This document shows positions 1 through 64,000 of a stretch of DNA of 64,000 nucleotides, in pieces (positions within the stretch are counted from its first letter, which is position 1; each line of letters begins with the position of its first letter). A model generated the notes under the pieces. It did not search any database. It had not been told where the DNA came from and saw only the letters and a list, made by a program, of their open reading frames with translations. Where the stretch lies: assembly GCA_963924565.1 (NCBI GenBank), contig OZ004608.1, positions 7,440,001-7,504,000 on the forward strand. Direction: 5' to 3'. The translations under genes and the position numbers were made by a program. This DNA is from Ascidiella aspersa. Taxonomy: Eukaryota.

Positions 1-410
1 ATTTTTTAGGTTTACTTGAAATGTCCAAATGGTTTGCAAAATAAACGAAAACTCCTAATCTAGCTAAATATCATATGATTGATGTGTGTCGACCCACAGT
101 TGTTTCTATAACAAAACGCTTCAGCATTATCCTCATCGTAACCTTTTCAAGAAAGTTCACTTCTTTATATCGGGCTTCCGCACAATGTGTGACGTATACG
201 ATGCGACGAGGAAATGTGCACAGCGGACAACATGAGTGAATTTTTTAAGGGAATACTATTCGCGTATTTACCTTACGTTAAAAAAAAGATAAAGGATATA
301 TTCAGATATATGTATGCTACTTGTAGTATAAGCTTGAACAAATCGTTTATGCTCAAAATATTCATTAGTGAACACAAGTGCAATAACAAAATAAAGTGAA
401 AGATTGCTAA
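1..410 (+). repeat. Diverged copy of the block immediately upstream of G1 (about 4150-4545)
   Basis: Shared strings include gatgtgtgtcgacccacagttgtttct, aagaaagttcacttctt, gggcttccgcacaatgtgtgacgtatacgatgcgac and gtttatgctcaa. Confidence 0.85.
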
Positions 411-1534
411 GTATTAAAAGTGGGCTATACCAAAAGAAAATTGTAAACCTTGTTTCTAAACCGAAGATCCTAACCGCGTTGAAATATTTTACCACCGTGC
501 AAGTTTTATTTTTACGAAGATAGCATGTTGCAATTTTAATCTGACCACACATATAGGTCGCACATTAACCGTAAATCAAATGTTGCGCAAACTTGTAGAG
601 GTTAAACTTTATTTTTTTTCATACACAGTTAAAATAAATAGAAGACAATGGTAAAAATTACACGAAAATATAATACATCGGTTTGTCTTTCCTTGATTAG
701 GCGTTGACGTTCGGGTGTTGAAAAAACGTCTAAGCCGAACTGATCTGTTTGTTCTATGTCAGTTAGGCAGTCTAAAAATTTTCCACCGCTCATCATAAAG
801 TCACTTGTTAGATTACTGGAAATAACGGGTTGGGGACTACTGGCTAAATGGTGATGTCATTTCGCAGGTTGCAAACAGTGTAGCCGCCAACTAACCTAGC
901 ATTAAACTTCTGAACAATCAACGTAAATACCATTCGCTTGATCGACCCCATAAGCATAGCCTATCTTTTTAAATAACCTTATGTCATACCCATACAAAAC
1001 TGCTACCACAAATCATGGATACTTTAGAAGTTACTGCTGTTTTTCACAAGGGAAAGTGTTGTTACTTTGTGTTTATTGTGACTAAAATTTACTTGGACAA
1101 ATTAGAACTGAGTTATTTAATTTAGTTTTAATAGGCCTGTTGAAACCTACCCAGGAACAACTTTTTGATGAATTGTTTGTAAGAAAAATTTTTAGCAAAG
1201 TTGGCTGAAAAGCTTTGCCTTTATCGAGCATGAAATTTTGAAATTCGGCAAATGGACAGAGGGTTCACATAGGCTATACATAAAACTCAATGAACTGCGT
1301 TGCCCTGAAATTGAACTAAGCTTTAAGAGTCCAACTGTGATTATATCAATACTTGACGTTGTAAATTTTATCTGCTACTAATCGTAAATAACATATAATG
1401 TAAATAACATATAAAACACTGTATCAATCAAAGTTGTGAAATATGCGAAAACTAACTTTCAAAAATAAAACGACTTTTAGACCAATTGCTAAATGCCGAA
1501 GCCGCTAAGTCCGACTTCATCTATTAAAACGAAG

Positions 1535-1689
1535 CAATTCAAAAAGTTGAAAGCAGGAACGCCGAACCCGACTCGGTGCTTTCAGACCCCAAAAGGGTGA
1601 AAGAGGACGACGACGGGTACATCGAGTTTAACCCAGGGGAAAGTCCCGCGGCCCCATCGGCGAATGTTTACGCCGGGTTTAAATTTTAG
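1535..1689 (+). other. G0: orphan terminal exon of a short-tail-class receptor (gene remnant, or the last exon of a gene starting before the window)
   Basis: Open frame ...KRVKEDDDGYIEFNPGESPAAPSANVYAGFKF* (TAG 1687-1689) matches the EDDQGYIEFSPS* ends of G2/G3 and QVYVEFNA* of G5. The acceptor position (aag at 1532-1534) is tentative. No CTLD or TM exon was found in 1-1535. Confidence 0.6.
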
Positions 1690-4625
1690 TTCGTTTGAAC
1701 TTTGTAAAATTTGACCACATCAAAATCTGATTTTAATAATAATTTCGGCAGAACATTTGCTTCTGGCCAGAAACTCTGTATTCGGTTAAATTTGTGTGTA
1801 TTCAACCCCATTTTTCGCGAATAGCCCTTTAATTGAAAAAATTAATAAAAGTTTATCAATAAAGTAAAAACTTCTATAACTTTAGTGTTACGTGTTTATC
1901 AACACAGTAAACACTTAATAAAAGTAATTGCTATAAGCCATATCTTATAGAGTGGTATTATCATTAAGTCGTTTTGCGAATTGATAAATAAGGTTTTGGA
2001 TTAGCGCGTTCTTTTGCTTTCGCATAATCAAATGTATTATTGATTGTATAATATAATATTTCATGATGTAATGTTTTCCGTATTGCGTCCGCCCACCTCG
2101 TTTCATAACTGACGTATAACCTTCTTTTAATCTATAAACATGTCAGCCTTGCGGGCGTTGATAATCACGGTTTGCCACCTGTTTCTCTGGCGCCTCCTGC
2201 CGCCGCAAATTGACCTTAAAATAGCCGTCGTAATCTCAAAAGAGTGTCTAGCCATGTTTGCAAAGTGCTGGCCAGTCTTTCAAAGTCAAATATGACGTAA
2301 CTTTCGTGTTCCTTTCTTTCTACGTATGACTATATATTCGTGTCTTAGACATTATTAAACACCACTGTTTAGTTACAAATGCCGTATTGCGTGCTATAAT
2401 TCCGAAACTGAGATCGCAGACATAGGCGGACACGCAACGAGGTTGAGTGATGTCAATTTGATAAAATGATTACATTTATAGCGTTTTTGCTATATGCTAA
2501 TTTCAAAAGTATTTAAATATAAACCTCTGAGGACACCACAAAACAATTGACGAAATGCAATTTGCTTATCATGCACTTAAAGATGAGCTATCTATCAGTT
2601 TCAGCAATTGTCAAATAAAGATTTCACAAAAATATGTGAAAAAGTTTTTTGATTTAAAAAAATATCCTATCACAATTCTAAAATGTCATTATACTACTAT
2701 ACTTCAACAAAGTTGCAATTATATAAGGACACTGGTAATTCAGGCCTAAAAAACACATTCTCACCAAAATACTAAATATAGAATTTGCCAAGAGGAAACA
2801 CTGTTCACAGGCGTCACTTGTATCGATTGGGTGTAACAAACTCTTGCCAAATCAGTGAGGTAAAATACTTCTTATAATGTGAAACTATAAAGGGCACCGG
2901 ACAGTTTAATCAACATAAACATGTTTTGCAGTCTAAAAATTGGAATTTCCGGCTATAAACAATGCGGGTCGTGATCAAGTATATTGAACGGACATCATTA
3001 ACTTGTAGCAATGACGAGTCTAACAGTTTATACAGTACGAAATACTAAGAAGAACTTGTGAAGGAGAATTCACTGTTTTCATTAGAGGTCGTAATAACAG
3101 AGCTTTACACTTTACATAACCTTTTAAACATTTCTTCAAAATATTCATATAGCGTGTGACGCAAAAGCGTTACTAAATCTATTTAAAAGCATATGATCGA
3201 TTTGCCATGTATTGCCGTGTTTCTTCTGACATCAGATGCACAGATAGATATGATAAACGGTAGCATACAAAAAAGTTTTGTTTGGTAACCTGGTGGAAAA
3301 AGGTTTGTTTCATTTTAGCTTGATTTACGTGAAACAAGTTAAAACAGAAATACATACAAGAAAAGAGTTTCGAACAGCTTTCCATAAAGTTTATAGTGTA
3401 TAAAGTACTTGTATGTTTACAAAATAAATTTGATTAAGAATATGTCGATCTGTAATGTTTATTGGTCATGAGGAAGCCTGAAAGGTAAAACAATATAAAG
3501 CTGAATTTCCAGAGGATTTGCTTTTACATTTTCTAAAGTGCGTTTCAGATATCAAGGGTATATTAGGTATAGCAAGACTTCTCTAGGTGGAATTTGATTT
3601 TCATCATTTTAATACGATTGTTCTTAAATTAAAATATTTGAGTTAAACACCATCCACCGAGATATTTTTAGCAAAACTAAAATAAAACGAACAGCTTGCT
3701 ACCACCAAACAAAACACTCAGATTGTGCATTTTGTATTGATATTCGACGATAAGTTATTCAAATAGTAATGCATGTCGTTAATCAGTAGTAAAAATCTAT
3801 TTTTGCTTCTTGATCTTCTCTGCCTATATCGTTTTAGATTTGCACTGGGGAACAATGCCACTGCAAGCAGACAGAAATGTATTATGAAAACCTTATTGAA
3901 ATTGCAAACGTGATGCTATAAAAGAACATTTGGAAAAAGCAGTGTGTTAAACCACAAAACCTGAAGTGACAAAAGCGCTTATCGGCGGCTGATTTTTTTT
4001 TTCAAGTTCCTACCAAAAAAATTGGTGTTAACAAATAGTTTGTGACATGCCAATTTCGCCTAATAACCGTGCTCTCTTTCATATTGTTATTCTTTAAGAT
4101 CGCGAATTGCAATTAAAACGCTGTTGTTGTTTCACAAAAAATAGTTATTGTTGTTAGGGTTACACTTATTTGAAATGTCCAATGGTTGCACAGTAACGAA
4201 AAGCCATTATATAGCTGTACAACATATCGTTGATGTGTGTCGACCCACAGTTGTTTCTTATGTTTTTACAACAAAGCGCCGCAGTGTTATCCTTAACGTA
4301 ACCTTTTGAAGAAAGTTCACTTCTTGATGTGGGGCTTCCGCACAATGTGTGACGTATACGATGCGACAAAAAAAAAAAAATGTGTTAAGGGAAATACTAT
4401 TCGCACATTTACCTAATGACGAAAAAGATAAAGGATGTATTCAGATCTAGGTATTCCACTTGTATAAGCTCGAACAAATAGTTTATGCTCAAGATATCCA
4501 TTATTCAAAATAAGCGCACTAATTAATTAAAGTGAGAGATTACTGGATTTCCCTAAAATTTCATTTTCTAAAAAGATTTTTTTAGTAATTTCTTTTACAG
4601 TTACAAAAGTTTAATAGGTCTAACA

Positions 4626-7600
4626 ATGAAGGGCCTTGTTTTGGTAATAATGGTTATTTGTGTGAGAAGTGGTTACTCCGAAACCTGGCATGTTTTTGGT
4701 AAATACGAGTATCACATTTCAACAAGCATACGAAGCTTTGATGGAGCTCAGTCAGCTTGCAACGCATTGAATGCAAACCTGGCGAAAGTAAACACCAATG
4801 AGATTCAACAATTTTTGACGGACACAATTAACAGCTTATCAGGTGAGGTTTGTACTTATAATGGCAACACAACTGCATACTGACTGGATTTCATTTTCAG
4901 GTTCTGTTAATACACTTTTCATCGGTTTAAAGTGGAACGCGGCACAAAAGGAATACCAATGGGAGGATGGAACTATTTTGGATGTGGCTCAGTGGGGTGC
5001 AAATCAACCAAGCGGTACTTCACACAAATGTGTTGTGATGAACAACAACCTCGATTATTTTTGGGATAATGTGCCATGCGGAAATTGGAACCACTACATA
5101 TGTTCGAAAAAGTTAGGTGCGTTGTAAATATCCCTATATACAATTACAAAAAACATTATAAAATTAATTTACGACGTAAAAATGTATAGGTTTCAATAGA
5201 TATAATTATGGCCATTTTATGAATGTACCCATTTCGGCTGTAGATATAAATAACCAACTCTTATTTGAAACATCCCAAATATTAAAACCCAGCCTAGTGA
5301 CGTATAGCTAATTGACGTATAATATTCCACTCAAATACGCCTCGCCTTACTGAAAAAAAAAAATATATAAAATAAAACTTCGCTTGTTCTATGCAACAAC
5401 ATATTCACCATTAATGCAATAAAATCCATAATTAAAGGGACCACTACCACAACTGCTACCAAAGCGACGTTGCCATCTACATTATCAACCACAACGACAA
5501 CACCATCTAAATTAACAGGTGCTGTGACTGCAACAACAGGAATGCTCCCCAAACCGACAATTTCATCTACTACATCAAGAAATAGTTCAGATGAGGCAGT
5601 CGGTGAGATAAAATTGTTAACTGATAGGAATTGCAGGGTTTAAAAAGCATAACATAAAAAAATATTTCTTGCTTTAAGGTATCAACCCTACCAACGATAG
5701 TGACGACTTGGCAATAATTATACCTGCTGTCATCTGTGGAGTTGTATTTCTTTGCATCGTGGTTGCACTGGTAACTTATAAAGTGTAAGTGCTTTAGGTC
5801 GAACGAAATGCAGCAGGAGATTTAAAGCTAATATCATTTGTAAAATGTGTTTCAGGAAATACCACAAACCTCAAAATACGCTCACACCAACAGCCAACAA
5901 CCGTGCAGGTCAGTCTGTGAAAATATTTTATTGCTATTTTAACAACAGCTTGAACGACAAAAGGTTTGTTGGACTAATTTAACAAAAAAGACCTAATGAA
6001 AAAAAGTTTTTTTTACCAAGGCTTGATGTAGCTGTTCTATATATGGATATTCGTATGGGTCAATAGTTCGTTTTATGTTAAGTGTTATTGTGTATGCGGT
6101 TTACGTTAAATATACGCTAAACAAACAAAGAGTACTTTTTTAACTAAACTGAAATAAGATGTAAATAAATGTAGACATGTCACAATTGTTTTACATTTTT
6201 TTTTTAACCTTATCCTGTTTTGAATTTGTATCCTTTGGAAGATTTAAATGTCATTTTCTTTGCCAGTTGTTATTAGTATTGAAAACGGTTAAAAGGAAAT
6301 TTATTGACAAAGCGTTTACGCACACTTTAGAGCTTTGGTTAGCCGAAGAGCTCACTTTGGTATATGGGTAATTAATTTGAAAGTGTTTTATTACATTGAT
6401 GGATTACTGGAGAAAATCAATTATGAAAAATAAGAGCGAACGGCAACAAGACCGGTAACTGTTAACTTGTCAAGGCAAACTGCACAACTGCACTAAGCAG
6501 TATCAGGCTTACTTTTTTCTCAAAAGTAACCACGTAGTATAAAACTGCAGAACAGCACGTATACGCCGACATCGACGACGCACGCCACGCCCCCGAGAGC
6601 CCGAGCCACGCCTATTCCAGCATCGAAAACGCGAGCTTGCCGGCCGACAGCGCCCAAATCAGCAATGACGACTACTCCAGACTGAACAGGACGGGACTTC
6701 CCCAGTCGGGACCTTCCCACACCAACTTGGTTTACAACATGGACGTCAAGATGCAGCAGCTGAGCGTGGTCGAGTACAGTTCCATTGATAATGATGTGCC
6801 TGGTGCTCCGGGTTCAGTACAAAGGCGCAGGGCGAACGATGGCAATCTGTACTCGGTCGTGAGAAAAGGTGATATATTTGCTTTGTGTTTTGCTTTGTGT
6901 TTTGCTTTGTGTTTTGCTTTGTGTTTTGTTTAGTGATATGTTATATCAGCGGCTTGGATTTTTTTTGAAAAACAAGTCGTGGATTAATTTGTGTAAATAC
7001 AAGACGCGCCTGTCTATTTTTAAGCAGGTGCCGCGGTAATAAAAAGGATCGGTGTACATTAAAATTAAATTAATGTTAGACCACAGTAAAATTAGTTAAT
7101 TTGACAACCAAAATACATAATTATATAGTGCTTTGATCTTTAATATACTTGCTTCAAAGTAAGCCGGCGTTGGCTTTCTGTCGCACATAAATTAAAACTA
7201 GACGTTACATTAATGCGTTGTTATTTACATACCGTTTTGAAGAGTCCACTAAAATATGTTAAAACTGAAAGCTAGACAAATTCGTTGTTGCTTACATATT
7301 AGATTTTTGTTGTAAACACACATGTGTGTTCATTTTTCTTGCTTACATATTGTTCAAAAATCGCACCTAACCTTCAGCTCTTTAATTTCACCCTTAAAGA
7401 CGCGTTTATACTACGCCTGCGCTGAGCTAAACTGGGCGTGAAATTGCGGTATACTATCGCTGCGTAACAGACAAAGTAAAATCACTTTCACGCTTCGATG
7501 GCGGTCGATCAAAGCGTGAAAATCGCTCCAAAGCGTACCTTTTAGGTAGCTGCAAGGAGCTTTAGTTTAGCAAAGCGTCAAAAGCTCGAACAGTATAATT

Positions 7601-7835
7601 AACTGCAATTACGCTTTGCTCAGCTCAGCGCAGCTGTAGTGCAAACGGGCCTTTACGGTGTACTCTTTTTATAAGTCGTATAGAATGCTTGTTACTACGG
7701 CTAACACTGAAAACAAACTGCTTTCCCCAAACAGACAAACCTGGACGAGTGAACACGATTCAAGTTCCCCAAGGCTCAAGTCATGACGTCGCTGCCGACT
7801 CATCTCAGCCGTTTGAAGACCACCAGGAAGCCTGA
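4626..7835 (+). CDS. G1: type I CTLD-mucin-TM receptor with long tyrosine-motif (ITIM-type) tail, about 391 aa
   Basis: Exons 4626-4842, 4901-5116, 5438-5602, 5679-5784, 5856-5908, 6551-6868, 7735-7835, all GT-AG and in frame. Signal peptide; CTLD with FIGL, QPS, WDN and 4 Cys; Thr-rich stalk; TM LAIIIPAVICGVVFLCIVVALVTY; tail motifs HVYADI, HAYSSI, DDYSRL, VEYSSI, NLYSVVRK. Confidence 0.9.
6877..6930. repeat. 12-bp minisatellite (TTTGCTTTGTGT)n, about 4.5 copies, intronic
   Basis: Directly visible just after the G1 tail-exon donor. It explains the FALC repeat in the ORF track. Confidence 0.9.
7398..7652. mobile_element. PIF/Harbinger-like MITE in the last intron of G1
   Basis: Imperfect inverted termini of about 50 bp (agacgcgtttatactacgcctgcgctgagct / agctcagcgcagctgtagtgcaaacgggcct) flanked by TAA and TTA. 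Confidence 0.65.
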
Positions 7836-9950
7836 GAGTTTCCGTTCACGAATTTACTCATCACAACTGCAAAGAACAAAACTATAGATCGTAGTGTGAA
7901 AAAGGATTATATCGGTTTATGTCTCGTAGTTTATTTTTGATTATAGGGTATTTCTCTATGGAATTTAAGCCGCTTACGGCAGGTTAGTTGTTGACTCCTG
8001 CTATAATTGCTTGTAAATAAAAAATATACTTGCTTGTAAATAAAAAAAAAGTAAGCCTAACTTTACCAATCACTAAAAAAACGTTATTTCGCCCTGGACG
8101 TGTTTTTTTTACCGGAATTGAAAATTTTTCCATTTAATTTTTTTCTAAATTTGTATTGATTTGGGTTAATAAACATTACACGGGTCAACAAATTTTCACT
8201 TTTTTCTAAACGAGAATGTTAGTATTTCATCTTAGATGCATTTTTCACGCTGGTACCGAATATACCTATAGTTTTTCTCTAGCCCATCACATTTTTAATA
8301 AATCGCCAATTTTAAAATTTCCGAAAAAATTGCTTTAAAACCACGCACAGCTGTGATACATGGCCTTAAAATTGTCTGACATATAATTTTTTTATACAGA
8401 TAACCTTTTTTAACACAAGGGTCAGTTAGGAAACGTAATGCCTACAGCAGGGCCGCACATCAAATCAACACTAATTCATAGTTTCAGCTTTTACTAGAAA
8501 AACTAATGACCTACTAGACTGCAACTACGGCAGTTTTATAACTTTTCCTACAATTTCCCTTTCTCGTACAGATCGACTCGGTTCAATTTTATTAACAGCC
8601 TCAATTCAAAACATAGCATCTCAGCCAATATGCGTGGCAAAACACCTAGACCGTATCAAAAAAGTGTAATTGTTGCAAAACAATTCTTTATCATAGCAAC
8701 GTGACGCAAGTAAAATGTTAAGAATGAAGATTGTTTTGCATAAAAAATGCTTCCCATTCTAGTTCAACTGAATTAGTGTAGCGGTGTAGCTTATGGGTTA
8801 CTTTGCACTTCAAACAGGAAACTAATAGAGGAAAACTTCCAACATGGTGCACACAATAGACTTATTCAGGGAAAAACTGCTGGAAGAAGGTGAAGGGTCG
8901 CACCAAAAATGGAAAAGGGACGCATGCGGCCAGCGGGCAGCACGTTGCCCACCCCTAACCTAAAGAGTACTTCGTTACATTAAATGACAATATCAACCGG
9001 CTTATTGTTTTGTAAAGTAAGTTAGGCTACCGTCAAAACTCATGTAAACACTTCAACATATTCTGAAAAATTGTAAGTAAAAAAAAAAAGTTTAATTTAA
9101 CGCATCTGAAGCGCTGTTTGGATTTGGCGAAAAGTTTGTGTGCTCTAGGTGTTATCTGTTTTCAAAGTACAGATAAAAAACACCAGCAGATTTATGGTAA
9201 GAAATGGTGCGCCAAATTTGCTAGGTTCGAAAGTAGTAGTTTGACAGGACTGCTGGTTTGCCCTATGTTGCGTTGCTCGTTTGCGAGACGCTGCGGTGTT
9301 TCGTAAATTTTCCTATTCGCAAGTCTTTCAGTTAACCACTTAAGCGCTCAGGCATATACACACTGTTCCATCGCGGTTTGAAAATCTAAATACAGAAAAC
9401 CTTCTATGCTCATTCTTTTTGTTTATATAAAACTACAATCCATTTAATACCAAAAAGCATTCTTTTAAGCGGAGGAAAGACCACGCAACCTCGTGTTTTA
9501 CACCCAAGACTTTATTGCCTTACGGATTTGCTGGGTCATAAACTTTTAAAAGAACTTTCACTTTTACCATACGCGATACATTTACATTGATGTAGATACA
9601 AGTTACCCGAGTAAGCACAATGCCGAAATGTCTAACGTCAGGGACATTGTACAGTATAGCTTTTATCATTATTGTGTATTTCGATGTATTTTTGATCGAA
9701 TAAAAGTTTGCTATGACTTCTAAGTTAAATATATAGACTTAAATTGATTTCGTTTACAACTGACTTTGTGACTCATGTTTGAGATAAAACGACTTAACCT
9801 TTGATTTAGTTTTCATCGAATGTTTGTATGGTTAGATGTATAGTCAGTGTTTTTACTAAAAGCAGTAATATAGTATTTGCACCAAAAGCCGTTTTTGTGG
9901 TTCGCTTAGGTCAATAAAATTCGAAGGATAATATTAACCGTTATATACAA

Positions 9951-10055
9951 TAAAATCGACATTTGCAAACGTTTCAGCTATATCTCATGCATGTTACACT
10001 GATGATGGCATGAGGTATTACCGAAACATTTGTAAACAGCGAAATGTCGATTTTA
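9951..10055 (+). other. Imperfect hairpin containing a hammerhead-ribozyme-like core (Penelope-type relic); second copy at about 15603-15715
   Basis: CTGATGA (9999-10005), a stem-II-like segment, GAA, then ACATTT...AAATGT pairing followed by C (GUC site). Inverted arms aaaatcgacattt / aaatgtcgatttt. Stem I does not pair. Confidence 0.45.
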
Positions 10056-10862
10056 TCGAAAATAAGGTTAACCGATTATAACAGTTTACGTTTTATTGCA
10101 TGACAATGACTTATCTTCGACTGGATTTTCTATTTTTCGCAAATTATTGACTTGGAACTTTAAAACCAAAACAAATAGTGCCTCGAATATTGAGACAGAG
10201 CTGAGCAAAAGTGTAGAGCACATGTACAAGAACCTATATTTGCTGGTTTATTTTAGGGTACACATCAACCCGCTAAATTAGTGTGATAGCTATTAAATAA
10301 TAAGCTAATTTTTAATTTAAAATTTTTTTTTATGTAAACATTTTGTTGTCGTCAACTTTTGTATGTCGATTCATTAGAAACGTTTTGTACACTCACATGG
10401 TCAAAATTCTCTACGTAAAATATTCGCCAAACAAGGATACAACTCTTTAAATAGAAAATGTGCAATGCTATAATTAAGGTGTAGTCTTCTACTTAACCAC
10501 CCTCTCGAAAAACTACACCCGATTGTTTGAGTTTTGGTTACAAGTTTACAGGCGAATATATAACAATGAGAAGAAGTGAAAGTTATTTAGAACGCAGAGT
10601 ATGACTGTGGAACAAGGATAGTTTAAATAGCATAAGTAAAGAATATATTGGAGAACCTAGAGGCTTAGCAAAAGGGTGGAAAATTTACATGTCAGATGTT
10701 AGAAAAGATAAAACACTAATTTAACTGGAGAAGTCTTTTTCTTAAGGAGTTGTATTTAATTTAATGTAATGAAATAAGTATAATCTTTAAATGTTTGCTT
10801 GAGCTTAATTATACTACTTTGAGTTTCATGTGACATTTACCACAGCCTCTCAGGTATTAGAA

Positions 10863-13496
10863 ATGGAAAGTTTGCGTATCTTGATGTTATGTAGTGTGAT
10901 GGGATGTGGTTACACTGTTACCTGGCATGCATTTGGTGATTACGAGTACTACATTTCACCAAGTAATATTACATTTCAACAAAACTTCAGTGGAGCTCAA
11001 TTAACTTGTAACGCAATGAACGCAAGCCTGGCGAAAGTAAACACCAACGATATTCAACAGTTTCTGAGCAAAACTATTACCAACACGCCAGGTAAAATAA
11101 ACTTCCTGTAAATCCTGTTATGTTATTTACAGTACATAAAACAAAATCTTGTCAATTTTTATAGGCTCTATACATGCACTTTACATCGGTTTAAAATGGA
11201 ATGAATCAAGAAATGAATACCACTGGCTTGATGGAGCAATATTGGATGTGTCTCATTGGGGAACAGGGCAACCAAGCCACAATGAGACATGTGTTGCCAT
11301 GGCAAATTATATCAGTTATTTGTGGGATGATGTTTCCTGTGAGGATTTGACGTCATACATTTGTTCAAAATACTCTGGTACTTGTTTGTACTCGTTTTAG
11401 TGGGTCTAAAAGAATAAATAGTTATGGTAAAAATATAAAAACTAAACAAATGTAAATGTAATAGTTGTATTACAGAAGAAACGATTTTACATTATTAGGT
11501 ATAAGCAATAAAGAAAATGAATCTTAAATGATATATAGATTTGTTTGTTTACTGGTTAGATATTTAGTCTAAAAAATAGGTTTAACGGGAAAGTATAGTA
11601 CCTCCCATTTGACACGATGTTGTATCAGTAGGCTTAAAAGTTGTGCTAATTATTATTAGCATATCATGTCTAGTTGAATAATCGAGTCTCCATCAACAGA
11701 AAGAACCACAACAGATATTGCAACAAGCGAAATGACACCTTCAGCTACACATGCTGAAACAACAGACGAGTTCAAAGCCACAACCCTTAATTCAGGTACA
11801 TAACCCAACAAGTCTACAACCTTTATTGCTAAACTCGTCTGAAATAACCGATATGGGTAACTACAATATTTTTGTCACGCTGTCACATTCCTAACTGACA
11901 CAAAACACAGTCGACGATCGTTCTTTATTACGTGACTTTTCGTTTTGGTTGTTAAGATGTTCTTTTAGTCTTACACTTCGCACGTTTATCGACTCTCAGA
12001 ACGAATGATACATTATTTCATTGAAATTTTTTTGAATGTAAGGTGGTATAGACGGCATATAATATATTTTTATATTTCCGAAAAAAATGATATCATTTGC
12101 TAAAACATGGTACAGAAGTCAAGTTTTTTGTCATCCAGCATAACAATGCTAAATATGTATTAACAGTACATTTAATGCAGGCAAAACAACAGCAACAGCA
12201 ACTATGGCAACACAATTAACAACAACATCAACAATTGCAAGTCCAGGTACATAGCTCGGGATTTCGTTTCGTAATTAAAAGTACAAAAACAAAGTTTGTT
12301 TGAAATAACTTTCTAGACTGCTTAGCGATTGTGTGCCGTTAAGAAATTTCCCCAAAATAATATAATTGATAACAAAAGATTAATAGTCCGTCTTATTTCA
12401 TGAACTAAGAAACCTTTAAAGCTTTAAATTAATTGATAACGTTAGATTAAAATGCATATGAAAATTATTGTTCTGATCAAACAAAGAACGTTCTTGTATT
12501 TAAAGTAGGATGCTGTTCATGTCACACTGATGATGAATTGAGTCTTACAACAATAATTCTGACCCACAAAAAAACTTTTACTTTACGTAGAATGCTGTTC
12601 ATGTGCTAATGATGACTTAAGTCTTACAACAATAATTTTGACTGCTGTTACTTCCGGAGTCGTATTTATTTGCATCGTTGAATCACTCGTCATTTGGAAA
12701 ATGTAAGTGGTTTCGAAATCGACATAAATTGTTAAAAGTTGGTTGACTTATAATGTTCATTCTAGGACACGTAACGGGAACGTAAATAATCTAGCACCTC
12801 CGAAAGTCGACTATACAGGTTTGGATTTTCTAAATTGGTTGTAAATATTCAATTAAGTTGCTGTATTTTAAAATAATCAAATACAGGTATTGTTACTGTT
12901 GTACTGAACTATCTCGTGGGATGTATCTTAATGTGTAGACATGTTGATGTTTGCGGCCGAAACACTTAAACTATGTCCAGCATAGTCACGAACAAGTTAA
13001 TTTGTGTTCACAGAAAATTCGTAGTCGCCTATGAAAATATATTGTGATATATATTTGCGCATTTCATTAATATATGTATAAGCATTTTTGTCTCGTCTTT
13101 TGTTAGCAGTTTATAAATTATTACCGCGAATATTTTAAGGATATATAAAGTTGTGTTACCGCTACGATTTTTGACGAATCTGTCTGTTTAGTGTTTTGAC
13201 AGATGTAAAAAGTGTCCAAAATGTGCTATGCACTGTGTTTTTTTGACTGTTCGGTAAACGTTGCGAACTTTGCCTTCTCTTAAAATTACAATGCTATACG
13301 TTAGAGTTGATGTGCACTTCTTGCAGAACGGCAGGTAAACTTTGACGTCGAACCAAAGCAAAACACAAACGTAAAACAACCAAACAAGCCACTACCGTTC
13401 GAAGAAGATGATTCAGGTTACCTTAAACCCCACTCGACTTATCCGCTTCAAAACCTGGAAGATGACCAAGGCTACATCGAGTTTTCCCCTTCTTAA
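10863..13496 (+). CDS. G2: type I CTLD-mucin-TM receptor, short-tail class (CCSC, TM Glu, DxGY motifs), about 312 aa
   Basis: Exons 10863-11091, 11165-11377, 11700-11795, 12181-12246, 12591-12702, 12766-12818, 13327-13496. CTLD QPS/WDD; TM exon ECCSCANDDLSLTTIILTAVTSGVVFICIVESLVIWKM; tail EEDDSGYLKP...EDDQGYIEFSPS*. Confidence 0.88.
12500..12645 (+). repeat. Two-copy tandem repeat (82-bp period) spanning the G2 TM-exon acceptor
   Basis: AG acceptors end at 12508 and 12590, each followed by (g/a)atgctgttcatgt...agtcttacaacaataatt. Confidence 0.9.
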
Positions 13497-16400
13497 CGGC
13501 AGCTAGATCGTGGATTCAAAGTTAAACGCACATGAACAAACACGAATCAACGTGAAAACGATTTGTCCAAAAACGAAATGTATACTTATCTAAATTTTCG
13601 ATTTCCTGACATGTATAATACTGCTGATTAACGTTATTGGGCATCTTATTATTGTTGATATTTCACAGCATAAGCAGTAAAATGTAGCGATGTTTCTTTA
13701 CTGCAAATAGCGACAATTTTACTACTTAATTAAACATAACGCGTTGGTTTAAAATGCTGATATAATCGTTTGTATTTTTGCAAGAATTTGTATGGTATTG
13801 TAATAACAATCAGTTGAAATGACTTGCAATATACAGTAGGTTTTATCCTGGAAACAAATCGCATAGTTGCCTCTACAAATTATACATACACAGGAGCCAC
13901 AAGACAAATCTATGATTGTACAATGTTTACTGTATAAGTGAAAGTAGATTTATTTTGACATCATATATAAATTGTTTTATCTTGTTTAGTTTTATGTAAA
14001 GTATGTTTAGCAGCGTTAATAATTAATTTACCACGAACAGTATAAAATTCCAGGATGTTTAAAAACCGATTCAGGTCAGAACATTCTTCAAGGTACAACT
14101 TTTCAACAATACATATCAAAAACTACTACAAAAGCGCAAAAACGTTAATTTGAACTTGAAATCAAATTTTAGTTTTGACCATATGATCGTTGGAAAAACA
14201 TTAAAGTTAGCAATTTCACCGCTTTACCAAAATCTTGTTAGAAAAAAATTACGGTTTGCTTTGCACTCATGCTTGTACACAATTCTACCACAGATTTAAA
14301 TTTGAGTATCCGGCCCGCGGCTTATTTCTGCTAAAATGCATATAAGCAAAAATAAGGGCAAGTTTCTAAACATTTGGTTGTACGGTATCTTAAACACTCT
14401 TTCCCGTAAAACTATATTTTTAGCCTGTCTTAAATCCTAAAATGGAAATTATTTTCAAGCTTCGCGCGAATTCCTTCTGTCTTTCTCGTAAGTGGACGCA
14501 ATTTTTTGGCATCTTTAGAGACAAAAACCGTCCTCTGCTTATGGTGAATTCCCTAACGAAAGTTTACAAACTTATCCCAATATTTATATACCTTTTGCGC
14601 TTCGGTCGAATGCATTCCGTCGTTAAATTTTGAACTAAATACCAGCCGTTTTGAAAACTCTGAAACATAGTTATTTACATGTTGCCAACCTAATTTACTT
14701 AATGAACCCGTTTTATACCGTCTTTGCAATATGGCCGTTGTACCGCAAGTGATACATCGGAAACTTAAAGCCTTAAAAGCCCCCCAAAAAAACATTGTAA
14801 GTTTTTGTGAGAAATTTTTACGTATTTTAATCTTAACTTTTAGGTCAAGGCGCCCCACGACTTGATAAATGCCAATATATCAACAAGATATGTAGTCTAC
14901 ATTTTTATCTGTGCTCAATGCGTCACGGTCCCCTTATAAATCTAAATTAAAGTTGGCATTTCAAAACAAATGTAGTCGAAATTGTTTCGCTCTTCGCGTG
15001 TAGTCCTCTTTAAATTAAGCTTAAATAGCATATTTTAGCACAACTACAAACGTAATAACAGGTTCGTTAGCTTATTTGTTTTAAGCCATCAGAGCATGAC
15101 GTCATATTGCATGTAATTGAGATCTTTTTTTTGACCTGGCCTGCCACAGCATTTTAAGTTTTTTGTGCGGCATAAATAATTGCCCACCCCTGCCCAAGAG
15201 CATTCCTTTCAGGCGGACTTTATTGCCTGTACGGATTTGCTAAATCAAACTTTGGATATAACTTTAACGCATACGCGATATATTTACAATAATGTAGATA
15301 CACGTAACCCTAGTAGGCACAATGCCGAAATGTCTAACGTCAGGGACATTGTATAGCTTTCATTATTATTGTGTATTTCGATGTATTTTTGAACGAATGA
15401 AAGTTTGCTATGACTTACAAGTTAACTATGGACTTCAATTGATTTCGTTTACAACTGACTTTGTGACTCATCTTTGAGATAAAACGACTTAACTTTTTAT
15501 TTAGTTTTCATCGAATATTTGTATGGTTAGATGTAGTCATTACTTGAAAGGCACTAAAGGCAGTTTTAGTATTTGCACCAAACCGTTTTGGTGATACTTA
15601 TTAAAAATCGATATTTTGATGTTTAAAAACGTTTCGGCTATACCTCATGCATTTTTACAATGATGATGGCATGGGGTATTGCCGAAACGTTTGTGTACAC
15701 CGAAATGTCGATTTGAACGAATATGAAGTTAACCGACTTTAAAAGTATAACGTTTTATTTGCATGACAGTGACTCTTCGATTTAATTTTCTAATTTTGGC
15801 AAATTATTGACTTGGAGCTACAAAAACAAAACAAATAGTCCCTTGCATATTGAGACAGAGCCGAGGAAAAGTGGAGAGTACTTGTACAACAACCTACTTT
15901 ATGATTGCGAGTTTATTTTAGGGTACACATCAACCCGCTAAATTAGTGTTATAGATATTAAATAATAAGGTAATTTTTATTTGACAAAAATAGTTTTATG
16001 TATAACATTTCGTTGTCAACTTTTGTATGTCGATTCATTAGAAACATTTTGTACACCCACACGGTCCGAATCCTCTACGTGAAATAATAGCCAAACAAGG
16101 ATACGACCCTTTAAATAGAAAATCTGCAATGCTATAATTAAGGTGTTATCAGTGTTCTACTTAACTACCTTCTCGAAAAACTACACCCGCTTGTTTGAGT
16201 TTTGGTCACAAGTTTACAGGCGAATATATAACAATGAGAAGAAGTGAAAGTGATTTAGAACGCAGAGTATGACTGTGGAACAAGGATAGTTTAAATAGCA
16301 ATAAAACATAAGTAAATAATCCATTGGAGAACGTACAGGCTTGGCAAAATTGTAGCAAATTTTCATGTGAGATGTTACAAAAAATAAAACACTAATTTAA

Positions 16401-16539
16401 CTGAAGAAGTCTTTTTCTTAAGGAGTTGTATCTAATTTATGGTAATGTAAGTAAGTACAAGCTTTAAATGTTTGCCTGAGCTTAATTATGCTACTTTGAG
16501 TTTCATGTGATATTTACCACAGTCTCTTAAGTCTTAGAA

Positions 16540-19500
16540 ATGGAAAGTTTGCGTATCTTGATGTTATGTAGTGTGATGGGAAGTGGTTGCACTGTTACCT
16601 GGCATGCATTTGGTGATTACGAGTACTACATTTCACCAAGTAATATTACATTTCAACAAAATTTCAGTGGAGCTCAATCAGCTTGTAACGCAATGAACGC
16701 AAGCCTGGCGAAAGTAAACGCCAACGATATTCAACAGTTTCTGAGCAAAACTATTACCAACACGTCAGGTAAAATAAACTTCCTGTAAATCCTATTATGT
16801 TATTTGCAGTACATAAAACAAAATCTAGTCAATTTTTATAGGCTCTATTCATGCACTTTACATCGGTTTAAAATGGAATGATTCAACAAATGAATACAAC
16901 TGGCTTGATGGAGCCATATTGGAGGTGTCTCATTGGGGACCAGGGCAACCTAGCCACAATGAGACATGTGTTGCAATGGCAAAGTATACCAGTTATTTGT
17001 GGGATGATGTTTCCTGTGAGGATTTGACGTCATACATTTGTTCAAAATACTCTGGTACATGTTTGTACTCGTTTTAGTGGGTTTAAAAAAAAAATAATTA
17101 TGGTAAAATTATAAAAAAACTATAAACAAATATAAATGCAATAGTTGTATTACAGAAGAAACGATTTTACATGATTAGGTATAAGCAATAAAGAAAATGA
17201 ATCTTAAATGATATATTTGTTTTTTTTTGTGTATACTGGTTAAAATTCTAGTCTAAAAAACAGGTTTAACGGGAAAGTATAGTGCCTCCCATTTGACACG
17301 ATGTTGTATCAGTAGGGTTAAAAGTTGTGCTAATTATTATTAACATATCATGTCTAGTTGAATAATCGAGTCTCCATCAACAGAAAGAACCACAACAGAT
17401 ATTGCAACAAGCGAAATGACACCTTCAGCTACACATGCTGAAACAACAGACGAGATCAAAGCCACAACCCTTAGTTCAGGTACATAACCCAACAAGTATA
17501 CCTCTATAATTTAACAAAGTTACAACCTTTATTGCTAAACTCGTCTGAAATAACCGATATGGGTAAGTAAATTATTTTTGTCACTCTGTGACATTCCTGA
17601 CTAACACAAAACACAGCAAACGATCGTTCTTTATTACGTGACTTTTCGTTTTGGTTGTTAAGATGTTCTTTTAGTCTTACATTTCGTACGTGTATACTCT
17701 CAGAACGAATGATACATTATTTCATTGACATTTTTTTAATGTAAGGTGGTATAGACGGCATATGATATATTTTTATATTTCCGAAAAAAATTATATCATT
17801 TGCTAATACATGGTATAGAAGTCAAGTGTTTTGTCATCCAGCATAACAATGCTAAATATGTATTAACAGTACATTTAATGCAGGCAAAACAACAGCAACA
17901 ACAATTCTGGCAACACAATTAACATCAACAATTTCAAGTCCAGGTACACAGCTCGGGATTTCGTGTTTTAATGTAAAGTACAAAAACAAAGAAAAAGTTT
18001 GTTAGAAATAACTTTCTAGACTGCTTAGCGATTGTGTGCCGTTTAGACATTTCCAAAAATAATTTACCCAATTGACAAGTAAGAAACCTATAATGCGTCA
18101 AATTAATTTATAACATTAGCTTAAAATGCACAACGAAATTATTGTTGCAACCTGTTCTAATCAAACGAAAAACGTTCTTGTAGTTAAAGTAGGGTGCTGT
18201 ACATGTGCTAATGATGATCTAAGTGTTACAACAATAACTCTGACCCATGAAAAAACTTTTACTGTACGTAGAATGATGTCCATGTGCTAATGATGACCTA
18301 AGTCTTACAACAATAATTCTGACCCATGAAAAAACTTTTACTGTACGTAGAATGCTGACCATGTGCTAATGATGACCTAAGTCTTACAACGATAATTCTG
18401 ACCCACGAAAAAACTTTTACTGTACGTAGAATGCTGTTTATGTGCAAATGATGGCCTAAGTCTTACAACAATAATTCTGACTGCTGTTATTTCCGGAGTC
18501 GTATTAATTTGCATCGTGGAATCGCTCGTCATTTGGAAAATGTAAGTGGTTCCGAAATCGCCATAAATTGTTAAAAGTTGGTTGATTTATAACGTTAATC
18601 ATTCCAGGACACGCAACGGAAACGTCAATACACTGGCACCTCTGAAAGTGGACTACACAGGTATGGATTTTTTTTTAATTTTATTGAATATATCCAATAG
18701 GGTTGTAGTATTTTAAAATAGCGTCAAATGCTGTTAATTGTTTCTTAGTTACACATATTGTAGTAATTTTACCACTGAAATTGTATTGTTGTACTAAAAT
18801 CTTTCGGTGATGTAGCTTTGTATTTGTAAGCATGCTCGTGTTTGCGGCCATTACACTTAAAATATGGCCAGCAAAATCACGAACAAGTTAATTTGTGTTC
18901 ACCAAAGATTCATAGGGCACAGTCGCCTATGAAAATGCATAGTGAATGAAAAAAATATGAGTCGTTATAGATGACGCGTTATTTTCTTTAGCTATTAACA
19001 AATGACCAAAATATATTGCTCCACACAAAAATAGAAAATATTGTTTCTGTCTTGGTCGGAACAAAATGTATTCCCTATTAAGACGAAACTGAAAACTTAT
19101 TGGCGATGAAAAGTTCATTTATAAATTCGATTGACATGCTTTTAACCAACGTTTCAGGCAACCTATTTAAGTCTCCTTGAGCAAAATGCTTAACAATTAC
19201 AAGAAGAGCTGTTTTTAATTAATATTATGTATAAGAGTGTTGACTTTTTTTGATAAGAATTTATTTAGTAGATTGTAACCGCGAATATTTTAAGTTAAGC
19301 TAACTGCCGCGATTTTTGACAAACGTGTTTTTTCAGTGATTCCACAAATGTGTTTTGCTATTATTGGGTTTTATCTTACCTAGAACTATTAACACTGATC
19401 TATATTAGGTGTAAAAAGAGTTCGATAGGTTTGACGTACTGTTGTACTGAGTATTTTTTAACCGTTGGCAATACGTTATGAAGTTTGCCTTCTTCTTAAT

Positions 19501-19712
19501 GACAGTGCTATAGGCTATAGAGTTGATTTTGATTTATTGCAGAACGCCAGGTGAACCTTGAAAATGAACCAAAGCAAAACACTAATGTGAAAAAACCAAA
19601 CAAGCCTCTACGGTTTGACGAAGACGAGTCAGGTTACCTTAAACCTAATTCGCACTTCCCCCTTCAACATCTGGAAGATGACCAAGGCTACATCGAGTTT
19701 TCCCCTTCTTAG
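16540..19712 (+). CDS. G3: recent duplicate of G2, short-tail-class CTLD receptor, about 310 aa
   Basis: Exons 16540-16768, 16842-17054, 17384-17479, 17884-17943, 18430-18541, 18608-18660, 19543-19712. TM exon ECCLCANDGLSLTTIILTAVISGVVLICIVESLVIWKM; tail DEDESGYLKP...EDDQGYIEFSPS*. Confidence 0.88.
18185..18482 (+). repeat. 79-bp tandem repeat (4 acceptor-bearing copies) spanning the G3 TM-exon acceptor
   Basis: AG acceptors end at 18192, 18271, 18350 and 18429, an exact 79-bp period. Confidence 0.92.
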
Positions 19713-21524
19713 AGGCAGCGGGATCATTGAATGAAAGTTAAACGCAGGAAAACACGAACACAACGTGAAAAAGATTTGTCCCAATTCCAAACATGTATAT
19801 TTATCTAATCGATTTTCAATTTCGTGACGTGTACTGATGGTTAGCGTTAAGAGGCATCTATTTTTTGTTGATATTTCATAACGTAAGTATAGTAAAATAT
19901 AGCGAGTTATCTCTAATTCAAATTGCAACATATTTCAATCCTCATTTAAACATAACGCGTCGTTTTTCAATACTTAAATAATCTGTTTTGTTTTCTAAAC
20001 TTTAGCGAAGTTGTATGGTATAATAATAAAAATCAGTTTAAATGACTTCACAATTGTTACTGAAACATAAATTTGACTATGTTCAAACTTTGCATTTTTA
20101 TAATTGTCTTTCCACAAATGCACCCACAAGAGCCTCGTACAAATATATGATTGTAACATGTTCATTATTTAAGTAAAAGTAGTTTTTTTGGCACCACATA
20201 TAAATTATTCATCTTGCTGTTTTTCGTTGAACGTATTGTGTAGTTCACCAGCGTTAATATACTAATCTATTAGCTTATGACTGTAAATACGCAAATGAGA
20301 TTTTCAATTCGCCCTACTCGTATAATCTCAAAACGCTGATTGTATAACATTCGCGCTTGTTGCTTTTAGAATTGCAAAATATGGAAAATATAATGTTTGA
20401 ATCGTTAAATGTTTGACGAAAGAGTACCGCGGTATCTGGGAAACATTGAACTGAAGTACTAGGTTTAGTGTAGAACACATACCACCGTATTTTACCAAGC
20501 AATATGAAGTCAATGACCGAGGTCGTTATAGTCTGAATTTAACGTATAAGGTATAAAGCTGGCCTTAATTGCGTAATTGTTTTGGTTTGTCGCTTAATGG
20601 CTTCCGACGTGTCGTTGAAAAGTATATTTAGTTTAAGCTTGTTCTCAGCAAACAGTATATCAGCTCCGGCTTTTTTTACTTAGCCATAAGTGAGGCATTA
20701 GTTACTTATTAGAGACCAAGGTAGACTGATATTAGTTTATTAAAATATTTTGAAAGTTTTAATAAAAACTAATTCAAAGGGTTGATTGTTTTAAAAATTT
20801 TGAATGCCGTAATCAAAAGCGAACATGAAAAAAAAATTCTAATGTTTATGTGAGATATAAGAACTTTTGTAAATGTTCTACTTATTTTGTACAACATATA
20901 TACTGCAGCCAGAGAATTAATGCCTATACCTTCAGTTTATTCCTTGTCAAATATGTTTAACGCTGTAAGTCTTACGACCGACTCTCCCAGCACGTTGACG
21001 TTGCGTGGCTCGATAACACACATTAGGTAAATATTATCGACCTCAGCCAAGAAGTTAAAGTTGTTTACCATGTCGTTCAGGAACTTTCAGTAGAACCCCG
21101 GAAATCGCAGAACACCAGAAGTCGACAGGGCGATCTAATGTCAGGTCAGCTCTCTATAGTGTGAATATTTAAAGACAGATATTTGAATTTTTAGGCTTAA
21201 ACTTGTACTGAAACATACATATTCTGTTATCAAAACCCCTTGGAGTGTACTGGACAACGATAATGGCACCCATATATAGCACACAAGATGCCCACGGCTT
21301 ACAGAAATCAATTTGTAGAAAACCAAATATAAGGCTATAGGGCGAGGTTGGAACTCACGTCCAACTTCCGGTCATACCGCGACCGTTCTATATTATTTTG
21401 TTTCAATTTCTCTCCAAAAATATCTTATGGACGGCTCTATATGCAGCGATATTTAGAGCAGCTCAATATATTCGTTATGAATTTTTTCTCTTTTATTGTG
21501 TATGCAGATAGTCAGGTCATCGAA

Positions 21525-22036
21525 ATGAACTATTTACTGTTAATGACGCTTTGCTGCTTGGTGGGAAACTGTTACTCAGCAACCTGGTATACTTTGGGTG
21601 ACTATGAATATCACATTTCACCGAGAAATATCAACTACCAAGAAAATTTTGACGGAGCTCTTTCTGCTTGCAACGCGATGAATGCAACCCTGGCCAAAGT
21701 TAACACCAATGAGATTCAACAGTTTTTAACTGAAAAAATAAACAGCTTACCATGTAAGTTTACCTCTAATCAGAAGACATTTAGAAGTATGCAACTAAAA
21801 AGTATTACTCTCTTTCAGTTGATCCAAGTTTTTCAGTGATGTTTTACATCGGTCTTCACAGGAGTACTGACGAATATAACTGGTTGGATGGGACGATGTT
21901 GGATGTGGCTCAGTGGGGAACTGGGCAACCAAGTAGTGATTACGAATGTGTTGTGATGGAAAGAAATCTCCGGTATTTGTGGGAAGATATACAATGCGAC
22001 ACTTGGACCTCTTATATATGTTCCAGACATGTTTAA
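21525..22036 (+). CDS. G4: secreted single-domain C-type lectin (signal peptide + CTLD only), about 148 aa
   Basis: Exons 21525-21753 and 21819-22036. The CTLD is complete (FYIGL, QPS, WED, 4 Cys) and ends YICSRHV* at TAA 22034-22036, where paralogs have a splice donor. Confidence 0.8.
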
Positions 22037-23845
22037 TGTTGTTGATTAACGTTTATAAGCATTTTATTACTGTCAATACTCACAAAATAACTATAGCTGA
22101 ATTGAGCGAGCTCAAATCTCTTCAGTGCAAAATTTAACGTAGTAGGTAATTCCTTAAATTTGTATCTTAGATTTTAAATGTGTCAGAACAACGCATTTTT
22201 TCGTTAATTTGGAATAATTTCTTTTGTAATTACTATTATAGTTCGCAATGTCCATGCTATTTAATTCCCTTTACATTTGTGCTCTGTCCAATGCGACAAG
22301 ATATCGTAAAAGGCTTAACCATCATTGCTTGTATTTTGCCAACGCATATAAATCATTTATTCTTGTTGCTATTTTCGTTGCATGTATATAGTTTTGCTGG
22401 GTAGAGTTAGTTTCTGAATTCACACGGCAGTCCAAATCGTTTACAAAGAAAATATAACAAAATGGTTTTACTGTAACAACCGGTTTAGTTTTAAATGTTC
22501 TTTAAGCTAGAAACGGTTAACTATAAAGAGTAAAAACTCGGTAATTGTCGTTAACATATGTTCGTTCCTTAAAATAGTAGTTTCAAAATGTAAGTTTAAC
22601 CAAACGTACTTGCCGATAACTTTTAAGCTTGTTTGTAATTTTGGTAATTTTTGTCGTTATGCATTTTCAAAAAACAAATTTTTGCGCACCATATGAATGC
22701 ATGCTATACGTCGGTCCGTACATGAACAAAAGTGGAAAGCACAGCGAAAGAGCAAAAACTTACAGTAATATTTCGATAAGGAAACTGTCATTCCGAGGTC
22801 ATAAGGTCTCAACTGTACCAGCATTAGTCTCCAACCACGACAATTGTGGTACGTCTCCGTGTTACGTGCTTAATTAGCACTACAAAATTTTCACCGGTTG
22901 CTAATTACACCGACTGTAAATTCTAACTAACATTTATCATTAATTTAGCGCCTTTGTTCTTAAATTTAGGACTAGGAATTAGGTTTTAGCATTTCGGGAC
23001 ATGTATATTTTTTTGTGCGCTCTGGTGTTCGCCGTTAATTGGACTCTACACATGCTTTTCCTGTCTCTAAACAACGCTGCAAATGTCACGATCATTTATC
23101 GCTTGTTTTCCGTCGCGGTTTAACTTCTCACGAAAAGGTCCGCCCAATGTTATCTTTCCACGAAACGGTCGCCCTGTAAGGCGGGCCTCGGGTTTCCGGG
23201 AGCTCGTCGGTTCCCAATGAAAAAACGGCGCCTCCCGAAAATATAGATATAGGTTAATATTTACAGGTTATGTTAAATGCAACATACAGTTCTCTTTTGT
23301 TTTTATCCTTTACTGCCTGTCATTAAAAGCAGGATGAATCAAATAGGTGTGTAAGGTTAGCGTGAAGCGGTGGATGCTTAATTGCGAGATGCGTAGATCG
23401 AATAAGGGGGTCAGCGCAACACAACACTCAATTATGTAGCACAACACAAAAAAGGCAAATTGTACGCTTCGCTAAGCGCGCGCCGACGCGGAACCATTTA
23501 CGCCACAAGCGGCTCTTTACTAGTGGTCCTAAATAGCAATTGTACTACGTGGATAAATACAAAATAAGCTTTGTAAAAGCTCCACGTTTTTACCATAAAA
23601 AACTGGAAACACACCGCTTAAACCTAAATTTATTGCTAGACAAATATGTTAAGGCCTACAGTTTTACGACCCGACACTCCCGGACAATAACTGGCTTCCC
23701 AGGCATACAATGGGTAAATATTGTTCAAAGTTCTAGCCAGGGAACTACAAGTAGTTCAGAAAGTAGTAAAACTGCTTTAAACTTAATGAGCAAATGAGAG
23801 GAAAACAATAACACCAAAAGACGTCCTGTGGAGATATTATTCCAG

Positions 23846-24026
23846 GTTGTGTCTGTAATGCGAATACTCAGGCTACAACTACAGATACAACTCGCCCGGA
23901 TTTACAACAAAAGCAACATCAATAACACATTTATCAACAACTTGTCCAACGACTGGATCTCAACACAAATAGCAATAATTACACTTTCACCTGTAATGAC
24001 TACAGAATCACAAACAACCAGTTCAG
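23846..24026 (+). pseudogene. Frameshifted relic mucin-stalk exon downstream of G4
   Basis: tccag acceptor and tcag|gtaaaa donor bound Thr/Ser-rich text spread over three frames (TQATTTDTT / FTTKATSITHLSTTCPTT / SPVMTTESQTTSS), with stops. Confidence 0.6.
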
Positions 24027-24273
24027 GTAAAATCAGTCTTGTTCCCTCAGTTCAAGGGTTATTGTACTGAGATCTGTAGATCCCCAGGGACACTTTAAGT
24101 AGTTTTAAGACGTAAGAAACCTAATAGAAATCTTAGTTATCATAACAAAAATAAAAATGTAATGTTTAATATTAAGACAATAGGGGAAATGGACAAATGC
24201 TTTTGTGCATTCTATATTTAAACAACAAGTCTCTTACTTTGGAGCATAATAGTTGGAGGTTGTAATAAGATGT

Positions 24274-24433
24274 AATAAGAATATCAAAGCCCATACAGAA
24301 GTAATTATCATCATTAACGTTTCTAATAACTCTTTATTCAATGAATAAAAAAAAAAACTTATTCAATGAATAAAGAGTTATTCGAAACGTTCAAGATAAT
24401 ACCTACTTCTGTATGGGCTTTGATATTCCTATT
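24274..24433. repeat. Near-perfect palindrome of about 160 bp
   Basis: Arms aatatcaaagcccatacagaagta...aacgtttctaataactctttattca / tgaataaagagttattcgaaacgtt...tacttctgtatgggctttgatatt around an A-run. Confidence 0.85.
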
Positions 24434-26273
24434 AAGTCTCTTACTGTTATTGGTTTATGACGGCAGCAATATATATTAATTTTATTTTGTCATCCGCTTT
24501 TCTTGAAAATAGAGGACAAATCCTCCTAGAAGAAAAATATGGTAGGCCTAATTTATGAGTACTTATCCAACCAGTCGTAATATGTATTGCCTTTTATACC
24601 GACTGATTTTCTTTGCGAAGTCCTATTCATCAGGATTACAACTCCTTAAATGGTTTTAAAGAAATTGCAAAGCCAATTTTTAAGGACGCGAACTCTAGTG
24701 GCAATATTGTAGTTTAAAAGCATTTTTAATTTTCTAGTAAAATCCTTGAAAGTATAGTTGGAGCTTTGTTGACTATAGCATATAGTGCATATTTCGTGTT
24801 ATCTAACGTTCAGTAACGATATTAAACAATCCACTAATCTGCGATGTTGAACAATTCTCAAAAAGTACCAAAACGAAAAAAATACCTATTCCAAGTTTTG
24901 TGTTCTTTGTTTTGGAAAGGAAGAAGATGTTATTTTTTTAGTGAGCAATGTTTTCTTAATTAGAGTTTTCATTTTCTTAGTATGATTTAAATAATAAATT
25001 GTATAACTATGGTTTTCTTAATCTGTAGATGTTGTATTTTTCGATTTTGTAACAGTTCGATTTATTCAAGAAAACCTAAATATATATATGTCACATAGGA
25101 TTTATTTTAGATATAGATTTACTTAACGTTCATCGCAAGCAATTTGAGAATTTCAAATGACTAAATTAAAAAAAAGTAGGACAGTGTACTAATATAAGAA
25201 ACCAGCAATGAACTGTAACATAGTCTTGTGAAAACGTCAAAATACCATTTAGTCAAAACGAAAGTCAACCTTTCGAGAAACAACAAACAAGAGATAAAAT
25301 TTATTGTACAACAAACACACATTCAGCCAACGCCCCACATCAATGATTAAGAAATGTTCACCGAAAATAGAAACAAATTGAAGAAATATGTAACACAAGG
25401 GGAAAATAAAAAGGGAAACTTGAAATGTATTTTCTAAATACGACAGACCTTTCTATTTAATATTTAGTGGGTTTGCAAAAAGCACCGTCTTTATGGAATA
25501 TTAATTGCCGTGTTGGTATTTGTAACGAACCCAGTATTAGGTATTACAAAAATGACAGCAAGCGAAAGTGAATTAGCAGGATATTGATTTTACTCACAAA
25601 AATAAAACATTAAATCAAGGTTATGATTTTTTTTAATACTTTTCAGCTTACGATAGCTGTAGATGCAAACAGCTAGGCTGCTCATATTTAATCTGTTGAA
25701 AATAATTTTCGTGTACCAGCTTTCTTAAACGAAGTTTTGACCATACAAATTACGATTTGTCAGTCTACAGTACACCGTCAAGAAAATGAATACCGTAAGA
25801 ATTTTGCGATATGCGCGGTAAGACGTGAACTATAGGCAGTAAAAGATTTTGGTTAACATTTATACAGCAAGAAAAGTATGCTATTATTCATTCAAAGCTA
25901 CCTTTTCAATTCTTCGAAATAGTTGTTGGTTTATATGCCCACATCAAAGACAGTTTGTTGCTGTTTGTAATGTTATGGACATTTCTTTCGTTTTCTTACA
26001 CGTGGCTAATATGTCAAATTTTCTTGGCTGGTTAAGGATAAGCGCAAAAAAGTTGTCTACGCAACCAATTTTATTCTAGGTAAACCGTCAGAACTACTAA
26101 ATTGTGTTAAATGGGCTGTGTTGAAAATGGTGTAAACGTGATTTCGATTCAACGCGTAAAATTAATAACAATTTAAAAAAAGATGTAATGTATGTGCAAA
26201 CTGCCAAAAAGATTTTCATGGTCAGATTTGTTTTGAATTTGATTGTGTACATCGTTTCTCTCTAGGTATAAAC

Positions 26274-29200
26274 ATGGAATGTATTTACTTAATACCTCTA
26301 TTTAGTTTGGTTGGAAGTGGTTACTGTAATACGTGGCACTCTTTTGAAAGCCACAAGTATTACATTTCAACAAAGGCACAAAACTTTGATGGAGCTCAGT
26401 CGGCTTGCAACGCTTTAAATGCCACCCTCGCAAAAGTTAACACCAACGAGATTCAACAGTTTCTGGCCAACACCACTAACAGCACTTCAGGTAAATATAT
26501 GTTTAAAAACATCATAGTTTTGCAAAGTATGGTTAATATTCGACCTGGTTATCTTTTAGATCTTTGGAGCGCATTCTACATCGGTTTAAAGGGGAACACA
26601 TCTACAAATCAATACCATTGGTTGGATGAAACTATGTTGAATGTGTCCCAGTGGGGATCAGGGCAGCCAAATCACAACCAGACATGTGTTGTGATGTCAA
26701 AGAAAATCAGTTATTTGTGGGATGATGTTTTCTGTAGCTTTATAAGCAACTTTATTTGTTCAAAACTGACCGGTATGCTTGTTAATCGTTTAGTTGTATT
26801 ATTCAGTTAATTTGAAATGTTTTTTTTAATAACGGTATATACAATTTTTTTAACGATAAATAGAGAAATTTGATACAAATATAAAAAATAAGAACTGTGT
26901 GGCAAATATGTACAATAAGTAGTATGAAAACATTTGCCAGGTCTGTTTGCTTAGTAACAATCCCAATAGAAAATTATACCAGGGATGCGCTATTTGACGC
27001 ATGGCCTACGTTAATCTCCGAAAAATCCTCACCAAAACAGAAAATCGCAATTTTTTATTGAAATTATCACGTTTGCAAAGTGCATGGAATAATTGCGAAA
27101 CGGTGTGGGCATGAATTGCAAACCTAGTTTCCTTTGCAATTTTCCCAACTATACGAAATATACAACGCTACTATCGTTTGTCCAACCAACACAGAACAAA
27201 CAACAACACCAACTGTGAAACACGAAACAACAACAATGATATCGACCAGTGGTTCAGGTTAGTGAACAAACGACTTTTAACTCAATCAACAATAAAACAG
27301 ATACAAACTAATTTCACTTTAAATTTAAAACATTCTTCCAAATGGAAATATATATATATATCAGGGTATTGGTGAGAAGTTAAAAAAGTAAACTTTCAGA
27401 AAGTAACATGTTGAAGTTTGCCAGTGCGACACATATGAGTAATGTAAATTTGTATTTTTACGATTCAATGGTAATTGCCTTCACCAATAAAATCATCTCA
27501 ATTTCTAAAGCAGGGGTTCTTAACCAGGAGTACGTGTACCCCTTGTTGGTACGAAGCACCAAAGCAGGGGTACGACATGCAGTGTGAAATTATGTGTTAT
27601 TTAGGCATATTTGGGAAGAATGCGTAATTTACGAAAAGCAACAACAAAAAGCCATTAGTGAATTTTCTGATTGTTCGTTTTAAATATTGTGGAACATGCA
27701 AGACTGCTTTTAATGCATACATTCAACACATATGTTCAAAATACATTGATTTTAATTCCTATTATTACAATTTTATACTCTTCCGTTGGCCATTAGACAG
27801 GGGTTACGAGAAAATTTCATAAAACCTTAAAGGGTACGAGCGCTAAAAGGTTAAGAAACCCTGATCTAAAACTTAAATTTTACCTTTTATTTTTCCAAAA
27901 AAACAACCGTCCTTCCACAATCACCGCGAAATATCACCGGAACAGAAATGCTTTCATCGATGGCCGCTTCTACGACTATTGGGACAACAATAACATCAGC
28001 ATCAAATCCTTTAACTACAGACGAAATAACACAGAGGCCAGGTAAAACCAGTGGACGTTGAATGAAGCGAAATTTTAAAGTGTGCCTGAGGGACATTATT
28101 GGTAAAAGGATTTTGTCCATTTACGATACAATTAACAAATGCACAATTCCACGATATTTATAGGCCAGTGCTTCGCAACCTTTTTTGGCTTGCGGCGTCC
28201 TACAGAAATAATTAATAGTTTGCGGCACCCTTGCTCGTAACGTTACAATTTCCGAGATTGAAACAACATATTAACTGTGCAACAAGGTTGATAGATTTTT
28301 TTACTTATTGGCACTTTTATCGTACACAAAAAATTGTATCAATAAGTTTATAAATAAAGCAAACATTGGAACCTATACAGAATTTAAAATATCTCTCATC
28401 ATATTTGAGCGTTAAAAATCGCACCCTTGTGCCGCGGCACCCCGGTTAAGAACCACTAAAATGGGCGTTTTTTTAACCCTAAAATACAGGTTGCTTTCTA
28501 AAATAAAACAATCATTTTTCCACAACCTATTACAGCAACAGTATCAGAAAAATCGTCATCCATGGCCGCGTCTACAACTATTGGAACAACTGTGACGTCA
28601 GCTATCAATTCTCTAACTACAAAAGAACAAACATCGAATCCAGGTAAACAGTGGTCCAGAGATATAAGTTTGAAATAACATATTTAGTACAATCGCAACA
28701 TGACAAACAATTGCTTTGAAGGCAACTAGTTTAAGGAAGTTTTACTATATGGTTGTAACAATAGTGTTTGTACCAGATTGCAGTTCTTGTAGCAAGCACA
28801 ACTACGGAATTCTGATCATTATTTTAGCCGTTATGAATTGCGGCATGGTATTGATTTGCATCATCGAAGCTCTTGTGATATGCAAAATGTAAGTGTAAAG
28901 GATACCTCAGTATTTGTAACATATCTACTGTAGTTGCAGTTTTAATTACTCTAGTCGACGAACTACTTATTTTTTAATAACTTTACTTTAATCTAGTATT
29001 GTAGGCAAAATGACTTAACCTACAGATGTAATTTACTTAGGCAAATTACTTATCAAAATCAAATTTTAACCCAGTAATTACATTGGGGCTTTATTTTATT
29101 TTTACAAGGTATTCCAATGGTATGATAGTGTACAAAACTGAATATGGGTTTTACATGATATATCACCTTAGAAAACAACAGAGAACAGCGGACCCTATTC

Positions 29201-30074
29201 CTACAGACAGAAACAACACCGAAAATAACAACAGAAACAACACCGAAAATAGCAATAGAAAAAACAGCAACGATGATAACAGAAACAACAGCAACGAAGA
29301 CAACAATAGCAACAACAGCAACAATGATAACAACAGCGACAGTAGCAACGATTACAACAACAGAGACAACAGCAACGTTAACAACATCTACACCAACCAA
29401 CCAAGTAATTTTTTCTGTTACTTCGTATAGGACTTTAAAACATCAGGTTAGAACTTTTATCAACATATTTCGTTCCAAACCATACATTGAACTTTTTTAA
29501 TTCTTTAATTAAAGTTAGCTTAATTTGACTACGGTACAAAACATTATTGATTTGTCTATTTCACGATCGAAAGAAAATGTGGTTTGAACCTGAAAATAAA
29601 GCCTTAAATATGTCACTGAATCTTTCAATGACCTTCACTCGGTTATAAACAGATCAAAACAATGACACACACATAATGAGAATTAGCTAAGTTATTTATT
29701 TAAAAAAAATACCAATCAATCATTCCATTAGTTTATAAATCTGGAGCGCCAAAACCTAGAAACAGGTTCGTTCCATTATTTACGTTCGTTAGCAGCTTGT
29801 TGCGCCATTTCTCACATTAGAGCAACAATGCTAAGATTGCAAAGGATTGTTTGTCGACATGTTGCTTAAGTTCTTCTTATGAGTTATTGTTGTACACTCT
29901 GCAGGTCAAAGCGCCTACTATAACCTGGAAATCAATTCTGGCGTCAAAGCGCAATATGAAAACCTAGACACAGATTTCGATGAAGGCGATGCAGGTTACA
30001 TGGAACCAAACCAAATCCTTTCCATTCAAAAGTTGAAACAAGATGGTCAGGTTTACGTTGAGTTTAACGCCTGA
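26274..30074 (+). CDS. G5: type I CTLD-mucin-TM receptor with TM Glu, Asn-rich linker and ITAM, about 370-403 aa
   Basis: Exons 26274-26490, 26560-26772, 27195-27257, 27946-28041 (weak acceptor), 28536-28643, 28777-28888, 29172-29404, 29905-30074. CTLD QPN/WDD; TM exon DCSSCSKHNYGILIIILAVMNCGMVLICIIEALVICK; last exon YYNL-EINSGVKAQ-YENL...DAGYMEP...QVYVEFNA*. Confidence 0.85.
27511..27863. mobile_element. hAT-type MITE in a G5 intron
   Basis: TIRs caggggttcttaacc / ggttaagaaaccctg; flanks ttctaaag / atctaaaa (degenerate 8-bp TSD). Confidence 0.75.
28166..28458. mobile_element. Degenerate hAT-type MITE in a G5 intron
   Basis: Termini cagtgcttcgcaacc / ggttaagaaccacta with subterminal gcggcaccc motifs. 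Confidence 0.55.
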
Positions 30075-30545
30075 TAGATGCTTGAAGAAATGAAATGTCG
30101 AAATCAAACTGAACCTTTGTTTATTCGTCAAAGTGAAACACTTCTTTTCTTTGAAAATGAAATCTGTTTTTTTTTTCAGTTTCATCCTTTCGGTGTATAT
30201 ATACAGTTTCATCCTTCGGTGTATATAGTGCTCTTTCGTGTTATCAACAATATCGATTTAACCTGAGGCAATATCACTGAGCTGCTAATGATTTACAAGA
30301 ACATATGAAATTTAGCAATTTTTAGAGGCTTTTAGAAGTTACATCCCAAATGTTGTAAATTGTAGTGAGACATATCATTTCGTTTGATCGTTTAAAATTT
30401 AAATTTAGGTAGTGTTGCAATTCTCTAATGTGGGTTTGTATTTTAAAAAGTCTAAAACGTCGTACAACTTGTTTAAATTAATAGCCTACAATAGGACACG
30501 AACGAAAATGCATTGCCAATGTCGCGTGTTATGTATCCTTTACAG

Positions 30546-31319
30546 CAGTGTTCTCCAACCTGTGGGTCGCGACCTCAAATGGGGTTGACTAAAATGTTTT
30601 GGGGTCGCCATAATAACTTATCAAGTTTCTGCTGTTTTGGTACGATTTTTGTATTTTGTTTTCTTTACAACGACGTCACACAATAAACGTGACTGAGTGG
30701 ATAGCAAAGATAAGGTTTTGTTTATTTTATACCGAACATAGATATTTTTAGCATGAGTAGCTGCTACTGTAGGTTGCAAAGATTTTTACAAATAAATATT
30801 GACTTTGTGATTCGGTGCAATTAAAACCCGACTTTGTCCAATTTTGTGAGTAAACTACTTGTTTCCTTTTTAACCACATGGTTTTGTTTGACGAAATTCA
30901 GCGCCATGAGCATATCAAAAACAAAACATTGTAAATCGCTTAGAAGTAAAGCATGACGGTTATTCTTATGCGAAATGAAGTCGCTTTTTAAAAAAACTGG
31001 TGGATTTATAGATAGCATGCAAGTGCTACTCTCGCACTGAATGCAATTTAGTGTTATCTTTGTTGCATTTTTTGGGTTCGTTCGTGTGCTTACTTCAAAA
31101 TCATAATTTACTTCCTAAAATAAATCATTTTGGTGCACATATGTAGCCACGGTTGTCTGAAAATGTGTATAATTTACGCATATTTTCTCGTATTACTTAG
31201 TTCCAGCATTATTTACAATATTTTTATTTCTATCTGAAAACAAAATGGGGTCACAATGTGAATTCTGATTTCATTTTATTTAAATTGGGGTCACCTGTTA
31301 AAAAGGTTGGAGACCACTG
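30546..31319. mobile_element. Non-autonomous hAT element
   Basis: TIRs cagtgttctccaacct / aggttggagaccactg; perfect 8-bp TSD CTTTACAG; subterminal ggggtc(g/a)c repeats. Confidence 0.88.
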
Positions 31320-34300
31320 CTTTACAGTATTCGTCATCAGTTATCATTTAGTTAATCATATAAAAATAGAGTGGTGCAGGACAGTATAGTTGTTTTGAAA
31401 CATGCCTTCGTGCTTTCAGTTATATAAAATAAATTCTTAATTAAACAAATGACTTTATTTGTTTATGAAATGTAATTAGGTAAAGTGCTTATATCACCCG
31501 ACAGTTTCAAGAGGCACCAGCACCGCTATTTATAACAGAGTATAGCCACTGTATTTGGGTAACTTTAATCCTGTCCAACATACTTTCGTTTGAATTAAAG
31601 CCTGGGTTGCTTTTCTTCAAACAAATTTGTATTTTCTAAGTCATTGCTTTTTAAAGACAATTTTGAGGTGCACTATACGTATCGGAAATATTGTACTAAT
31701 GAAATTTATATTATTTAAACATTCGGTCAAGATGTCGAGGATCTAAACAATTTTACATATTATTTATATTTCATTTTCATTTTAAGTAAAACCTATATTA
31801 TTATTGACAGGTTAGAATGTTCTTTTATTTTTGTAATTTCTTAAACAAGGCCTGGTAGCGCACGGCGCCCAAAAAACACCCACATACGTTGGCCGGGTAT
31901 CTTATGAGTGCAGCGAACAGATCGAAGACAGCACGGGCGACCCTTTAGTAAAGCGTGTTAAAAGTGTTACGTTTGCATACCTCAAAATAGAGTAAATTTT
32001 GATTTGGATAAGCCAAATGATACGAAGCTTTTGCTTTAATGCATTTTAGGTCGTCATACGTAAATACAGTACAGGTGGCTGTGGAGGGAATATATATATA
32101 TATACACATAACACAATTTTACCTGAACGCCTCATTATTGCCACAATTTAATCCAAAGGGTCGAGGCTTACCATATATGCGTAGGTGAATGTTGCCAAAT
32201 AAAGACAAATATGGCGGTTTGTTACGCCTTGTTTATTAAATATTGTGCGATTTTACGTCATTTGAGGGACCACTAAAAATGAAAGTGTATAGATAAGCTA
32301 ATATGTACCCACGATAAAAGGAAATAATAGGCGACTGTTTTTTTCTTGGTATTTGCATACGTGTTTTATCATCTACTTGGGAAACTAAAAATCAGAATTT
32401 ATTTTTGACCACTTTCAATTAAGACACTTTTGAACACTTAAAAATCTCACAGCCCAATCAGAGTAGTGTTATTTGATTCTTGACATTCATCGGCATATCT
32501 CCAACTTTCTAAAAACATTCGGTAAATTATTCATAAACCTTTGATTTTTGTCTCCCTTTTGCTTTTTGCTTTTCACAAATCATTGTCTTTCCTAGCAATA
32601 AGATAGTCTTTGCTTGTAATGAAGTGAATTATTCTGAAAAGTGGCAATAATGAAAAATTAGCTAATTTAATTGCTTGTTTTAGTTGTAAGTGCTTGATCA
32701 AACATTTTAAGGTAATTCGAATGAGTTGTATAAATTTAGGCTATGGGTTAGTTATCAAAATTGTAATGCTATATTATACTTCCCCTTACTTAAGCTGACG
32801 TTGGTGTTCGCAAAAGGAGTTCACTTTGGGAGTTAAATGCAAGTGATTTAAATGTTATTTCTATACACTTATACTAATTCTAACAGCAATATTTGTAGAT
32901 TCTTTAGTTTATTTGGTAGAAAAAAAAACATATTAACCACATTGCTATCGTGATGTTGCATTCAATATATATACCCTTTACAGTTTAAAAATAGCAAACA
33001 TATTTATTATATTTTTACAATCTGCTACCAAATGTTGTGTGCTAGATAAATACGTGTTGTCATTGGATGATTATATTCAAGAAATAAATGTGAATCAACA
33101 AAACAATAATTTGTAACAAATGTGGGAACGGTCGGATCGACATTCGCCTAATTTGTCCTGTAAATGATTTCTCACGAAATTTCAGTGGACATCAAGATCC
33201 TTATACCACTTTCTTTTACGTACAAGGTCGAGCAATAGTTGCTCTTTGGGAAAAATAAATATCGATTATTCCAAACCTATCAACCGTATGGCTAGCAATA
33301 AACACTTGATATATGAAATAATTTGCTTTAAGCCTTGTTTTGTATTTCATTATCCAAAAAAAATTTTTACCAAGAAGCGACACCACCTTTTATGAATGTG
33401 GCCTAAATACCTCTCAGCGGCAAATGTAGTGCTGTATTGTGATGAAGTGTGCAAACGTAGAAATATCGTCTTGGCGGAGGGAGGCTCGACAAATACGTAT
33501 AAAATTTCGAAAAACAGATAACATAAAGCGTAAATTCACCGGTAGTGTAAATTCTGAAACCAAAACATTATCAGCGAATCGTAACGAAATACGTTTCAGG
33601 CAAACTTGTTTAAATAGTAATGAATGATAAATTAGAATCCCAATTCCAAGAGCAAAAAATAGCAATACAAAATGTTAATGCGTAGCTTCTTTTACGACAA
33701 CGACAAATAAGTTATTCAAACAATCTACGTCAATATTTGATTGAAGCAATGGCAGCAAGCCGCAAATAATGCTATGTTTTATACATAACTGTTTGGGAGT
33801 AAAGCAAACTTGTAAAAACAATTATCGCAGAGGTCACGATTTAAAAATATAAAAGGCTGTACGGAAGAGTGGTAAATTTGTTTAACAGCAAAACATTTAC
33901 GTAACCTAAGCAAGACAGGTTATGGACATAAATTTCGATTCCAGTAAAGTGAAACTGTTTTTTAGGGGAGGCTAAGACCCATAAGTCAATAGATTTATAG
34001 CACTCTCATGTCGTCCTGTTTATGGTTTCTATTTTTAAGGTAGGGAAAATAAATCAGATCTCTCGATGCATTTCAAAATTAATAGTGATTTAAAATAAAG
34101 TGAGCTGCTGGCATAAAGAACATGAATAAAGAGTTGTTAAACGATTTTAAGGAACTGTCATTTGTGATTGGAGAAAATAGCTAAAATTTAATCTTAAATG
34201 ATTGATTTTGTTCAGCAGCCGCGTTTAATTCGTCCAAGGTGACTATACGTCAATTTCGGGGTATGTGTTTTGTATAGATCTTTAACATTATGTATGGTTC

Positions 34301-34379
34301 AAACTGGTGATGTAACACTAAAGAAAGTTAAGCTTAATTTGAACAAACTGTTGTTCTTAGAAGTCTAAAATGTTTAGAG

Positions 34380-37300
34380 ATGAAATATTTGTTTACAACG
34401 ATTATCTGCTGCTGTTTAATAGAAAAACGTTTTGGGCACGTTTTTGCTAATTACGTAACCTGGCACGCTTTTGGTAACTACGAGTATCACATTTCAACAA
34501 AGGGCGCTTTCTTTAATGGAGCTCAGTCAGCTTGCAAAGCAATGGATGCAAATCTGGCCAAAGTAAACAGCAGTGATATTCAACAATTTCTGACCTTCAC
34601 TATTGACAATATGCCAGGTAAAATAAAATAATTATAAACTGTCATAAATTTGTCCACAACAACTAACTGATGATGATTGTCAGGTTTTTTAAATGCACTT
34701 TACATCGGTTTAAAGTGGAATATTACAACAATTTCTTACCACAATCGCAGGATAAGATACTTATTTGAACTATAATTATTTTTATTTAACAGTACATGTT
34801 AAAATTTCCTAGGTTCTCCAAATACACTTTACATCGGTTTAAAGTGGAACGGTTCGACGACAAAATACCACTGGCTTGATGGAACGGTGTCAGATGTGGC
34901 TCAGTGGGGAACAAATCAACCAAGCAGGAATGATAAATGTGTTGTTATGTACAAGAACGACGGTTATTTGTGGGACGATGTGCGATGCGATACTAGCACA
35001 GCATCGATATGTTCAAAATACTCAAGTATGTATTTAAAACAAAATTAGTCAATTTAAACCAACAAACGTAGTTCGACTTTGTAGCATGTTTCGCTAGATA
35101 TACGTTGCCTATAATGAGTGTGAAAAGAAGGACCTAAATGTCTGCCAACTTGAACTAGGATAATTGTATAATTTACTCGCTTACTCGTGTTCAAATTTCA
35201 AATTTTTTACTTGCTACCACAAAGTAATAATGATATTGGAACTGTTTGGTTTAATATTAAAATCTCGCACTGTAATTGGCTGAGAATGTATTTTCCACTT
35301 CAAAAAACAAATTTGAAGCTTAAGTTGCCAAAAAATAAATTTTAACATGTTTATGGCAATGTTTAGCGGGCGGGCGTATGGTCTAAAACTAACACAGAAA
35401 GATTTTGGTGGACCCAGATAAAAGATTAGTTTAATTAGACAATGCTTTTTATTTCAATGAGACAATTCTACCAATCAAATGGTCCTAAATACATCAATTA
35501 TATTGAAAATGTGTAATCCTTGTACAGAGCAATCGTCCACAACAGGACAATCGGATATACTGGTAACAAAACCAACAATAGATCAAGAAACGACATATGG
35601 TTCAGGTAATATAACCGAGCAAACTCGTTTCGTAGGCAATTTTCGTAATACAATAGCACTTTAGATACTGGATAAAAGGCGTACAGAATTAACTTTGGTG
35701 TATATAACGGTAATCAAGCTAAAACGAAAAGTTAAAAAACTAAATCGCTTTTTGTCTGTTCTTTCGAAATCTATTAAATACTGAAATACATAAATTTGTA
35801 CTCGTTCATACATCATAAAGTATTTGAGCATAATTATTAAATATGGTTTTGAGACTTTTAAGTTTAATATTGTTTCGCTACATATTAAAAACGTTTTTTA
35901 TAATTCTAATAGTTCATGTTTGACTATCCAGTTGCCTTAAAGTTGGTAGTTAAAATAGTTATTTAACAAAATAAACTTTTCTGATGTGGTAAAACATATT
36001 GTACAGCTAGAAATACGAGTCCTACTAAAGGCGACACTTCAGTTGATGACGATGGAGATCTTACAGTTATCATAGTTGCCGTTATTTGCTCGGTTTTATT
36101 CGTTTGCATCCTGGTGGCGTTCGTAATATACCGAAGGTAATTTACGATATTTTAAACAATCAAAAGAAAAAAGTTAACTAAGCAATATCCAAATTGCGTT
36201 GCAGGAAATGCCATACAGAAGACAAATCACAGATGCCCGTTACGGATAATGGTAGGTGACTAATCATACCAGAAATAACCAAATTCTGCCAAGTGTAGTA
36301 AATAATGCTAACTTCGAAAGTGCCTATCTTTGTTTAATTTAAAGTTGAACTGTGGAATCTCACAAATTATGTTGGAGGAAAGTATGTAGAAATTTGTAAC
36401 CTGGGTTTGCCAATTATGTTAAAGTTTAGTATGGGCACTAGGCTTTTAAGTTGGAGATTTTTTTGTTCTCGTTCGTTAGTACATGTATTGTGTTGTGCAA
36501 AATATGAAAAACATGTGGAATGTTCTGAATTCGTATTATAGCTAGATAAAATTTCTTAGTTATATAACGATAAGTTACAACAGTGTACTTCTAATCTAGC
36601 ACACGAACACTGATAAAAAACATTTTAATAAACATCATTTTGTTGTAAAACGGTTAACGCCACTAATTGATAAATTAGTATTATTGTCCGTTATTCCGTT
36701 AAATCGTCATGATCTTGATGATTTACGCGCACGGTATGTTTGATGCCAAAATATCCACGTTTTCCAAACCAATTTTATCCGGTTATGCTTGATTTCATTA
36801 TCATGCAAACTTTCAACATCTTTTACCGATTGCAGAGCAGCACGTGTACGCCGACATCGATTACAACAACGTCAATTCCAGGCGTTCACACCACCACTAC
36901 TCCACCATTCACCACGTGGATGCTACAACTTTGGACGCCAACACAGCAGATGGGGAATACTCCCAACTGAACCTGGCGGAACTCCCCTTGGCATACCCCA
37001 TCTGTAACATGGAGCCGAAAGAGCCTCGACTGAGTGTGGATTACAGCTCAACAAATGTGGAACAGAAAGTGCCACACGAAACGAAACGCGTTCCCGCTTA
37101 CGCCACGGTAAACAAAGGTACCGCAACTGTTTTTGTAAGATCCTTTTAGTTCTAAACAATCATATGCTCGAAATAGTATCGACATTCTTGCTTATCAAGG
37201 CGCTAGATTTTATATCTGTTTACCTGACAAATTAGACTGTATTAGTTGCGAATTGCCAGCAACGTTTATTCAGAAATTTTAAAATTTTATTAAATAAAAA

Positions 37301-37535
37301 CAGCTCGTCTGGTAATTGTCATTGCTAATTGCTTGTTGTTTTTACTATGCCTGTTTTTTTATTTTAAATAATTTTTTTTTTAAATAATAAATCAAATGAT
37401 CATCCCACAGGAAAACCTGGACAGGTTAACACGATTCAGCCTCCAACAACGCCAAACAACGGTTATGACGTCATTCACGACCAGAGTCAAGAAAGTAACG
37501 ATTTTAGCTCTTCTGATGCAAATGAAGACGACTAA
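34380..37535 (+). CDS. G6: type I CTLD-mucin-TM receptor, long tyrosine-motif tail, chimeric origin, about 370 aa
   Basis: Exons 34380-34617, 34813-35025, 35528-35605, 36007-36136, 36205-36251, 36836-37117, 37411-37535. CTLD QPS/WDD; TM LTVIIVAVICSVLFVCILVAFVIY; tail HVYADI, IDYNNV, HYSTI, GEYSQL, PAYATVNK. Confidence 0.85.
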
Positions 37536-38370
37536 GCCACGCAATTGTCCTTGCTTCTAACTTAAGGCATTTGTAACAAAAGTGTTATAGCAGACAGAAG
37601 ATGCGTCTATCACCATACATTTTGCGAATTTTGAATGAACCATTCAAGTTCCAAGTATAGTCGTATTTCGAACAGCTTTATTCATCCAATGCTTTCTTGC
37701 ATTAGATTCTTTTGTTTGTGATATGTTGTATAATAAAACATGTTGTAAGCAAGTCATTCAAAAACGATTTGACCAAGATATCCCCATGTCTGTGTATTAT
37801 CTCGATAGCAGCAAAGTGAAAGTCTTTTCTGTTTGAAAGGAAATACGACTCATTCAACAAGTTTTCTTTCAGCGACATAAGGTGCAAGTCGCTATGGTGG
37901 TTTACAAGGCGGTAATAATTTCCTCGAAAAATAAATGGATTTTGAATTATTGTATAACTATTAATTAACTACGTCCTCTCGTATAATTTGTGAAATTGCA
38001 TTAGTTTGACATTAAACAGAATAAAAAACGGGTGGAAAATAGAGGGAAATTAAGGAATTATTAGGTTCAAAGAAACGATTAATAGGTCTGATTTTTCACT
38101 GGATAAACTAAATTTAAACTTGTGTTCAAGCGGAGAATTAGGTTTATGTATGCAAGCATGGATAGAGTCTTATACAAATTTAAGTGTGCGGATCTCAATT
38201 CACTGCGAAATGTTTAGATTTGAGTATTTTATTATAAACTCTTGGCTTTGTAAACAAGTCAACATCAGGGTTAACGCTTTACATTTTTACTTTTCAAGTG
38301 TACAATATACTAATTCTGTACACAATGACCTATAATTGTTAAAGCATTATAAATAAAAGCAAGAACGGAA

Positions 38371-41300
38371 ATGAAATATTTGCTTTTAATTATACTTGTT
38401 CGGTGGGAAATTGTTTCTGTGTTAATTGGCACGCATTTGGCAACAACGAGTACTACATTTCAACAAATGTGCAAAACTTTGATGGAGCTCAGTCAGCTTG
38501 CCACGCAATGGATGCAAATCTGGCAAAAGTAAACACCAGTGAGATTCAACAGTTTTTGACCGACGCAATTAACAACATGCCAGGTAGAATGAAACAATTA
38601 TAAACTGTCATAAAGTTGTCCGCAACAAGTAACTGATGATGATTTTCAGGTTCTGTAATTACGCTTTACATCGGTTGAAAGTGGAACGCATCAACAGATA
38701 TATATCACTGGTTTGATGGAACGATGTTGGATGTTGCTCAGTGGGCACCAGGACAACCAAACAGTATTTCACACGAATGTGTTGTGATGTCAAAGTACCT
38801 CGGTTATTTATGGGATGATCGACCATGCGATACTTGGACCTCCTACATATGTTCCAGATACTGGGGTAATATGTTATTTTTTACACATTTGTGGAATGAT
38901 ACGCGATGCGATAATTGGAATTTAAATATGTGTGGAAAATGTTGTGGTACGTTGGTGATATGTGAGGTATATTTTACGCCTGATGACAAAGTTTGATCAT
39001 TTTTATAACTATTAAATAATTTTGCATTTAAGAACAACTAAATAATGTTGCGTTTGAATTTCACTTTTAATTAAAAACCACAATTTTTCACTGACGATGA
39101 TATAACGTTCAAATCTCAGGAAGGCTATTATCCTTTAAATCATCTTAAGCAGGATAATAATAAAAACAAATATTACCTAAAATAAAGTAATATTGCTATC
39201 TAAACATAAGAGCATATACAAAAAGGGGTGTTGGTGTATTATTAATATAAATATTACTTTAATAGCAGCTAAGATATTTCCAAGGCAGGCCCCTAATTTA
39301 ACAACGAGATTCGATTAGCGATTTGAGTGATATAATACCAGCTTCTATTGTCCAAAACACTTACTCGCAAATGTTTTCCAAGAGCTGCCCAGCAGGGTTG
39401 CAGGCACACAAATGGCATGTGCTGGGGAATGTTTGCTTGAATGTCCAACTTTTGGTAAAGAACGAACAACATTGGGTGTCCAACTGCTAGACCTGCAGAA
39501 AAACACTAAATGTCCTTTTGTCGTGTTTTACCATCAAGTTTGTCGCTCAACAATAAGCAATTGGCTGAATATACCTCAATCTTGAGCATCAGTTACGATT
39601 TTACTTTGTTCTAAAAGTTACAGTCAGGGCCGTTTTATGTCTTGAAGAGGCCCTAAGGTTAAGCACTTAAAATTTCGGCGCCCTATACGTTTTATTTTAA
39701 ATTTAAACACAAATATGCTGTTTTCAATCTCATTATTGATATATATTAAACTTTGGGTCGCGACACAGCAGGATAATGTTAACCTACTTTAAATAATAAG
39801 CTCAGAATGCATATCACGAGATGTTTTGATAGAGCGTAAACCCAAAAATCAAAAAACACAAACCTTTCCACAAAGTCGGTGCGGGGCCTTTGCCAAAAAA
39901 ATTGTGAAATACTTTTTTTTGTTTCGCAACTAAGGATAGAGTTCTTTTTGCTTCGAAGTTATTTTTTGGAAAATATTACAAAAAATATTTAATGAAAAAC
40001 AAGCTTTCTAACGCTAAAGCTAATTTTTATCTATAGTAAAAACATAACCCTTGCTCGTTTTACTTATTAAATTTTGCTTTTTTGACCGAACTAATTGGGT
40101 GGTTTGTGAATCACAAATGCACTAAAATCCCTAGTCTTGAATATCAATGGTAGATTTTTTGTTCCAAAATATTTATGTATGATCATGTTGTCGATTTAAC
40201 ATTTATTAATAGCTTTTTGTTTTAGATAACAGTTTTGTGGGATGCCCTACGCAAACGACAGTTACGTTTGTCTTGGATTTACTGAGACAGAATGAATCAT
40301 GAACAGTTGAAAAATACTTTAAAATTTATGTTACTCTCATCTACAGTGCAATCTACGCCGGAACCAACCACAGGAGAATCACCTACGCCAGAACCATTCA
40401 TGACAGAACCATCTACGCCAGAACCATTCATGACAGAACCATCTACACCAGAACCATCAGCAACAGTCACATTACCTATTGCTGCAACCACGTTTTCATC
40501 CGACAAACCTGCAGTAGGCATTTCAACCATACCATGTTCGGGTAACAAAGCAGGGAATTAATGTTTGTTTAGTTTGGTAACTATAACGTTGCTTGCGAAA
40601 ACTAAATAATTTGATAAATATATCAAACATGTTTGTTGGTCAAACTTTAAGACATGCAAAATAAATGGATAATCAAAAATCCGATTTTTTTTTTATAAAA
40701 TGTACTTCATGTTTTAGTTTCAAGTTTCATGTCCACGAAAGGCGATACTTCAAGTGATGACGAGGGTGGTATTACGACTATCATTGTCGCCGTCGTTTGT
40801 TCGATTGCATTTGTTTGCATTGTGCTGGCTTTTGTGGTATTAAGAGGGTAAGCAATTTCAACTCAAATACGGTTAATGAAAGTGTTATAGTTTTTTTTTA
40901 TTTGTTTCAGAATATGCAGTCAAACTGAAAAATCAGCGAAGACGCCAACAAACATAGGTAAGACCAATTATATATTTACCTAAATCGAATCGTTTGTTTT
41001 GCAATATAAGTGATATTCATGATTTATCTACAAACACATAAAATGAGACATTTCTTTTGTTGCCACTTGTTTTATTTGTTCATTAGTGACAGAGTATGGC
41101 GGGCATAGTACCTAAGGATTCCTTCTTTGAACCAACGCGACACATGCGTTCCAGCTTCATAAATGTAGTCCCTTCGTTAACCGTAATATTATTACGTCTA
41201 TCAAGGTGCAATATTCTCTATCGATTACAGATGAACACCTGTACGCCGATATCGACGAAACCAAGATCGGATACAGGCGCCCGAGTCACGAATACTCCAC

Positions 41301-41510
41301 AACTATCAACACCGGTGATGTGGCTCAACAGGAAACAGCAAAAGGAACATACTGTATAGATCTGCCAGAAGGATTTTAAAACTAAGCTCTGTTACATAGG
41401 GCCCAAAACACATCGGCTGAGTGTGGAACACAACTCAACCAGCACAACGTAAAAACAAATGCCTGCTAACGCAAAACAATAAACTCTGGTTAAAGCTACG
41501 GTAAACAAAG
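38371..41510 (+). pseudogene. G7: pseudogene of a long-tail CTLD receptor
   Basis: ATG 38371 is out of frame with the CTLD (frameshift in the signal peptide). In-frame TGA at 38676-38678 replaces the Leu of YIGL. The tail exon from 41231 stops early. Exon relics: 38371-38583, 38650-38865, 40347-40541, 40718-40847, 40911-40957, 41231 to about 41510. Confidence 0.85.
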
Positions 41511-43149
41511 GGTTCAGCTGCAGTTTAAATGAGTCTTGGTGAAGGGATTTTGGACAAACATCGCTCTTCAGAAAGATGCTGTAACTAGAACTAGCTTCCA
41601 GTTTCACAAAAATGTTGAGTATATATTCATGTTTAGATTTTGATATAGATTGGAGTTTGTGTTTCGCCGATTCTTTGTAATCCAAAATAATCGATTAAAT
41701 TCGTTGCAGAAGGTCAGTTGCAAGCAAAAGTTACTTGGTAGTGTAAACATTTTATTTAAATAGTACGATTCTAATCTTTACAGAAACTCAAGTGATGTCA
41801 GTAGGATTATTAGGGCACCCGCAATGGTAAAACATATAAAATGTAACGTAATTGAAGACGACGATCAAAAAAGAAAAAAACAAATGAAAAAAAAACAACT
41901 GTAGTTCTTTGGATTATGAATAAAGAAGCGTACATTATACGTCGTGTTAAACAGCAGTGTAATAAAAGGGCTATGGAAACATATATGATGTGGAATAGTT
42001 TAAAAACACCCCAATAGTACGAGATGCCCATTAGTTTATTTATTCAAAAAACTATCATCATCCTAAACTAGATATATTTCTATTGTGCCATATTTATCAT
42101 TTCGTCGTCCTACAGTTTGCTGTGTTATGTCAATAAAGAGCCTTCGTTTCGCAGAATAACAAATTTTATTAGTTATATAGGATATATTTTCTATTCCAGT
42201 TGACCAAATATTAGTAAAGAGTTGTCACTTTTTGTCAAATTAAAAGGCATTTCAGAAGATAGCAAAATGTTTGACCTGATAAAATTAACATTCTAGAATT
42301 CCAGCTAATTATAAGATTAAATGAACCGGGAAATATCCACTTGCACTTGCAGACCCTTCATCCAAATGCTTTAAACGAATCTTTGCGGATACCACAAGGT
42401 TCCAAATGGTTCAATGAATTAGTTCTATACTTTAGGCGTGTGGCTAGCCGGGTCTTTATATTCATGACGTGCAATTCAGTCTAAAAACCTACTTATTTCA
42501 TGTTTTTAATTAAAAGATGTATTAGTAAAAACGAGTATTAGTTTGCTAGATGTGAACATACGTTTTATAAAATAGCCTATGCGTCATTAACGAAAAATTG
42601 CTGTAGGGGTATTAATCCATCACACTGGAAACCACAACCCTGCAGTCGTCAAGCCGCATGAGCAAACAACTATAAAACCCACAAACCTTTGGCACATTCT
42701 ATTTGTGCCGAAACGACAGTGTGGTTGTAAATTTTCCCTATGAAATGTATTTTTAGTCTGGTTCTTCCTTTTTTTCATTGCAACGAATTGCGAAGTTGAA
42801 AATAGGTTATATTAATTTTGCTATTTATGTCACTCGTGTTTACGGCGGTCGCCTTAAATATTTGCGCTGCGTGGGCGCCGTTTAATACTATTATAAACTT
42901 GTTATAATAGTACATCTGGCTCGAAAAAGTAAAGTAAAATCCAATCTTTAGCAGAACTTGAAGGATTTGGCTTCAATATCGCCAGGCACTTTAGTTAATC
43001 TTTGTTTGGTTTCGCAAGTAGTCAGGGAAAACGATTTGCTACATAGCAGAAAAGCAACTGTCACGAACAGCAATGTTTAAAAACAGCTTGGTATAATTAT
43101 GATACACTATTCTACAAAAAAACTCTGTTCTTAAAATCAATAGCAGTTT

Positions 43150-44020
43150 TAACCATCAACATAGCGACCGATTATGAACTTAAATAGCGATTCGAACAAA
43201 GTGAAACTCTTTTTTATATTGAGAGTAAACGCGCTTGGTCAACAACCGTCTTACAGGGGCTTAAGCTGCACGTTTGAGGTTTATAATCTTTCAGGTAAAG
43301 TAATTAAAACACATTGATCGGTACACTTTAAAAAAAGATTCAAACAAGGCCGGGCATCTCGAAGCAGCAGGGAAAGCGATCAGCCATAGTTTATAATGTT
43401 GTCGAGGTCGCATCGATTTGCATAGTCGGAGTTTGAGTTACAACAGAACAGTGCAATACGCAAAAGGTCTAAGTTCAATGTAAGGTATTGAGAATTTTCA
43501 ATGGAAGTTCGTTTGCCATCTAACCTTCTGTATGCTTGAATTTCGGTTTAACAGTTTTGAATATGCACCTGCGCAGCCCTTCACAGCATACGAGCAAACA
43601 ATTATAAAAACTACAAACTTTGAGTACACTCCGCAATGTTTTACCATAGTTTGGAAGTATTAAACAAGACCGTCCTGAAAACAACTTTATACGTTCAGAA
43701 AATCAAAAGGAAAAGCAAACATCAACATATAGTCAACAATTTATGGACTTTAACTGCGATTTCGACAAAGTGAAACTCTTTTATATTGGAAGTAAATGCG
43801 CGCTCAGTTAGTATGTTTACAGCCCTGCTACGGCGACTTAAACTGCTCGTTTGAGGTTTAAATCATTTAGGCAAAGTGGTCGAAGCATGCTGATTGGAAC
43901 ACTTTAAAGTGAAATTGATTTAAAAATAGACGGGATTTTACTAATCATACTAGTTCATGATGTTGTCGTTTTTACAACAGGTTTTTTCAAACAGCACCGT
44001 AAGTTTGAGAAACAAAAGAA
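43150..44020 (+). repeat. Diverged direct duplication of about 300 bp (period about 570 bp) upstream of G8
   Basis: Shared catcaacata, acaaagtgaaactctttt, cgtttgaggttta, acactttaaa, atgttgtcg and agtttgag at about 43150-43450 and about 43720-44020. Confidence 0.7.
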
Positions 44021-45251
44021 AACAGCAATTCGTGGCAATTTGATGAAAGATAATAAAGGAAAGTATGCAGTAGTGGATTTATAGAAAAAAATACTTGATG
44101 GAAGCAGTAAAAAAAGCAGATAAATTTATTCAAATGTTATTTCGCCACCACATGCATTCAGTGAGAAACTTTATTTTCAGTTTTATCAGGTGTTCTTGAA
44201 TTGTGACTTGCAGTACTGTATAGTCTACGATTTACAGCACCTTGATTTCATTTGAACACCAGTTTAGCCGTTTCCAACTTAGCTCCTCTTTAAATAGCTG
44301 AGTTTTTGCACGAAATGGCGCATTTAACAAATCGGAAATGGAAATGCAAACAATCTTACAAAGTTTTAGATTGAGATTTCATTTTTTCGCACACAACCGC
44401 GACAGGCCTGATGTAGCTTTCTATCGGCATATTTACCGCCAATGTGTTTTGTCTTACGCAAAACATATCACCGTTTTTAAACTAATAAATATAGAAATAA
44501 TTGTAGCGGTTCAGCTTTGAAGGTATTACTACCAATTTCGAATACTTTTAAACAGTGCAAAACAGGCAACATATAGTTCTTTAAATCATATTCACGTAGC
44601 ATGAAAAGAACTACAAATACTTAAAATGCCACTAAGATTACAAACCGTTGCATAGACTATTGTTTACTAACAAAATTGTTTACTACTTCTATTGTTATTG
44701 ATTTCCTACCAATTTACCGAGAAGGCAGGAACTTCCAAGGAGTCACATAGAGTGGTCTGTGTGTATCACCTGGCATCATGCACAAAAAATATTAAAGTGC
44801 AAACTAAACTACATAAAAACACCTTTATATAGTAGTAGCTGAGCACAATGTTTGGGACAAAACGGTGTAATAGATCGAGCGAAGATATTTATACAGTATT
44901 TCAACAACACGTATGAAAAACTGTTATAGCCTTTAACTTTCGAGCGTTTGTGTTTTGGTAATACGATTAACCACACTGCTCAACATTGCTTTGGCGTTAG
45001 TGTTTGTTGTGTTATATCGGCTACAACCTTTTAGGTGCGATGATAAATAAGTTTGGTTTTATATGTAATTCTACGTAAACCTATACTGTCGCCATAGCTT
45101 AAACCGAAACGAGAGCACGCGAGGAAACGTTTGACAACCATTGCTTGTATCGACGGTCTTCGAGGTGTGCTGATGTTAAAAAATATATACACTCAACTAA
45201 TAAATATGAATGTTGTTACAACAGCTTCATGAATGATTGGCAGATGTAGGA

Positions 45252-48200
45252 ATGAAAGTTATTATTTCAATCATATTTGTCTGTTTGATGAAAAGCAGCT
45301 GGTCTGTAAATTGGCACGATTTTGATAACTTTGAGTATTACATTTCAACAAGTGATGGAGTAAACTTTGAAGGAGCTCAATCAGCTTGCAAAGAGATGGG
45401 TGCAAACCTGGCCAAAGTTAACACCAGTGAGATTCAACAGTTTCTTACTATACTCGCAGGTTATGTGACTTATATAACCTTTAATAAATTTTTAATTTAA
45501 CAGTCATTTTCAAAAATTTATAGGTTCTCGAAATACACTTTATATCGGTTTAAACTGGAACGCTGCAGCAGACAAGTATCTCTGGTTGGATGGAACCGAT
45601 TTGGATGTTACTCAGTGGGGAAATGATCAACCAACTAGTAATCAGCCATGTGTTGTGATGTTTATGAGTCTCGGTTATTTGTGGGACGATGTAAGATGCG
45701 ACACTTGGAACTCTTACATATGTTCAAAGTACTCGGGTAAGATGTTATTTTTTAGATATTCTGGAAAGCTGTATTTTGTTAGAATTGTATGGCTTACTGG
45801 ACAAACGATGACCAATCCTTATTGAGTACTACAATCATGGTGTCAAACACTTTAAAGTGTATATCTCGACTTCATTCAAATATTATTTCGAAAAGTAAAA
45901 TATAAGTAAGGGTTTATGTCAATTAGAAACATTTTTACAGTCGGATAACATATCTAGGCGATTTCATATTTGTTAGATGGATCCATTGGTTCTTAATGGG
46001 GTGCTGTGGCGCCCTGGTGTGCCATTCCTAATGCTCAAGGGGTAGATAAGTATTTGAGGATTTTTGAAAGTCTGATTTTTGCTTAATTGGTATGCTTCTT
46101 AGTACATCTCTTTGCGTACGATTATAAACCCTTATATCAAATGACGTTTCCCTATATGTTTTGATTTGATTGTGTTGTTCTAGTTCCTTTATGTTGACAT
46201 TTCAGTAAAATACTTTTATTTGGGGTGACGAAAATATTTTTATTATTTGAGAGGGGTGCCGTAAGCCATACGGTTAATAATTACTGGGTTAATCTCTAGG
46301 ACCTTGTAAACTACAAAGCCGGAAAATGGTAATATTGCGTTAATATGGCGCTATAAAAACATCAGCTGCAATACTGTTCTACTTTCAGTATAGGATGCAA
46401 AATGCACAAACAATTTGCAAATATAGTTGAACATTTCCACAGAACCATCTACGACAAAATCACATTTGAGTACAGCAACCACGAATACACCGACATAAAC
46501 GGAAGAGAGTCAACCACAGACATTTCACGTGATATAAATATCATATACTGTCAATTTTGTAGATAGGTGTTGTTAAATATTAACAAAACATCTAACTTGT
46601 GGTACATAGTGCGTAAACGACGCCAATTAGCCACCAAGATTTTTGAATACAAGACTTTTAAAATCATATGAAATCACGACTTACCGTGGCTTTACGGATT
46701 GCGCAGGCCCTGGTCTAGTTACGAAATACCATACGGTCCAGTGTTTGTAACCATATGTACTGCACATACATTGCTGGACATTAATTGCTCAGTAAATAAA
46801 TTGAAGATCTTATGACCTGCAAGTATATTTTCCTAACATTTTTAAAGCGTACCGACCACTTACACAAACATGTGTTTTAATTGTTGATTATGACATACAG
46901 AATAAGTCGAAAACAGAAATACAAATATGTGAATTATACCGTTCAATTGTTTAAACCGGACTTTTGTTGAAACCAAACGAAAACACCAAATGAAGTGGGC
47001 AGTTATTTTTCGCCCGGCCATCAAATTGCTTAACTATAAAGGCCTTTTTTAATGCTAACACACACAAAACAAATCGTGTGTTATTACTGATTTATAGTTC
47101 ACAACGGAAGTGCGCTGCTGACAACTACGTGTTGGGAGTTCCCGATAATATAAAATTTTGACCTGATTTCGCGGGGTTTTTTTGCAATGAACGAAGATAA
47201 ACCAAAAAATAAAAGTATATACAGGTATTTTAAAATCCGTCAAACTAGTGATTAAACATAAAGCTTCACAGGGCCATCATCAACGTCAAAACCATCTACG
47301 TCAAGACCATCGACGTCAAGACCATCGACGTCAAGACCATCGACGTCAAGACCATCGACGTCAAGACCATTTACGTCTGGACCATTTACGTCAGGACTAT
47401 CTACGTCGAGACCATATACGTCAAATCCATCTACGACAGGGTCAGTTACGATTCAATCTAGTAAAGCAACAGTCGATTATTCTAAAGATACAACAACCGA
47501 AAAATCAACGACGCGAAATCCAGGTAGGCCTAAGTCAGTTGAACATGCTTCAATTTTATGGTGGATTTTTGTTTGAAAATGTGTTGGCAGCAATTATTTG
47601 TAGTTTGTTCTATTATTAGATTGCAATTAACAATCAAAACACTAAGAATTTCATTTGTTATAAATCTTAGTAGTCATTGTGAAATTTAATATTAGAAACA
47701 GAAACAGCAAACACGATTTATAATAATGATACAATTGTATGTTTGTTTCTGTGTGTGTGACGGTAGGAATACGTGTCTAATTTTGATAATATACAAACAC
47801 GTATATGTGATTACTTGCTAAGCCAGAAAATTACACCAGGTTAAATGGAACTGTCATAGAAAGTTTGTGAACTATACATTGCATTCATTTTGGTGTATTA
47901 ATTTAGCACACATCTGACAAAAGTTAAACACCCATAAAAAAGACAATAATAGTTATTTCAACAATAAAATTACAAATCCGTCAAAACTAACAAAAGTAGC
48001 AACATCGAGTTGTAACTAGATTAAGAAAAAATAACGATGTACAGTAAAATGCTAACAAATGCAAAACCCTTTTGTGGATGGGTTAAAAATATTTCCTTTT
48101 ACAGCAACAATCTCGAGCTCCACTAAAGGCTACACTTCAGGTGATGACGATGAAGATCTTACAATCATCATAGTTGCCGTTATTTGCTCGGTTCTATTCG

Positions 48201-50408
48201 TTTGCATTATTGTGGCGTTCGTAATATACCGAAGGTAAGTGATTTTAAACACACGAAAGAAAAATCGAAGTACAATACTAATATTGCATTACAGGAAATT
48301 CAAGCCAGCAGGAAAATCACCGATCCATGCAATAAACAACGGTACAGGTAACGTACCACCCTTTCAAAATTGATTTAGGAAATAACTAATACAATTAATG
48401 GACGTACAACTTTAATGTTGTGTTCTTAAACCTTATGGGCAAAGTCTGTGTAGGCTCATGATGAGTTCAAATCAGGGGTGTCCAACATGAGGCACGCGTG
48501 CCAAATGGACACGCGACCTAATAAAAATGGCACGCAAGCCCCCCAAAAATACAGCGAATTTTCAAAACAGCTAAATTTGTTATACAGCCAATTGTCATTG
48601 TTTATTCACAATACAAAACAATCCAAGTAATTACGACAATAAACAATAACTTCTGATTTTATAACACTATATATTGTTTTTATTTTTTGTATAAAACCGC
48701 TGTTGCATTAAAAAAAATAGTTGCTAAACTTTGTCACTGGAAGAAGTTATAAGATAAACATTGGCACTTCGGCATGTTTGAGTTGGCCACCCCTGGTTTA
48801 AATAAATGAAAAATGTAAACAATGTTTAAAAAATACAATTCATAACGCAAGGTTAATGCATTCTCGATTGATTGTAGGGCAACACGTGTATGCTGACATC
48901 GACTACAACAACATAGAGTCCAGGCGTCCGAGCCACGAATACTCCACCATCGACACACCAGGGGTTAAAGCTCAAGTGGACACAGAAGAAGGCGAATATT
49001 CGCACCTTAATTTGTCTGGACTTCCCGTAACTCAGCCGGTCTGTAACATGGAACCGAAAACGCCCAGGCTGAGTGTGGAGTACAGCACCACAAAAGACGA
49101 AATCATGATTTGTGACGAAAACAAAGTTCCGGTTTATGCTGTCGTTAACAAAGGTAAGTTTCCACTACATGTTTGACGAATTTGGAAATGCATAAGCAAT
49201 TTAACATTGAAATAATAATAATGCATGACTTTGTTGTTAAATTACGCAAAGGCCCACATTTCTGTCACTCGGCAACAAACCAAAAGTTTGCAAATGTCAA
49301 CCCGCACAATTTTACTGTTATTTCCAATTTTGTAGTAACCTACGTTGAAGGATGTAACAAAGGTAAACAAACTCGGCGGTACCGGGAGCACAATGAACGG
49401 CATACACAGAATATATTTTTTTATTTATAAAACGGATGTTTTGGACTCTACCGCTTGTCCTAATGATTATTTTTGGACAAGGAATTGCCAATACTATATA
49501 GACTCAGTTTTAACGAATGACTTACGATGTTTTTAGTGTTTTACAAATGTGTTGATTTCCCAAGCTTAAAACTTATGACGGACATAACCGCAATACAGAA
49601 CATTTTACTTAGTATCACTGCTAGCATAGCGTTAGGGGTTCCAAGGCATGTATTATACCTACCACAATATAATCACAGGGAAACGTGAACAAGCAAACAC
49701 GATTCAGCCTCCCGCCGTTGAACCAAACAACGAAACTGACGTCATGGAGAACAGCGCAACTGAAAAGAAAAAGGGAGAGGCGGAAAGCGAAAGTGTCCCG
49801 GTTTATGCTGTTGTCAATAAAGGTAAAGCAAATAACTATAATAGGGCCTGGTTTATGGATCTGAACAATTATGGCTGTTTAGTGAACAGCTGTTAACGAA
49901 GTAGAGAAGCTATTAAGCTCACAATAGATGCTATTATTAAGAAAGCTTTTTAAAATAATCTTTTCTGATTTTCGAACAGAATAATGATGCCAGAATAACG
50001 TATTTTAATTTCTGGAATGATTAAACAGCTTATTTATATAAAACTAAAACACAATTATACACCATAGTATGATTTACATGCATGCAATGGCAAGAAATAA
50101 CTAAGCCGTAACCTGAACTGAATAATATTACTCAAAGCGAAATCTCAAATTACATATATAGAGTCGCCGTACAATAATATAATTTCAAGAATTTCACAGT
50201 CAACACAACGTATAACCTTTATCTTAGACGATTCAGTTTGTTTTGTGTTGCCTTGAGTTTCTTGAATACAACATCACATTTGTTAATTTGGACAGGAAAA
50301 CGAGATAAGGTGAACGCAAATCAGTCTACCGGTACGTCTAGCAACTCCAATGACGTCACTACTGATGATAACAACACCAACCCATTCGGAAAATTATCCC
50401 ACGAATAA
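45252..50408 (+). CDS. G8: type I CTLD-mucin-TM receptor, long tail with duplicated VPVYAVVNK motif, about 460 aa
   Basis: Exons 45252-45459, 45524-45736, 47272-47523, 48105-48234, 48295-48347 (or 48341), 48878-49153, 49679-49822, 50296-50408. CTLD QPT/WDD; (PSTSR)n stalk; TM LTIIIVAVICSVLFVCIIVAFVIY; tail YADI, IDYNNI, EYSTI, EYSHL, and PVYAVVNK twice. Confidence 0.88.
45984..46286. mobile_element. Degenerate hAT-type MITE in a G8 intron
   Basis: Termini cattggttcttaa / ggttaataattactg with subterminal ggggtg(c/a) motifs. Confidence 0.45.
47277..47437 (+). repeat. Coding 15-bp minisatellite (CCATCGACGTCAAGA)n encoding a PSTSR mucin stalk
   Basis: About 10 units, 4 of them identical, inside exon 47272-47523. 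Confidence 0.92.
48473..48795. mobile_element. hAT-type MITE in a G8 intron
   Basis: TIRs caggggtgtccaac / gttggccacccctg; TSD gttcaaat / gtttaaat. Confidence 0.82.
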
Positions 50409-52525
50409 CAGCAACGACGAACGAAGGAAATAATACGGCAATCAAAGGGATACAATTTTGACGGGGTGGACAAGTTACGGGGTTATTCATAACACATTTG
50501 TACGAAAATACTGCATAAACCCTAAAACATAGCTCACCAATTTTTTTCTTTTAAATGGCTGAATACTGTAATGCCCGACCACCGGGGGCCGGATAACTAT
50601 TAGAATGACGGTCGCCGTCCGGAAAAATTTGGTCGGGCTTTATTAAATTGATGATCGTTAAACAATGAAATAATGTAAATAACTATGCAATAAAACTGTA
50701 ATGAGCCTTCATATCAGTTTAGAAATGCATCCGACAGCATCTCAACTGTACTTTATCTGCATTAAGGAAATATTTCCGTGGTCGGATAATGGCCCGAGTG
50801 CCGTTGGTTGGTGTCGCCTACCTTAACTTAACTAATAAAGTCAGCACTTTTATAAATTTGGTTTAAAAACACTAAAACGAATTTTTATTTTGAATAGCTT
50901 TTTATTGATACTTTTCTTTTGTGATTTTATATGTTCGTGAAATATCGAAACAAATTTATTGTTGCAGTGAATTATTGCGTGCCCTTTTAAAATGGGTTTT
51001 ATTATATGCAAATAAACATCCGACAAAAACGAGGTGGAGATTTACTATTTCTACTATTTTTTAGTTGATAAAAAATCAAAACAAAAAAGCATATTGCAAA
51101 GCATTTGGTAAATCTATACAGGTTGTATAAGCCACTCCCCAGAGAGTTGTTTACCGTCGACTCCAAACCGATCAATATATTTATAGCAACGTGATTCACA
51201 AAGAGTTGTAATGCGTTGTTTGCAATACCATAACAAAGGTCCCCTGCTTTTAGCCTCAATGTGTGCAGACCAACCACGCCATGCTGCTTGTACTGTAGGC
51301 AAGGCAAACATATTAAACGTGGTTTAACGGCCTTTCGAGAATCAATATTATCGCTCTACAGTTTCCAGATTTAGCACGGCTATTTTCGACATGATTTAGG
51401 GAAGTTCAACAAACAGAGTTCCTTTTTGACGTGCCAATAAAAAATAGGTATGTGGCCTGATGTTGTTAACTGAAATAATAGAGAGTCCTGCTAAAAGCAC
51501 AACAGTTAAAGCATTTTTTCGTATATGATCGACACCATATATCATAAACTACTGCCGCATCAGTCAATTTTCCGAATCATATTAGTAGTTTGGGCCGGAA
51601 GACAATTATAGAGAAAAATAGGAAAACTATAAAATTGAAATGAAATAAACAATGCGACGACTCGGTATGGCCGAGGTAGTGAGTTTGAACGAAGGTTAGC
51701 TGATTTTCTAGCCTTTCCTTCTATGAAAATCCCTAATTTGTCGACTCATTCCTTTAGGGTTAGGCTGTTATAGATTTACGGTATACTATGTTAGCCGCTA
51801 TTATTGATCAAAAACGAATACTAAAGGGCTAAGCTAAAGAGTGTTTGGTTGGGAGACATATTTCTCTAGCACTAACGTTGTAAGTAACACAAGAAGTTGC
51901 CAGTAAACGCGATTTTCAACCACAAAGAGACCCGGTCGTATGTTTGATTTGATAAACTTTCTGAACCCACAACATTACATAAATATAACTAAAGCGTAGT
52001 TTGGAGTAAAATGCAGATCAGAGTTCCATATGATTATAAAATTAAACCTTATTTCTCTCAAGAATTGATTGAAAATCGCTTCTTAATGGCTTAGAATTTA
52101 AATATTTCTTTAAATGACAAATTGAGATGTGCGCTTTTGCGTAAACAGCGTCAATGAGCAACAAGGATTTCATTACTGGCAAAACCCTTACAGCTTACCA
52201 CAGCTGCAAGCGCTTTGCAATAAACAAATGAATTACATTGATACACAATACAGACGTCATTGATTGCTTATAGTAACACGTTTGCATGACTAATCCCACT
52301 TGAATCAATGCCTTGGAATAAATGGAAACCGAGACCTAACTTCCGCAGTTTAAGGGCACACAGTTAGATGCTATCAAGGGTATAATATATCGAAGTTACA
52401 AACTTTCGGATTACTTTACTCTCTAGTTTGTGTTCGACGATGATTTGAGTCTAAAAAGCTGAGCTTGTCACTTAGTTGTTGTCTGTTTACCTCCATCTCT
52501 AAACAGGGACCATTTCAGAGCTCCA

Positions 52526-52901
52526 TAGTGTTGTAATGACTAAGTTAGTTACTGTTTTAAAATGACTTGACTTAAGTTGTCTATACAAATGACTTGAATT
52601 TAGTTGAGTATTTTGGACAAATGACTTAAAATTAGGCGTTTTCATTTAGCAATTTTTCTATAATTGGATTATTCATTTTTTTTAAGTTTACACATAAAAT
52701 GTTTTGTTTTCTATATGTTTCGTTTATATTATTGTACTCGTATGTGGTAACCAGTTGTGATAGTTCAGAGTTTTATTTTTACAACCAGGATTTGGCTTCA
52801 AGTTGTTTTTTTGTAAATTACAACTTGACTTTGGCAACCGATGACTTGGACTGTAACCTTTGGACTTTAAAACATTTCAAAATGACTTGTTTACAACACT
52901 G
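52526..52901. mobile_element. hAT-type MITE with internal (a)tgactt(g/a) repeats, upstream of G9
   Basis: TIRs tagtgttgtaa / ttacaacactg; TSD gagctcca / gagctcga. Confidence 0.7.
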
Positions 52902-53163
52902 GAGCTCGATCTAAAATAAAAAATGGAAATTTGTCCTAAATTGGCACTAGCTACTGACCCACAATTTAACAAGCCCGGCTAGAGAAAACAAGTATTTTAT
53001 CTAGTTGCAGGTTTGCTTTGTGCAAACGAAATATTATTGCAATAAATTCATTTTTGGTTGAATGAATAACAATGGTTTGTGCATATGGACGCTGTAAAAG
53101 ATGACAATATTTTTATTTTTATGTTTTGATATGTAAATTTAACAGGTATGTAGATGCACAAAA

Positions 53164-54287
53164 ATGCGGATAATTGTCTTTTTGATAACCTGCTGTTTCA
53201 TTGGTAAAAGTGCCAGTGACGCCTGGTACACTTTTGGTAGTTATAATTACAATATTTACACTTCTGGAAACAAGACGTTCGCCCAGCAGGCCTTTGCAGC
53301 TTGTAGCGCTTTTGGTGGTACACTGGCAAAAGTAAACACGACAGAAACACAGCAATTTTTGTCGACAAACTGAAAACGGTTGCTGGTAAATATACTTAAG
53401 TGTGAATTACTATAAAGGAAACTGTTCGTCAATACAATTTAAAAAACGAACGACAATACTTAAAACGCATATAGGGACGTTTTTCGTGGATGGTTTTCAA
53501 CAATGCTTTGTTTTATGTTGCAACGTAAATAACTTAAATGGAAATCATGATTAATTACAAATACCTTGATCAATACCAACCAAAACTATGCATGTACCGC
53601 AAGTAAGGAAAACATCCAATTTATTGGGTTGTCAATAATACTTCAGCGTTGTGCGAAGAACACAGTTTAAAAAAAGTACATTCGTTATGTATTAAAAAAT
53701 TTGTTTTAAATTAAATTCGATCTTGTTTTTCAAAATTTAACTTTATATAGCGTTTAAGCAATCATGAAGAAAGCGGTTATGTTTAGGGGACAAACAAAGC
53801 TTTGCTATCGGATTAAGGCGAGTAATCGGCACCAATATATTTCTGTGGTTGGACGGATTAATCGTGAAGTTTTCAGGATGGTGCGTTGGCGAACCGAACC
53901 ATTTTAGAAGGATTCAGGACTGTGTAATTATGAAGTAAGCAAGCCAGTTCACGTGGAATGACGTTGCCCGCAGCACGGAGCAACAATATATTTGTCAGAC
54001 CGACATCGGTATGTCTTTATGAAAAACATAAGTTTTGTCTGATAAAGTTAAACATGACGTATGTAATTTGCAGAACCAACTAAGAAGGCAAAGACACACA
54101 CAACTACTCAACCGATAGCCACGGTTGATATACAACAAAGAAACAACAGACGTTGCGCAAGAAACATCGGTCGATTTAACTGTAAAGCCATCCAGCAATA
54201 TTTCATCGACATCAGTCTTTCAGGTGACAAAGTTTTGGCGGGTCGATTTACAAACAGGGCTCGAGTGACATTACTAGCAATTTATAG
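53164..54287 (+). pseudogene. G9: CTLD pseudogene with EPN/WND motifs; no TM or tail exon found
   Basis: Exon 53164-53385 has a late frameshift (TGA 53371-53373). Exon 53787-54008 reads ...WCVGEPNHFRRIQDCVIMK*ASQFTWNDVAR..., with TAA at 53936-53938 and the third Cys replaced by Arg. The stalk exon from 54074 is frameshifted. Confidence 0.85.
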
Positions 54288-54998
54288 GTAATCTCTAACT
54301 CATAATAACGCTATGACGTGAATAACGCTTTTATTTGGTTTAAAATTGAAGTCCCTATAAGCGTCATCCATAATCACAAAGAATAGATGTAGAAAAAACA
54401 CTTTAGGGAAATGCGGGAAATTTAATCATTAATCCATTTTTTGGTAGAATTTCAATACGACCGTTATTTTCTAAATATGGAAGAACTATTGCGCAATACA
54501 ATAGAAAGTTGGCAAAACATTTTTTGTGGAGTTTTAGGTTGTACGTCTCCTTTTCGCTGAAAAGACTCTCTCAAAACGCAAACGTACGACATGTGATAAT
54601 AAGATAAAATAGTTAGTTTACGGATAGACTATATAGACAAAAAATATGATAAATTGGGTCTTGCCCATTTTGCAAAAGAGGTGGTGGGCCGGATAAATTG
54701 CATTTGCGGATCTGACCCGTTGGCCTTTGGTTGCCGACTCCTTGTTTAAATCAAGAATTTGAAATTGGAATCTACAGTCCTGATAATCTAATTAGTAACA
54801 CGTCGCTGGACTCACAAGCATACTTATGAGGTTCCCCTTATAAATGAGTGCCTTCGATAGTTGACAAGGGTCTAAAGAGTTAATTATGGCATTATTTTAG
54901 TTCATTTAGTATCTGCAGTCATGACTGTGTGTGTTTTAATATTTGACACATTACTTCAAAAACAGTTCGACTAAGTTCTTTGACTTGCCACTTACAAC

Positions 54999-55338
54999 CA
55001 GGGCTGCGGAGACGGAGTCGGACTCGGGACTCGGAACTCGAGTAAGACCTTGCAAAACTACCGGAGTCCCGAGTCCGACATGCGCATGCGCAGTATCACA
55101 TTTTTAAACTGATATGGCCGCCAACTGGAAATTGTAAATGTGTAATAGCATATGGTGGAATATTTTCCATCCAAGTATTGTGAGTGGATAAGTTTTATGA
55201 CTACCCTATAAGTGGATTGCGGAATATCCACGTTATTTCAGTTACGTAAATTGGCGGAACACAGGCTGTAGAGTCAGGGCCGGACTCGGGACTCGGGAGT
55301 CGGACTCGGGTTAAGTTTAACGACTTACAACATACCTG
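54999..55338. mobile_element. hAT-type MITE (GGAGTCGGACTC family), copy 1
   Basis: Starts cagggctgcggag, has 8-bp flanking duplication CTTACAAC, and its internal sequence is collinear with 63276-63848. The right TIR is damaged. Confidence 0.8.
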
Positions 55339-56835
55339 CTTACAACATACAAACATGATAAAATCTGAATCAACACTTTGTAATTAATGGCATCTATATA
55401 ACGCATGAAGAGAAATAGATGTATCGTACATGCAGTGCTAAATGCCAGTCGGAATATTCTCGACTGTCATCCCGGTAAAATAATTGCTGTCGGGTCTGCG
55501 TTTCGGAAAAATAATTGCTGCTTGCAGATAGTTTGCGGATGGTCGTATAAAACTGTTGTTTTTTGCCAGGTCATGTCCCTTTTTAGCCAAGCCATACCTT
55601 AATCAAGGTGGATCACACCAGTGGAACCCGGGTTTTGAGACTTGTGATGGAAAATTGTAAAACAAAAACTTTTGCAATATTAATTTGTTTGCCGTCTTGT
55701 CAATACCGTTATCAACGTAATTTCATCAAATTTTGTATTTATTTAATTTTATACTATCTTTGGTTATTTGTGATGTAAAATAAGATACAAGCGATCAGAT
55801 TCTCATGTCGTGTTGAAATACAAGTTTAATATTCTTTATTTATTTTTAGAAACGTTAGTTCATTGACGAAGCATATATAGTGTTTTTCGTTTTACTCCTT
55901 ATCGTAAAAGTGACAAGGAACTTATTTTACGGATCAAAACGTCATCACGGTTAATTGAGTTGTCAATTACTAACAACAGACCAATATATCTACATGACAA
56001 ACGCACTTTGAATCATAAATGAATGTAACATCAAGTATGACTTCTACGTAGAGTTTACACATAATATAAGCTGCAGTCCAGAGCGCAATGTACAGAAGTA
56101 AGGTGTAATTTCGAGTTAACAAAAATCCATTATGCAGCGAGTGAAGATCGTGGTTTTAGTTCCTCAGAGGCCAATCGTTAAGATAAAAGGAAACAAAATT
56201 AAGACTGTTTATTGAAAACGGGTGCGGAGCACAAATAACTTCTTTCATTAAGGAGTCCAAATATTTAACTGATCCCAATCAAGAATCATAGGATTGTCAC
56301 GTATCGATTTTACGGTCTTCGAAATAAAAAGCACTAGTTAATGCTTGGTTTGCATTACATTAGTGCTCCGTAACTGCGTTATAACGTTAAACAATAATTT
56401 GGCAAACTCGATAAAACCTAAACCACACTATACCTACACTCAAATATATGTGAATTAATAGCGGTTTAGTACGTGATTTCGCGTATCTCTACTGCGAGAC
56501 AACATTCTAAATTTGTTCTTCGAGAGTTTGTGTAACGTTTTAGAATAATTTCAGTCAAATAGCTGAACAAGAAAGAAAACCACAAATAATTCTACGAAAC
56601 ATAAACAAAGACACTAACAAAACAACATATTGCACACTATGACTATAGTATCCTTTTTGAAGTCGTAATAACAGACAAAGCTTGAGCGATATTTCGGCTC
56701 AGCAATGAACGATCTATCGAATAGTGTAAATACAATAAAAACATTATTGTCTGTGATGTAAACAATTGTTCTAAGTGCATTACAGTTTGTTATCTTATTG
56801 ATATGCTATTTTTGACAGGATTAAGAGGGTCAAAA

Positions 56836-59800
56836 ATGCTTAGAGTTGTGTTTTTCATCATGTATTGCATGACCGGACAAAGTTACAGTGAAGAATGGCA
56901 TAACTTTGGTAGTTATGAATACTACATTCACTTTAATGGAAAGGCGAATTTTAGCAAAGCCATAAAAGCTTGTGAAACAAAAGGTGGCCAACTAGCTAAA
57001 GTAAACTCGTCAGAAATTCAGAACTTCTTGGTCAACAAATTGAAAAATTTGCAAAATATTACAGGTAATTGAGAATTTTTTTGGGGGGTTTAAACATTAT
57101 TGCTTTCACAGGTCTTTATTTCAATAACTGCGCCAAAATAATCGCATACCAAAATATTTTGTTTTTCTTTTGTTAAGTTGTTTCGAAAATAAAACCTTTC
57201 AGGTTCCATGTTTTTGGGCAAAAATTAATTTACAACATGTGTTCGACGATCGTTTAACGAAAAAGTAAATTTAGGTGCTACAAGTCATTTAGTAAAGTTT
57301 TACTTTTGAAAAGCTAATTGGTTTTGGGAATTCTATAAGTTTACATCTTCTCATACCTAGGATCCGAGTGTTACTATTTTCACGTTGTTTTTACTTGTAA
57401 AAAATTCATGGTTTTTCCTTTAAAAGATGTCATTACTTTTTAAAAGATTTCAAGTTTTACATTGGGCTGGTGCGGAATTCTACGACAAAATTCCAGTGCT
57501 TGGATGAATCAAGGCTAAATTATTCACATTGGATCGGTGGTATTGAACCGAAAATTCGCAACCCAAGTCGCAATTGTGTTGTCATTGTTCCGAATAAAAC
57601 TTATTATTGGGATGATATTGAATGCAAAAGAAAGAAAAATTACATTTGTCAGAAATACATTGGTATGGGTAAATTAGTCCAATAATTCTAACCTTGGTGT
57701 AAGTAAAACAGTAACGTTTTGTATGTAGAACCTACTACCACTGCTTCTCTATCAACAAAGCCAGACGCTACCAACACCATCGTAACAAATCGAACATCGA
57801 CAAAAAATGCAGAAACAACTGCAAATCCAATCACCAATGAACTTATAACAGAACATCCGTCTACAAAAATGTCCTTGATGACAATGCAATCGAACGAAGC
57901 TTCTTCTGAAACAACCAATTTTCAGGAACCGACAGGTGACATTATTAAAGATACAAAACTTGACCGAGTATTTTTGCCACAACTGTAACCACTATTAAAT
58001 GTTAAAATAGCGATATCTGAAACACTTATTAATTTACATTTGAGAAACGAAAAATAGGAGCGAATGAAACAGCCACGAGGCTATGGCCCCAAAACTATAT
58101 TTTGCCGAGTTTTAGCGACATAAATACTAAAAGCTTTATTAGTTGACTGGCACCTTGTTATATCCCATTTCTGAATATTTGCATGCCCCAAAATAATGGT
58201 CTTGAATCCACCCCTGGCGCCAAAACAGTGTTAATATTGCTGCAGAAACGCATAATTTTATGTACCTTGCTGGAATATACTTAAACATTAACTGATTTAA
58301 AAATATTAAGTAACAGAAGTGTCTTATGTATTTAGCCGGCAACGTTGCTGAAGATAGTTATAATAATTTGTCCGTTATACTTGGATCTACATTTGCTGGA
58401 ATCGCGGTTCTTCTTTGCACAGTCGCCATTGTGATTTATAGAAGGTTGGTTTTAAATCTAGTTCACAAAGCTGGCGAGTTTCTGATTTGACAAACAATGG
58501 TGGTTAAATAAGATAGTGATGTGGTTTACTAACCTACATGTGAAACTTCAAATTTTGTCAGCAGAATCAATAGTATTGAAAAACGTATATGGCAAACTGA
58601 ATATTTAAAATTAGAAAATGTATTTTTACGCTTACACTTAAATGACGACAATGACTACAAATAGGTGCAAAGTAAATGTTTTGCAGACTTCCCTGTCTTG
58701 GTCAAAAGTCAATTATTTGAAAGTTTTAGTCATTTAAATGAGAAATAAATTTCGCCACAAAAAAGGCGTCATCATTCTCTAATAGAAAATATTGTGGCGA
58801 AATATGTTGCTCTTTTAATTGACTAAAACTTATAAATGTCGGACTTTGACCACGACAGAAACGTCTGAAGAATACTTGAAAAAATCTATTTAAAGGAAGC
58901 GTGGAAAGAATGTTGCTCCTTCTACTGCAATTCGGGTTCAACAAGGTACGTCAGTTTGTTGTTCAACGCACCAACGCAAGTGACTAATCAGTATGATTAA
59001 CGCTTTAGCAATTAAAGTGTTGAAATACTACGTCAGATGCACGTATACAATGGATTTCACATGATCGCGAAGTTGAATCAATAACAGCTGTAATATTCAC
59101 AATCACATTCTAAAGTTCAACACGTGTTAACACCACTTATTTCTATTGTTTACGCCTATGCAACAATATGTACAGAACAGAGAGTAATAAATGGATTTTT
59201 TTAAAGAATCCGACAATCACGAGAAAATAAGCTATTCAAATCTAAATTTTCATTGGTGGTTACTGTCTCTAACTAATAATACATAAGGGTTAACGTAACT
59301 TGAATTATTATATTATAATCCTATTACATTCAATAAACATTGATACAGACGAAAATTACCCTGGTTATGTCAACGCTGATATCGACGAAATACAACCAAA
59401 AAACGAATTTCTCAAATTACATCAAAAAGGTGAGAATCAAATAATATTAGTGCAACCGCAAGTCGCATATTCCACAATGGAAGAAGCCAGCGTCCTGCGC
59501 GAAATCAATAATTTAGAAGACGAATATTCTCACCTTAACGACCGAGCTGCTGCTTCGATTCCCACTCCAATCGTTCGCGATGAAACGTTTCTGTTTAATG
59601 GTGACACGCCGATCGTTGGATACAGCACCGTTGCAGAGGTGGGGATTGAACCTGCGACCTACGAAGCGATTAACGCAGGTTAGGACCGCACTTTTACCCG
59701 ATTACGGGAATGAAACTTTCAGACACAAAATCAAAAATATAGCTATAGTATGAAATAAATGTAAGGGTTATATACATATATTGGTATTGCGTAAATAGAG

Positions 59801-61414
59801 TTTAATATGTAGGTATATACTTAAGGGTGTATATATAATTAAACCCCAACACATATAAACTGTCATACGTTTTCGAAACGTTTGTCAATTTAGTTTGCAC
59901 CGGAATACTATTTACTAATCTAATTGATGTTTATTGCGATGTGCAATTACGTCCATCTCCACGACTAGCACTCGTATTGCACTATTTAGGCTAATTACAA
60001 TAAATCATTGCAGTAGCAATAAACAAGAAGATTTCAGTTTATTGTAGAGCTCTAACTTACTATAAAGGTTGTATAAACATACGGTCGTTTTGGTCTTTGT
60101 TTTAAAGGCCTTTCGCTGCGTGGCGAGAACGCCAACGTTGTATAGTCTTTCTTAAGGAAATGCGACCAGCGCCATACGCTATGCATCACTTGTTTCCATC
60201 AACCGACCAGCTCACAACCCAACTAAATCTAGGCTGCTTATGTGCCCTAAAACAATGTGCGCTGCAAACTAACGAATGCCCCTTTAGTTCTAAAACAAAG
60301 TATAAAACAGTTAGCGATTACTTGCAAGCGAAAACCTAAAGATGTAACGGCAAGAAACTAAATAAGGCAAAAGTGATAAGCAAAGCAAATTAAACAGAAA
60401 AAACACGATTAAATTAACACAACATTAATTACACCATTCTTGTGTATTTGTTAAGTCTACTCATGCATATGCACCGTTCACAGACGCAAACGAAGACGAC
60501 ATTCACATTGAGGCTGCTTACGCTTCGTTGAACGACATAAAAATTCCCGATTTGTCTACCAAACCCCACTTAAACAACTGTGATGACTACAGCGACGTGG
60601 CCCTGGAAACCAACGACCCACCAAAAGTTAACGCGAACACACCTGAAGATGTTTACACAATTATTGGCAAAGGTAAGTAATAAATTGTACAATATAGGCA
60701 TTTAATCGCGCAACCTTAGAAGTTCACATATGTCTACAACTATAGCAGACACCACGTATCGAAAGAGTTATTAAATACCTTTGCGATTTATTACGATAAA
60801 TTAAAGAATAATTTTATTTTGATTTTTTATAATGATAACTTGTTGAGTAAAAGTAATTCAACATAGATTGGGCGATTATAGCCAAACTGTAGGGCAGTGA
60901 TTCCCAAACTGTGTGCCTTGTCAAGTGTACCGCGAAACTTTTTGTAATTTTGGAAAAAAAGGGTTTATTTGTTTTACCAATAGGCATACAAAAGCCATGC
61001 ATGCAAGCTTTTTTAATTTAACTAAGCACTTTCCATAACAAATTAATAATATTAAGACATTGAAATAAGGCAGTTGGTCGTGTGTTAAGGGCGGTTATAA
61101 AATTACTTCATTGATGTTTTTTAAAAGTGTGTCGCGAAATATTTAAGATATTTTTAGTGTACCGCGAGCCAAAGAGCCTTGGAACCACAGCTGTAGGGTA
61201 AAAGCTAGGTAAGGAGATTCGTCATTGCGTATAATGTCGCCGATCCTATAAGCATAACATAATATTTTCGCAAGACTGAAAGGACTTATATTTTCTTTTA
61301 AATTCATATTTTCCAGCAGGACCCTCGAGGAAAAGGAAAGCTGTTTTGCCACAAGAAGATTTAAAGGACGAACCCACGATTGATTTGTATTCTAAGGTTA
61401 ATAAAGGCCGCTAG
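56836..61414 (+). CDS. G10: divergent type I CTLD-mucin-TM receptor with a 10-Tyr cytoplasmic tail, about 475 aa
   Basis: Exons 56836-57064, 57447-57662, 57729-57935, 58336-58444, 58896-58945, 59349-59678, 60484-60672, 61317-61414. CTLD EPK/WDD; TM LSVILGSTFAGIAVLLCTVAIVIY; tail YVNA, YSTM, YSHL, VGYSTV, YEAI, YASL, YSDV, YTII, DLYSKVNK. Confidence 0.88.
60895..61190. mobile_element. hAT-type MITE in the last intron of G10
   Basis: Termini cagtgattcccaaac / ccttggaaccacag; perfect 8-bp TSD CTGTAGGG. Confidence 0.8.
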
Positions 61415-61456
61415 TGATGTCTTTAAGTTAAAGTAGTTGATAATAATTTAAATTGA

Positions 61457-61519
61457 TTATTATCGCGTGTGCTATTTGGGTATTACAATTATTATCGCGT
61501 GTGCTATTTGGGTATTACA
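61457..61519. repeat. Exact tandem duplication of about 31 bp in the G10 3' UTR
   Basis: attattatcgcgtgtgctatttgggtattac occurs twice. Confidence 0.9.
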
Positions 61520-63275
61520 CTGTAAAAGGGTTGTATAGCGTTGGCGAACGATGTGTATTATACAGATTCCGTTGAATATGTCAATTGCGTTTCTCAAAAA
61601 AAGTTTCATATTCCGGCTAATCTAACGCTCATTTATGGATTAATTTTTGTAAATTGTTAATTTACTTCTCTGAAGAGTCTAATTGTAAAATTACTAAAGA
61701 ATTTTATCGTATTATGACGTGTTTTCGTTTCTATTAAAACACTCACTAATGGTGACAATAAAAAATGCATTAATTGTGTACAAATGTTAACCTGTTATTG
61801 TGCGTTTTATCCATCTTATTTTTCACTAAATTTTTCTGGAATGTAATACACTGGTATTTAAAATAAAAATGCATAAATGTGTCTGTTATAAATTCGAAGT
61901 TATATAAACATATTTTACTTAAACTTGTCTGCTACTTCGTCGACACTTACTGAGATGTGGTAATACAGTTTAATCAGGTTTTAGATGCAAATATGAATGT
62001 AGTAGAAACGCGGTACGCATTATTACACTTGCCATTATTGCCCGGAACCCCGCTCAAACCGGCTACCACATGAAAGCCTTTGTGTACAAGCCGCAGTAGG
62101 TAGACGTACAAGGAAACAAAAGTGAAGAAAATGGTGAGTGATGATACATCAACATAAAGCAATACTTTTTAGGACGGGCATAAAAGTATTGCTTAATGGT
62201 GATGTATCATTAAAAAAGTAGAGGATAAAGAGTTAAAACTTGTTTTCACGTCAATGAAAATAGTCGAACAGAACACCGATCCTACTGTTATCAGTTTTTC
62301 GCCAGAGAATGCCCACGAAAAATAATACTGACAGAACTACGCAGGGCAAAAGGCCGTACGAGGTTAAAATAACACAGGTGGAAGCAAATCATGCCTGGAA
62401 CGCGTAGGATAAAAAGTTTGCAATTCAAACGAAGATGTCACTAAACGACCCTTTTCGTGAAAATGGAACGAAGTGTGTAACTGAGTATACCTCGCGGCAG
62501 AACAAAATCAATATAACATCCGAAATAATACACACAATTTAACAATTTGTTTGTTTTTGTATTTTCGTGTTCGTTATCTGCCTTGCGCTAATCATTACCA
62601 CTTCAAAGAGCATTCATTACTAATACTTTATATTATGTCCACGTCCGTATTAATGCTTTATCGCGTTGCGCTGCTTATCTCATTAAAATATAACGCTTGA
62701 CTTGCTTACGAGGAAATGATGCGTCTATGCGACTTTTTAGCACCATGACAAAATCCATCACTAACATTAGCTATTGTTTGAAGTTAAACCCACGCTCCTA
62801 TCACTTCTGCTCATTGTTGTACATCCGCTCGCTTTAGTCATGTAAATCTTCCTAAACTGAAAGTTAGATGTATCAGTTAATTTGCCAGTTCTACTGGATT
62901 ATGAGGCGCATTATTTTGGTTGAGATTCCGTGACAATTAACATTCAACAGTTTAAGAAGCTTTCGGCGAGAAGTAATGAGCTTTATATTTAAAGTCGTTC
63001 GTAAAATAATTTCTTCATTTTAGAAAATCCAAAGGACTAAATAGGGTATTATAAAAATGAATGTTGTGACGGATTTTATTGCATTAAGATTTCAACTGTC
63101 ATTATGACTGCATATCAACACATTTAAACTTAGGCTAATTCAATAGCTTGTACTAAGGATGTAGTTTCATGAAGGTACAAAAATATAATAATGAAAAATA
63201 TAGATTCTATACATTTTATAGTTGAAATAATTTATGTACATAAGTTCGGTTATGAAGATTACGCTCTGCGTCAGT

Positions 63276-63848
63276 CAGGTCTGCGGAGTCGGACTCGGGA
63301 CTCGGAACTCGAGGAGTTGGTTTGTTTTGCTGGAGTCGGACTCGGGACTCGAGTAAGACCAGGTAAAACTACCAGAGTCCCGAGTCCGACATGCATATGC
63401 GCAGTACCAAATTTTAAAACTGACATGGCTGCCAACCAGAATTTGTAAAGAGGGATAGCATATGGTGGAATATTTTCCAACCATGTATTGTGAGTGCATG
63501 AATTATACGACACCCCTATAGGTGGATAGCTGAATATCCATGTCATTTTAGTTACGTAACTTGGAAGAATGCAGGCTTTAGTGTTAAGGCCGGACTCGGG
63601 ACTCGACGAAATTGCACATTTGACCGGAGTCGGACTCGGGTTTAGTGTTTTGACCGGAATCGGACTCGGGAGTCGGACTCGGGTTTAGTGTTTTGACCGG
63701 AGTCGGACTCGGGAGTAGGACTCGGGAGTCGGACTCGGGAGTCGGACTCGGGAGTCGGACTCGGGTTTAGTGTTTTGACCGGAGTCGGACTCGGGAGTCG
63801 GACTCGGGAGTCGGACTCGGGTTACTTTTAACCGACTCCGCAGCCCTG
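63276..63848. mobile_element. hAT-type MITE (GGAGTCGGACTC family), copy 2, with expanded subterminal tandem array
   Basis: TIRs caggtctgcggagtcgg / ccgactccgcagccctg; flanks gcgtcagt / gcgtcaac; many GGAGTCGGACTCG units at 63590-63820. Confidence 0.88.
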
Positions 63849-63907
63849 GCGTCAACATTTTAAAATTTTGTTTGTTTTGTGATTGGCAGGAATATATCTG
63901 AGAAACA

Positions 63908-64000
63908 ATGTACAGTGTGGTGCTTCTGGTGATCTGTTGTTTGACTGGTGTAAGCACTAGTGAAGTCGGGTATAGGTTAGGTAGTTATGAGTATTACATT
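63908..64000 (+). CDS. G11: start of a further CTLD paralog, cut by the window edge
   Basis: MYSVVLLVICCLTGVSTSEVGYRLGSYEYYI matches the family signal peptide plus the G(S/D/N)YEYYI start of the CTLD. Upstream acceptor cag at 63887-63889. Confidence 0.8.
   Translation, partial: MYSVVLLVICCLTGVSTSEVGYRLGSYEYYI

What the first reader, a model, noticed from the sequence alone, without database searches (positions are those of the whole stretch)
1535..64000. Tandem complex of paired activating/inhibitory type I C-type lectin receptors
Seen: about 12 co-oriented paralogs share one ectodomain plan (CTLD + mucin stalk) joined to two mutually exclusive TM/tail modules, alongside a soluble member and pseudogenes. 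Established: vertebrate paired-receptor clusters (Ly49/NKG2/Dectin in the NK complex, KIR/LILR, Siglecs) use this logic. However, NK-complex lectin receptors are type II proteins, whereas these are type I with C-terminal tails. Inference: an independently evolved, rapidly turning-over immune or allorecognition receptor complex in an invertebrate. I do not recognise it as a named family.
Basis: partly seen in the sequence, partly recalled or inferred. Interest (0 to 1): 0.92.

Follow-up and report, generated by a model that had tools for sequence, protein, structure and literature searches.

The report
Sea-squirt lectin receptors with interchangeable tails
The window holds eleven same-strand genes of a very large sea-squirt family of membrane sugar-binding (C-type lectin) receptors, in which closely related outer domains carry two different tyrosine-motif tails; this resembles vertebrate immune paired receptors, but no expression or signalling has been shown.

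Summary
The window contains 11 co-oriented two-exon C-type lectin heads plus one orphan tail exon. They follow one plan: signal peptide, CTLD, Ser/Thr-rich stalk, TM exon, juxtamembrane micro-exon, tail.

There are two C-terminal classes:
- **Class A** (G1, G6, G7, G8, divergent G10): uncharged TM and a ~150-residue tail with 5 conserved tyrosine positions, one fitting the ITIM pattern in 6 of 9 copies.
- **Class B** (G2, G3, G5): Cys cluster, Glu in the TM, and a ~70-residue tail with acidic GY-x-x-P and GY(I/V)EF motifs.

G4 stops right after the lectin domain. G7 and G9 are pseudogenes. Tail exons are under purifying selection (dN/dS 0.17-0.24).

The activating/inhibitory reading is only partly supported:
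- No canonical ITAM or hemITAM is conserved.
- The charged TM residue is acidic and occurs in only three genes.
- Genes just upstream pair an A-type TM with a B tail.
- Genes ~1.3 Mb away carry both tail exons in one gene.

The window is one piece of a ~1.7 Mb array. This scan already reported the same family 1.08 and 1.55 Mb upstream. One RNA run gave almost no reads. I found no published description.

The parts
1586..1689 (+). G0: orphan class-B-type tail exon (second half of the B motif, acidic-GYIEF). No head lies between it and the previous gene's own tail exon.
   Evidence: profile E=4e-6
4626..7835 (+). G1, class A, intact 389-aa model. Exons: 4626-4842, 4901-5116 (CTLD), 5438-5602 (stalk), 5679-5784 (uncharged TM), 5856-5902 (47-nt juxtamembrane), 6551-6868 (tail T1), 7735-7835 (tail T2).
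10863..13496 (+). G2, class B, intact 312-aa model. Exons: 10863-11091, 11165-11377 (CTLD), 11700-11795 and 12181-12246 (stalk), 12591-12702 (Cys cluster + TM with Glu), 12766-12818 (53-nt juxtamembrane), 13327-13496 (tail B). A partial extra copy of the TM-exon 5' part lies at 12505-12564.
16540..19712 (+). G3, class B, intact 310-aa model, recent duplicate of G2. Exons: 16540-16768, 16842-17054, 17384-17479, 17884-17943, 18430-18541, 18608-18660, 19543-19712. A 79-nt tandem repeat (3.6 copies, 18195-18481) repeats the 5' part of the TM exon.
21525..22039 (+). G4: signal peptide + CTLD only. A stop codon follows two codons after the domain, and no TM or tail exon was found downstream. It is a soluble lectin or a truncated copy.
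26274..30074 (+). G5, class B. Exons: CTLD 26274-26490 and 26560-26772, stalk pieces near 27128-28675, Cys-cluster/Glu TM exon 28777-28888, tail exon 29905-30074 (B motif plus a G5-only YYNL-x9-YENL). The juxtamembrane micro-exon is not resolved.
34380..37535 (+). G6, class A. Exons: CTLD 34380-34617 and 34813-35025, TM 36031-36136, JM 36205-36251, T1 36836-37117, T2 37411-37535. The signal peptide is atypical, and an extra partial copy of exon 2 lies at 34677-34772.
38403..41440 (+). G7, class A pseudogene: no start codon, TGA in CTLD exon 2 (about 38676), tail T1 frameshifted after 41352. TM exon ends at 40847; JM exon is 40911-40957.
45252..49824 (+). G8, class A. Exons: CTLD 45252-45458 and 45524-45739 (approximate), long stalk with a 15-nt x10.5 repeat (47278-47435), TM 48129-48234, JM 48295-48341, T1 48878-49153, T2 from 49679.
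53164..54013 (+). G9: pseudogene of the second head clade (EPN/WND type), with a frameshift in exon 1 and a TAA in exon 2. No TM or tail was found.
56836..59678 (+). G10: second head clade with a divergent class-A ending. Exons: CTLD 56836-57064 and about 57450-57663, stalk 57707-57985, uncharged TM (58344-58441), T1 59349-59678.
63908..64000 (+). G11: start of the next gene (second head clade). It continues beyond the window, with TM about 1.1 kb past the window end.

Best explanation
The window is a 64-kb piece of a lineage-specific, megabase-scale tandem array in a sea-squirt genome. The array encodes type I membrane C-type-lectin receptors.

Each gene is built from phase-compatible exon blocks: signal peptide + CTLD (2 exons), Ser/Thr-rich stalk exons (phase 1-1), a TM exon (1-2), a juxtamembrane micro-exon (2-1) and one or two tail exons (phase-1 acceptors). 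Tandem duplication, gene conversion and block exchange recombine heads, TM exons and tail exons.

In this window, one head clade therefore carries either of two endings:
- A long multi-tyrosine tail (class A, including an ITIM-pattern site).
- A short acidic two-tyrosine tail behind a Cys-cluster and Glu-containing TM (class B).

Inferred mechanism: the variable CTLD loops bind glycan or protein ligands. The conserved tyrosines are then phosphorylated and recruit different SH2-domain effectors, so the two classes give different outputs. Class B probably forms disulfide-linked dimers. Which class activates and which inhibits cannot be read from the sequence.
For: Gene content and models:
- Complete canonical models close for G1, G2 and G3.

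Array size:
- More than 150 head-exon matches lie almost all on C2 5.87-7.54 Mb.

Two endings on one head clade:
- The clade has 100/99 support.

Block exchange:
- The upstream gene is a DNA mosaic of a G1-like stalk/TM/JM block (81%) and a G2/G3-like tail block (72-76%).
- dS differs more than tenfold between exons of the same gene pair.

Functional constraint:
- Tail B has dN/dS 0.17, tail A T1 0.19-0.24, and heads 0.2-0.7.
- In tails otherwise about 35% identical, the conserved columns are the tyrosine motifs.
- Head variability sits in the canonical ligand-binding loops, around QPx and before WDD.
- The closest solved CTLDs are the myeloid group II receptors BDCA-2, DCIR and Dectin-2.

Wider context:
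- The closest public proteins are uncharacterised Ciona and Clavelina type I CTLD-mucin-TM proteins.
- Tunicates possess ITAM/ITIM pathway enzymes, according to PMC12582321.
Against: - No transcript evidence. The only RNA run of the species gave 7 partial reads on 1500-7499, with about 6% of the run read at a 97% identity cut-off.
- Stalk exons of G5-G10 and the G5 juxtamembrane exon are not resolved.
- ITIM-pattern hits are expected by chance in roughly a third of tails with 6-8 tyrosines; only their positional conservation argues for function.
- The QPS/QPN/QPT and WDD variants of the sugar-binding motifs leave carbohydrate binding uncertain.
- No tail matches any Pfam family.
Confidence: 0.7

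Rival explanations
1. A true paired system. Class A is inhibitory (ITIM recruits an SHP-type phosphatase). Class B is activating, either through its own ITAM-like tail or through a partner bound via the TM Glu. Both see the same ligands, and the balance sets the cell's response.
For: - The same head clade carries two endings.
- An ITIM-pattern tyrosine sits at a homologous position in 6 of 9 class A tails.
- Class B has a short tail, a charged TM residue and a membrane-proximal Cys cluster, as in disulfide-linked signalling chains.
- G5 has YYNL-x9-YENL.
Against: - G6 and G8 lack the ITIM pattern (Thr at +3).
- Class A also has acidic YxxL motifs, and G8 has an ITAM-pattern pair.
- Class B's conserved motifs are YxxP and Y(I/V)EF, not ITAM or hemITAM.
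- The G5 motif is not shared with other copies.
- The TM Glu is found in only three genes, while tail B also sits behind three uncharged TM types.
- Genes at C2 6.11 and 6.18 Mb carry the A-type and B-type tail exons together.
Confidence: 0.25
2. Endocytic or scavenger lectin receptors. The tyrosine motifs (YxxPhi) and acidic clusters are sorting signals for uptake and trafficking of bound glycoconjugates, as in DEC-205, the mannose receptor or DC-SIGN, rather than phosphotyrosine signalling sites.
For: - Nearly all conserved tyrosines fit YxxPhi.
- Class B tyrosines follow acidic runs.
- Heads resemble endocytic group II and VI CTLDs.
Against: - Five conserved tyrosine positions per class A tail, with conserved flanks such as EYSHLN, are more than sorting usually needs.
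- The first class B tyrosine has a conserved Pro at +3, which is not a YxxPhi motif.
Confidence: 0.2
3. Non-immune recognition or adhesion molecules, for example for gamete, larval-settlement or tissue interactions. The family would use a lectin head on a mucin stalk, like selectins or the CD93 group.
For: - The type I CTLD-mucin-TM plan is shared with adhesion lectins.
- The Ciona relative has a 400-residue mucin stalk and a short tail.
- There is almost no signal in the one RNA run, whose tissue is unknown.
Against: - Massive tandem expansion, pseudogene turnover and module shuffling are typical of immune-type families.
- No EGF or sushi domains were found.
Confidence: 0.1
4. A largely dead or decaying repeat array with no current function.
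For: - Two clear pseudogenes are present: G7 and G9.
- G4 is truncated, one tail exon is orphaned, and partial exon copies occur.
- Almost no RNA reads were found.
Against: - Purifying selection acts on heads, TM and tails in old and young pairs.
- Complete open models close for G1, G2 and G3.
Confidence: 0.05

Closest known systems
Vertebrate NK-complex and myeloid group II/V C-type lectin receptors (DCIR/DCAR, Dectin-2, BDCA-2, Ly49, NKG2)
   Same: - A single CTLD head whose best solved-structure matches are CLEC4C, CLEC4A and CLEC6A.
- Tandem gene complex.
- Related heads with different signalling ends.
- An ITIM-pattern tyrosine in one class.
   Different: - The vertebrate receptors are type II, with an N-terminal tail and no signal peptide; these are type I.
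- Activating vertebrate members use a Lys/Arg TM residue and a separate ITAM chain. Here the TM charge is Glu and the tail carries its own tyrosines.
- No orthology was shown.
Botryllus schlosseri fester co-receptors (FcoR; PMC12582321)
   Same: - Tunicate type I receptor genes in clusters.
- Tails combine ITIM, hemITAM-like and 'core' YxxV/I motifs.
- Motifs are swapped by allele or splicing.
   Different: - FcoR ectodomains are immunoglobulin-type, not lectin.
- No sequence similarity was tested or expected.
- In this family, swapping is by gene-level exon-block exchange; splicing is untested.
Ciona intestinalis XP_002129718.2 / XP_026691695.1 and Clavelina lepadiformis CAK8689445.1 (uncharacterised CTLD proteins)
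   Same: - These are the best public matches to the head (36-43% identity).
- They share the same head start motif.
- Two of them share the plan signal peptide-CTLD-Ser/Thr stalk-TM-tail.
   Different: - Their tails are short or different, and I did not see the class A or class B motifs in them.
- They are not reported as paired or clustered.
Disulfide-linked ITAM signalling chains (DAP12, FcR gamma, CD3 zeta)
   Same: The class B TM exon has a membrane-proximal Cys cluster, an acidic residue inside the TM and a short tyrosine tail. I recall the adaptor features from general knowledge; I did not test them here.
   Different: - Class B carries a full lectin ectodomain.
- The Glu lies near the inner end of the TM.
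- There is no canonical ITAM and no Pfam match, including the ITAM family.
Vertebrate type I CTLD membrane proteins (layilin, CD302, chondrolectin, CD93/thrombomodulin group, selectins)
   Same: Type I topology with an N-terminal CTLD; some also have a mucin-like stalk.
   Different: - The vertebrate proteins are single or few-copy genes, often with EGF or sushi domains.
- They have no multi-tyrosine tail classes.
- They are not among the best sequence matches.

Membership tests
C-type lectin-like domain superfamily (Pfam PF00059) | Significant match to the Lectin_C profile | tested here: met
   E=3.2e-13, 50.8 bits for the G5 open frame. Single exons score 33-39 bits against a cut-off of 22.6. 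There are 61 PDB CTLD chains at E<=1e-3.
C-type lectin-like domain superfamily (Pfam PF00059) | Four framework cysteines and the YIGL/W-x-D core | tested here: met
   Conserved in the alignment of nine heads. The exception is p67080, outside the window, which lost one Cys.
Ca2+-dependent sugar-binding CTLDs | EPN or QPD tripeptide plus WND motif | tested here: inconclusive
   G1-G8 have QPS, QPN or QPT with WDD. G9 and the genes just beyond the window's end have EPN with WND; G10 has EPK with WDD. Binding was not assayed.
NK-complex / group II-V lectin receptors | Type II topology (N-terminal cytoplasmic tail, signal-anchor) | tested here: not met
   A hydrophobic N-terminal leader sits directly before the CTLD, and the TM exon lies downstream of the stalk.
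NK-complex / group II-V lectin receptors | Activating members carry Lys/Arg in the TM to bind an ITAM chain | tested here: not met
   Class B TM has Glu; class A TMs are uncharged.
Paired receptor families (functional class) | Closely related ectodomains on different signalling ends within one cluster | tested here: met
   One head clade (100/99) holds class A, class B and a tail-less member.
Paired receptor families (functional class) | One class with canonical ITIM [SILV]xYxx[ILV] | tested here: inconclusive
   The pattern is present at the homologous tyrosine in 6 of 9 aligned class A tails (G1, G10, p75080, p81888-type via another site, L013, L015). G6 and G8 have Thr at +3.
Paired receptor families (functional class) | Opposite signalling outputs of the two classes | not testable with these tools
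   Needs reporter or phosphopeptide assays.
ITAM-bearing receptors | YxxL/I-x(6-8)-YxxL/I conserved in the tail | tested here: not met
   Absent in G2, G3, G0 and the upstream and distant class B tails. G5 has a 9-residue spacer and is alone in having the motif. G8 (class A) has one match that is not conserved. There is no Pfam ITAM match.
hemITAM receptors (CLEC-2 / Dectin-1 type) | [DE][DE][DE]xYxxL | tested here: not met
   Class B has an acidic run plus GY, but Pro or Phe at +3. Class A's acidic YS(H/Q/R)L lacks the full triad.
Ascidian CTLD-mucin-TM proteins (Ciona XP_026691695.1-like) | Signal peptide, head starting (T)W(H/Y)xF/L..EY.I, Ser/Thr stalk, single TM | tested here: met
   Searches compared. 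Tails differ.

The most novel reading that the evidence does not exclude
An independently evolved chordate immunoreceptor complex. Lectin heads would be fused in cis either to ITIM-type tails or to a DAP12-like module (disulfide-linked dimer, charged TM). Exon-block exchange, and possibly skipping of the phase-symmetric T1 exon, would re-tune signalling. Such a complex would serve glycan-based self/non-self or microbial discrimination as a functional analogue of the NK and leukocyte receptor complexes.
Probability: 0.2. Interest if true: 0.85.

Novelty: new variant of a known kind. Interest (0 to 1): 0.6.

Why it matters
Families of related receptors with different tyrosine-motif tails underlie innate discrimination in vertebrates (Ly49, KIR, DCIR/DCAR, Siglecs, FCRL). 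They appear to arise repeatedly by convergence.

This would be a megabase-scale lectin-based version in the closest invertebrate relatives of vertebrates. It is built as type I proteins from phase-compatible exon blocks. That offers a clear case of how heads and signalling ends are re-paired in evolution, and candidate receptors for ascidian immunity or allorecognition.

It also yields two conserved tyrosine-motif cassettes with no Pfam match, which can be tested directly with SH2-binding assays.

Tried and rejected
- **RNA support.** The only RNA run of the species (X3) was laid on 1500-7499 and gave 7 partial reads. This is no evidence either way: about 6% of the run was read, the tissue is unknown and the cut-off was 97%.
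- **Whole-library HMMER search with the G5 head.** The list was dominated by multi-CTLD proteins. Only three ascidian single-CTLD relatives were useful, and the species' own proteome is not in the library.
- **The search for homologous proteins with the Clavelina relative.** It found only itself and one paralogue.
- **Pfam on all tail and TM exons, up to E=10.** Nothing meaningful came back.
- **Homology of class A's last exon (T2) with tail B.** One suggestive local alignment appeared (KP..V..Q..GY, E=0.03 in a tiny set), but hhalign gave no signal, so this is left open.
- **Positive selection on heads.** The G2/G3 head dN/dS is 0.73 on 16 changes, which is not significant.
- **G5 juxtamembrane exon.** No convincing candidate was found.
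- **Spliced models.** All searches used single exons or uninterrupted frames by reference, so there is no full-length fold or full-length homology search.
- **Complex prediction.** None was run, because I make no binding claim.
- **Literature.** Four searches found no description of this family.
Full report
**Setting**

The window is G000:C2:7440001-7504000 of a 308.6-Mb, 75-contig eukaryotic assembly with about 34% GC. The closest public proteins to the lectin heads come from Ciona intestinalis and Clavelina lepadiformis at 36-43% identity. The genome is therefore an ascidian whose own proteome is not in the protein libraries. Earlier notes of this scan call it a sea squirt. I did not determine the species.

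**Observation**

tblastn with one head, and then with a panel of exon translations, found 11 heads, all on the + strand. Each is split by a phase-1 intron of 58-400 nt into two exons: signal peptide plus the N-terminal half of the CTLD, and the C-terminal half.

- Pfam Lectin_C scores E=3e-13.
- The best solved-structure matches are BDCA-2, DCIR, Dectin-2, CLEC4D and CD23.
- Each head is followed by Ser/Thr/Pro-rich stalk exons. Several hold tandem peptide repeats, for example 15 nt x10.5 in G8 and 30 nt x2.8 in G7.

**Exon plan**

By reading splice sites and phases I found a shared 3' plan:

- a TM exon (phase-1 acceptor, phase-2 donor);
- about 65-70 nt later, a micro-exon of 47 nt (class A: 5856-5902, 36205-36251, 40911-40957, 48295-48341) or 53 nt (class B: 12766-12818, 18608-18660);
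- a tail exon with a phase-1 acceptor.

Class A has a second tail exon (7735-7835, 37411-37535, 49679 onward). With these exons, G1, G2 and G3 close as complete open reading frames of 389, 312 and 310 residues, with GT-AG at every junction. The stalk exons of G5-G10 and the micro-exon of G5 remain unresolved.

**Two endings**

- **Class A (G1, G6, G7, G8; G10 in a divergent form).** The TM is uncharged, and the tail is about 140-170 residues with 6-8 tyrosines.
- **Class B (G2, G3, G5).** A CxxC/CCSC cluster lies just outside the membrane. A Glu replaces a Val five to six residues before the cytoplasmic Lys. The tail is about 70 residues.

The TM exons of both classes are homologous to each other: 10 of 15 core residues are identical between G1 and G2.

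A profile search of the window plus 120 kb of flanks found no gene with both a class A T1 exon and a class B tail exon.

Status of the other units:

- G4 has a stop two codons after the CTLD, and no TM or tail exon follows.
- G7 has no start codon, a TGA in exon 2 and a frameshifted tail.
- G9 has a frameshift and a TAA.
- An orphan class-B-type exon sits at 1586-1689.

**Are the tails real coding sequence?**

There is no RNA support. The only RNA run of this species, laid on 1500-7499, gave 7 partial reads. Only about 6% of the run was read, at a 97% cut-off and from unknown tissue, so this shows neither silence nor expression.

Evolutionary constraint does support function:

| Exon and pair | dN/dS |
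|---|---|
| Tail B, G2/G3 | 0.17 (15 synonymous, 13 non-synonymous changes) |
| Class A T1, G6/G8 | 0.24 |
| Class A T1, G1/G8 | 0.19 |
| TM exons | 0.2-0.5 |
| Heads | 0.2-0.7 |

In tails that are otherwise about 35% identical, the conserved columns are the tyrosine motifs:

- Class A: DID after the first Tyr, YST(I/L/M), (D/E)YS(H/Q/R)LN, V(E/D/G)YS(S/T)(V/I/T), and a terminal Y.
- Class B: an acidic run followed by GY(L/V/M)(K/E)P, then an acidic run followed by GY(I/V)EF.

**Motif reading**

The class A V-x-Y-S-(S/T)-(V/I) site fits the ITIM pattern in 6 of 9 aligned copies. G6 and G8 have Thr at +3. A single ITIM-pattern hit is expected by chance in roughly a third of such tyrosine-rich tails, so only its positional conservation carries weight.

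- Class A also has an acidic YxxL site, and G8 has an ITAM-pattern pair that its relatives lack.
- Class B has no ITAM or hemITAM. G5's YYNL-x9-YENL has a spacer one residue beyond the usual 6-8 and is unique to G5.
- The first class B tyrosine has a conserved Pro at +3. From general knowledge of SH2 specificity this is the Crk/Abl/Nck type of site; this is an inference.
- No tail matches any Pfam family, including the ITAM family.

**Modules are separable**

Several results show that heads, TM exons and tail exons recombine:

- Just upstream of the window, two genes with heads of a different clade combine a class-A-type uncharged TM exon (85-91% identical to G1's) with a class B tail.
- At the DNA level, one of them is a mosaic of a G1-like stalk/TM/micro-exon block (81% over 725 nt) and a G2/G3-like tail block (72-76%).
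- Synonymous divergence differs more than tenfold between exons of one gene pair. For G2/G3 it is 0.05 in the head against 0.65 in the tail. For G10 and its downstream copy it is 0.3 in the head against 0.014 in the tail. This indicates gene conversion or block exchange.
- About 1.26-1.33 Mb upstream (C2 6.1105-6.1146 and 6.1834-6.1874 Mb, minus strand), genes carry a class-A-like T1 exon with an ITIM-pattern site. About 150 nt later follows a phase-compatible class-B-like last exon. The B exon therefore occupies the 'last exon' slot, and the two tails are not intrinsically exclusive.
- The TM exons of those distant genes, and of other distant B-tail genes, are uncharged. The Cys-cluster and Glu TM is confined to G2, G3 and G5 among the copies examined.
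- T1 is a phase 1-1 exon (318 nt in G1), so skipping it would keep the reading frame. Whether that happens is unknown.

**Heads**

The tree of 23 heads places G1-G8 plus one downstream copy in one clade (100/99). That clade contains class A, class B and the tail-less G4. Inside it the order is unresolved, and class B may be monophyletic (72% of bootstraps). G9-G11 and the genes downstream form a second clade with EPN/WND-type motifs and A-like tails.

Within the first clade the framework is nearly invariant. The positions after QP, before Y-L-W-D-D and after the third Cys each hold 4-7 residue types; these are the canonical ligand-binding loops. The QPS/QPN/QPT and WDD variants leave sugar binding open.

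**Scale and precedent**

A six-frame search of the genome gave more than 150 head-exon matches, nearly all on C2 at 5.87-7.54 Mb and 2.38-2.76 Mb.

This scan has already reported the same family 1.08 and 1.55 Mb upstream (s1-790865, s1-790843), so this is not the first sighting in the scan.

Four literature searches found no description of it. The nearest published system is the Ig-type FcoR family of Botryllus, which swaps ITIM and hemITAM motifs between alleles and splice forms.

**Verdict**

This is a real and apparently undescribed ascidian multigene family of type I lectin receptors with modular tyrosine-motif tails. It works like, but is not a member of, the vertebrate paired lectin receptor families. 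The activating/inhibitory assignment, an immune role and expression remain to be shown.

**Limits**

All searches used single exons or uninterrupted frames by reference.
- The search for homologous proteins is limited by query length, so a blank there says nothing about full-length relatives.

Noticed in passing
window 18195-18481 (and 12505-12564): A 79-nt unit is repeated 3.6 times in G3 (92% match), with one extra partial copy in G2. It contains the acceptor and the first half (Cys cluster + outer TM) of the class B TM exon. The extra copies carry stop codons or lack the rest of the TM. They could act as decoy acceptors.
   Followed up: partly
flank L006-L007 (window -14642..-12204 and -6851..-3910): Two nearly identical genes have EPN-type heads, a G1-like uncharged TM exon and a G2-like class B tail. 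One of them is a DNA mosaic of blocks from different window genes.
   Followed up: yes
L017+L024 (C2:6183100-6187400, minus strand) and L018+L026: These are composite-tail genes. A class-A-like multi-tyrosine exon is followed about 150 nt later by a class-B-like last exon in the same reading phase. In the A-like exon the EYSHLN tyrosine is replaced by Asn.
   Followed up: partly
window 30546-31324: A segment downstream of G5's last exon is 72-79% identical to the intron between the micro-exon and the tail exon of the upstream mosaic gene. It may be a relic of a lost gene 3' end.
   Followed up: no
window 63173-63984 and 54922-55383: A shared repeat is found at both places. It includes a 13/43/82-nt satellite (GGAGTCGGACTCG units) at 63626-63821. 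It lies inside the G9 pseudogene region and again just before G11.
   Followed up: no
window 24175-24476: Inverted-repeat ORF pieces on opposite strands lie in the region downstream of G4. This may be a small foldback or transposon remnant.
   Followed up: no
window 29207-29386: An AAC/AAT-rich imperfect microsatellite (periods 24-54) lies in the intron before G5's tail exon. It gives long Asn/Asp-rich or Thr/Ala-rich open frames on the + strand, and Val-rich frames on the minus strand, that are not genes.
   Followed up: no
window 34677-34772 and 38880-38996: Partial duplicates of CTLD exon 2 lie inside G6 (before the real exon 2) and directly after G7's exon 2.
   Followed up: no
window 6877-6935: A 12-nt repeat (TTTGCTTTGTGT x4.3) lies immediately after the donor of G1's tail exon T1. 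If the intron were retained, it would add a Phe-Ala-Leu-Cys repeat to the tail.
   Followed up: no
runs X1, X2: Two 2023 runs of the same species hold only 72-78% of the sampled 31-mers of window 4600-14599. This could reflect low coverage or haplotype differences in this array.
   Followed up: no

What the first reader, a model, noticed from the sequence alone, without database searches (positions are those of the whole stretch)
12591..30074. Short-tail class carries an adaptor-like module: extracellular Cys cluster + intramembrane Glu + acidic tyrosine motifs
Seen: G2, G3 and G5 share a 112-nt TM exon starting CCSC, CCLC or CSSC and containing a Glu (ICIVESLV, ICIIEALV). They also share a 170-nt last exon with DDSGYLKP/DESGYLKP/GDAGYMEP and DDQGYIEF/DGQVYVEF. 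None of the long-tail genes has any of the three features. Established: DAP12 combines a CxC dimerisation motif, an acidic TM residue and an ITAM, and Dectin-1/CLEC-2 signal through DEDGY hemITAMs. Inference: disulfide-linked activating lectins with the adaptor chemistry built in, possibly pairing with a partner that has a basic TM residue. This is the reverse of the usual vertebrate charge arrangement.
Basis: partly seen in the sequence, partly recalled or inferred. Interest (0 to 1): 0.82.

Follow-up and report, generated by a model that had tools for sequence, protein, structure and literature searches.

The report
Sea-squirt lectin receptors, cysteine-glutamate membrane exon
Three neighbouring sea-squirt genes for membrane C-type lectin receptors share an old variant membrane-spanning exon with a cysteine cluster and a glutamate. 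Their tyrosine-motif tail is the common tail of a large gene family, so the "built-in adaptor" idea is an analogy that remains untested.

Summary
The sequence observation holds. G2, G3 and G5 each have a 112-nt TM exon that opens with CCSC, CCLC or CSSC and carries one Glu. Each also has a 170-nt last exon with two acidic G-Y motifs. G2 and G3 give fully open seven-exon models of 312 and 310 aa: signal peptide, CTLD, Thr/Ser stalk, TM, about 75-aa tail.

The three features are not one module.
- The tail exon occurs in at least 27 verified further copies in this genome. These include two genes just upstream of the window.
- All of those copies have ordinary TM exons.
- The Cys/Glu exon is unique to these three genes.
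- That exon is old (dS about 1.5-1.9 between G2/G3 and G5) and constrained. The tail is under strong purifying selection (dN/dS 0.08-0.17).

The motifs have P or F at +3. They therefore fail the hemITAM and ITAM consensus in G2 and G3. Only G5 has an ITAM-like pair (YYNL-x9-YENL).

The Glu lies six residues before the cytoplasmic Lys, and 21 hydrophobic residues precede it. It may therefore sit at the membrane interface.

No basic-TM partner, ortholog or transcript evidence could be obtained.

My best reading is constitutively self-associating (disulfide and polar TM) variants of a family of lectin receptors with tyrosine-motif tails. Earlier reports of this scan described this family on other DNA of the same genome.

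The parts
10863..13496 (+). G2, a complete seven-exon gene of 312 aa. Exons: 10863-11091, 11165-11377, 11700-11795, 12181-12246, 12591-12702, 12766-12818, 13327-13496.
   Evidence: Open spliced model with AG/GT borders. The CTLD is shown by Pfam on the homologous G3 and G5 exons and by tblastn.
16540..19712 (+). G3, a complete seven-exon gene of 310 aa. Exons: 16540-16768, 16842-17054, 17384-17479, 17884-17943, 18430-18541, 18608-18660, 19543-19712.
   Evidence: Open spliced model. Pfam Lectin_C hits on exon 1 and exon 2.
26274..30074 (+). G5. Exons: 26274-26490, 26560-26772, 27195-27257, 27946-28041, 28536-28643, 28777-28888 (TM), one unverified small exon (candidate 29005-29027), 29905-30074.
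   Evidence: Lectin_C E = 3e-13. Direct splicing from the TM exon to the last exon would stop after 6 codons, so an exon of length 3n+2 is required.
12591..12702 (+). G2 TM exon, 112 nt. Holds CCSC (12593-12604) and the Glu codon (12680-12682).
18430..18541 (+). G3 TM exon, 112 nt. Holds CCLC (18432-18443) and the Glu codon (18519-18521).
28777..28888 (+). G5 TM exon, 112 nt. Holds CSSC (28779-28790), a mid-TM Asn (28836-28838) and the Glu codon (28866-28868).
12766..12818 (+). G2 53-nt juxtamembrane cytoplasmic exon (TRNGNVNNLAPPKVDYT). It restores the reading frame between the TM exon and the last exon.
18608..18660 (+). G3 53-nt juxtamembrane cytoplasmic exon.
13327..13496 (+). G2 last exon, 170 nt. 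Holds GYLKP (13416-13430) and GYIEF (13470-13484).
   Evidence: dN/dS is 0.08-0.17 against G3, U1 and U2.
19543..19712 (+). G3 last exon, 170 nt. Holds GYLKP (19632-19646) and GYIEF (19686-19700).
29905..30074 (+). G5 last exon, 170 nt. Holds the ITAM-like YYNL-x9-YENL (29916-29966), GYMEP (29994-30008) and VYVEF (30051-30065).
   Evidence: This tail is a singleton in the genome.

Best explanation
G2, G3 and G5 are type I membrane C-type lectin receptors. Their layout is signal peptide, one CTLD, a Thr/Ser-rich (mucin-like) stalk, one TM helix and a tail of about 75 aa. They belong to a large sea-squirt tandem family in which head, TM and tail exons have been re-paired repeatedly.

Their last exon is the family's common 'double acidic G-Y' tail: [DE]-rich-G-Y-x-x-P-N, then 12-15 residues, then [DE]-rich-G-Y-[IV]-E-F. 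I infer that it is a phosphotyrosine docking module. Its C-terminal G-Y-x-x-F also fits a YxxPhi sorting signal.

What sets the three genes apart is a derived TM exon:
- It has two extra codons that give a juxtamembrane CxxC (plus a third Cys in G2 and G3).
- Its hydrophobic run is three residues longer.
- It has a Val/Leu-to-Glu change six residues before the cytoplasmic Lys.

I infer that this exon makes these receptors constitutive self-associating dimers or oligomers. The extracellular Cys cluster would form disulfides. The Glu would form polar inter-helix contacts, helped by the mid-TM Asn in G5 and by Thr/Ser/Gly in G2 and G3. This is the way the Val-to-Glu change in the neu/ErbB2 TM helix acts. 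The tails would then be pre-clustered.

Shown: the anatomy, the uniqueness, the age and the constraint. Inferred: dimerisation, phosphorylation and signalling.
For: - The gene models are open, with canonical splice sites, and the CTLD is confirmed.
- The type B TM exon (the Cys/Glu variant) is found only in G2, G3 and G5 genome-wide. This holds by protein search and by a DNA pattern for C-I-x-E-x-L-V-I.
- It is collinear with the 106-nt exons of G1, G6-G8, U1 and U2. Glu aligns to Val/Leu, and the hydrophobic run is 27 against 24 residues.
- The G5 exon is closest to the G2/G3 exons (59-63% nt against 49-51% to the others), which points to one origin.
- Synonymous sites are saturated (dS 1.5-1.9) while dN/dS is 0.23-0.24, and Cys1, Cys4 and Glu are retained.
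- The tail exon shows dN/dS 0.08-0.17, with dS up to 0.79.
- Y, P, Y, E and F are invariant across 12 aligned family tails.
- At least 27 loci carry the double G-Y tail.
- Ascidians are reported to lack DAP12 and DAP10 but to have the ITAM/ITIM signalling proteins (PMC11507803). Receptors with built-in ITAMs are known in Halocynthia (PMC5465252).
Against:
- No ortholog from another species was found, so conservation rests on two paralogous lineages.
- At the exon's overall 44% identity, retaining three named residues has roughly a 0.09 chance, which is suggestive only.
- The CxxC could form an intrachain disulfide, as it does in CD3.
- The Glu may sit at the interface rather than in the membrane core.
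- The dimer prediction gave no verdict.
- The tail motifs match no tested SH2 consensus.
Confidence: 0.42

Rival explanations
1. Multi-chain receptor. The Glu is buried in the bilayer and pairs with a Lys or Arg in the TM helix of a separate partner chain. The lectin chain supplies both the ligand-binding head and the signalling tail, as CD3, DAP12 and FcR-gamma supply signalling to basic-TM receptors.
For: - A juxtamembrane CxxC, an acidic TM residue and a tyrosine tail together mirror CD3 and DAP12/DAP10 (established knowledge).
- By alignment the Glu lies inside the homologous hydrophobic segment of the paralogs.
- G5 has YYNL-x9-YENL.
- The Glu is retained across dS greater than 1.
Against: - No basic-TM candidate lies in the 104 kb around the genes.
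- None of about 30 family TM exons read here has a Lys or Arg in its core.
- The best 19- and 21-residue spans end just before the Glu.
- G2 and G3 lack any ITAM or hemITAM by definition.
- The same tail works with neutral TM exons elsewhere in the family.
Confidence: 0.12
2. Endocytic lectins. The acidic clusters and the C-terminal G-Y-x-x-F are sorting signals (YxxPhi, AP-2 or lysosomal type, as in LAMP-2 GYEQF and in the tri-acidic-plus-tyrosine signals of DC-SIGN and DEC-205). They are not kinase-coupled motifs. The receptors would take bound glycans into endosomes. The Cys/Glu exon would only modulate oligomeric state.
For: - Y-[IV]-E-F lies 2-10 residues from the C-terminus and is preceded by Gly and an acidic run in every family tail.
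- Many copies in the other array also carry N-P-V-F, an NPxF-type motif.
- P and F at +3 do not fit Syk-type SH2 preferences (established knowledge).
Against: - The first motif, G-Y-x-x-P-N, is equally invariant and is not a YxxPhi signal. YxxP is a classic SH2 target type (Crk, Abl, Vav; from established knowledge).
- G5 adds an ITAM-like pair.
- Sorting and signalling are not mutually exclusive.
Confidence: 0.25
3. There is no special function. The Cys cluster and the Glu are tolerated quirks of one exon lineage. The Glu would act as an interfacial stop-transfer residue after a TM helix shifted by three residues, and the cysteines would be paired within the chain.
For: - The three-residue N-terminal extension of the hydrophobic run gives a full 21-residue span before the Glu.
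- There is only one evolutionary origin, so co-occurrence carries no statistical weight.
- CD3 CxxC is an intrachain disulfide (established knowledge).
Against: - The features are retained in both lineages across saturated synonymous divergence, with dN/dS about 0.24.
- No other family TM exon of about 30 has either feature.
Confidence: 0.2

Closest known systems
CD3 epsilon/gamma/delta chains of the T-cell receptor complex
   Same: Type I chain with a folded ectodomain, a membrane-proximal CxxC, one acidic TM residue and a tyrosine-motif tail. G5 even has a YxxL-x9-YxxL pair.
   Different: The ectodomain is a CTLD on a mucin stalk, not an Ig domain. There is no sequence homology. The Glu is near the cytoplasmic end. 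G2 and G3 have no ITAM. No basic-TM partner is known. Tunicates lack TCR and CD3.
DAP12 (TYROBP) and DAP10 (HCST) adaptors
   Same: Juxtamembrane CxC/CxxC used for disulfide dimers, an acidic TM residue and a short tyrosine-motif tail.
   Different: The adaptors have almost no ectodomain and a mid-membrane Asp. Here there is a full lectin head and a Glu six residues from the inner boundary. Ascidian genomes are reported to lack DAP12/DAP10 homologs (PMC11507803), and no homology was found here.
Dectin-1 / CLEC-2 / DNGR-1 hemITAM C-type lectin receptors
   Same: CTLD receptors that signal without an adaptor, through an acidic run followed by G-Y.
   Different: Those are type II proteins with the motif [DE]3-x-Y-x-x-L near the N-terminus. 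Here the proteins are type I, the motif has two residues between the acidic run and the Tyr, +3 is P or F, and there are two motifs 16-19 residues apart.
Sea-squirt tandem C-type-lectin receptor family reported earlier in this scan (s1-790865, s1-790843)
   Same: Same genome and chromosome, same head-stalk-TM-tail plan, same double G-Y tail class, and re-pairing of heads and tails.
   Different: Those copies have ordinary TM exons. The Cys-cluster plus Glu TM exon is new and confined to G2, G3 and G5.
Botryllus FcoR receptors and the Halocynthia ITAM-bearing haemocyte glycoprotein
   Same: Ascidian type I receptors with tyrosine motifs built into their own tails (PMC12582321, PMC5465252).
   Different: FcoR are Ig-superfamily proteins with ITIM, hemITAM and core YxxI/L/V motifs. 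No lectin head, Cys cluster or TM acid is reported for them.
neu/ErbB2 Val664Glu transmembrane mutation
   Same: A Val-to-Glu change inside a single-pass TM helix, relative to the paralogs. In ErbB2 it drives helix-helix dimerisation by hydrogen bonding.
   Different: This is only a mechanistic analogy. The protein family is different and the effect was not tested here.

Membership tests
C-type lectin-like domain proteins (Pfam PF00059) | Significant match to the Lectin_C profile, with the four core cysteines | tested here: met
   G5 open frame: E = 3.2e-13, 50.8 bits against a cut-off of 22.6. G3 exon 2: 25.7 bits. The core Cys pattern is visible in the models.
Ca-dependent sugar-binding CTLD (EPN/QPD plus WND) | E/Q-P-N/D tripeptide and a W-N-D motif | tested here: inconclusive
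   G2 and G3 have QPS...WDD and G5 has QPN...WDD. U1 and U2 have EPN...WTD. These are partial matches, and binding was not tested.
ITAM | YxxL/I - x(6-12) - YxxL/I in the cytoplasmic tail | tested here: not met
   G2 and G3: the two conserved Tyr have P and F at +3 and lie 18 residues apart. Only G5 has YYNL-x9-YENL, which meets the broad consensus.
hemITAM | [E/D][E/D][E/D]-x-Y-x-x-L (definition as in PMC12582321) | tested here: not met
   The sequences are EEDDSGYLKP, DEDESGYLKP, DEGDAGYMEP, EDDQGYIEF and QDGQVYVEF. There are two residues between the acidic run and the Tyr, and +3 is P or F.
DAP12/DAP10-type adaptor | Minimal ectodomain | tested here: not met
   The ectodomain is about 200 aa or more: a CTLD plus a stalk.
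DAP12/DAP10-type adaptor | Juxtamembrane cysteines on the extracellular side | tested here: met
   CCSC, CCLC or CSSC are the first full codons of the TM exon, 5-8 residues before the hydrophobic run. Disulfide formation was not tested.
DAP12/DAP10-type adaptor | Acidic residue buried in the TM helix and needed for partner assembly | tested here: inconclusive
   The Glu aligns with Val/Leu inside the paralog TM. However, the lowest-energy 19- and 21-residue windows end just before it (the scale values were recalled from memory). No dedicated TM predictor was available.
DAP12/DAP10-type adaptor | Sequence homology to TYROBP/HCST | tested here: not met
   The tail profile found no relatives among 1.84 billion representative proteins. 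The literature reports no ascidian homologs (PMC11507803).
YxxPhi tyrosine-based sorting signal | Y-x-x-bulky hydrophobic residue in a cytoplasmic tail | tested here: met
   YIEF or YVEF is invariant near the C-terminus. This is a pattern match only; trafficking was not tested.

The most novel reading that the evidence does not exclude
A tunicate, which lacks CD3, DAP12 and DAP10, has independently built a CD3-like signalling chain on a lectin head. The chain has a stalk CxxC, a buried TM Glu and a tyrosine or ITAM-like tail. It assembles through the Glu with an as yet unseen partner that has a basic TM residue. That would be a multi-chain immune-type receptor outside the vertebrates.
Probability: 0.12. 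Interest if true: 0.75.

Novelty: new variant of a known kind. Interest (0 to 1): 0.4.

Why it matters
Charged-TM assembly of receptor and signalling chains is a hallmark of vertebrate immune receptors, and ascidians are reported to lack the DAP12/DAP10 adaptors.

A lineage-specific lectin receptor that combines a juxtamembrane Cys cluster, a TM acid and tyrosine motifs in one chain would show how such architectures arise by exon-level tinkering. Here one TM exon variant has been dropped into a family whose heads and tails are freely re-paired.

It also offers a clean natural experiment. Paralogs with the same tail but a neutral TM (U1, U2), and paralogs with a similar head but a neutral TM (G1), sit next door.

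If the features turn out to be structural quirks, the locus is still a clear example of mosaic evolution in an invertebrate receptor array.

Tried and rejected
- Tail profile: the 12 family tails searched against 1.84 billion representative proteins gave only three weak, irrelevant repeat proteins.
- Word search with the G5 CTLD open frame found no hit. It sees only proteins of 98-311 aa, so this says little.
- Complex prediction with two copies of the G5 TM exon gave no verdict (score 0.11 against a mark of 0.32). This is neither for nor against binding.
- A scan of 104 kb (window plus 40 kb upstream) for hydrophobic 21-mers with one central Lys or Arg found only antisense or mucin-repeat artefacts.
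- A Pfam scan of the TM and tail exons found nothing.
- Literature searches for ascidian charged-TM or ITAM adaptors found no description of this family. Zucchetti et al. 2009 is not held.
- I first placed the stalk exon 3 acceptor at 17358/11674, which broke the frame. It was corrected to 17384/11700.
It was redone with coordinates only.
- Spliced (joined) protein models were built only inside local scripts, for frame and dN/dS checks.
- I rejected the idea that the orphan open frame at 1528-1686 shows a long-tail gene carrying the motif. It is unassigned and unique in the genome.
Full report
**What is there**

The window (G000:C2:7440001-7504000, a sea-squirt genome according to earlier notes of this scan) holds a head-to-tail array of C-type lectin genes on the + strand. 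CTLD exon pairs start at about 4626 (G1), 10863 (G2), 16540 (G3), 21525 (G4), 26274 (G5), 34410 (G6), 38397 (G7), 45252 (G8), 53164 and 56839. Pfam confirms Lectin_C.

I built spliced models from coordinates. G2 and G3 are fully open seven-exon genes of 312 and 310 aa: signal peptide, CTLD (two exons), two Thr/Ser-rich stalk exons, TM exon, a 53-nt exon and a 170-nt last exon. All have AG/GT borders. G5 has three stalk exons and the same TM and last exons.

The joined models were used only in local scripts.

**Observation**

One addition is needed. The TM exon ends in phase 2 and the last exon begins in phase 1, so an exon of length 3n+2 must lie between them.
- In G2 and G3 it is a well-defined 53-nt exon (12766-12818 and 18608-18660). 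U1 and U2 have a 53-nt exon at the same place.
- In G5 the only candidate at the homologous position is a 23-nt micro-exon (29005-29027). Longer Asn-rich alternatives exist.
- Without this exon the G5 tail would stop after six codons. The G5 tail frame therefore rests on motif conservation, not on a verified junction.

**The TM exon**

The 112-nt exon is collinear with the 106-nt TM exon of G1, G6, G7, G8 and of two genes just upstream of the window (U1, U2). Relative to those, the G2/G3/G5 exon (type B) differs in three ways:
- It has two extra N-terminal codons that create C-x-x-C.
- Its hydrophobic run is 27 residues instead of 24.
- It has Glu (GAA in all three genes) where the others have Val or Leu, six residues before the cytoplasmic Lys.

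G5's exon is nearest to the G2/G3 exons (59-63% nt against 49-51% to the others), so type B arose once.

Type B is unique in the 308-Mb genome. Protein searches with either version find only these three exons. A DNA pattern for C-I-x-E-x-L-V-I gives 12 hits, of which only these three are TM-like.

The split between G2/G3 and G5 is old. Synonymous sites are saturated (dS 1.5-1.9), with dN/dS 0.23-0.24. At the exon's 44% identity, keeping three named residues has a chance of roughly 0.09. That is suggestive, not proof.

**Is the Glu in the membrane?**

By homology it lies inside the segment that is uninterrupted hydrophobic TM in the paralogs. With an additive biological hydrophobicity scale (values recalled from memory), the best 19- and 21-residue windows in all three genes end exactly before the Glu. 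Windows that include it cost about 2 kcal/mol more.

The three-residue extension on the extracellular side gives a full 21-residue span ahead of the Glu. The Glu is either in the inner leaflet or at the interface.

**The tail**

The last exon is not specific to these genes. A genome search finds 44 matches. In at least 27 fetched loci I read the same double motif. In 12 aligned tails, Y, P, Y, E and F are invariant, and G, N, Q, E, D and G are nearly so.

The TM segments upstream of those tails were found at 24 loci in the array at C2:5.87-6.35 Mb, plus U1 and U2. All are ordinary, with no acidic or basic core residue and no Cys cluster.

U1 and U2 combine three parts of different origin:
- an EPN-type head from a different CTLD clade;
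- a TM exon 90% identical to G1's;
- a tail exon 77-79% identical to G3's.

G2 and G3 are themselves mosaics. Heads and introns 1-3 are 93-96% identical. Their tails differ at dS 0.65, and intron 6 is only 62% identical.

The three features are therefore separable exon-level characters in a family that re-pairs heads, TM exons and tails. They are not a co-inherited module.

The tail is clearly functional: dN/dS is 0.08-0.17 at dS 0.65-0.79.

**Motif identity**

The motifs read [DE]-rich-S/A/N-G-Y-[LMV]-x-P-N and [DE]-rich-x-G-Y-[IV]-E-F, with the two Tyr 16-19 residues apart. They fail the hemITAM definition ([ED]3-x-Y-x-x-L, PMC12582321) and the ITAM definition.

Only G5 has an ITAM-like YYNL-x9-YENL upstream in the same exon. 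This agrees with note s1-801860. G5's tail is a singleton in the genome.

From established knowledge, YxxP is a Crk/Abl/Vav-type SH2 target (G5's YMEP equals the Vav optimum). G-Y-x-x-F near a C-terminus also fits YxxPhi sorting signals. Signalling and endocytic sorting both remain open.

**Partner, dimer, expression**
- No basic-TM candidate was found in 104 kb around the genes, nor among about 30 family TM exons.
- A two-copy fold of the G5 TM exon gave no verdict.
- No relatives were found in the protein libraries.
- None of these absences is strong evidence.

**Context**

Ascidians are reported to lack DAP12, DAP10, LAT and SLP-76, but to have the ITAM/ITIM signalling proteins and receptors with built-in tyrosine motifs (PMC11507803, PMC12582321, PMC5465252).

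The closest architectural analogue is CD3 (stalk CxxC, TM acid, ITAM) rather than DAP12. There is no homology to either.

The family itself was already described by this scan on other DNA of this genome (s1-790865, s1-790843). What is new here is the Cys/Glu TM exon.

**Verdict**

The most likely mechanism (0.42) is constitutive self-association of these three receptors through the Cys cluster and polar TM residues, which would pre-cluster a family-standard tyrosine tail. The rivals are:
- a CD3-like partner-dependent complex (0.12);
- endocytic sorting as the tail's main role (0.25; this concerns the tail's role and does not exclude the TM-exon readings);
- no special function (0.20).

Noticed in passing
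window 18195-18481 (and one partial copy just upstream of 12591): A 79-nt tandem repeat of 3.6 copies at 92% match duplicates the TM-exon splice acceptor and the first ~52 nt of the exon, including the Cys cluster, in G3. G2 has one extra partial copy. Use of an upstream acceptor would run into a stop and give a truncated product without a TM segment.
   Followed up: partly
window 1528-1686: An orphan stop-free frame ends ...KEDDDGYIEFNPGESPAAPSANVYAGFKF*. It shows the family's second tail motif, lies between U2 and G1, is unique in the genome and is not assigned to any gene model.
   Followed up: partly
window 38652-38861 and 53795-53995: CTLD exon 2 of G7 and of the copy at 53164-53995 each carry an in-frame stop. 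These are probably pseudogenes within the array.
   Followed up: no
window 10863-13496 versus 16540-19712: G2 and G3 are mosaics. Heads and introns 1-3 are 93-96% identical. The tail exons have dS 0.65 and intron 6 is only 62% identical. This indicates recent homogenisation of the 5' halves, or recombination between older paralogs.
   Followed up: yes
G000:C2:7425328-7427796 and 7433164-7436090 (L040, L042): U1 and U2 have EPN/WTD-type CTLD heads from a different clade, a TM exon 90% identical to G1's (U1 with a GC donor), a different 53-nt exon, and a tail exon 77-79% identical to G3's. This is clear exon-level re-pairing.
   Followed up: yes
window 22040-26270: G4 (head at 21525-22030) has Ser/Thr-rich open frames but no recognisable family TM or tail exon before G5. 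It may be secreted or truncated.
   Followed up: partly
window 6538-6930, 36793-37146, 41131-41376, 48802-49173: The long-tail genes G1, G6, G7 and G8 share a large tail exon with several YxxI/L/V motifs: HVYADID, then about 13 residues, then YS[ST]I; [DE]YS[RQH]LN; VEYSSI, which fits the ITIM consensus; and YSVV/YAVV.
   Followed up: no
window 29190-29400: An A/C-rich low-complexity stretch between the G5 TM exon and last exon is open in all three + frames (Asn-rich, Thr-rich or Gln-rich). It could be intronic, or it could be the missing G5 exon.
   Followed up: partly

Follow-up and report, generated by a model that had tools for sequence, protein, structure and literature searches.

Two neighbouring receptor genes, G2 and G3, carry the splice acceptor of their transmembrane (TM) exon in several tandem copies, which raises the question of which of these acceptors is used, and whether their number has any bearing on the receptor that is made. 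The initial annotation of this locus had proposed that repeat number could set the ratio of membrane receptor to secreted lectin or degraded mRNA, and so damp an activating receptor. The window analysed here is a stretch of 64,000 nucleotides from a 308-Mb eukaryotic assembly (C2:7440001-7504000; G+C about 34%), and in it genes for type-I membrane proteins are clustered in tandem on the plus strand. These proteins begin with a signal peptide, followed by one C-type lectin domain (encoded by two exons), a Ser/Thr stalk, a TM segment with an exon of its own and a tail that carries tyrosines. The cluster extends into both flanks of the window.

The G3 tail has 28 matches on its own chromosome, and tails of a related acidic-tyrosine type (48-62% likeness over about 30 aa) are encoded by some 20 other genes on the minus strand at C2 5.88-6.35 Mb (L024-L029); these genes form a large receptor family on the same chromosome. 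Searches of protein databases with single exons (the receptor tail and lectin exon 2) gave no match, these being short-word searches and thus weak. Among the neighbours of the cluster are a secretin-family 7TM exon at L015:2-643 (-) and a GST N-terminal exon at L006:2104-2448 (+), and several copies of a dispersed element, whose internal repeats are of the GGAGTCGGACTCG type, are found within the cluster, at 55027-55295 and 63338-63821 of the window, at L010:9195-9337 and in L011.

Table 1. Coordinates, in window positions, of the genes, exons and acceptor units discussed in the text
Feature	Position	Strand	Remark
G3, 7-exon type-I receptor gene, 311 aa via last acceptor	16540..19712	+	open frame, GT-AG at all junctions
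G3 exons	16540-16768, 16842-17054, 17384-17479, 17884-17943, 18430-18541, 18608-18660, 19543-19712	+	
G3 exon 4, phase-1 donor feeding the acceptor array	17884..17943	+	
G2, paralogue of G3, 313 aa	10863..13496	+	open frame, GT-AG at all junctions
G3 unit 1, degenerate acceptor, exon-like part from 18193	18166..18244	+	score -3.39
G3 unit 2, intact acceptor 18272, TGA 18274-18276	18245..18323	+	score 1.55
G3 unit 3, intact acceptor 18351, TGA 18356-18358	18324..18402	+	score 1.55
G3 unit 4 + TM exon (18430-18541, 112 nt), sole TM-frame acceptor	18403..18541	+	score 1.55
G2 unit 1, weakened acceptor 12509	12482..12563	+	score 0.01
G2 unit 2 + TM exon (12591-12702, 112 nt)	12564..12702	+	score 2.19
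G5 TM exon, homologous, single acceptor, 112 nt	28777..28888	+	ancestral-state comparator
G6 lectin exon 2, separate duplicate of acceptor + exon start	34684..35025	+	

Both genes could be modelled completely (Table 1). The Pfam profile Lectin_C matches G3 exon 2 with 38.6 bits against a cut-off of 22.6 and exon 1 alone with 21.3 bits (E 0.0005), which is under the cut-off; neither the TM exon nor the tail nor the frame opened by the first acceptor copy matches a Pfam profile. A single TM segment follows the ectodomain (best 19-residue hydropathy 2.72 in G3 and 2.39 in G2), and the signal peptides were called by eye. Lectins that bind sugars in a Ca2+-dependent manner carry EPN or QPD plus WND motifs. 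These are absent from G2 and G3, which have QPS and WDD at the corresponding places, and sugar binding by the two proteins is therefore not established.

The tail tyrosines follow acidic runs (DDSGYLKP/DESGYLKP and DDQGYIEF). An ITAM consists of paired YxxL/I, and neither this pattern nor a hemITAM or ITIM was matched in the G2 and G3 tails, the latter two being taken as [E/D]x3-x-YxxL and I/L/V-x-YxxI/L/V from a study of Botryllus receptors (PMC12582321). Activating KIRs, according to PMC6288254, have a basic residue inside the TM segment for adaptor pairing; there is none inside the TM of G2, G3 or G5, where we find Glu, with Lys only at the cytoplasmic edge. Given that the hemITAM and ITAM patterns are unmatched and that the TM carries Glu and no basic residue, the description of the product as an activating receptor is not supported. 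A juxtamembrane Cys cluster together with the Glu in the TM is common to G2 (12591-12702), G3 (18430-18541) and G5 (28777-28888), other paralogues being unlike them in this respect, and may recall adaptor-type chains.

The repeated unit is 79-82 bp long and comprises the end of intron 4 (~27 nt) and the start of the TM exon (52 nt). G2 has two such units and G3 has four, at positions that match those originally described. The first bases after the acceptor AGs are 18193, 18272, 18351 and 18430 in G3 and, at a spacing of 82, 12509 and 12591 in G2; Tandem Repeats Finder reports a period of 79 with 3.6 copies and 92% matches at 18195-18481. Of ten TM exons checked in the window and its flanks, these two have the repeat. 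Derivation of the unit from an interspersed repeat was considered and rejected, as both the unit and the unit junction are confined to G2 and G3 in their own genome: a DNA search with the unit found two places, G3 and G2, and a 27-mer across the unit junction occurs at four places in 308 Mb, all inside the two arrays, with none for the reversed control.

To see what each acceptor would encode, products were translated from the phase-1 donors after 17943 (G3) and 12246 (G2). Copies 1, 2 and 3 of G3 run into a stop after RRMMSMC, E and EC, respectively, and G2 copy 1 does so after RRMLFMC, the copy-1 frames stopping at 18290 in G3 and at 12609 in G2. The TM frame was kept by one of 12 AGs tested in G3 and one of nine in G2, that of the last unit each time; a TM exon of 112 nt, and with it a complete protein (311 aa in G3, 313 aa in G2), results from 18430 and 12591 alone. 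The translations are identical to those on which the initial annotation had based its claim that the earlier acceptors stop before the membrane segment and the last alone gives the TM frame, and its further statement that Cys codons of copies 2 and 3 had become TGA is borne out by two separate changes at neighbouring Cys codons.

The early stops lie 251, 265 and 183 nt before the TM donor in G3 copies 1-3 and 93 nt before it in G2, with two junctions downstream. Under the 50-55 nt rule, a stop that far before an exon junction leads to decay of the mRNA, and the premature stop of a dedicated secreted isoform of the IgM type is followed by a separate poly(A) signal. There is no AATAAA or ATTAAA in G3 17944-19542, the search being for these two canonical hexamers; G2 has two ATTAAA (12274 and 12446), both upstream of unit 1. 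Given that no poly(A) signal follows the stops and that junctions lie downstream, early-stop mRNA is predicted to be degraded, so that any leak via the upstream acceptors would be lost and not yield a secreted product. An ectodomain could be secreted solely if such mRNA escapes decay, and with stops 93-265 nt before the next junction and neither hexamer in the G3 interval, secreted lectin is unlikely as the main outcome.

Two other outcomes for the early acceptors were considered and rejected. The copy-1 products lack a hydrophobic anchor, with hydropathy of 0.22 and 0.50, which speaks against copy 1 encoding a substitute anchor, be it a membrane segment or GPI. A cryptic donor in the array that would make a cassette exon was likewise dismissed, the sole GT[AG][AT]G in 18150-18560 being the real donor at 18542.

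We scored the acceptors with a rough matrix built from 50 acceptors of this cluster alone, related sites included and sites read by eye (leave-one-out median 2.64; decoy median -3.56). G3 unit 1 scores below all 50 leave-one-out true acceptors, and two other AGs between the branch-like motif and its AG, at 18184 and 18190, score -2.62 and -2.92; in G2 unit 1 the first AG after the branch-like motif is 12487, not 12509. Between -23 and +4 there is no difference among G3 copies 2-4, which accounts for their equal scores, and the three have a common branch-like motif at -29. The branch pattern is YTRAY, which CTGAC fits; such a motif precedes 21 of the 50 true acceptors and 28% of decoys and is weak evidence. 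By these scores there is one sound acceptor in G2 and there are three in G3, and G3 copies 2 and 3 could be competitors of the last one.

The view of the upstream acceptors as competitors is thus tenable for G3 copies 2 and 3, which are locally equal to the last site, but not for G2, whose upstream site is degenerate. Similarly, all four G3 acceptors were located, but they are not equal, copy 1 being degenerate, and the contrast of two against four holds for unit counts, whereas for sound acceptors it is really one against three.

The explanation that we consider probable is that the arrays arose by acceptor duplication of the kind known from human CBS 844ins68, with the last acceptor mainly used, the upstream copies spliced out as intron, and any leak passing into nonsense-mediated decay (NMD). 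The TM exon would be defined from its single donor, 18542, which would favour the nearest acceptor, as reported for CBS 844ins68, and growth or shrinkage of the array would then have little effect on the protein. If the last acceptor is mainly used, removal of the upstream copies as intron is the likely consequence. Use of the last acceptor is supported by the single-acceptor TM exon of G5, equally of 112 nt, and by the state of copy 1, which has a decoy-like score in G3, a low one in G2, and extra AGs before its own. Counting against it is the identity of G3 acceptors 2-4, so that local sequence cannot favour the last. The exons that acceptors 2 and 3 would open (270 and 191 nt) are also near in size to the internal exons of the cluster (213-282 nt), which again counts against it, and the two Cys-to-TGA changes in copies 2 and 3 may do so as well.

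Support for a distal site prevailing over its upstream copy comes from within the cluster. In G6 it is lectin exon 2 that has a duplicated acceptor: the upstream one, at 34684, continues a G7-like intron and is followed by ~37 nt of exon and a stop at 34775, while the complete exon begins at 34813, and by way of that acceptor the gene has an open frame. The upstream site scores higher (3.60 vs 0.98), and yet it is the downstream site that keeps the frame open, from which we infer that G6 splicing uses the distal site. Since half a lectin domain does not amount to a soluble receptor, such duplicates evidently arise and persist here without a membrane/soluble role.

Other members of the cluster have diverged in other ways. 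Lectin exon 2 of G4 (21819-22036) has a stop right after the domain and no donor, with stalk-like remnants near 23.9 kb, and G4 is a candidate for a naturally soluble lectin gene. Lectin exon 2 of G7 (38650-38863) has an in-frame TGA where its paralogues have Leu, and a lectin gene at 53147-54015 has in-frame stops in both lectin exons; G7 and the latter gene are likely pseudogenes. Two upstream paralogues (L008:6602-7800 and L009:4440-6094) combine a G1-type single-acceptor TM exon with a G2/G3-type tail (77-79% identical), likely through exon shuffling, and the TM donor of the former is GC, not GT.

The G5 exon also bears on how the arrays arose: given its single acceptor and the same 112 nt, a single acceptor is likely the ancestral state, continued in the last copy. 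G2 unit 1 and G3 unit 1 have 24 of 27 acceptor bases in common, and each has 15-17 of 27 in common with the later units, and G3 units 2, 3 and 4 share 26-27 of 27 among themselves. Because copy 1 is shared, with the same extra bases before the AG, the first duplication appears to be older than the G2/G3 split, and on this comparison G3 gained two units after it. A TTCT(G/A)A word is common to the intron just upstream of unit 1 and to exon positions +47 to +52, and slippage or unequal crossing-over between such words, 79-82 nt apart, may have given rise to the array. The duplication would have placed a branch-like CTGAC 29 nt before every new AG, so that each new unit would have been born as a complete acceptor.

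The two genes are mosaics with respect to each other, with synonymous divergence rising from 0.06 (lectin part) through 0.19 (TM exon) to 0.45 (tail), a pattern suggestive of recent gene conversion in their 5' halves. Over the 111 codons of TM and tail, with no stop, pS is 0.355 and pN 0.075, a ratio of 0.21 that spans all time since the G2/G3 split and not just the time since copies 2 and 3 arose; judged by this ratio, the last-acceptor product is under purifying selection. Divergence between G2 and G3 is 17% in the exon-like DNA of copy 1, 9.6% in the last copy and 12% in flanking intron, copy 1 thus changing at roughly the pace of intron. Synonymous and replacement changes number 3 and 6 in copy 1 and 3 and 2 in the last copy, a trend only (Fisher p 0.58), and coding constraint on copy 1 is not significant either way.

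Two of the three differences between G3 copies 2 and 3 make TGA at neighbouring Cys codons. Given that 7 of the 237 possible single changes in the unit make a stop, two TGA have a p of about 0.003, or 0.005 counting four events, a result that is post hoc and has n=2; selection may thus see these copies. The acceptor part, which is 27 of the 79 nt, has one of eight changes and is not significantly better kept (p 0.18).

These observations bear on the proposal of a selected dial between membrane and secreted forms, in which the loss of Cys codons from copies 2 and 3 would serve the release of a clean soluble ectodomain. The two separate TGA changes speak for it, as do the truncated products, which would retain lectin domain and stalk in full and lack an anchor, and the copy-1 frame, which is open to the same stop in both genes; a parallel exists in the possible soluble forms of KIR2DL4 and KIR3DL2 that arise by loss of the TM exon, as described in PMC6288254. 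However, decay is predicted from the two junctions downstream of the G3 stops and the missing poly(A) hexamer, copy 1 shows no coding constraint, the acceptor part is not significantly conserved, the TGA result has the limits just given and copy 3 still keeps one Cys, and the cluster already holds a candidate soluble lectin gene in G4. We consider a dial of this kind quite improbable.

Sequencing reads were consulted for evidence of acceptor use and of unit number, four of ten runs being aligned to 10500-20300 at 95% likeness, with ~6% of the RNA run X6 read. X6 gave 44 reads on the 9.8 kb, seven of which join G2 exon 6 to exon 7 as modelled, the first mate always on the minus strand; a G2-like allele is therefore expressed, and spliced downstream of the TM exon. 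In this ~6% of the run the depth is 0 at 17694-18347, no reads were counted at 12527, in G2 unit 1, or at 12599, near the start of the G2 TM exon, and none of the joints listed among the 44 reads connects exon 4 to the TM exon. Reads of X5 and X6 resemble G3 at exon 3, and from exon 4 onward they look like G2.

In X1, a 429-nt contig spans both G2 units with one difference, and contig depth over the G3 array is 42 and 60, like that of the flanks (43-87), with no excess. Reads of X5, a run from a different study, are present on both G2 units, where a variant base is seen in 12 of 12 and 11 of 11 reads, and reach ~10-fold over the G2 TM region against 6.3 expected; at 95% likeness they are absent from 17694-18347 and nearly so up to 18674. 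It is as if the TM regions of X5 were all G2-like, or as if a diverged G3 allele had been lost at this likeness.

That X5 raw reads are missing there, and that no contig or read among the pieces listed (611 others lay outside these) spans the G3 array, might suggest that the four-unit array is an assembly artefact. However, the G3 units differ from one another at 3-7 of 79 positions (3 between units 2 and 3, and 6-7 between each of these and unit 4), so that they are neither assembly echoes nor brand new; moreover, X1 contigs cover the array at flank-like depth, and the G2 pair is spanned by one X1 contig and seen in X5 reads. An artefact is accordingly highly improbable.

A different picture emerged from X2, where depth reaches 1755.6 at 18329 (bin mean 384.9), which fits a piece of ~64 nt at a depth of ~1670; this is 26-36 times that of a single-haplotype contig (47-65), or 14-17 times that of a two-haplotype one, but contig depth is not copy number. 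If depth tracks copies, X2 hints at a long array of 26-36 units, and given that the unit junction occurs nowhere else in the genome, a long array is the simplest reading. Variation in unit number between individuals is thus suggested, and the term copy-number-variable, which holds for the two paralogues with their two and four units, is for individuals a suggestion from contig depth. Contigs of X1 and X2 also join 12029 to 15816, and one X2 contig joins 15724 to 18665; these joins are either deletions within the G2/G3 pair or mis-joins via repeats and paralogy.

With long arrays in mind, one may ask whether intact upstream units take a share of splicing, their transcripts then decaying, so that unit number would lower the amount of membrane receptor; this would apply to G3-type arrays only, a long array would be a near-null allele, and dosage would be set via decay and not through a secreted product. 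The local identity of acceptors 2-4 in G3, the early stops 183-265 nt before the next junction, the X2 piece at ~1670 vs 47-65 (26-36 units if depth tracks copies) and the absence of the unit junction elsewhere in the genome are in accord with such a mechanism, and the ABCA7 VNTR provides a precedent for length-dependent splicing (PMC5954066). On the other hand, upstream-acceptor reads are missing among the X6 joints listed (44 reads, ~6% of the run), contig depth is not copy number and X1 shows no excess, CBS and G6 suggest that a distal site can win over an equal or stronger upstream site, and G2 lacks a sound competitor. We regard damping by decay as possible but unlikely. The more far-reaching proposal of an acceptor VNTR of 2 to ~30 units among individuals, each with a self-contained 3' splice site, branch motif and stop, the unit number being a heritable and graded control on how membrane receptor is balanced against decayed or secreted ectodomain, is in our estimation improbable.

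The favoured reading, predominant use of the last acceptor, draws on known systems. By analogy, the closest known case is human CBS c.844_845ins68, a tandem duplicate of 52 intron and 16 exon bases including the 3' splice site, for which two papers (PMC7490669, PMC2630376) report that the distal site is strongly favoured and that the upstream exon piece leaves with the intron, giving normal mRNA; the duplicated site is termed a 'donor' in one and a 3' splice site in the other. As there, the G2/G3 unit spans the end of an intron and the start of an exon including the AG, and the distal acceptor restores the normal frame and exon (112 nt as in G5). The systems differ in that CBS has one extra copy, whereas G3 has up to three and perhaps tens; in that the unit is 52 + 16 nt in CBS, compared with 27 nt of intron and 52 nt of exon with its own branch-like motif; and in that the G2/G3 unit, unlike that of CBS, lies just before a TM segment, so that upstream use would truncate the protein at the ectodomain. 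Moreover, distal use has been shown in mRNA for CBS, whereas for G2 and G3 it is predicted from the frame.

Other repeats resemble the arrays in part. In the intron-18 VNTR of ABCA7 the 25-bp unit starts with a splice donor, an extra site leads to a premature stop, and VNTR length measurably alters isoform ratios, according to PMC5954066. Each unit there has a splice site, as in G3, where units 2-4 are intact and equal and unit 1 is degenerate; however, the ABCA7 unit is a donor with a measured length effect, whereas the G3 unit is an acceptor whose length effect is putative. The FGG duplication, of 403 bp, likewise repeats an exon-intron junction in tandem and so sets up a rival splice site, as in G2 and G3, but it abolishes most normal splicing (PMC9052919), and is thus a counter-example in which a duplicate is not silent, the site being a donor there and an acceptor here.

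Among receptors, KIR2DL4 and KIR3DL2 are likewise clustered, immune-type and possibly made in soluble forms via splicing of the TM exon, but as reported (PMC6288254) they use exon skipping or cryptic donors at weak sites and have Ig domains, in contrast to the repeated acceptor and lectin domain of G2 and G3. The Botryllus FcoR proteins, compared here by description only, are Ig/Sushi receptors, some with a canonical ITIM or hemITAM; as described (PMC12582321) they are an invertebrate chordate multigene family of membrane receptors with acidic-tyrosine motifs, intergenic recombination and premature-stop splice variants, although with Ig and Sushi domains where G2 and G3 have a C-type lectin domain. 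Human tandem repeats linked to splicing have been catalogued (PMC10078293), and intronization after tandem duplication is known in Drosophila (PMC2891723). In a literature search that did not extend to most subscription journals, no repeated acceptor at a receptor TM exon was found, while the CBS-type duplicated acceptor is already known. The G2/G3 array is, then, real and of a known kind.

The array is a trap for gene annotation, and it can serve as a natural experiment on the choice that the spliceosome makes when identical acceptors follow one another, be it one, three or perhaps about thirty. If the last acceptor simply wins, the array is an ordinary, tolerated duplication. Should there be competition from the upstream units, repeat length would act as a dial on how much of an invertebrate immune-type receptor is made, and alleles would range from full to near-null.

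What the first reader, a model, noticed from the sequence alone, without database searches (positions are those of the whole stretch)
29905..30074. Canonical ITAM in G5, absent at the aligned positions in G2/G3
Seen: YYNL-x9-YENL fits YxxL-x(6-12)-YxxL, and both half-sites are also YxN (Grb2-type). The exon aligns without gaps to the G2/G3 last exons, where those positions read NFDV/NLEN and QPNK/KPNK, while the two distal tyrosines are kept. Inference: graded activating strength within the class through gain or loss of an ITAM. A lectin receptor with its own full ITAM is unusual compared with vertebrate CLRs, which use hemITAMs or FcR-gamma/DAP12.
Basis: partly seen in the sequence, partly recalled or inferred. 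Interest (0 to 1): 0.75.

Follow-up and report, generated by a model that had tools for sequence, protein, structure and literature searches.

The report
ITAM-like tyrosine pair, lectin receptor tail
The last exon of one sea-squirt-type lectin receptor gene does spell a pair of tyrosine signalling motifs resembling an immune activation motif, but the spacing is not the classical one and it is unproven that this exon is still read in frame with the membrane anchor.

Summary
The motif is real. Window 29905-30074 follows an AG acceptor, is open for 55 codons and reads YYNL-x9-YENL. G2 and G3 have no tyrosine there.

It is not a canonical ITAM. The spacer is 9, which fits the relaxed x6-12 rule but not the classical x6-8 rule. 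It lies in the exon half with no detectable similarity to G2/G3 (2 of 23 residues). No other tail in the 308-Mb genome resembles it.

The main problem is the gene model. The TM exon leaves 2 bases, but the ITAM frame needs 1. Six of six paralogs examined bridge this with a 47/53-nt mini-exon 60-71 nt after the TM donor. In G5 that position runs into a stop. Direct splicing gives a stop after 5 codons. Only untested G5-specific link exons restore the frame.

One RNA run gave 0 reads on any G5 exon.

Points in favour: two Syk/ZAP-70-type kinases are encoded in the genome, and the conserved tail half shows purifying selection. ITAM-like pairs also occur in other tails of the family, and G8's has classical spacing.

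Verdict: a plausible phosphotyrosine docking module, unproven as an ITAM, of modest interest.

The parts
26274..26490 (+). G5 exon 1: signal peptide and the first half of the C-type lectin domain. It leaves 1 base.
   Evidence: ATG start and gtaaat donor. Pfam Lectin_C E 3.2e-13 over the read-through ORF 26274-26807. Ten paralogous heads in the window.
26560..26772 (+). G5 exon 2: the second half of the lectin domain (QPN, WDD, three of the four core cysteines). Phase 1 to 1.
27195..27257 (+). Thr/Ser-rich stalk exon 1 (63 nt, phase 1 to 1).
   Evidence: AG/GT flanks, open frame, phase check.
27946..28041 (+). Stalk exon 2 (96 nt, phase 1 to 1).
   Evidence: It is paralogous to stalk exon 3.
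28536..28643 (+). Stalk exon 3 (108 nt, phase 1 to 1).
28777..28888 (+). Transmembrane exon with a juxtamembrane C-x-x-C and a Glu inside the hydrophobic stretch. It ends AAA AT|gtaagt, so 2 bases are left over.
   Evidence: The donor is conserved with G2 and G3.
28955..29027 (+). Stretch at the position of the family's mini-exon. The acceptor sits in the conserved place, 66 nt after the TM donor. The frame hits a stop at 28989 with no usable donor before it. A 23-nt in-frame alternative (29005-29027) lies at its 3' end.
   Evidence: The sequence is identical in DNA contigs of runs X1 and X2 (table 8).
29172..29404 (+). Candidate G5-specific link exon (233 nt, phase 2 to 1). It is an Asn-rich low-complexity tandem repeat with a gtaatt donor. 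As 29207-29404 it is phase 1 to 1, which would also fit a form that skips the TM exon. It is untested.
   Evidence: (repeat periods 24, 27, 51, 54). There is no RNA support.
29905..30074 (+). The finding: the terminal exon, 55 codons plus TGA, entered with 1 base carried in. YYNL lies at 29916-29927 and YENL at 29955-29966. The distal tyrosines lie in GYMEP and VYVEF.

Best explanation
The exon is the genuine terminal coding exon of G5. G5 is one member of a tandem family of type-I receptors built as signal peptide, C-type lectin domain, Thr-rich stalk, single TM and tyrosine-motif tail, in what is most likely an ascidian genome.

Its first third has diverged beyond recognition from its sister genes. 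In that third it has acquired two Y-x-N-L sites nine residues apart.

If the exon is still joined in frame to the TM exon, these sites most likely work as phosphotyrosine docking sites. A Src-type kinase would phosphorylate them after receptor clustering. The pair could then hold the tandem SH2 domains of one of the two Syk-family kinases (ITAM-like use). Each site alone could also bind a Grb2-type SH2 through pY-x-N.

Shown: the motif, the frame of the exon class, the receptor architecture, and the presence of Syk-family genes.

Inferred: translation of this frame in G5, phosphorylation, and the binding partners.
For: - The frame is open for 55 codons after a conserved acceptor. Chance of that after an AG in this window is 4.3%, or 260 of 6040 sites.
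- The exon class is under purifying selection in this frame: G2 against G3 dN/dS 0.107/0.645, and G5 against G2 codons 24-43 0.39/0.93.
- The G5 ectodomain, stalk and TM exons are all intact and in phase.
- The family's tails are enriched for Yxx[LI]. Sixteen of 41 tail tyrosines have L or I at +3 (my count from the listing), so tyrosine motifs in these tails are not random.
- Two of the 9 tail exons tabulated match the relaxed ITAM pattern.
- Two SH2-SH2-kinase ORFs (601 and 606 aa) match SYK at E 9e-96 and 2.8e-99.
- In-frame link exons exist on paper.
- Receptors that carry their own ITAM are known in ascidians and fish (PMC5465252 and PMC3528668, passages seen). Lectin-to-Syk signalling through a hemITAM is reported in oyster (PMC13027682, passages seen).
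Against: - The conserved mini-exon that bridges TM and tail is present in 6 of 6 paralogs examined (G1 by eye; G2, G3, G6, G7, G8). In G5 it is broken by a stop at 28989.
- One RNA run gave 0 reads on every G5 exon, with about 6% of the run read.
- The spacer of 9 lies outside the classical 6-8 (PMC10008955).
- There is no acidic residue just before either tyrosine.
- The motif sits in the unconstrained part of the exon.
- No paralogue in the genome shares it, and none was found in the protein libraries, so conservation cannot be shown.
Confidence: 0.38

Rival explanations
1. The tail is uncoupled. G5 has lost the family's mini-exon. Its membrane-bound product therefore ends a few residues after the TM segment, either by a stop in the broken mini-exon or, with direct splicing, by a stop after 5 codons. 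The ITAM-like exon would then be 3' UTR or a recently orphaned exon that has not yet decayed.
For: - An acceptor sits at the conserved place (exon start 28955), but the frame stops at 28989 and there is no in-frame donor.
- Six of six paralogs examined keep an intact 47/53-nt mini-exon.
- The same sequence is present in the DNA contigs of two runs, so this is not an assembly slip.
- There were no RNA reads on G5.
- The motif-bearing half of the exon shows no constraint.
Against: - The tail ORF is still open over 55 codons (4.3% by chance), and its C-terminal half keeps the class signature.
- All other G5 exons are intact.
- Several in-frame link exons with ordinary splice sites exist.
Confidence: 0.32
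2. The exon is translated but does not act as an ITAM. The two YxNL sites and the YVEF site would be tyrosine-based YxxΦ sorting signals of an endocytic lectin receptor, or independent single docking sites such as Grb2-only sites. The ITAM-like spacing would be coincidence.
For: - The relaxed pattern arises in 2.7% of shuffles of this tail and is expected at least once among the 9 tails in 12.7% of cases.
- The spacer is non-classical.
- All three sites fit Y-x-x-hydrophobic.
- Both half-sites are Y-x-N.
- The motif lies within one exon, whereas classical ITAMs are split over two exons (PMC3528668, passage seen).
Against: - Two hits among 9 tails is more than the shuffles predict.
- Both half-sites have Leu at +3, as Syk-family SH2 domains prefer (recalled, not tested).
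- Syk-family kinases are present in the genome.
Confidence: 0.2
3. The product is secreted. The last stalk exon and the last exon share the same phase, so skipping the TM exon gives an in-frame soluble lectin, with or without 29207-29404. In that product the 'tail' would be extracellular and the tyrosines would be irrelevant to signalling.
For: All stalk exons leave 1 base, and the last exon needs 1 base. The stretch 29207-29404 is a symmetric 198-nt exon in the same frame.
Against: The acidic, tyrosine-rich tail with a conserved GY..P and Y[IV]EF signature looks like a cytoplasmic tail. The TM exon has good splice sites. There is no RNA evidence either way.
Confidence: 0.1

Closest known systems
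Classical ITAM of vertebrate adaptor chains (FcR-gamma, DAP12, CD3, Ig-alpha/beta)
   Same: It has two Yxx[LI] half-sites in a short acidic tail. The TM exon also carries juxtamembrane cysteines and an acidic residue within the hydrophobic stretch, as those adaptors do (recalled).
   Different: - The spacer is 9, not 6-8 (PMC10008955).
- The motif lies in one exon and is not split over two (PMC3528668).
- It is attached in cis to a large lectin ectodomain.
- There is no sequence similarity to those chains.
Receptors that carry their own ITAM: zebrafish G6f-like (PMC3528668), Halocynthia hemocyte glycoprotein with two ITAMs (PMC5465252), Drosophila Draper (PMC6219719, listing only), Fc-gamma-RIIA (recalled)
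   Same: The ITAM-like pair is in the receptor's own tail. In print the relaxed x6-12 definition is applied to this kind. G6f-like also combines a YxN Grb2 site with an ITAM.
   Different: Those receptors have Ig, EGF or other ectodomains, not a C-type lectin domain. Their ITAMs have been tested by mutation or binding, and G5's has not.
hemITAM C-type lectin receptors: Dectin-1, CLEC-2, DNGR-1 (PMC10008955); oyster CgCLec-TM1 and CgCLec-HTM (PMC13027682)
   Same: A membrane lectin with a tyrosine motif of its own that is reported to recruit Syk.
   Different: Those receptors use a single YxxL. The vertebrate ones are type II with an N-terminal tail (recalled). G5 is type I with a C-terminal tail and two YxxL sites.
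Tunicate multigene receptor clusters with ITIM/hemITAM tails (Botryllus FcoR genes, PMC12582321)
   Same: A linked, rapidly diversifying receptor family in a tunicate, with variable tyrosine-motif tails. Syk, Grb2, SHP and other pathway genes are reported as present.
   Different: It is a different protein family. In the passages I saw, no C-type lectin member is described in that paper.
Ciona intestinalis XP_026691695.1 and XP_002129718.2; Clavelina lepadiformis CAK8689445.1
   Same: These are the nearest proteins found. They have the same N-terminal lectin layout. XP_026691695.1 and CAK8689445.1 also have the Thr-rich stalk, single TM and short tail.
   Different: Identity is at most 43% over the lectin domain. 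Their tails are unrelated and show no tandem YxxL in the sequences returned.

Membership tests
ITAM (immunoreceptor tyrosine-based activation motif) | Two Yxx[L/I] half-sites | tested here: met
   YYNL and YENL are in the open frame of 29905-30074.
ITAM (immunoreceptor tyrosine-based activation motif) | Spacer of 6-8 residues (classical consensus, PMC10008955) | tested here: not met
   The spacer is 9. The x6-8 pattern does not match and the x6-12 pattern does.
ITAM (immunoreceptor tyrosine-based activation motif) | Lies in the cytoplasmic tail of a membrane protein, that is, in frame behind the TM segment | tested here: inconclusive
   The TM exon leaves 2 bases and the exon needs 1. The conserved mini-exon is broken in G5. 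Only untested link exons restore the frame.
ITAM (immunoreceptor tyrosine-based activation motif) | Motif split over two exons, a mark of the classical homologous ITAM modules (PMC3528668) | tested here: not met
   Both half-sites lie in the single terminal exon.
ITAM (immunoreceptor tyrosine-based activation motif) | Conserved in paralogs or orthologs | tested here: not met
   The own-genome search gave 7 matches at E up to 10. Only the exon itself was strong, and the other tails I read lack the pair. The protein libraries gave nothing.
ITAM (immunoreceptor tyrosine-based activation motif) | A Syk/ZAP-70-type tandem-SH2 kinase is available in the organism | tested here: met
   L008:1119-2921 and L009:1123-2940 each have two SH2 domains and a Tyr-kinase domain. 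SYK matches at E 9e-96 and 2.8e-99, and ZAP-70 also matches.
ITAM (immunoreceptor tyrosine-based activation motif) | Phosphorylation of both tyrosines and bivalent binding of the tandem SH2 | not testable with these tools
   This needs peptide binding and cell assays.
ITAM (immunoreceptor tyrosine-based activation motif) | The gene is expressed | tested here: inconclusive
   There were 0 reads on G5 exons in the one RNA run of the same species label, with about 6% of the run read and the tissue unknown.
C-type lectin-like domain receptors | C-type lectin domain with the four core cysteines | tested here: met
   Pfam PF00059 E 3.2e-13, 50.8 bits against a cut-off of 22.6. The cysteines are seen in exons 1-2.
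C-type lectin-like domain receptors | Canonical sugar-binding triplets (EPN or QPD, plus WND) | tested here: not met
   G5 reads QPN and WDD. These motif definitions are recalled. Sugar binding is therefore uncertain.
hemITAM lectin receptors (Dectin-1 type) | Single YxxL in an N-terminal tail of a type II protein | tested here: not met
   G5 has an N-terminal signal peptide, a C-terminal TM and tail, and two YxxL sites. The definition is partly recalled.
Grb2-type SH2 docking site | pY-x-N | tested here: met
   YYN and YEN are present. Binding was not tested. A Grb2 homologue is reported in Botryllus (PMC12582321). I did not look for one in this genome.

The most novel reading that the evidence does not exclude
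This ascidian-type family of type-I C-type lectin receptors carries ITAM-like signalling modules in cis. Examples are G5 (x9), G8 (x8, classical spacing) and three paralogs just outside the window (x12). In the G2/G3/G5 subclass the lectin is fused to an adaptor-like membrane module with juxtamembrane cysteines and an intramembrane Glu. In the closest invertebrate relatives of vertebrates, lectin recognition and ITAM-Syk signalling would then sit on one chain. That would be either a state ancestral to, or a convergent alternative to, the vertebrate split into a lectin receptor plus FcR-gamma or DAP12. Individual genes would gain and lose the motif rapidly.
Probability: 0.15. Interest if true: 0.7.

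Novelty: new variant of a known kind. Interest (0 to 1): 0.35.

Why it matters
If the tail is translated and binds a Syk-family kinase, it would be a lectin receptor with a full tandem tyrosine motif of its own, in a tunicate. That would bear on how lectin recognition became coupled to ITAM-Syk signalling before vertebrates. A 2016 preprint found no proof of such a pathway in invertebrates (10.1101/046789, passage seen). Since then hemITAM lectins have been reported in oyster (PMC13027682).

As it stands, the more solid result is at family level. This is a fast-evolving tandem cluster of lectin receptors with modular tyrosine-motif tails and a fixed layout of TM exon, mini-exon and tail exon. 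G5 is the one member in which that layout is disturbed.

Tried and rejected
**RNA evidence**
- The only RNA run offered (X3) gave 0 reads on G5 exons, so there is no splice information.
- Reads fell only on two intronic high-copy repeats.

**Protein libraries**
- The lectin ORF found nothing within the length limits: 8 candidates were collected and none scored.
- The 55-aa tail found no candidate.
- The representative search returned only distant lectin proteins, at most 43% identity. No orthologue's tail could be compared.

**Homology of the G5 tail to the long tails**
- BLASTP gave nothing.
- Smith-Waterman scores were compared with 1000 shuffles each. The number of shuffles reaching the real score was 1 for G7, 34 for G1, 94 for G8, 141 for G10 and 874 for G6.
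- The G7 match runs partly into what is intron in G7. I therefore treat it as a hint that short-tail exons are a 5'-extended version of the long-tail exon. It is not proof.

**Origin of the low-complexity stretch 29172-29404**
- It matches 36 Thr-rich repeat stretches genome-wide at 67-79% identity. That is uninformative.
- Its Thr-rich frame cannot be spliced in phase. Only the Asn-rich frame can.

**Splice-site strength**
- Real donors and acceptors in the cluster are too variable to discriminate between candidate link exons.

**Rejected**
- The idea that the mini-exon stop is an assembly error. The same sequence is present in the contigs of X1 and X2.

**Not examined**
- Mini-exons of G4, G9 and G10.
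- The minus-strand loci L013-L021, L024 and L025, where my ORF picker may have read the wrong strand.
- Grb2 in this genome.

**Literature**
- In searches I found no paper describing a tunicate C-type lectin receptor with a tandem ITAM.
- That library excludes most subscription journals, and paper supplements were closed. The supplements of the Botryllus paper could bear on novelty.

Full report
**What is in the window**

The window carries ten tandem genes on the + strand. Each opens with a signal peptide and a C-type lectin domain split over two exons. The heads start at 4626, 10863 (G2), 16540 (G3), 21525, 26274 (G5), 34410, 38403, 45252, 53164 and 56839. Pfam Lectin_C scores E 3.2e-13 on G5.

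Among the top hits whose sequences I read, those sharing this N-terminal layout are from Ciona intestinalis and Clavelina lepadiformis, at up to 43% identity. Two of them have the same layout of lectin domain, Thr-rich stalk, single TM and short tail. The source is therefore most likely an ascidian. Another note of this scan on the same genome says sea squirt. The genome has 308.6 Mb in 75 contigs.

**The observation**

Window 29905-30074 follows ctgcag. Only one frame is open: 55 codons and then TGA. That frame reads YYNL, nine residues, YENL, and then GYMEP and VYVEF.

The G2 tail (13329-13493) and the G3 tail (19545-19709) share the acceptor position and the entry phase. At the same ordinal positions they read NFDV/QPNK and NLEN/KPNK, with no tyrosine in their first 30 residues. 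This part of the finding stands.

Three qualifications apply.
- The ungapped alignment is an alignment by length only. In codons 1-23, 2 of 23 residues and 26 of 69 bases match G2, and pN 0.63 is about equal to pS 0.60. In codons 24-43, 8 of 20 residues match and dN/dS is 0.39/0.93. tblastn put a 2-residue gap into the first part. The last tyrosine is shifted by one codon.
- The spacer of 9 fits Yxx[LI]-x6-12-Yxx[LI] but not x6-8. The x6-8 form is the consensus given in PMC10008955. The x6-12 form is used in PMC3025359 and PMC3528668 (passages seen in all three).
- Chance matters. The relaxed pattern arises in 2.7% of 200,000 shuffles of this tail. At least one hit among the nine tail exons I tabulated is expected in 12.7% of cases. 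A six-frame scan of the window gives 34 matches to the pattern, mostly in non-coding frames or in the lectin domain's YIGL...Y.WL. The form with Asn at +2 in both sites arises in 0.02% of shuffles, but that pattern was chosen after seeing it.

**Is the frame a coding frame?**

For the exon class, yes. G2 against G3 gives dN 0.107 and dS 0.645 over 55 codons.

For G5, the frame is open over 55 codons. The chance of that after an AG in this window is 4.3%, or 260 of 6040 sites. The C-terminal half keeps the class signature. The motif-bearing first third shows no measurable constraint.

No other tail in the genome resembles it. The own-genome search gave 7 matches at E up to 10. The exon itself scored 4.6e-31 and the next best E 0.04. 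None of the other tails I read has the pair.

**The gene model problem**

The G5 exons 26274-26490, 26560-26772, 27195-27257, 27946-28041 and 28536-28643 are intact, and each leaves one base. The TM exon 28777-28888 ends AAA AT|gtaagt and leaves two bases. The last exon needs one.

The family solves this with a mini-exon of phase 2 to 1, placed 60-71 nt after the TM donor:
- G2: 12766-12818 (53 nt)
- G3: 18608-18660 (53 nt)
- G6: 36205-36251 (47 nt)
- G7: 40911-40957 (47 nt)
- G8: 48295-48341 (47 nt)
- G1: a 53-nt one, read by eye

That is 6 of 6 paralogs examined. G4, G9 and G10 were not examined.

In G5 an acceptor sits at the matching place (exon start 28955). The frame stops at 28989 after 11 codons and offers no donor. 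Direct TM-to-last splicing reads another frame, with a stop after 5 codons.

Enumeration found 61 AG-to-GT stretches of the right phase without a stop between the TM exon and the last exon. The plausible ones are:
- 29005-29027 (23 nt, gtaatt donor);
- 29172-29404 (233 nt, Asn-rich tandem repeat with periods 24/27/51/54, gtaatt donor);
- weaker ones at 28934/28940-28953 and 29075-29127.

Real splice sites in the cluster are too variable to choose among them. The stretch is identical in the DNA contigs of two runs, so the break is not an assembly slip. Because all stalk exons and the last exon share a phase, a form without the TM exon would also be in frame.

**RNA**

One RNA run of the same species label was offered. 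With about 6% of it read, 0 reads lay on any G5 exon. Reads fell only on two intronic high-copy repeats. This neither shows silence in other tissues nor gives any joint.

**Context that favours signalling**

Tyrosines in the family's tails are followed by L or I at +3 in 16 of 41 cases (my count).

G8 has YNNI-x8-YSTI, which has classical spacing and acidic residues just upstream. G6 has YNNV-x8-YSTI at the same place. Three paralogs just downstream of the window have YSSI-x12-YEAI.

The genome encodes two intronless SH2-SH2-kinase ORFs of 601 and 606 aa. Their best natural PDB matches are SYK (E 9e-96 and 2.8e-99) and ZAP-70. The top row of both tables is an entry titled EGFR that matches in two stretches. 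I did not examine it further.

The TM exons of G2, G3 and G5, and only those among the TM exons found, carry a juxtamembrane Cys cluster and a Glu inside the hydrophobic stretch.

**Comparison with what is known**

- Vertebrate lectin receptors signal through FcR-gamma or a hemITAM (PMC10008955).
- Oyster CgCLec-TM1 and CgCLec-HTM are reported to recruit Syk through a hemITAM (PMC13027682).
- An ascidian hemocyte glycoprotein with two ITAMs is known (PMC5465252).
- Botryllus FcoR genes carry ITIMs and hemITAMs, and Syk, Grb2 and other pathway genes are present there (PMC12582321).
- Zebrafish G6f-like has its own ITAM plus a YxN site. That paper notes that classical ITAMs are split over two exons (PMC3528668). 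G5's motif lies in one exon, so if functional it is convergent.

I saw passages of these papers, not whole texts. PMC6219719 (Draper) I saw only in a listing.

**Verdict**

The motif is real. The reading as a canonical ITAM is overstated, and its translation behind the membrane anchor is unproven.

My odds are:
- 0.38 that it is a phosphotyrosine docking module, with Syk and/or Grb2 as partners. Strict ITAM-Syk use is about 0.15 of the total.
- 0.32 that the tail is uncoupled from the TM exon.
- 0.20 that it is translated but serves sorting or single-site docking.
- 0.10 that it belongs to a secreted form.

Noticed in passing
window 48904-48951 (G8 tail exon 48877-49173); G6 tail exon 36829-37146: G8 has YNNI-x8-YSTI, which has classical ITAM spacing and Asp residues just upstream. 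Its gene model has an intact TM exon, mini-exon and tail exon. G6 has YNNV-x8-YSTI at the same place. This is a better ITAM candidate than G5's.
   Followed up: partly
L022, L023, L026 (G000:C2:7542616, 7533725, 7524673; just downstream of the window): Three further family members have long tails with YSSI-x12-YEAI, a relaxed ITAM pattern, as well as EYSTM and EYSHLN sites.
   Followed up: partly
window 12766-12818, 18608-18660, 36205-36251, 40911-40957, 48295-48341; G1 near 5855-5907: There is a family-wide layout. The TM exon leaves 2 bases. An intron of 60-71 nt follows, then a 47- or 53-nt mini-exon that restores phase 1, then the tail exon. G5 is the exception.
   Followed up: yes
L004 (G000:C2:7426153-7429293), about 12 kb upstream of the window: This paralogue combines a G1-type TM exon (no Cys cluster, no Glu) with a G2-type short tail. 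Its TM exon appears to end in AAAAT|gcaagt, a GC donor. This suggests exon shuffling between tail classes.
   Followed up: no
L008:1119-2921 and L009:1123-2940 (G000:C1:3416118 and C1:31715622): There are two Syk/ZAP-70-family genes, each an uninterrupted ORF of 601 or 606 aa with two SH2 domains and a kinase domain. They are intronless, which is unusual for this gene family in animals.
   Followed up: partly
window 28779-28886, 12593-12700, 18432-18539: The TM exons of G5, G2 and G3 alone carry a juxtamembrane Cys cluster (C-x-x-C or CC-x-C) and a Glu about 6 residues from the cytoplasmic end of the hydrophobic stretch. The other classes have Val or Leu there.
   Followed up: partly
window 27510-27960 and 28114-28566 (G5 introns): Two copies of a very high-copy repeat. 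Summed contig depth reaches about 55,000 against about 100 for the flanks. They are the only parts of the stretch with RNA reads. They look like short interspersed or MITE-like elements.
   Followed up: no
window 29207-29386: A tandem repeat with periods of 24, 27, 51 and 54 nt lies inside the TM-to-tail intron of G5. It resembles Thr-rich stalk exons, and all three + frames are open across the repeat itself. It is absent from G2 and G3.
   Followed up: partly
window 41167-41232 (intron upstream of the G7 tail exon): The in-frame translation of the 3' end of this G7 intron resembles the first 17 residues of G5's last exon. The alignment also spans the G7 exon start, and 1 of 1000 shuffles reached its score. 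Short-tail exons may be a 5'-extended version of the long-tail exon.
   Followed up: partly
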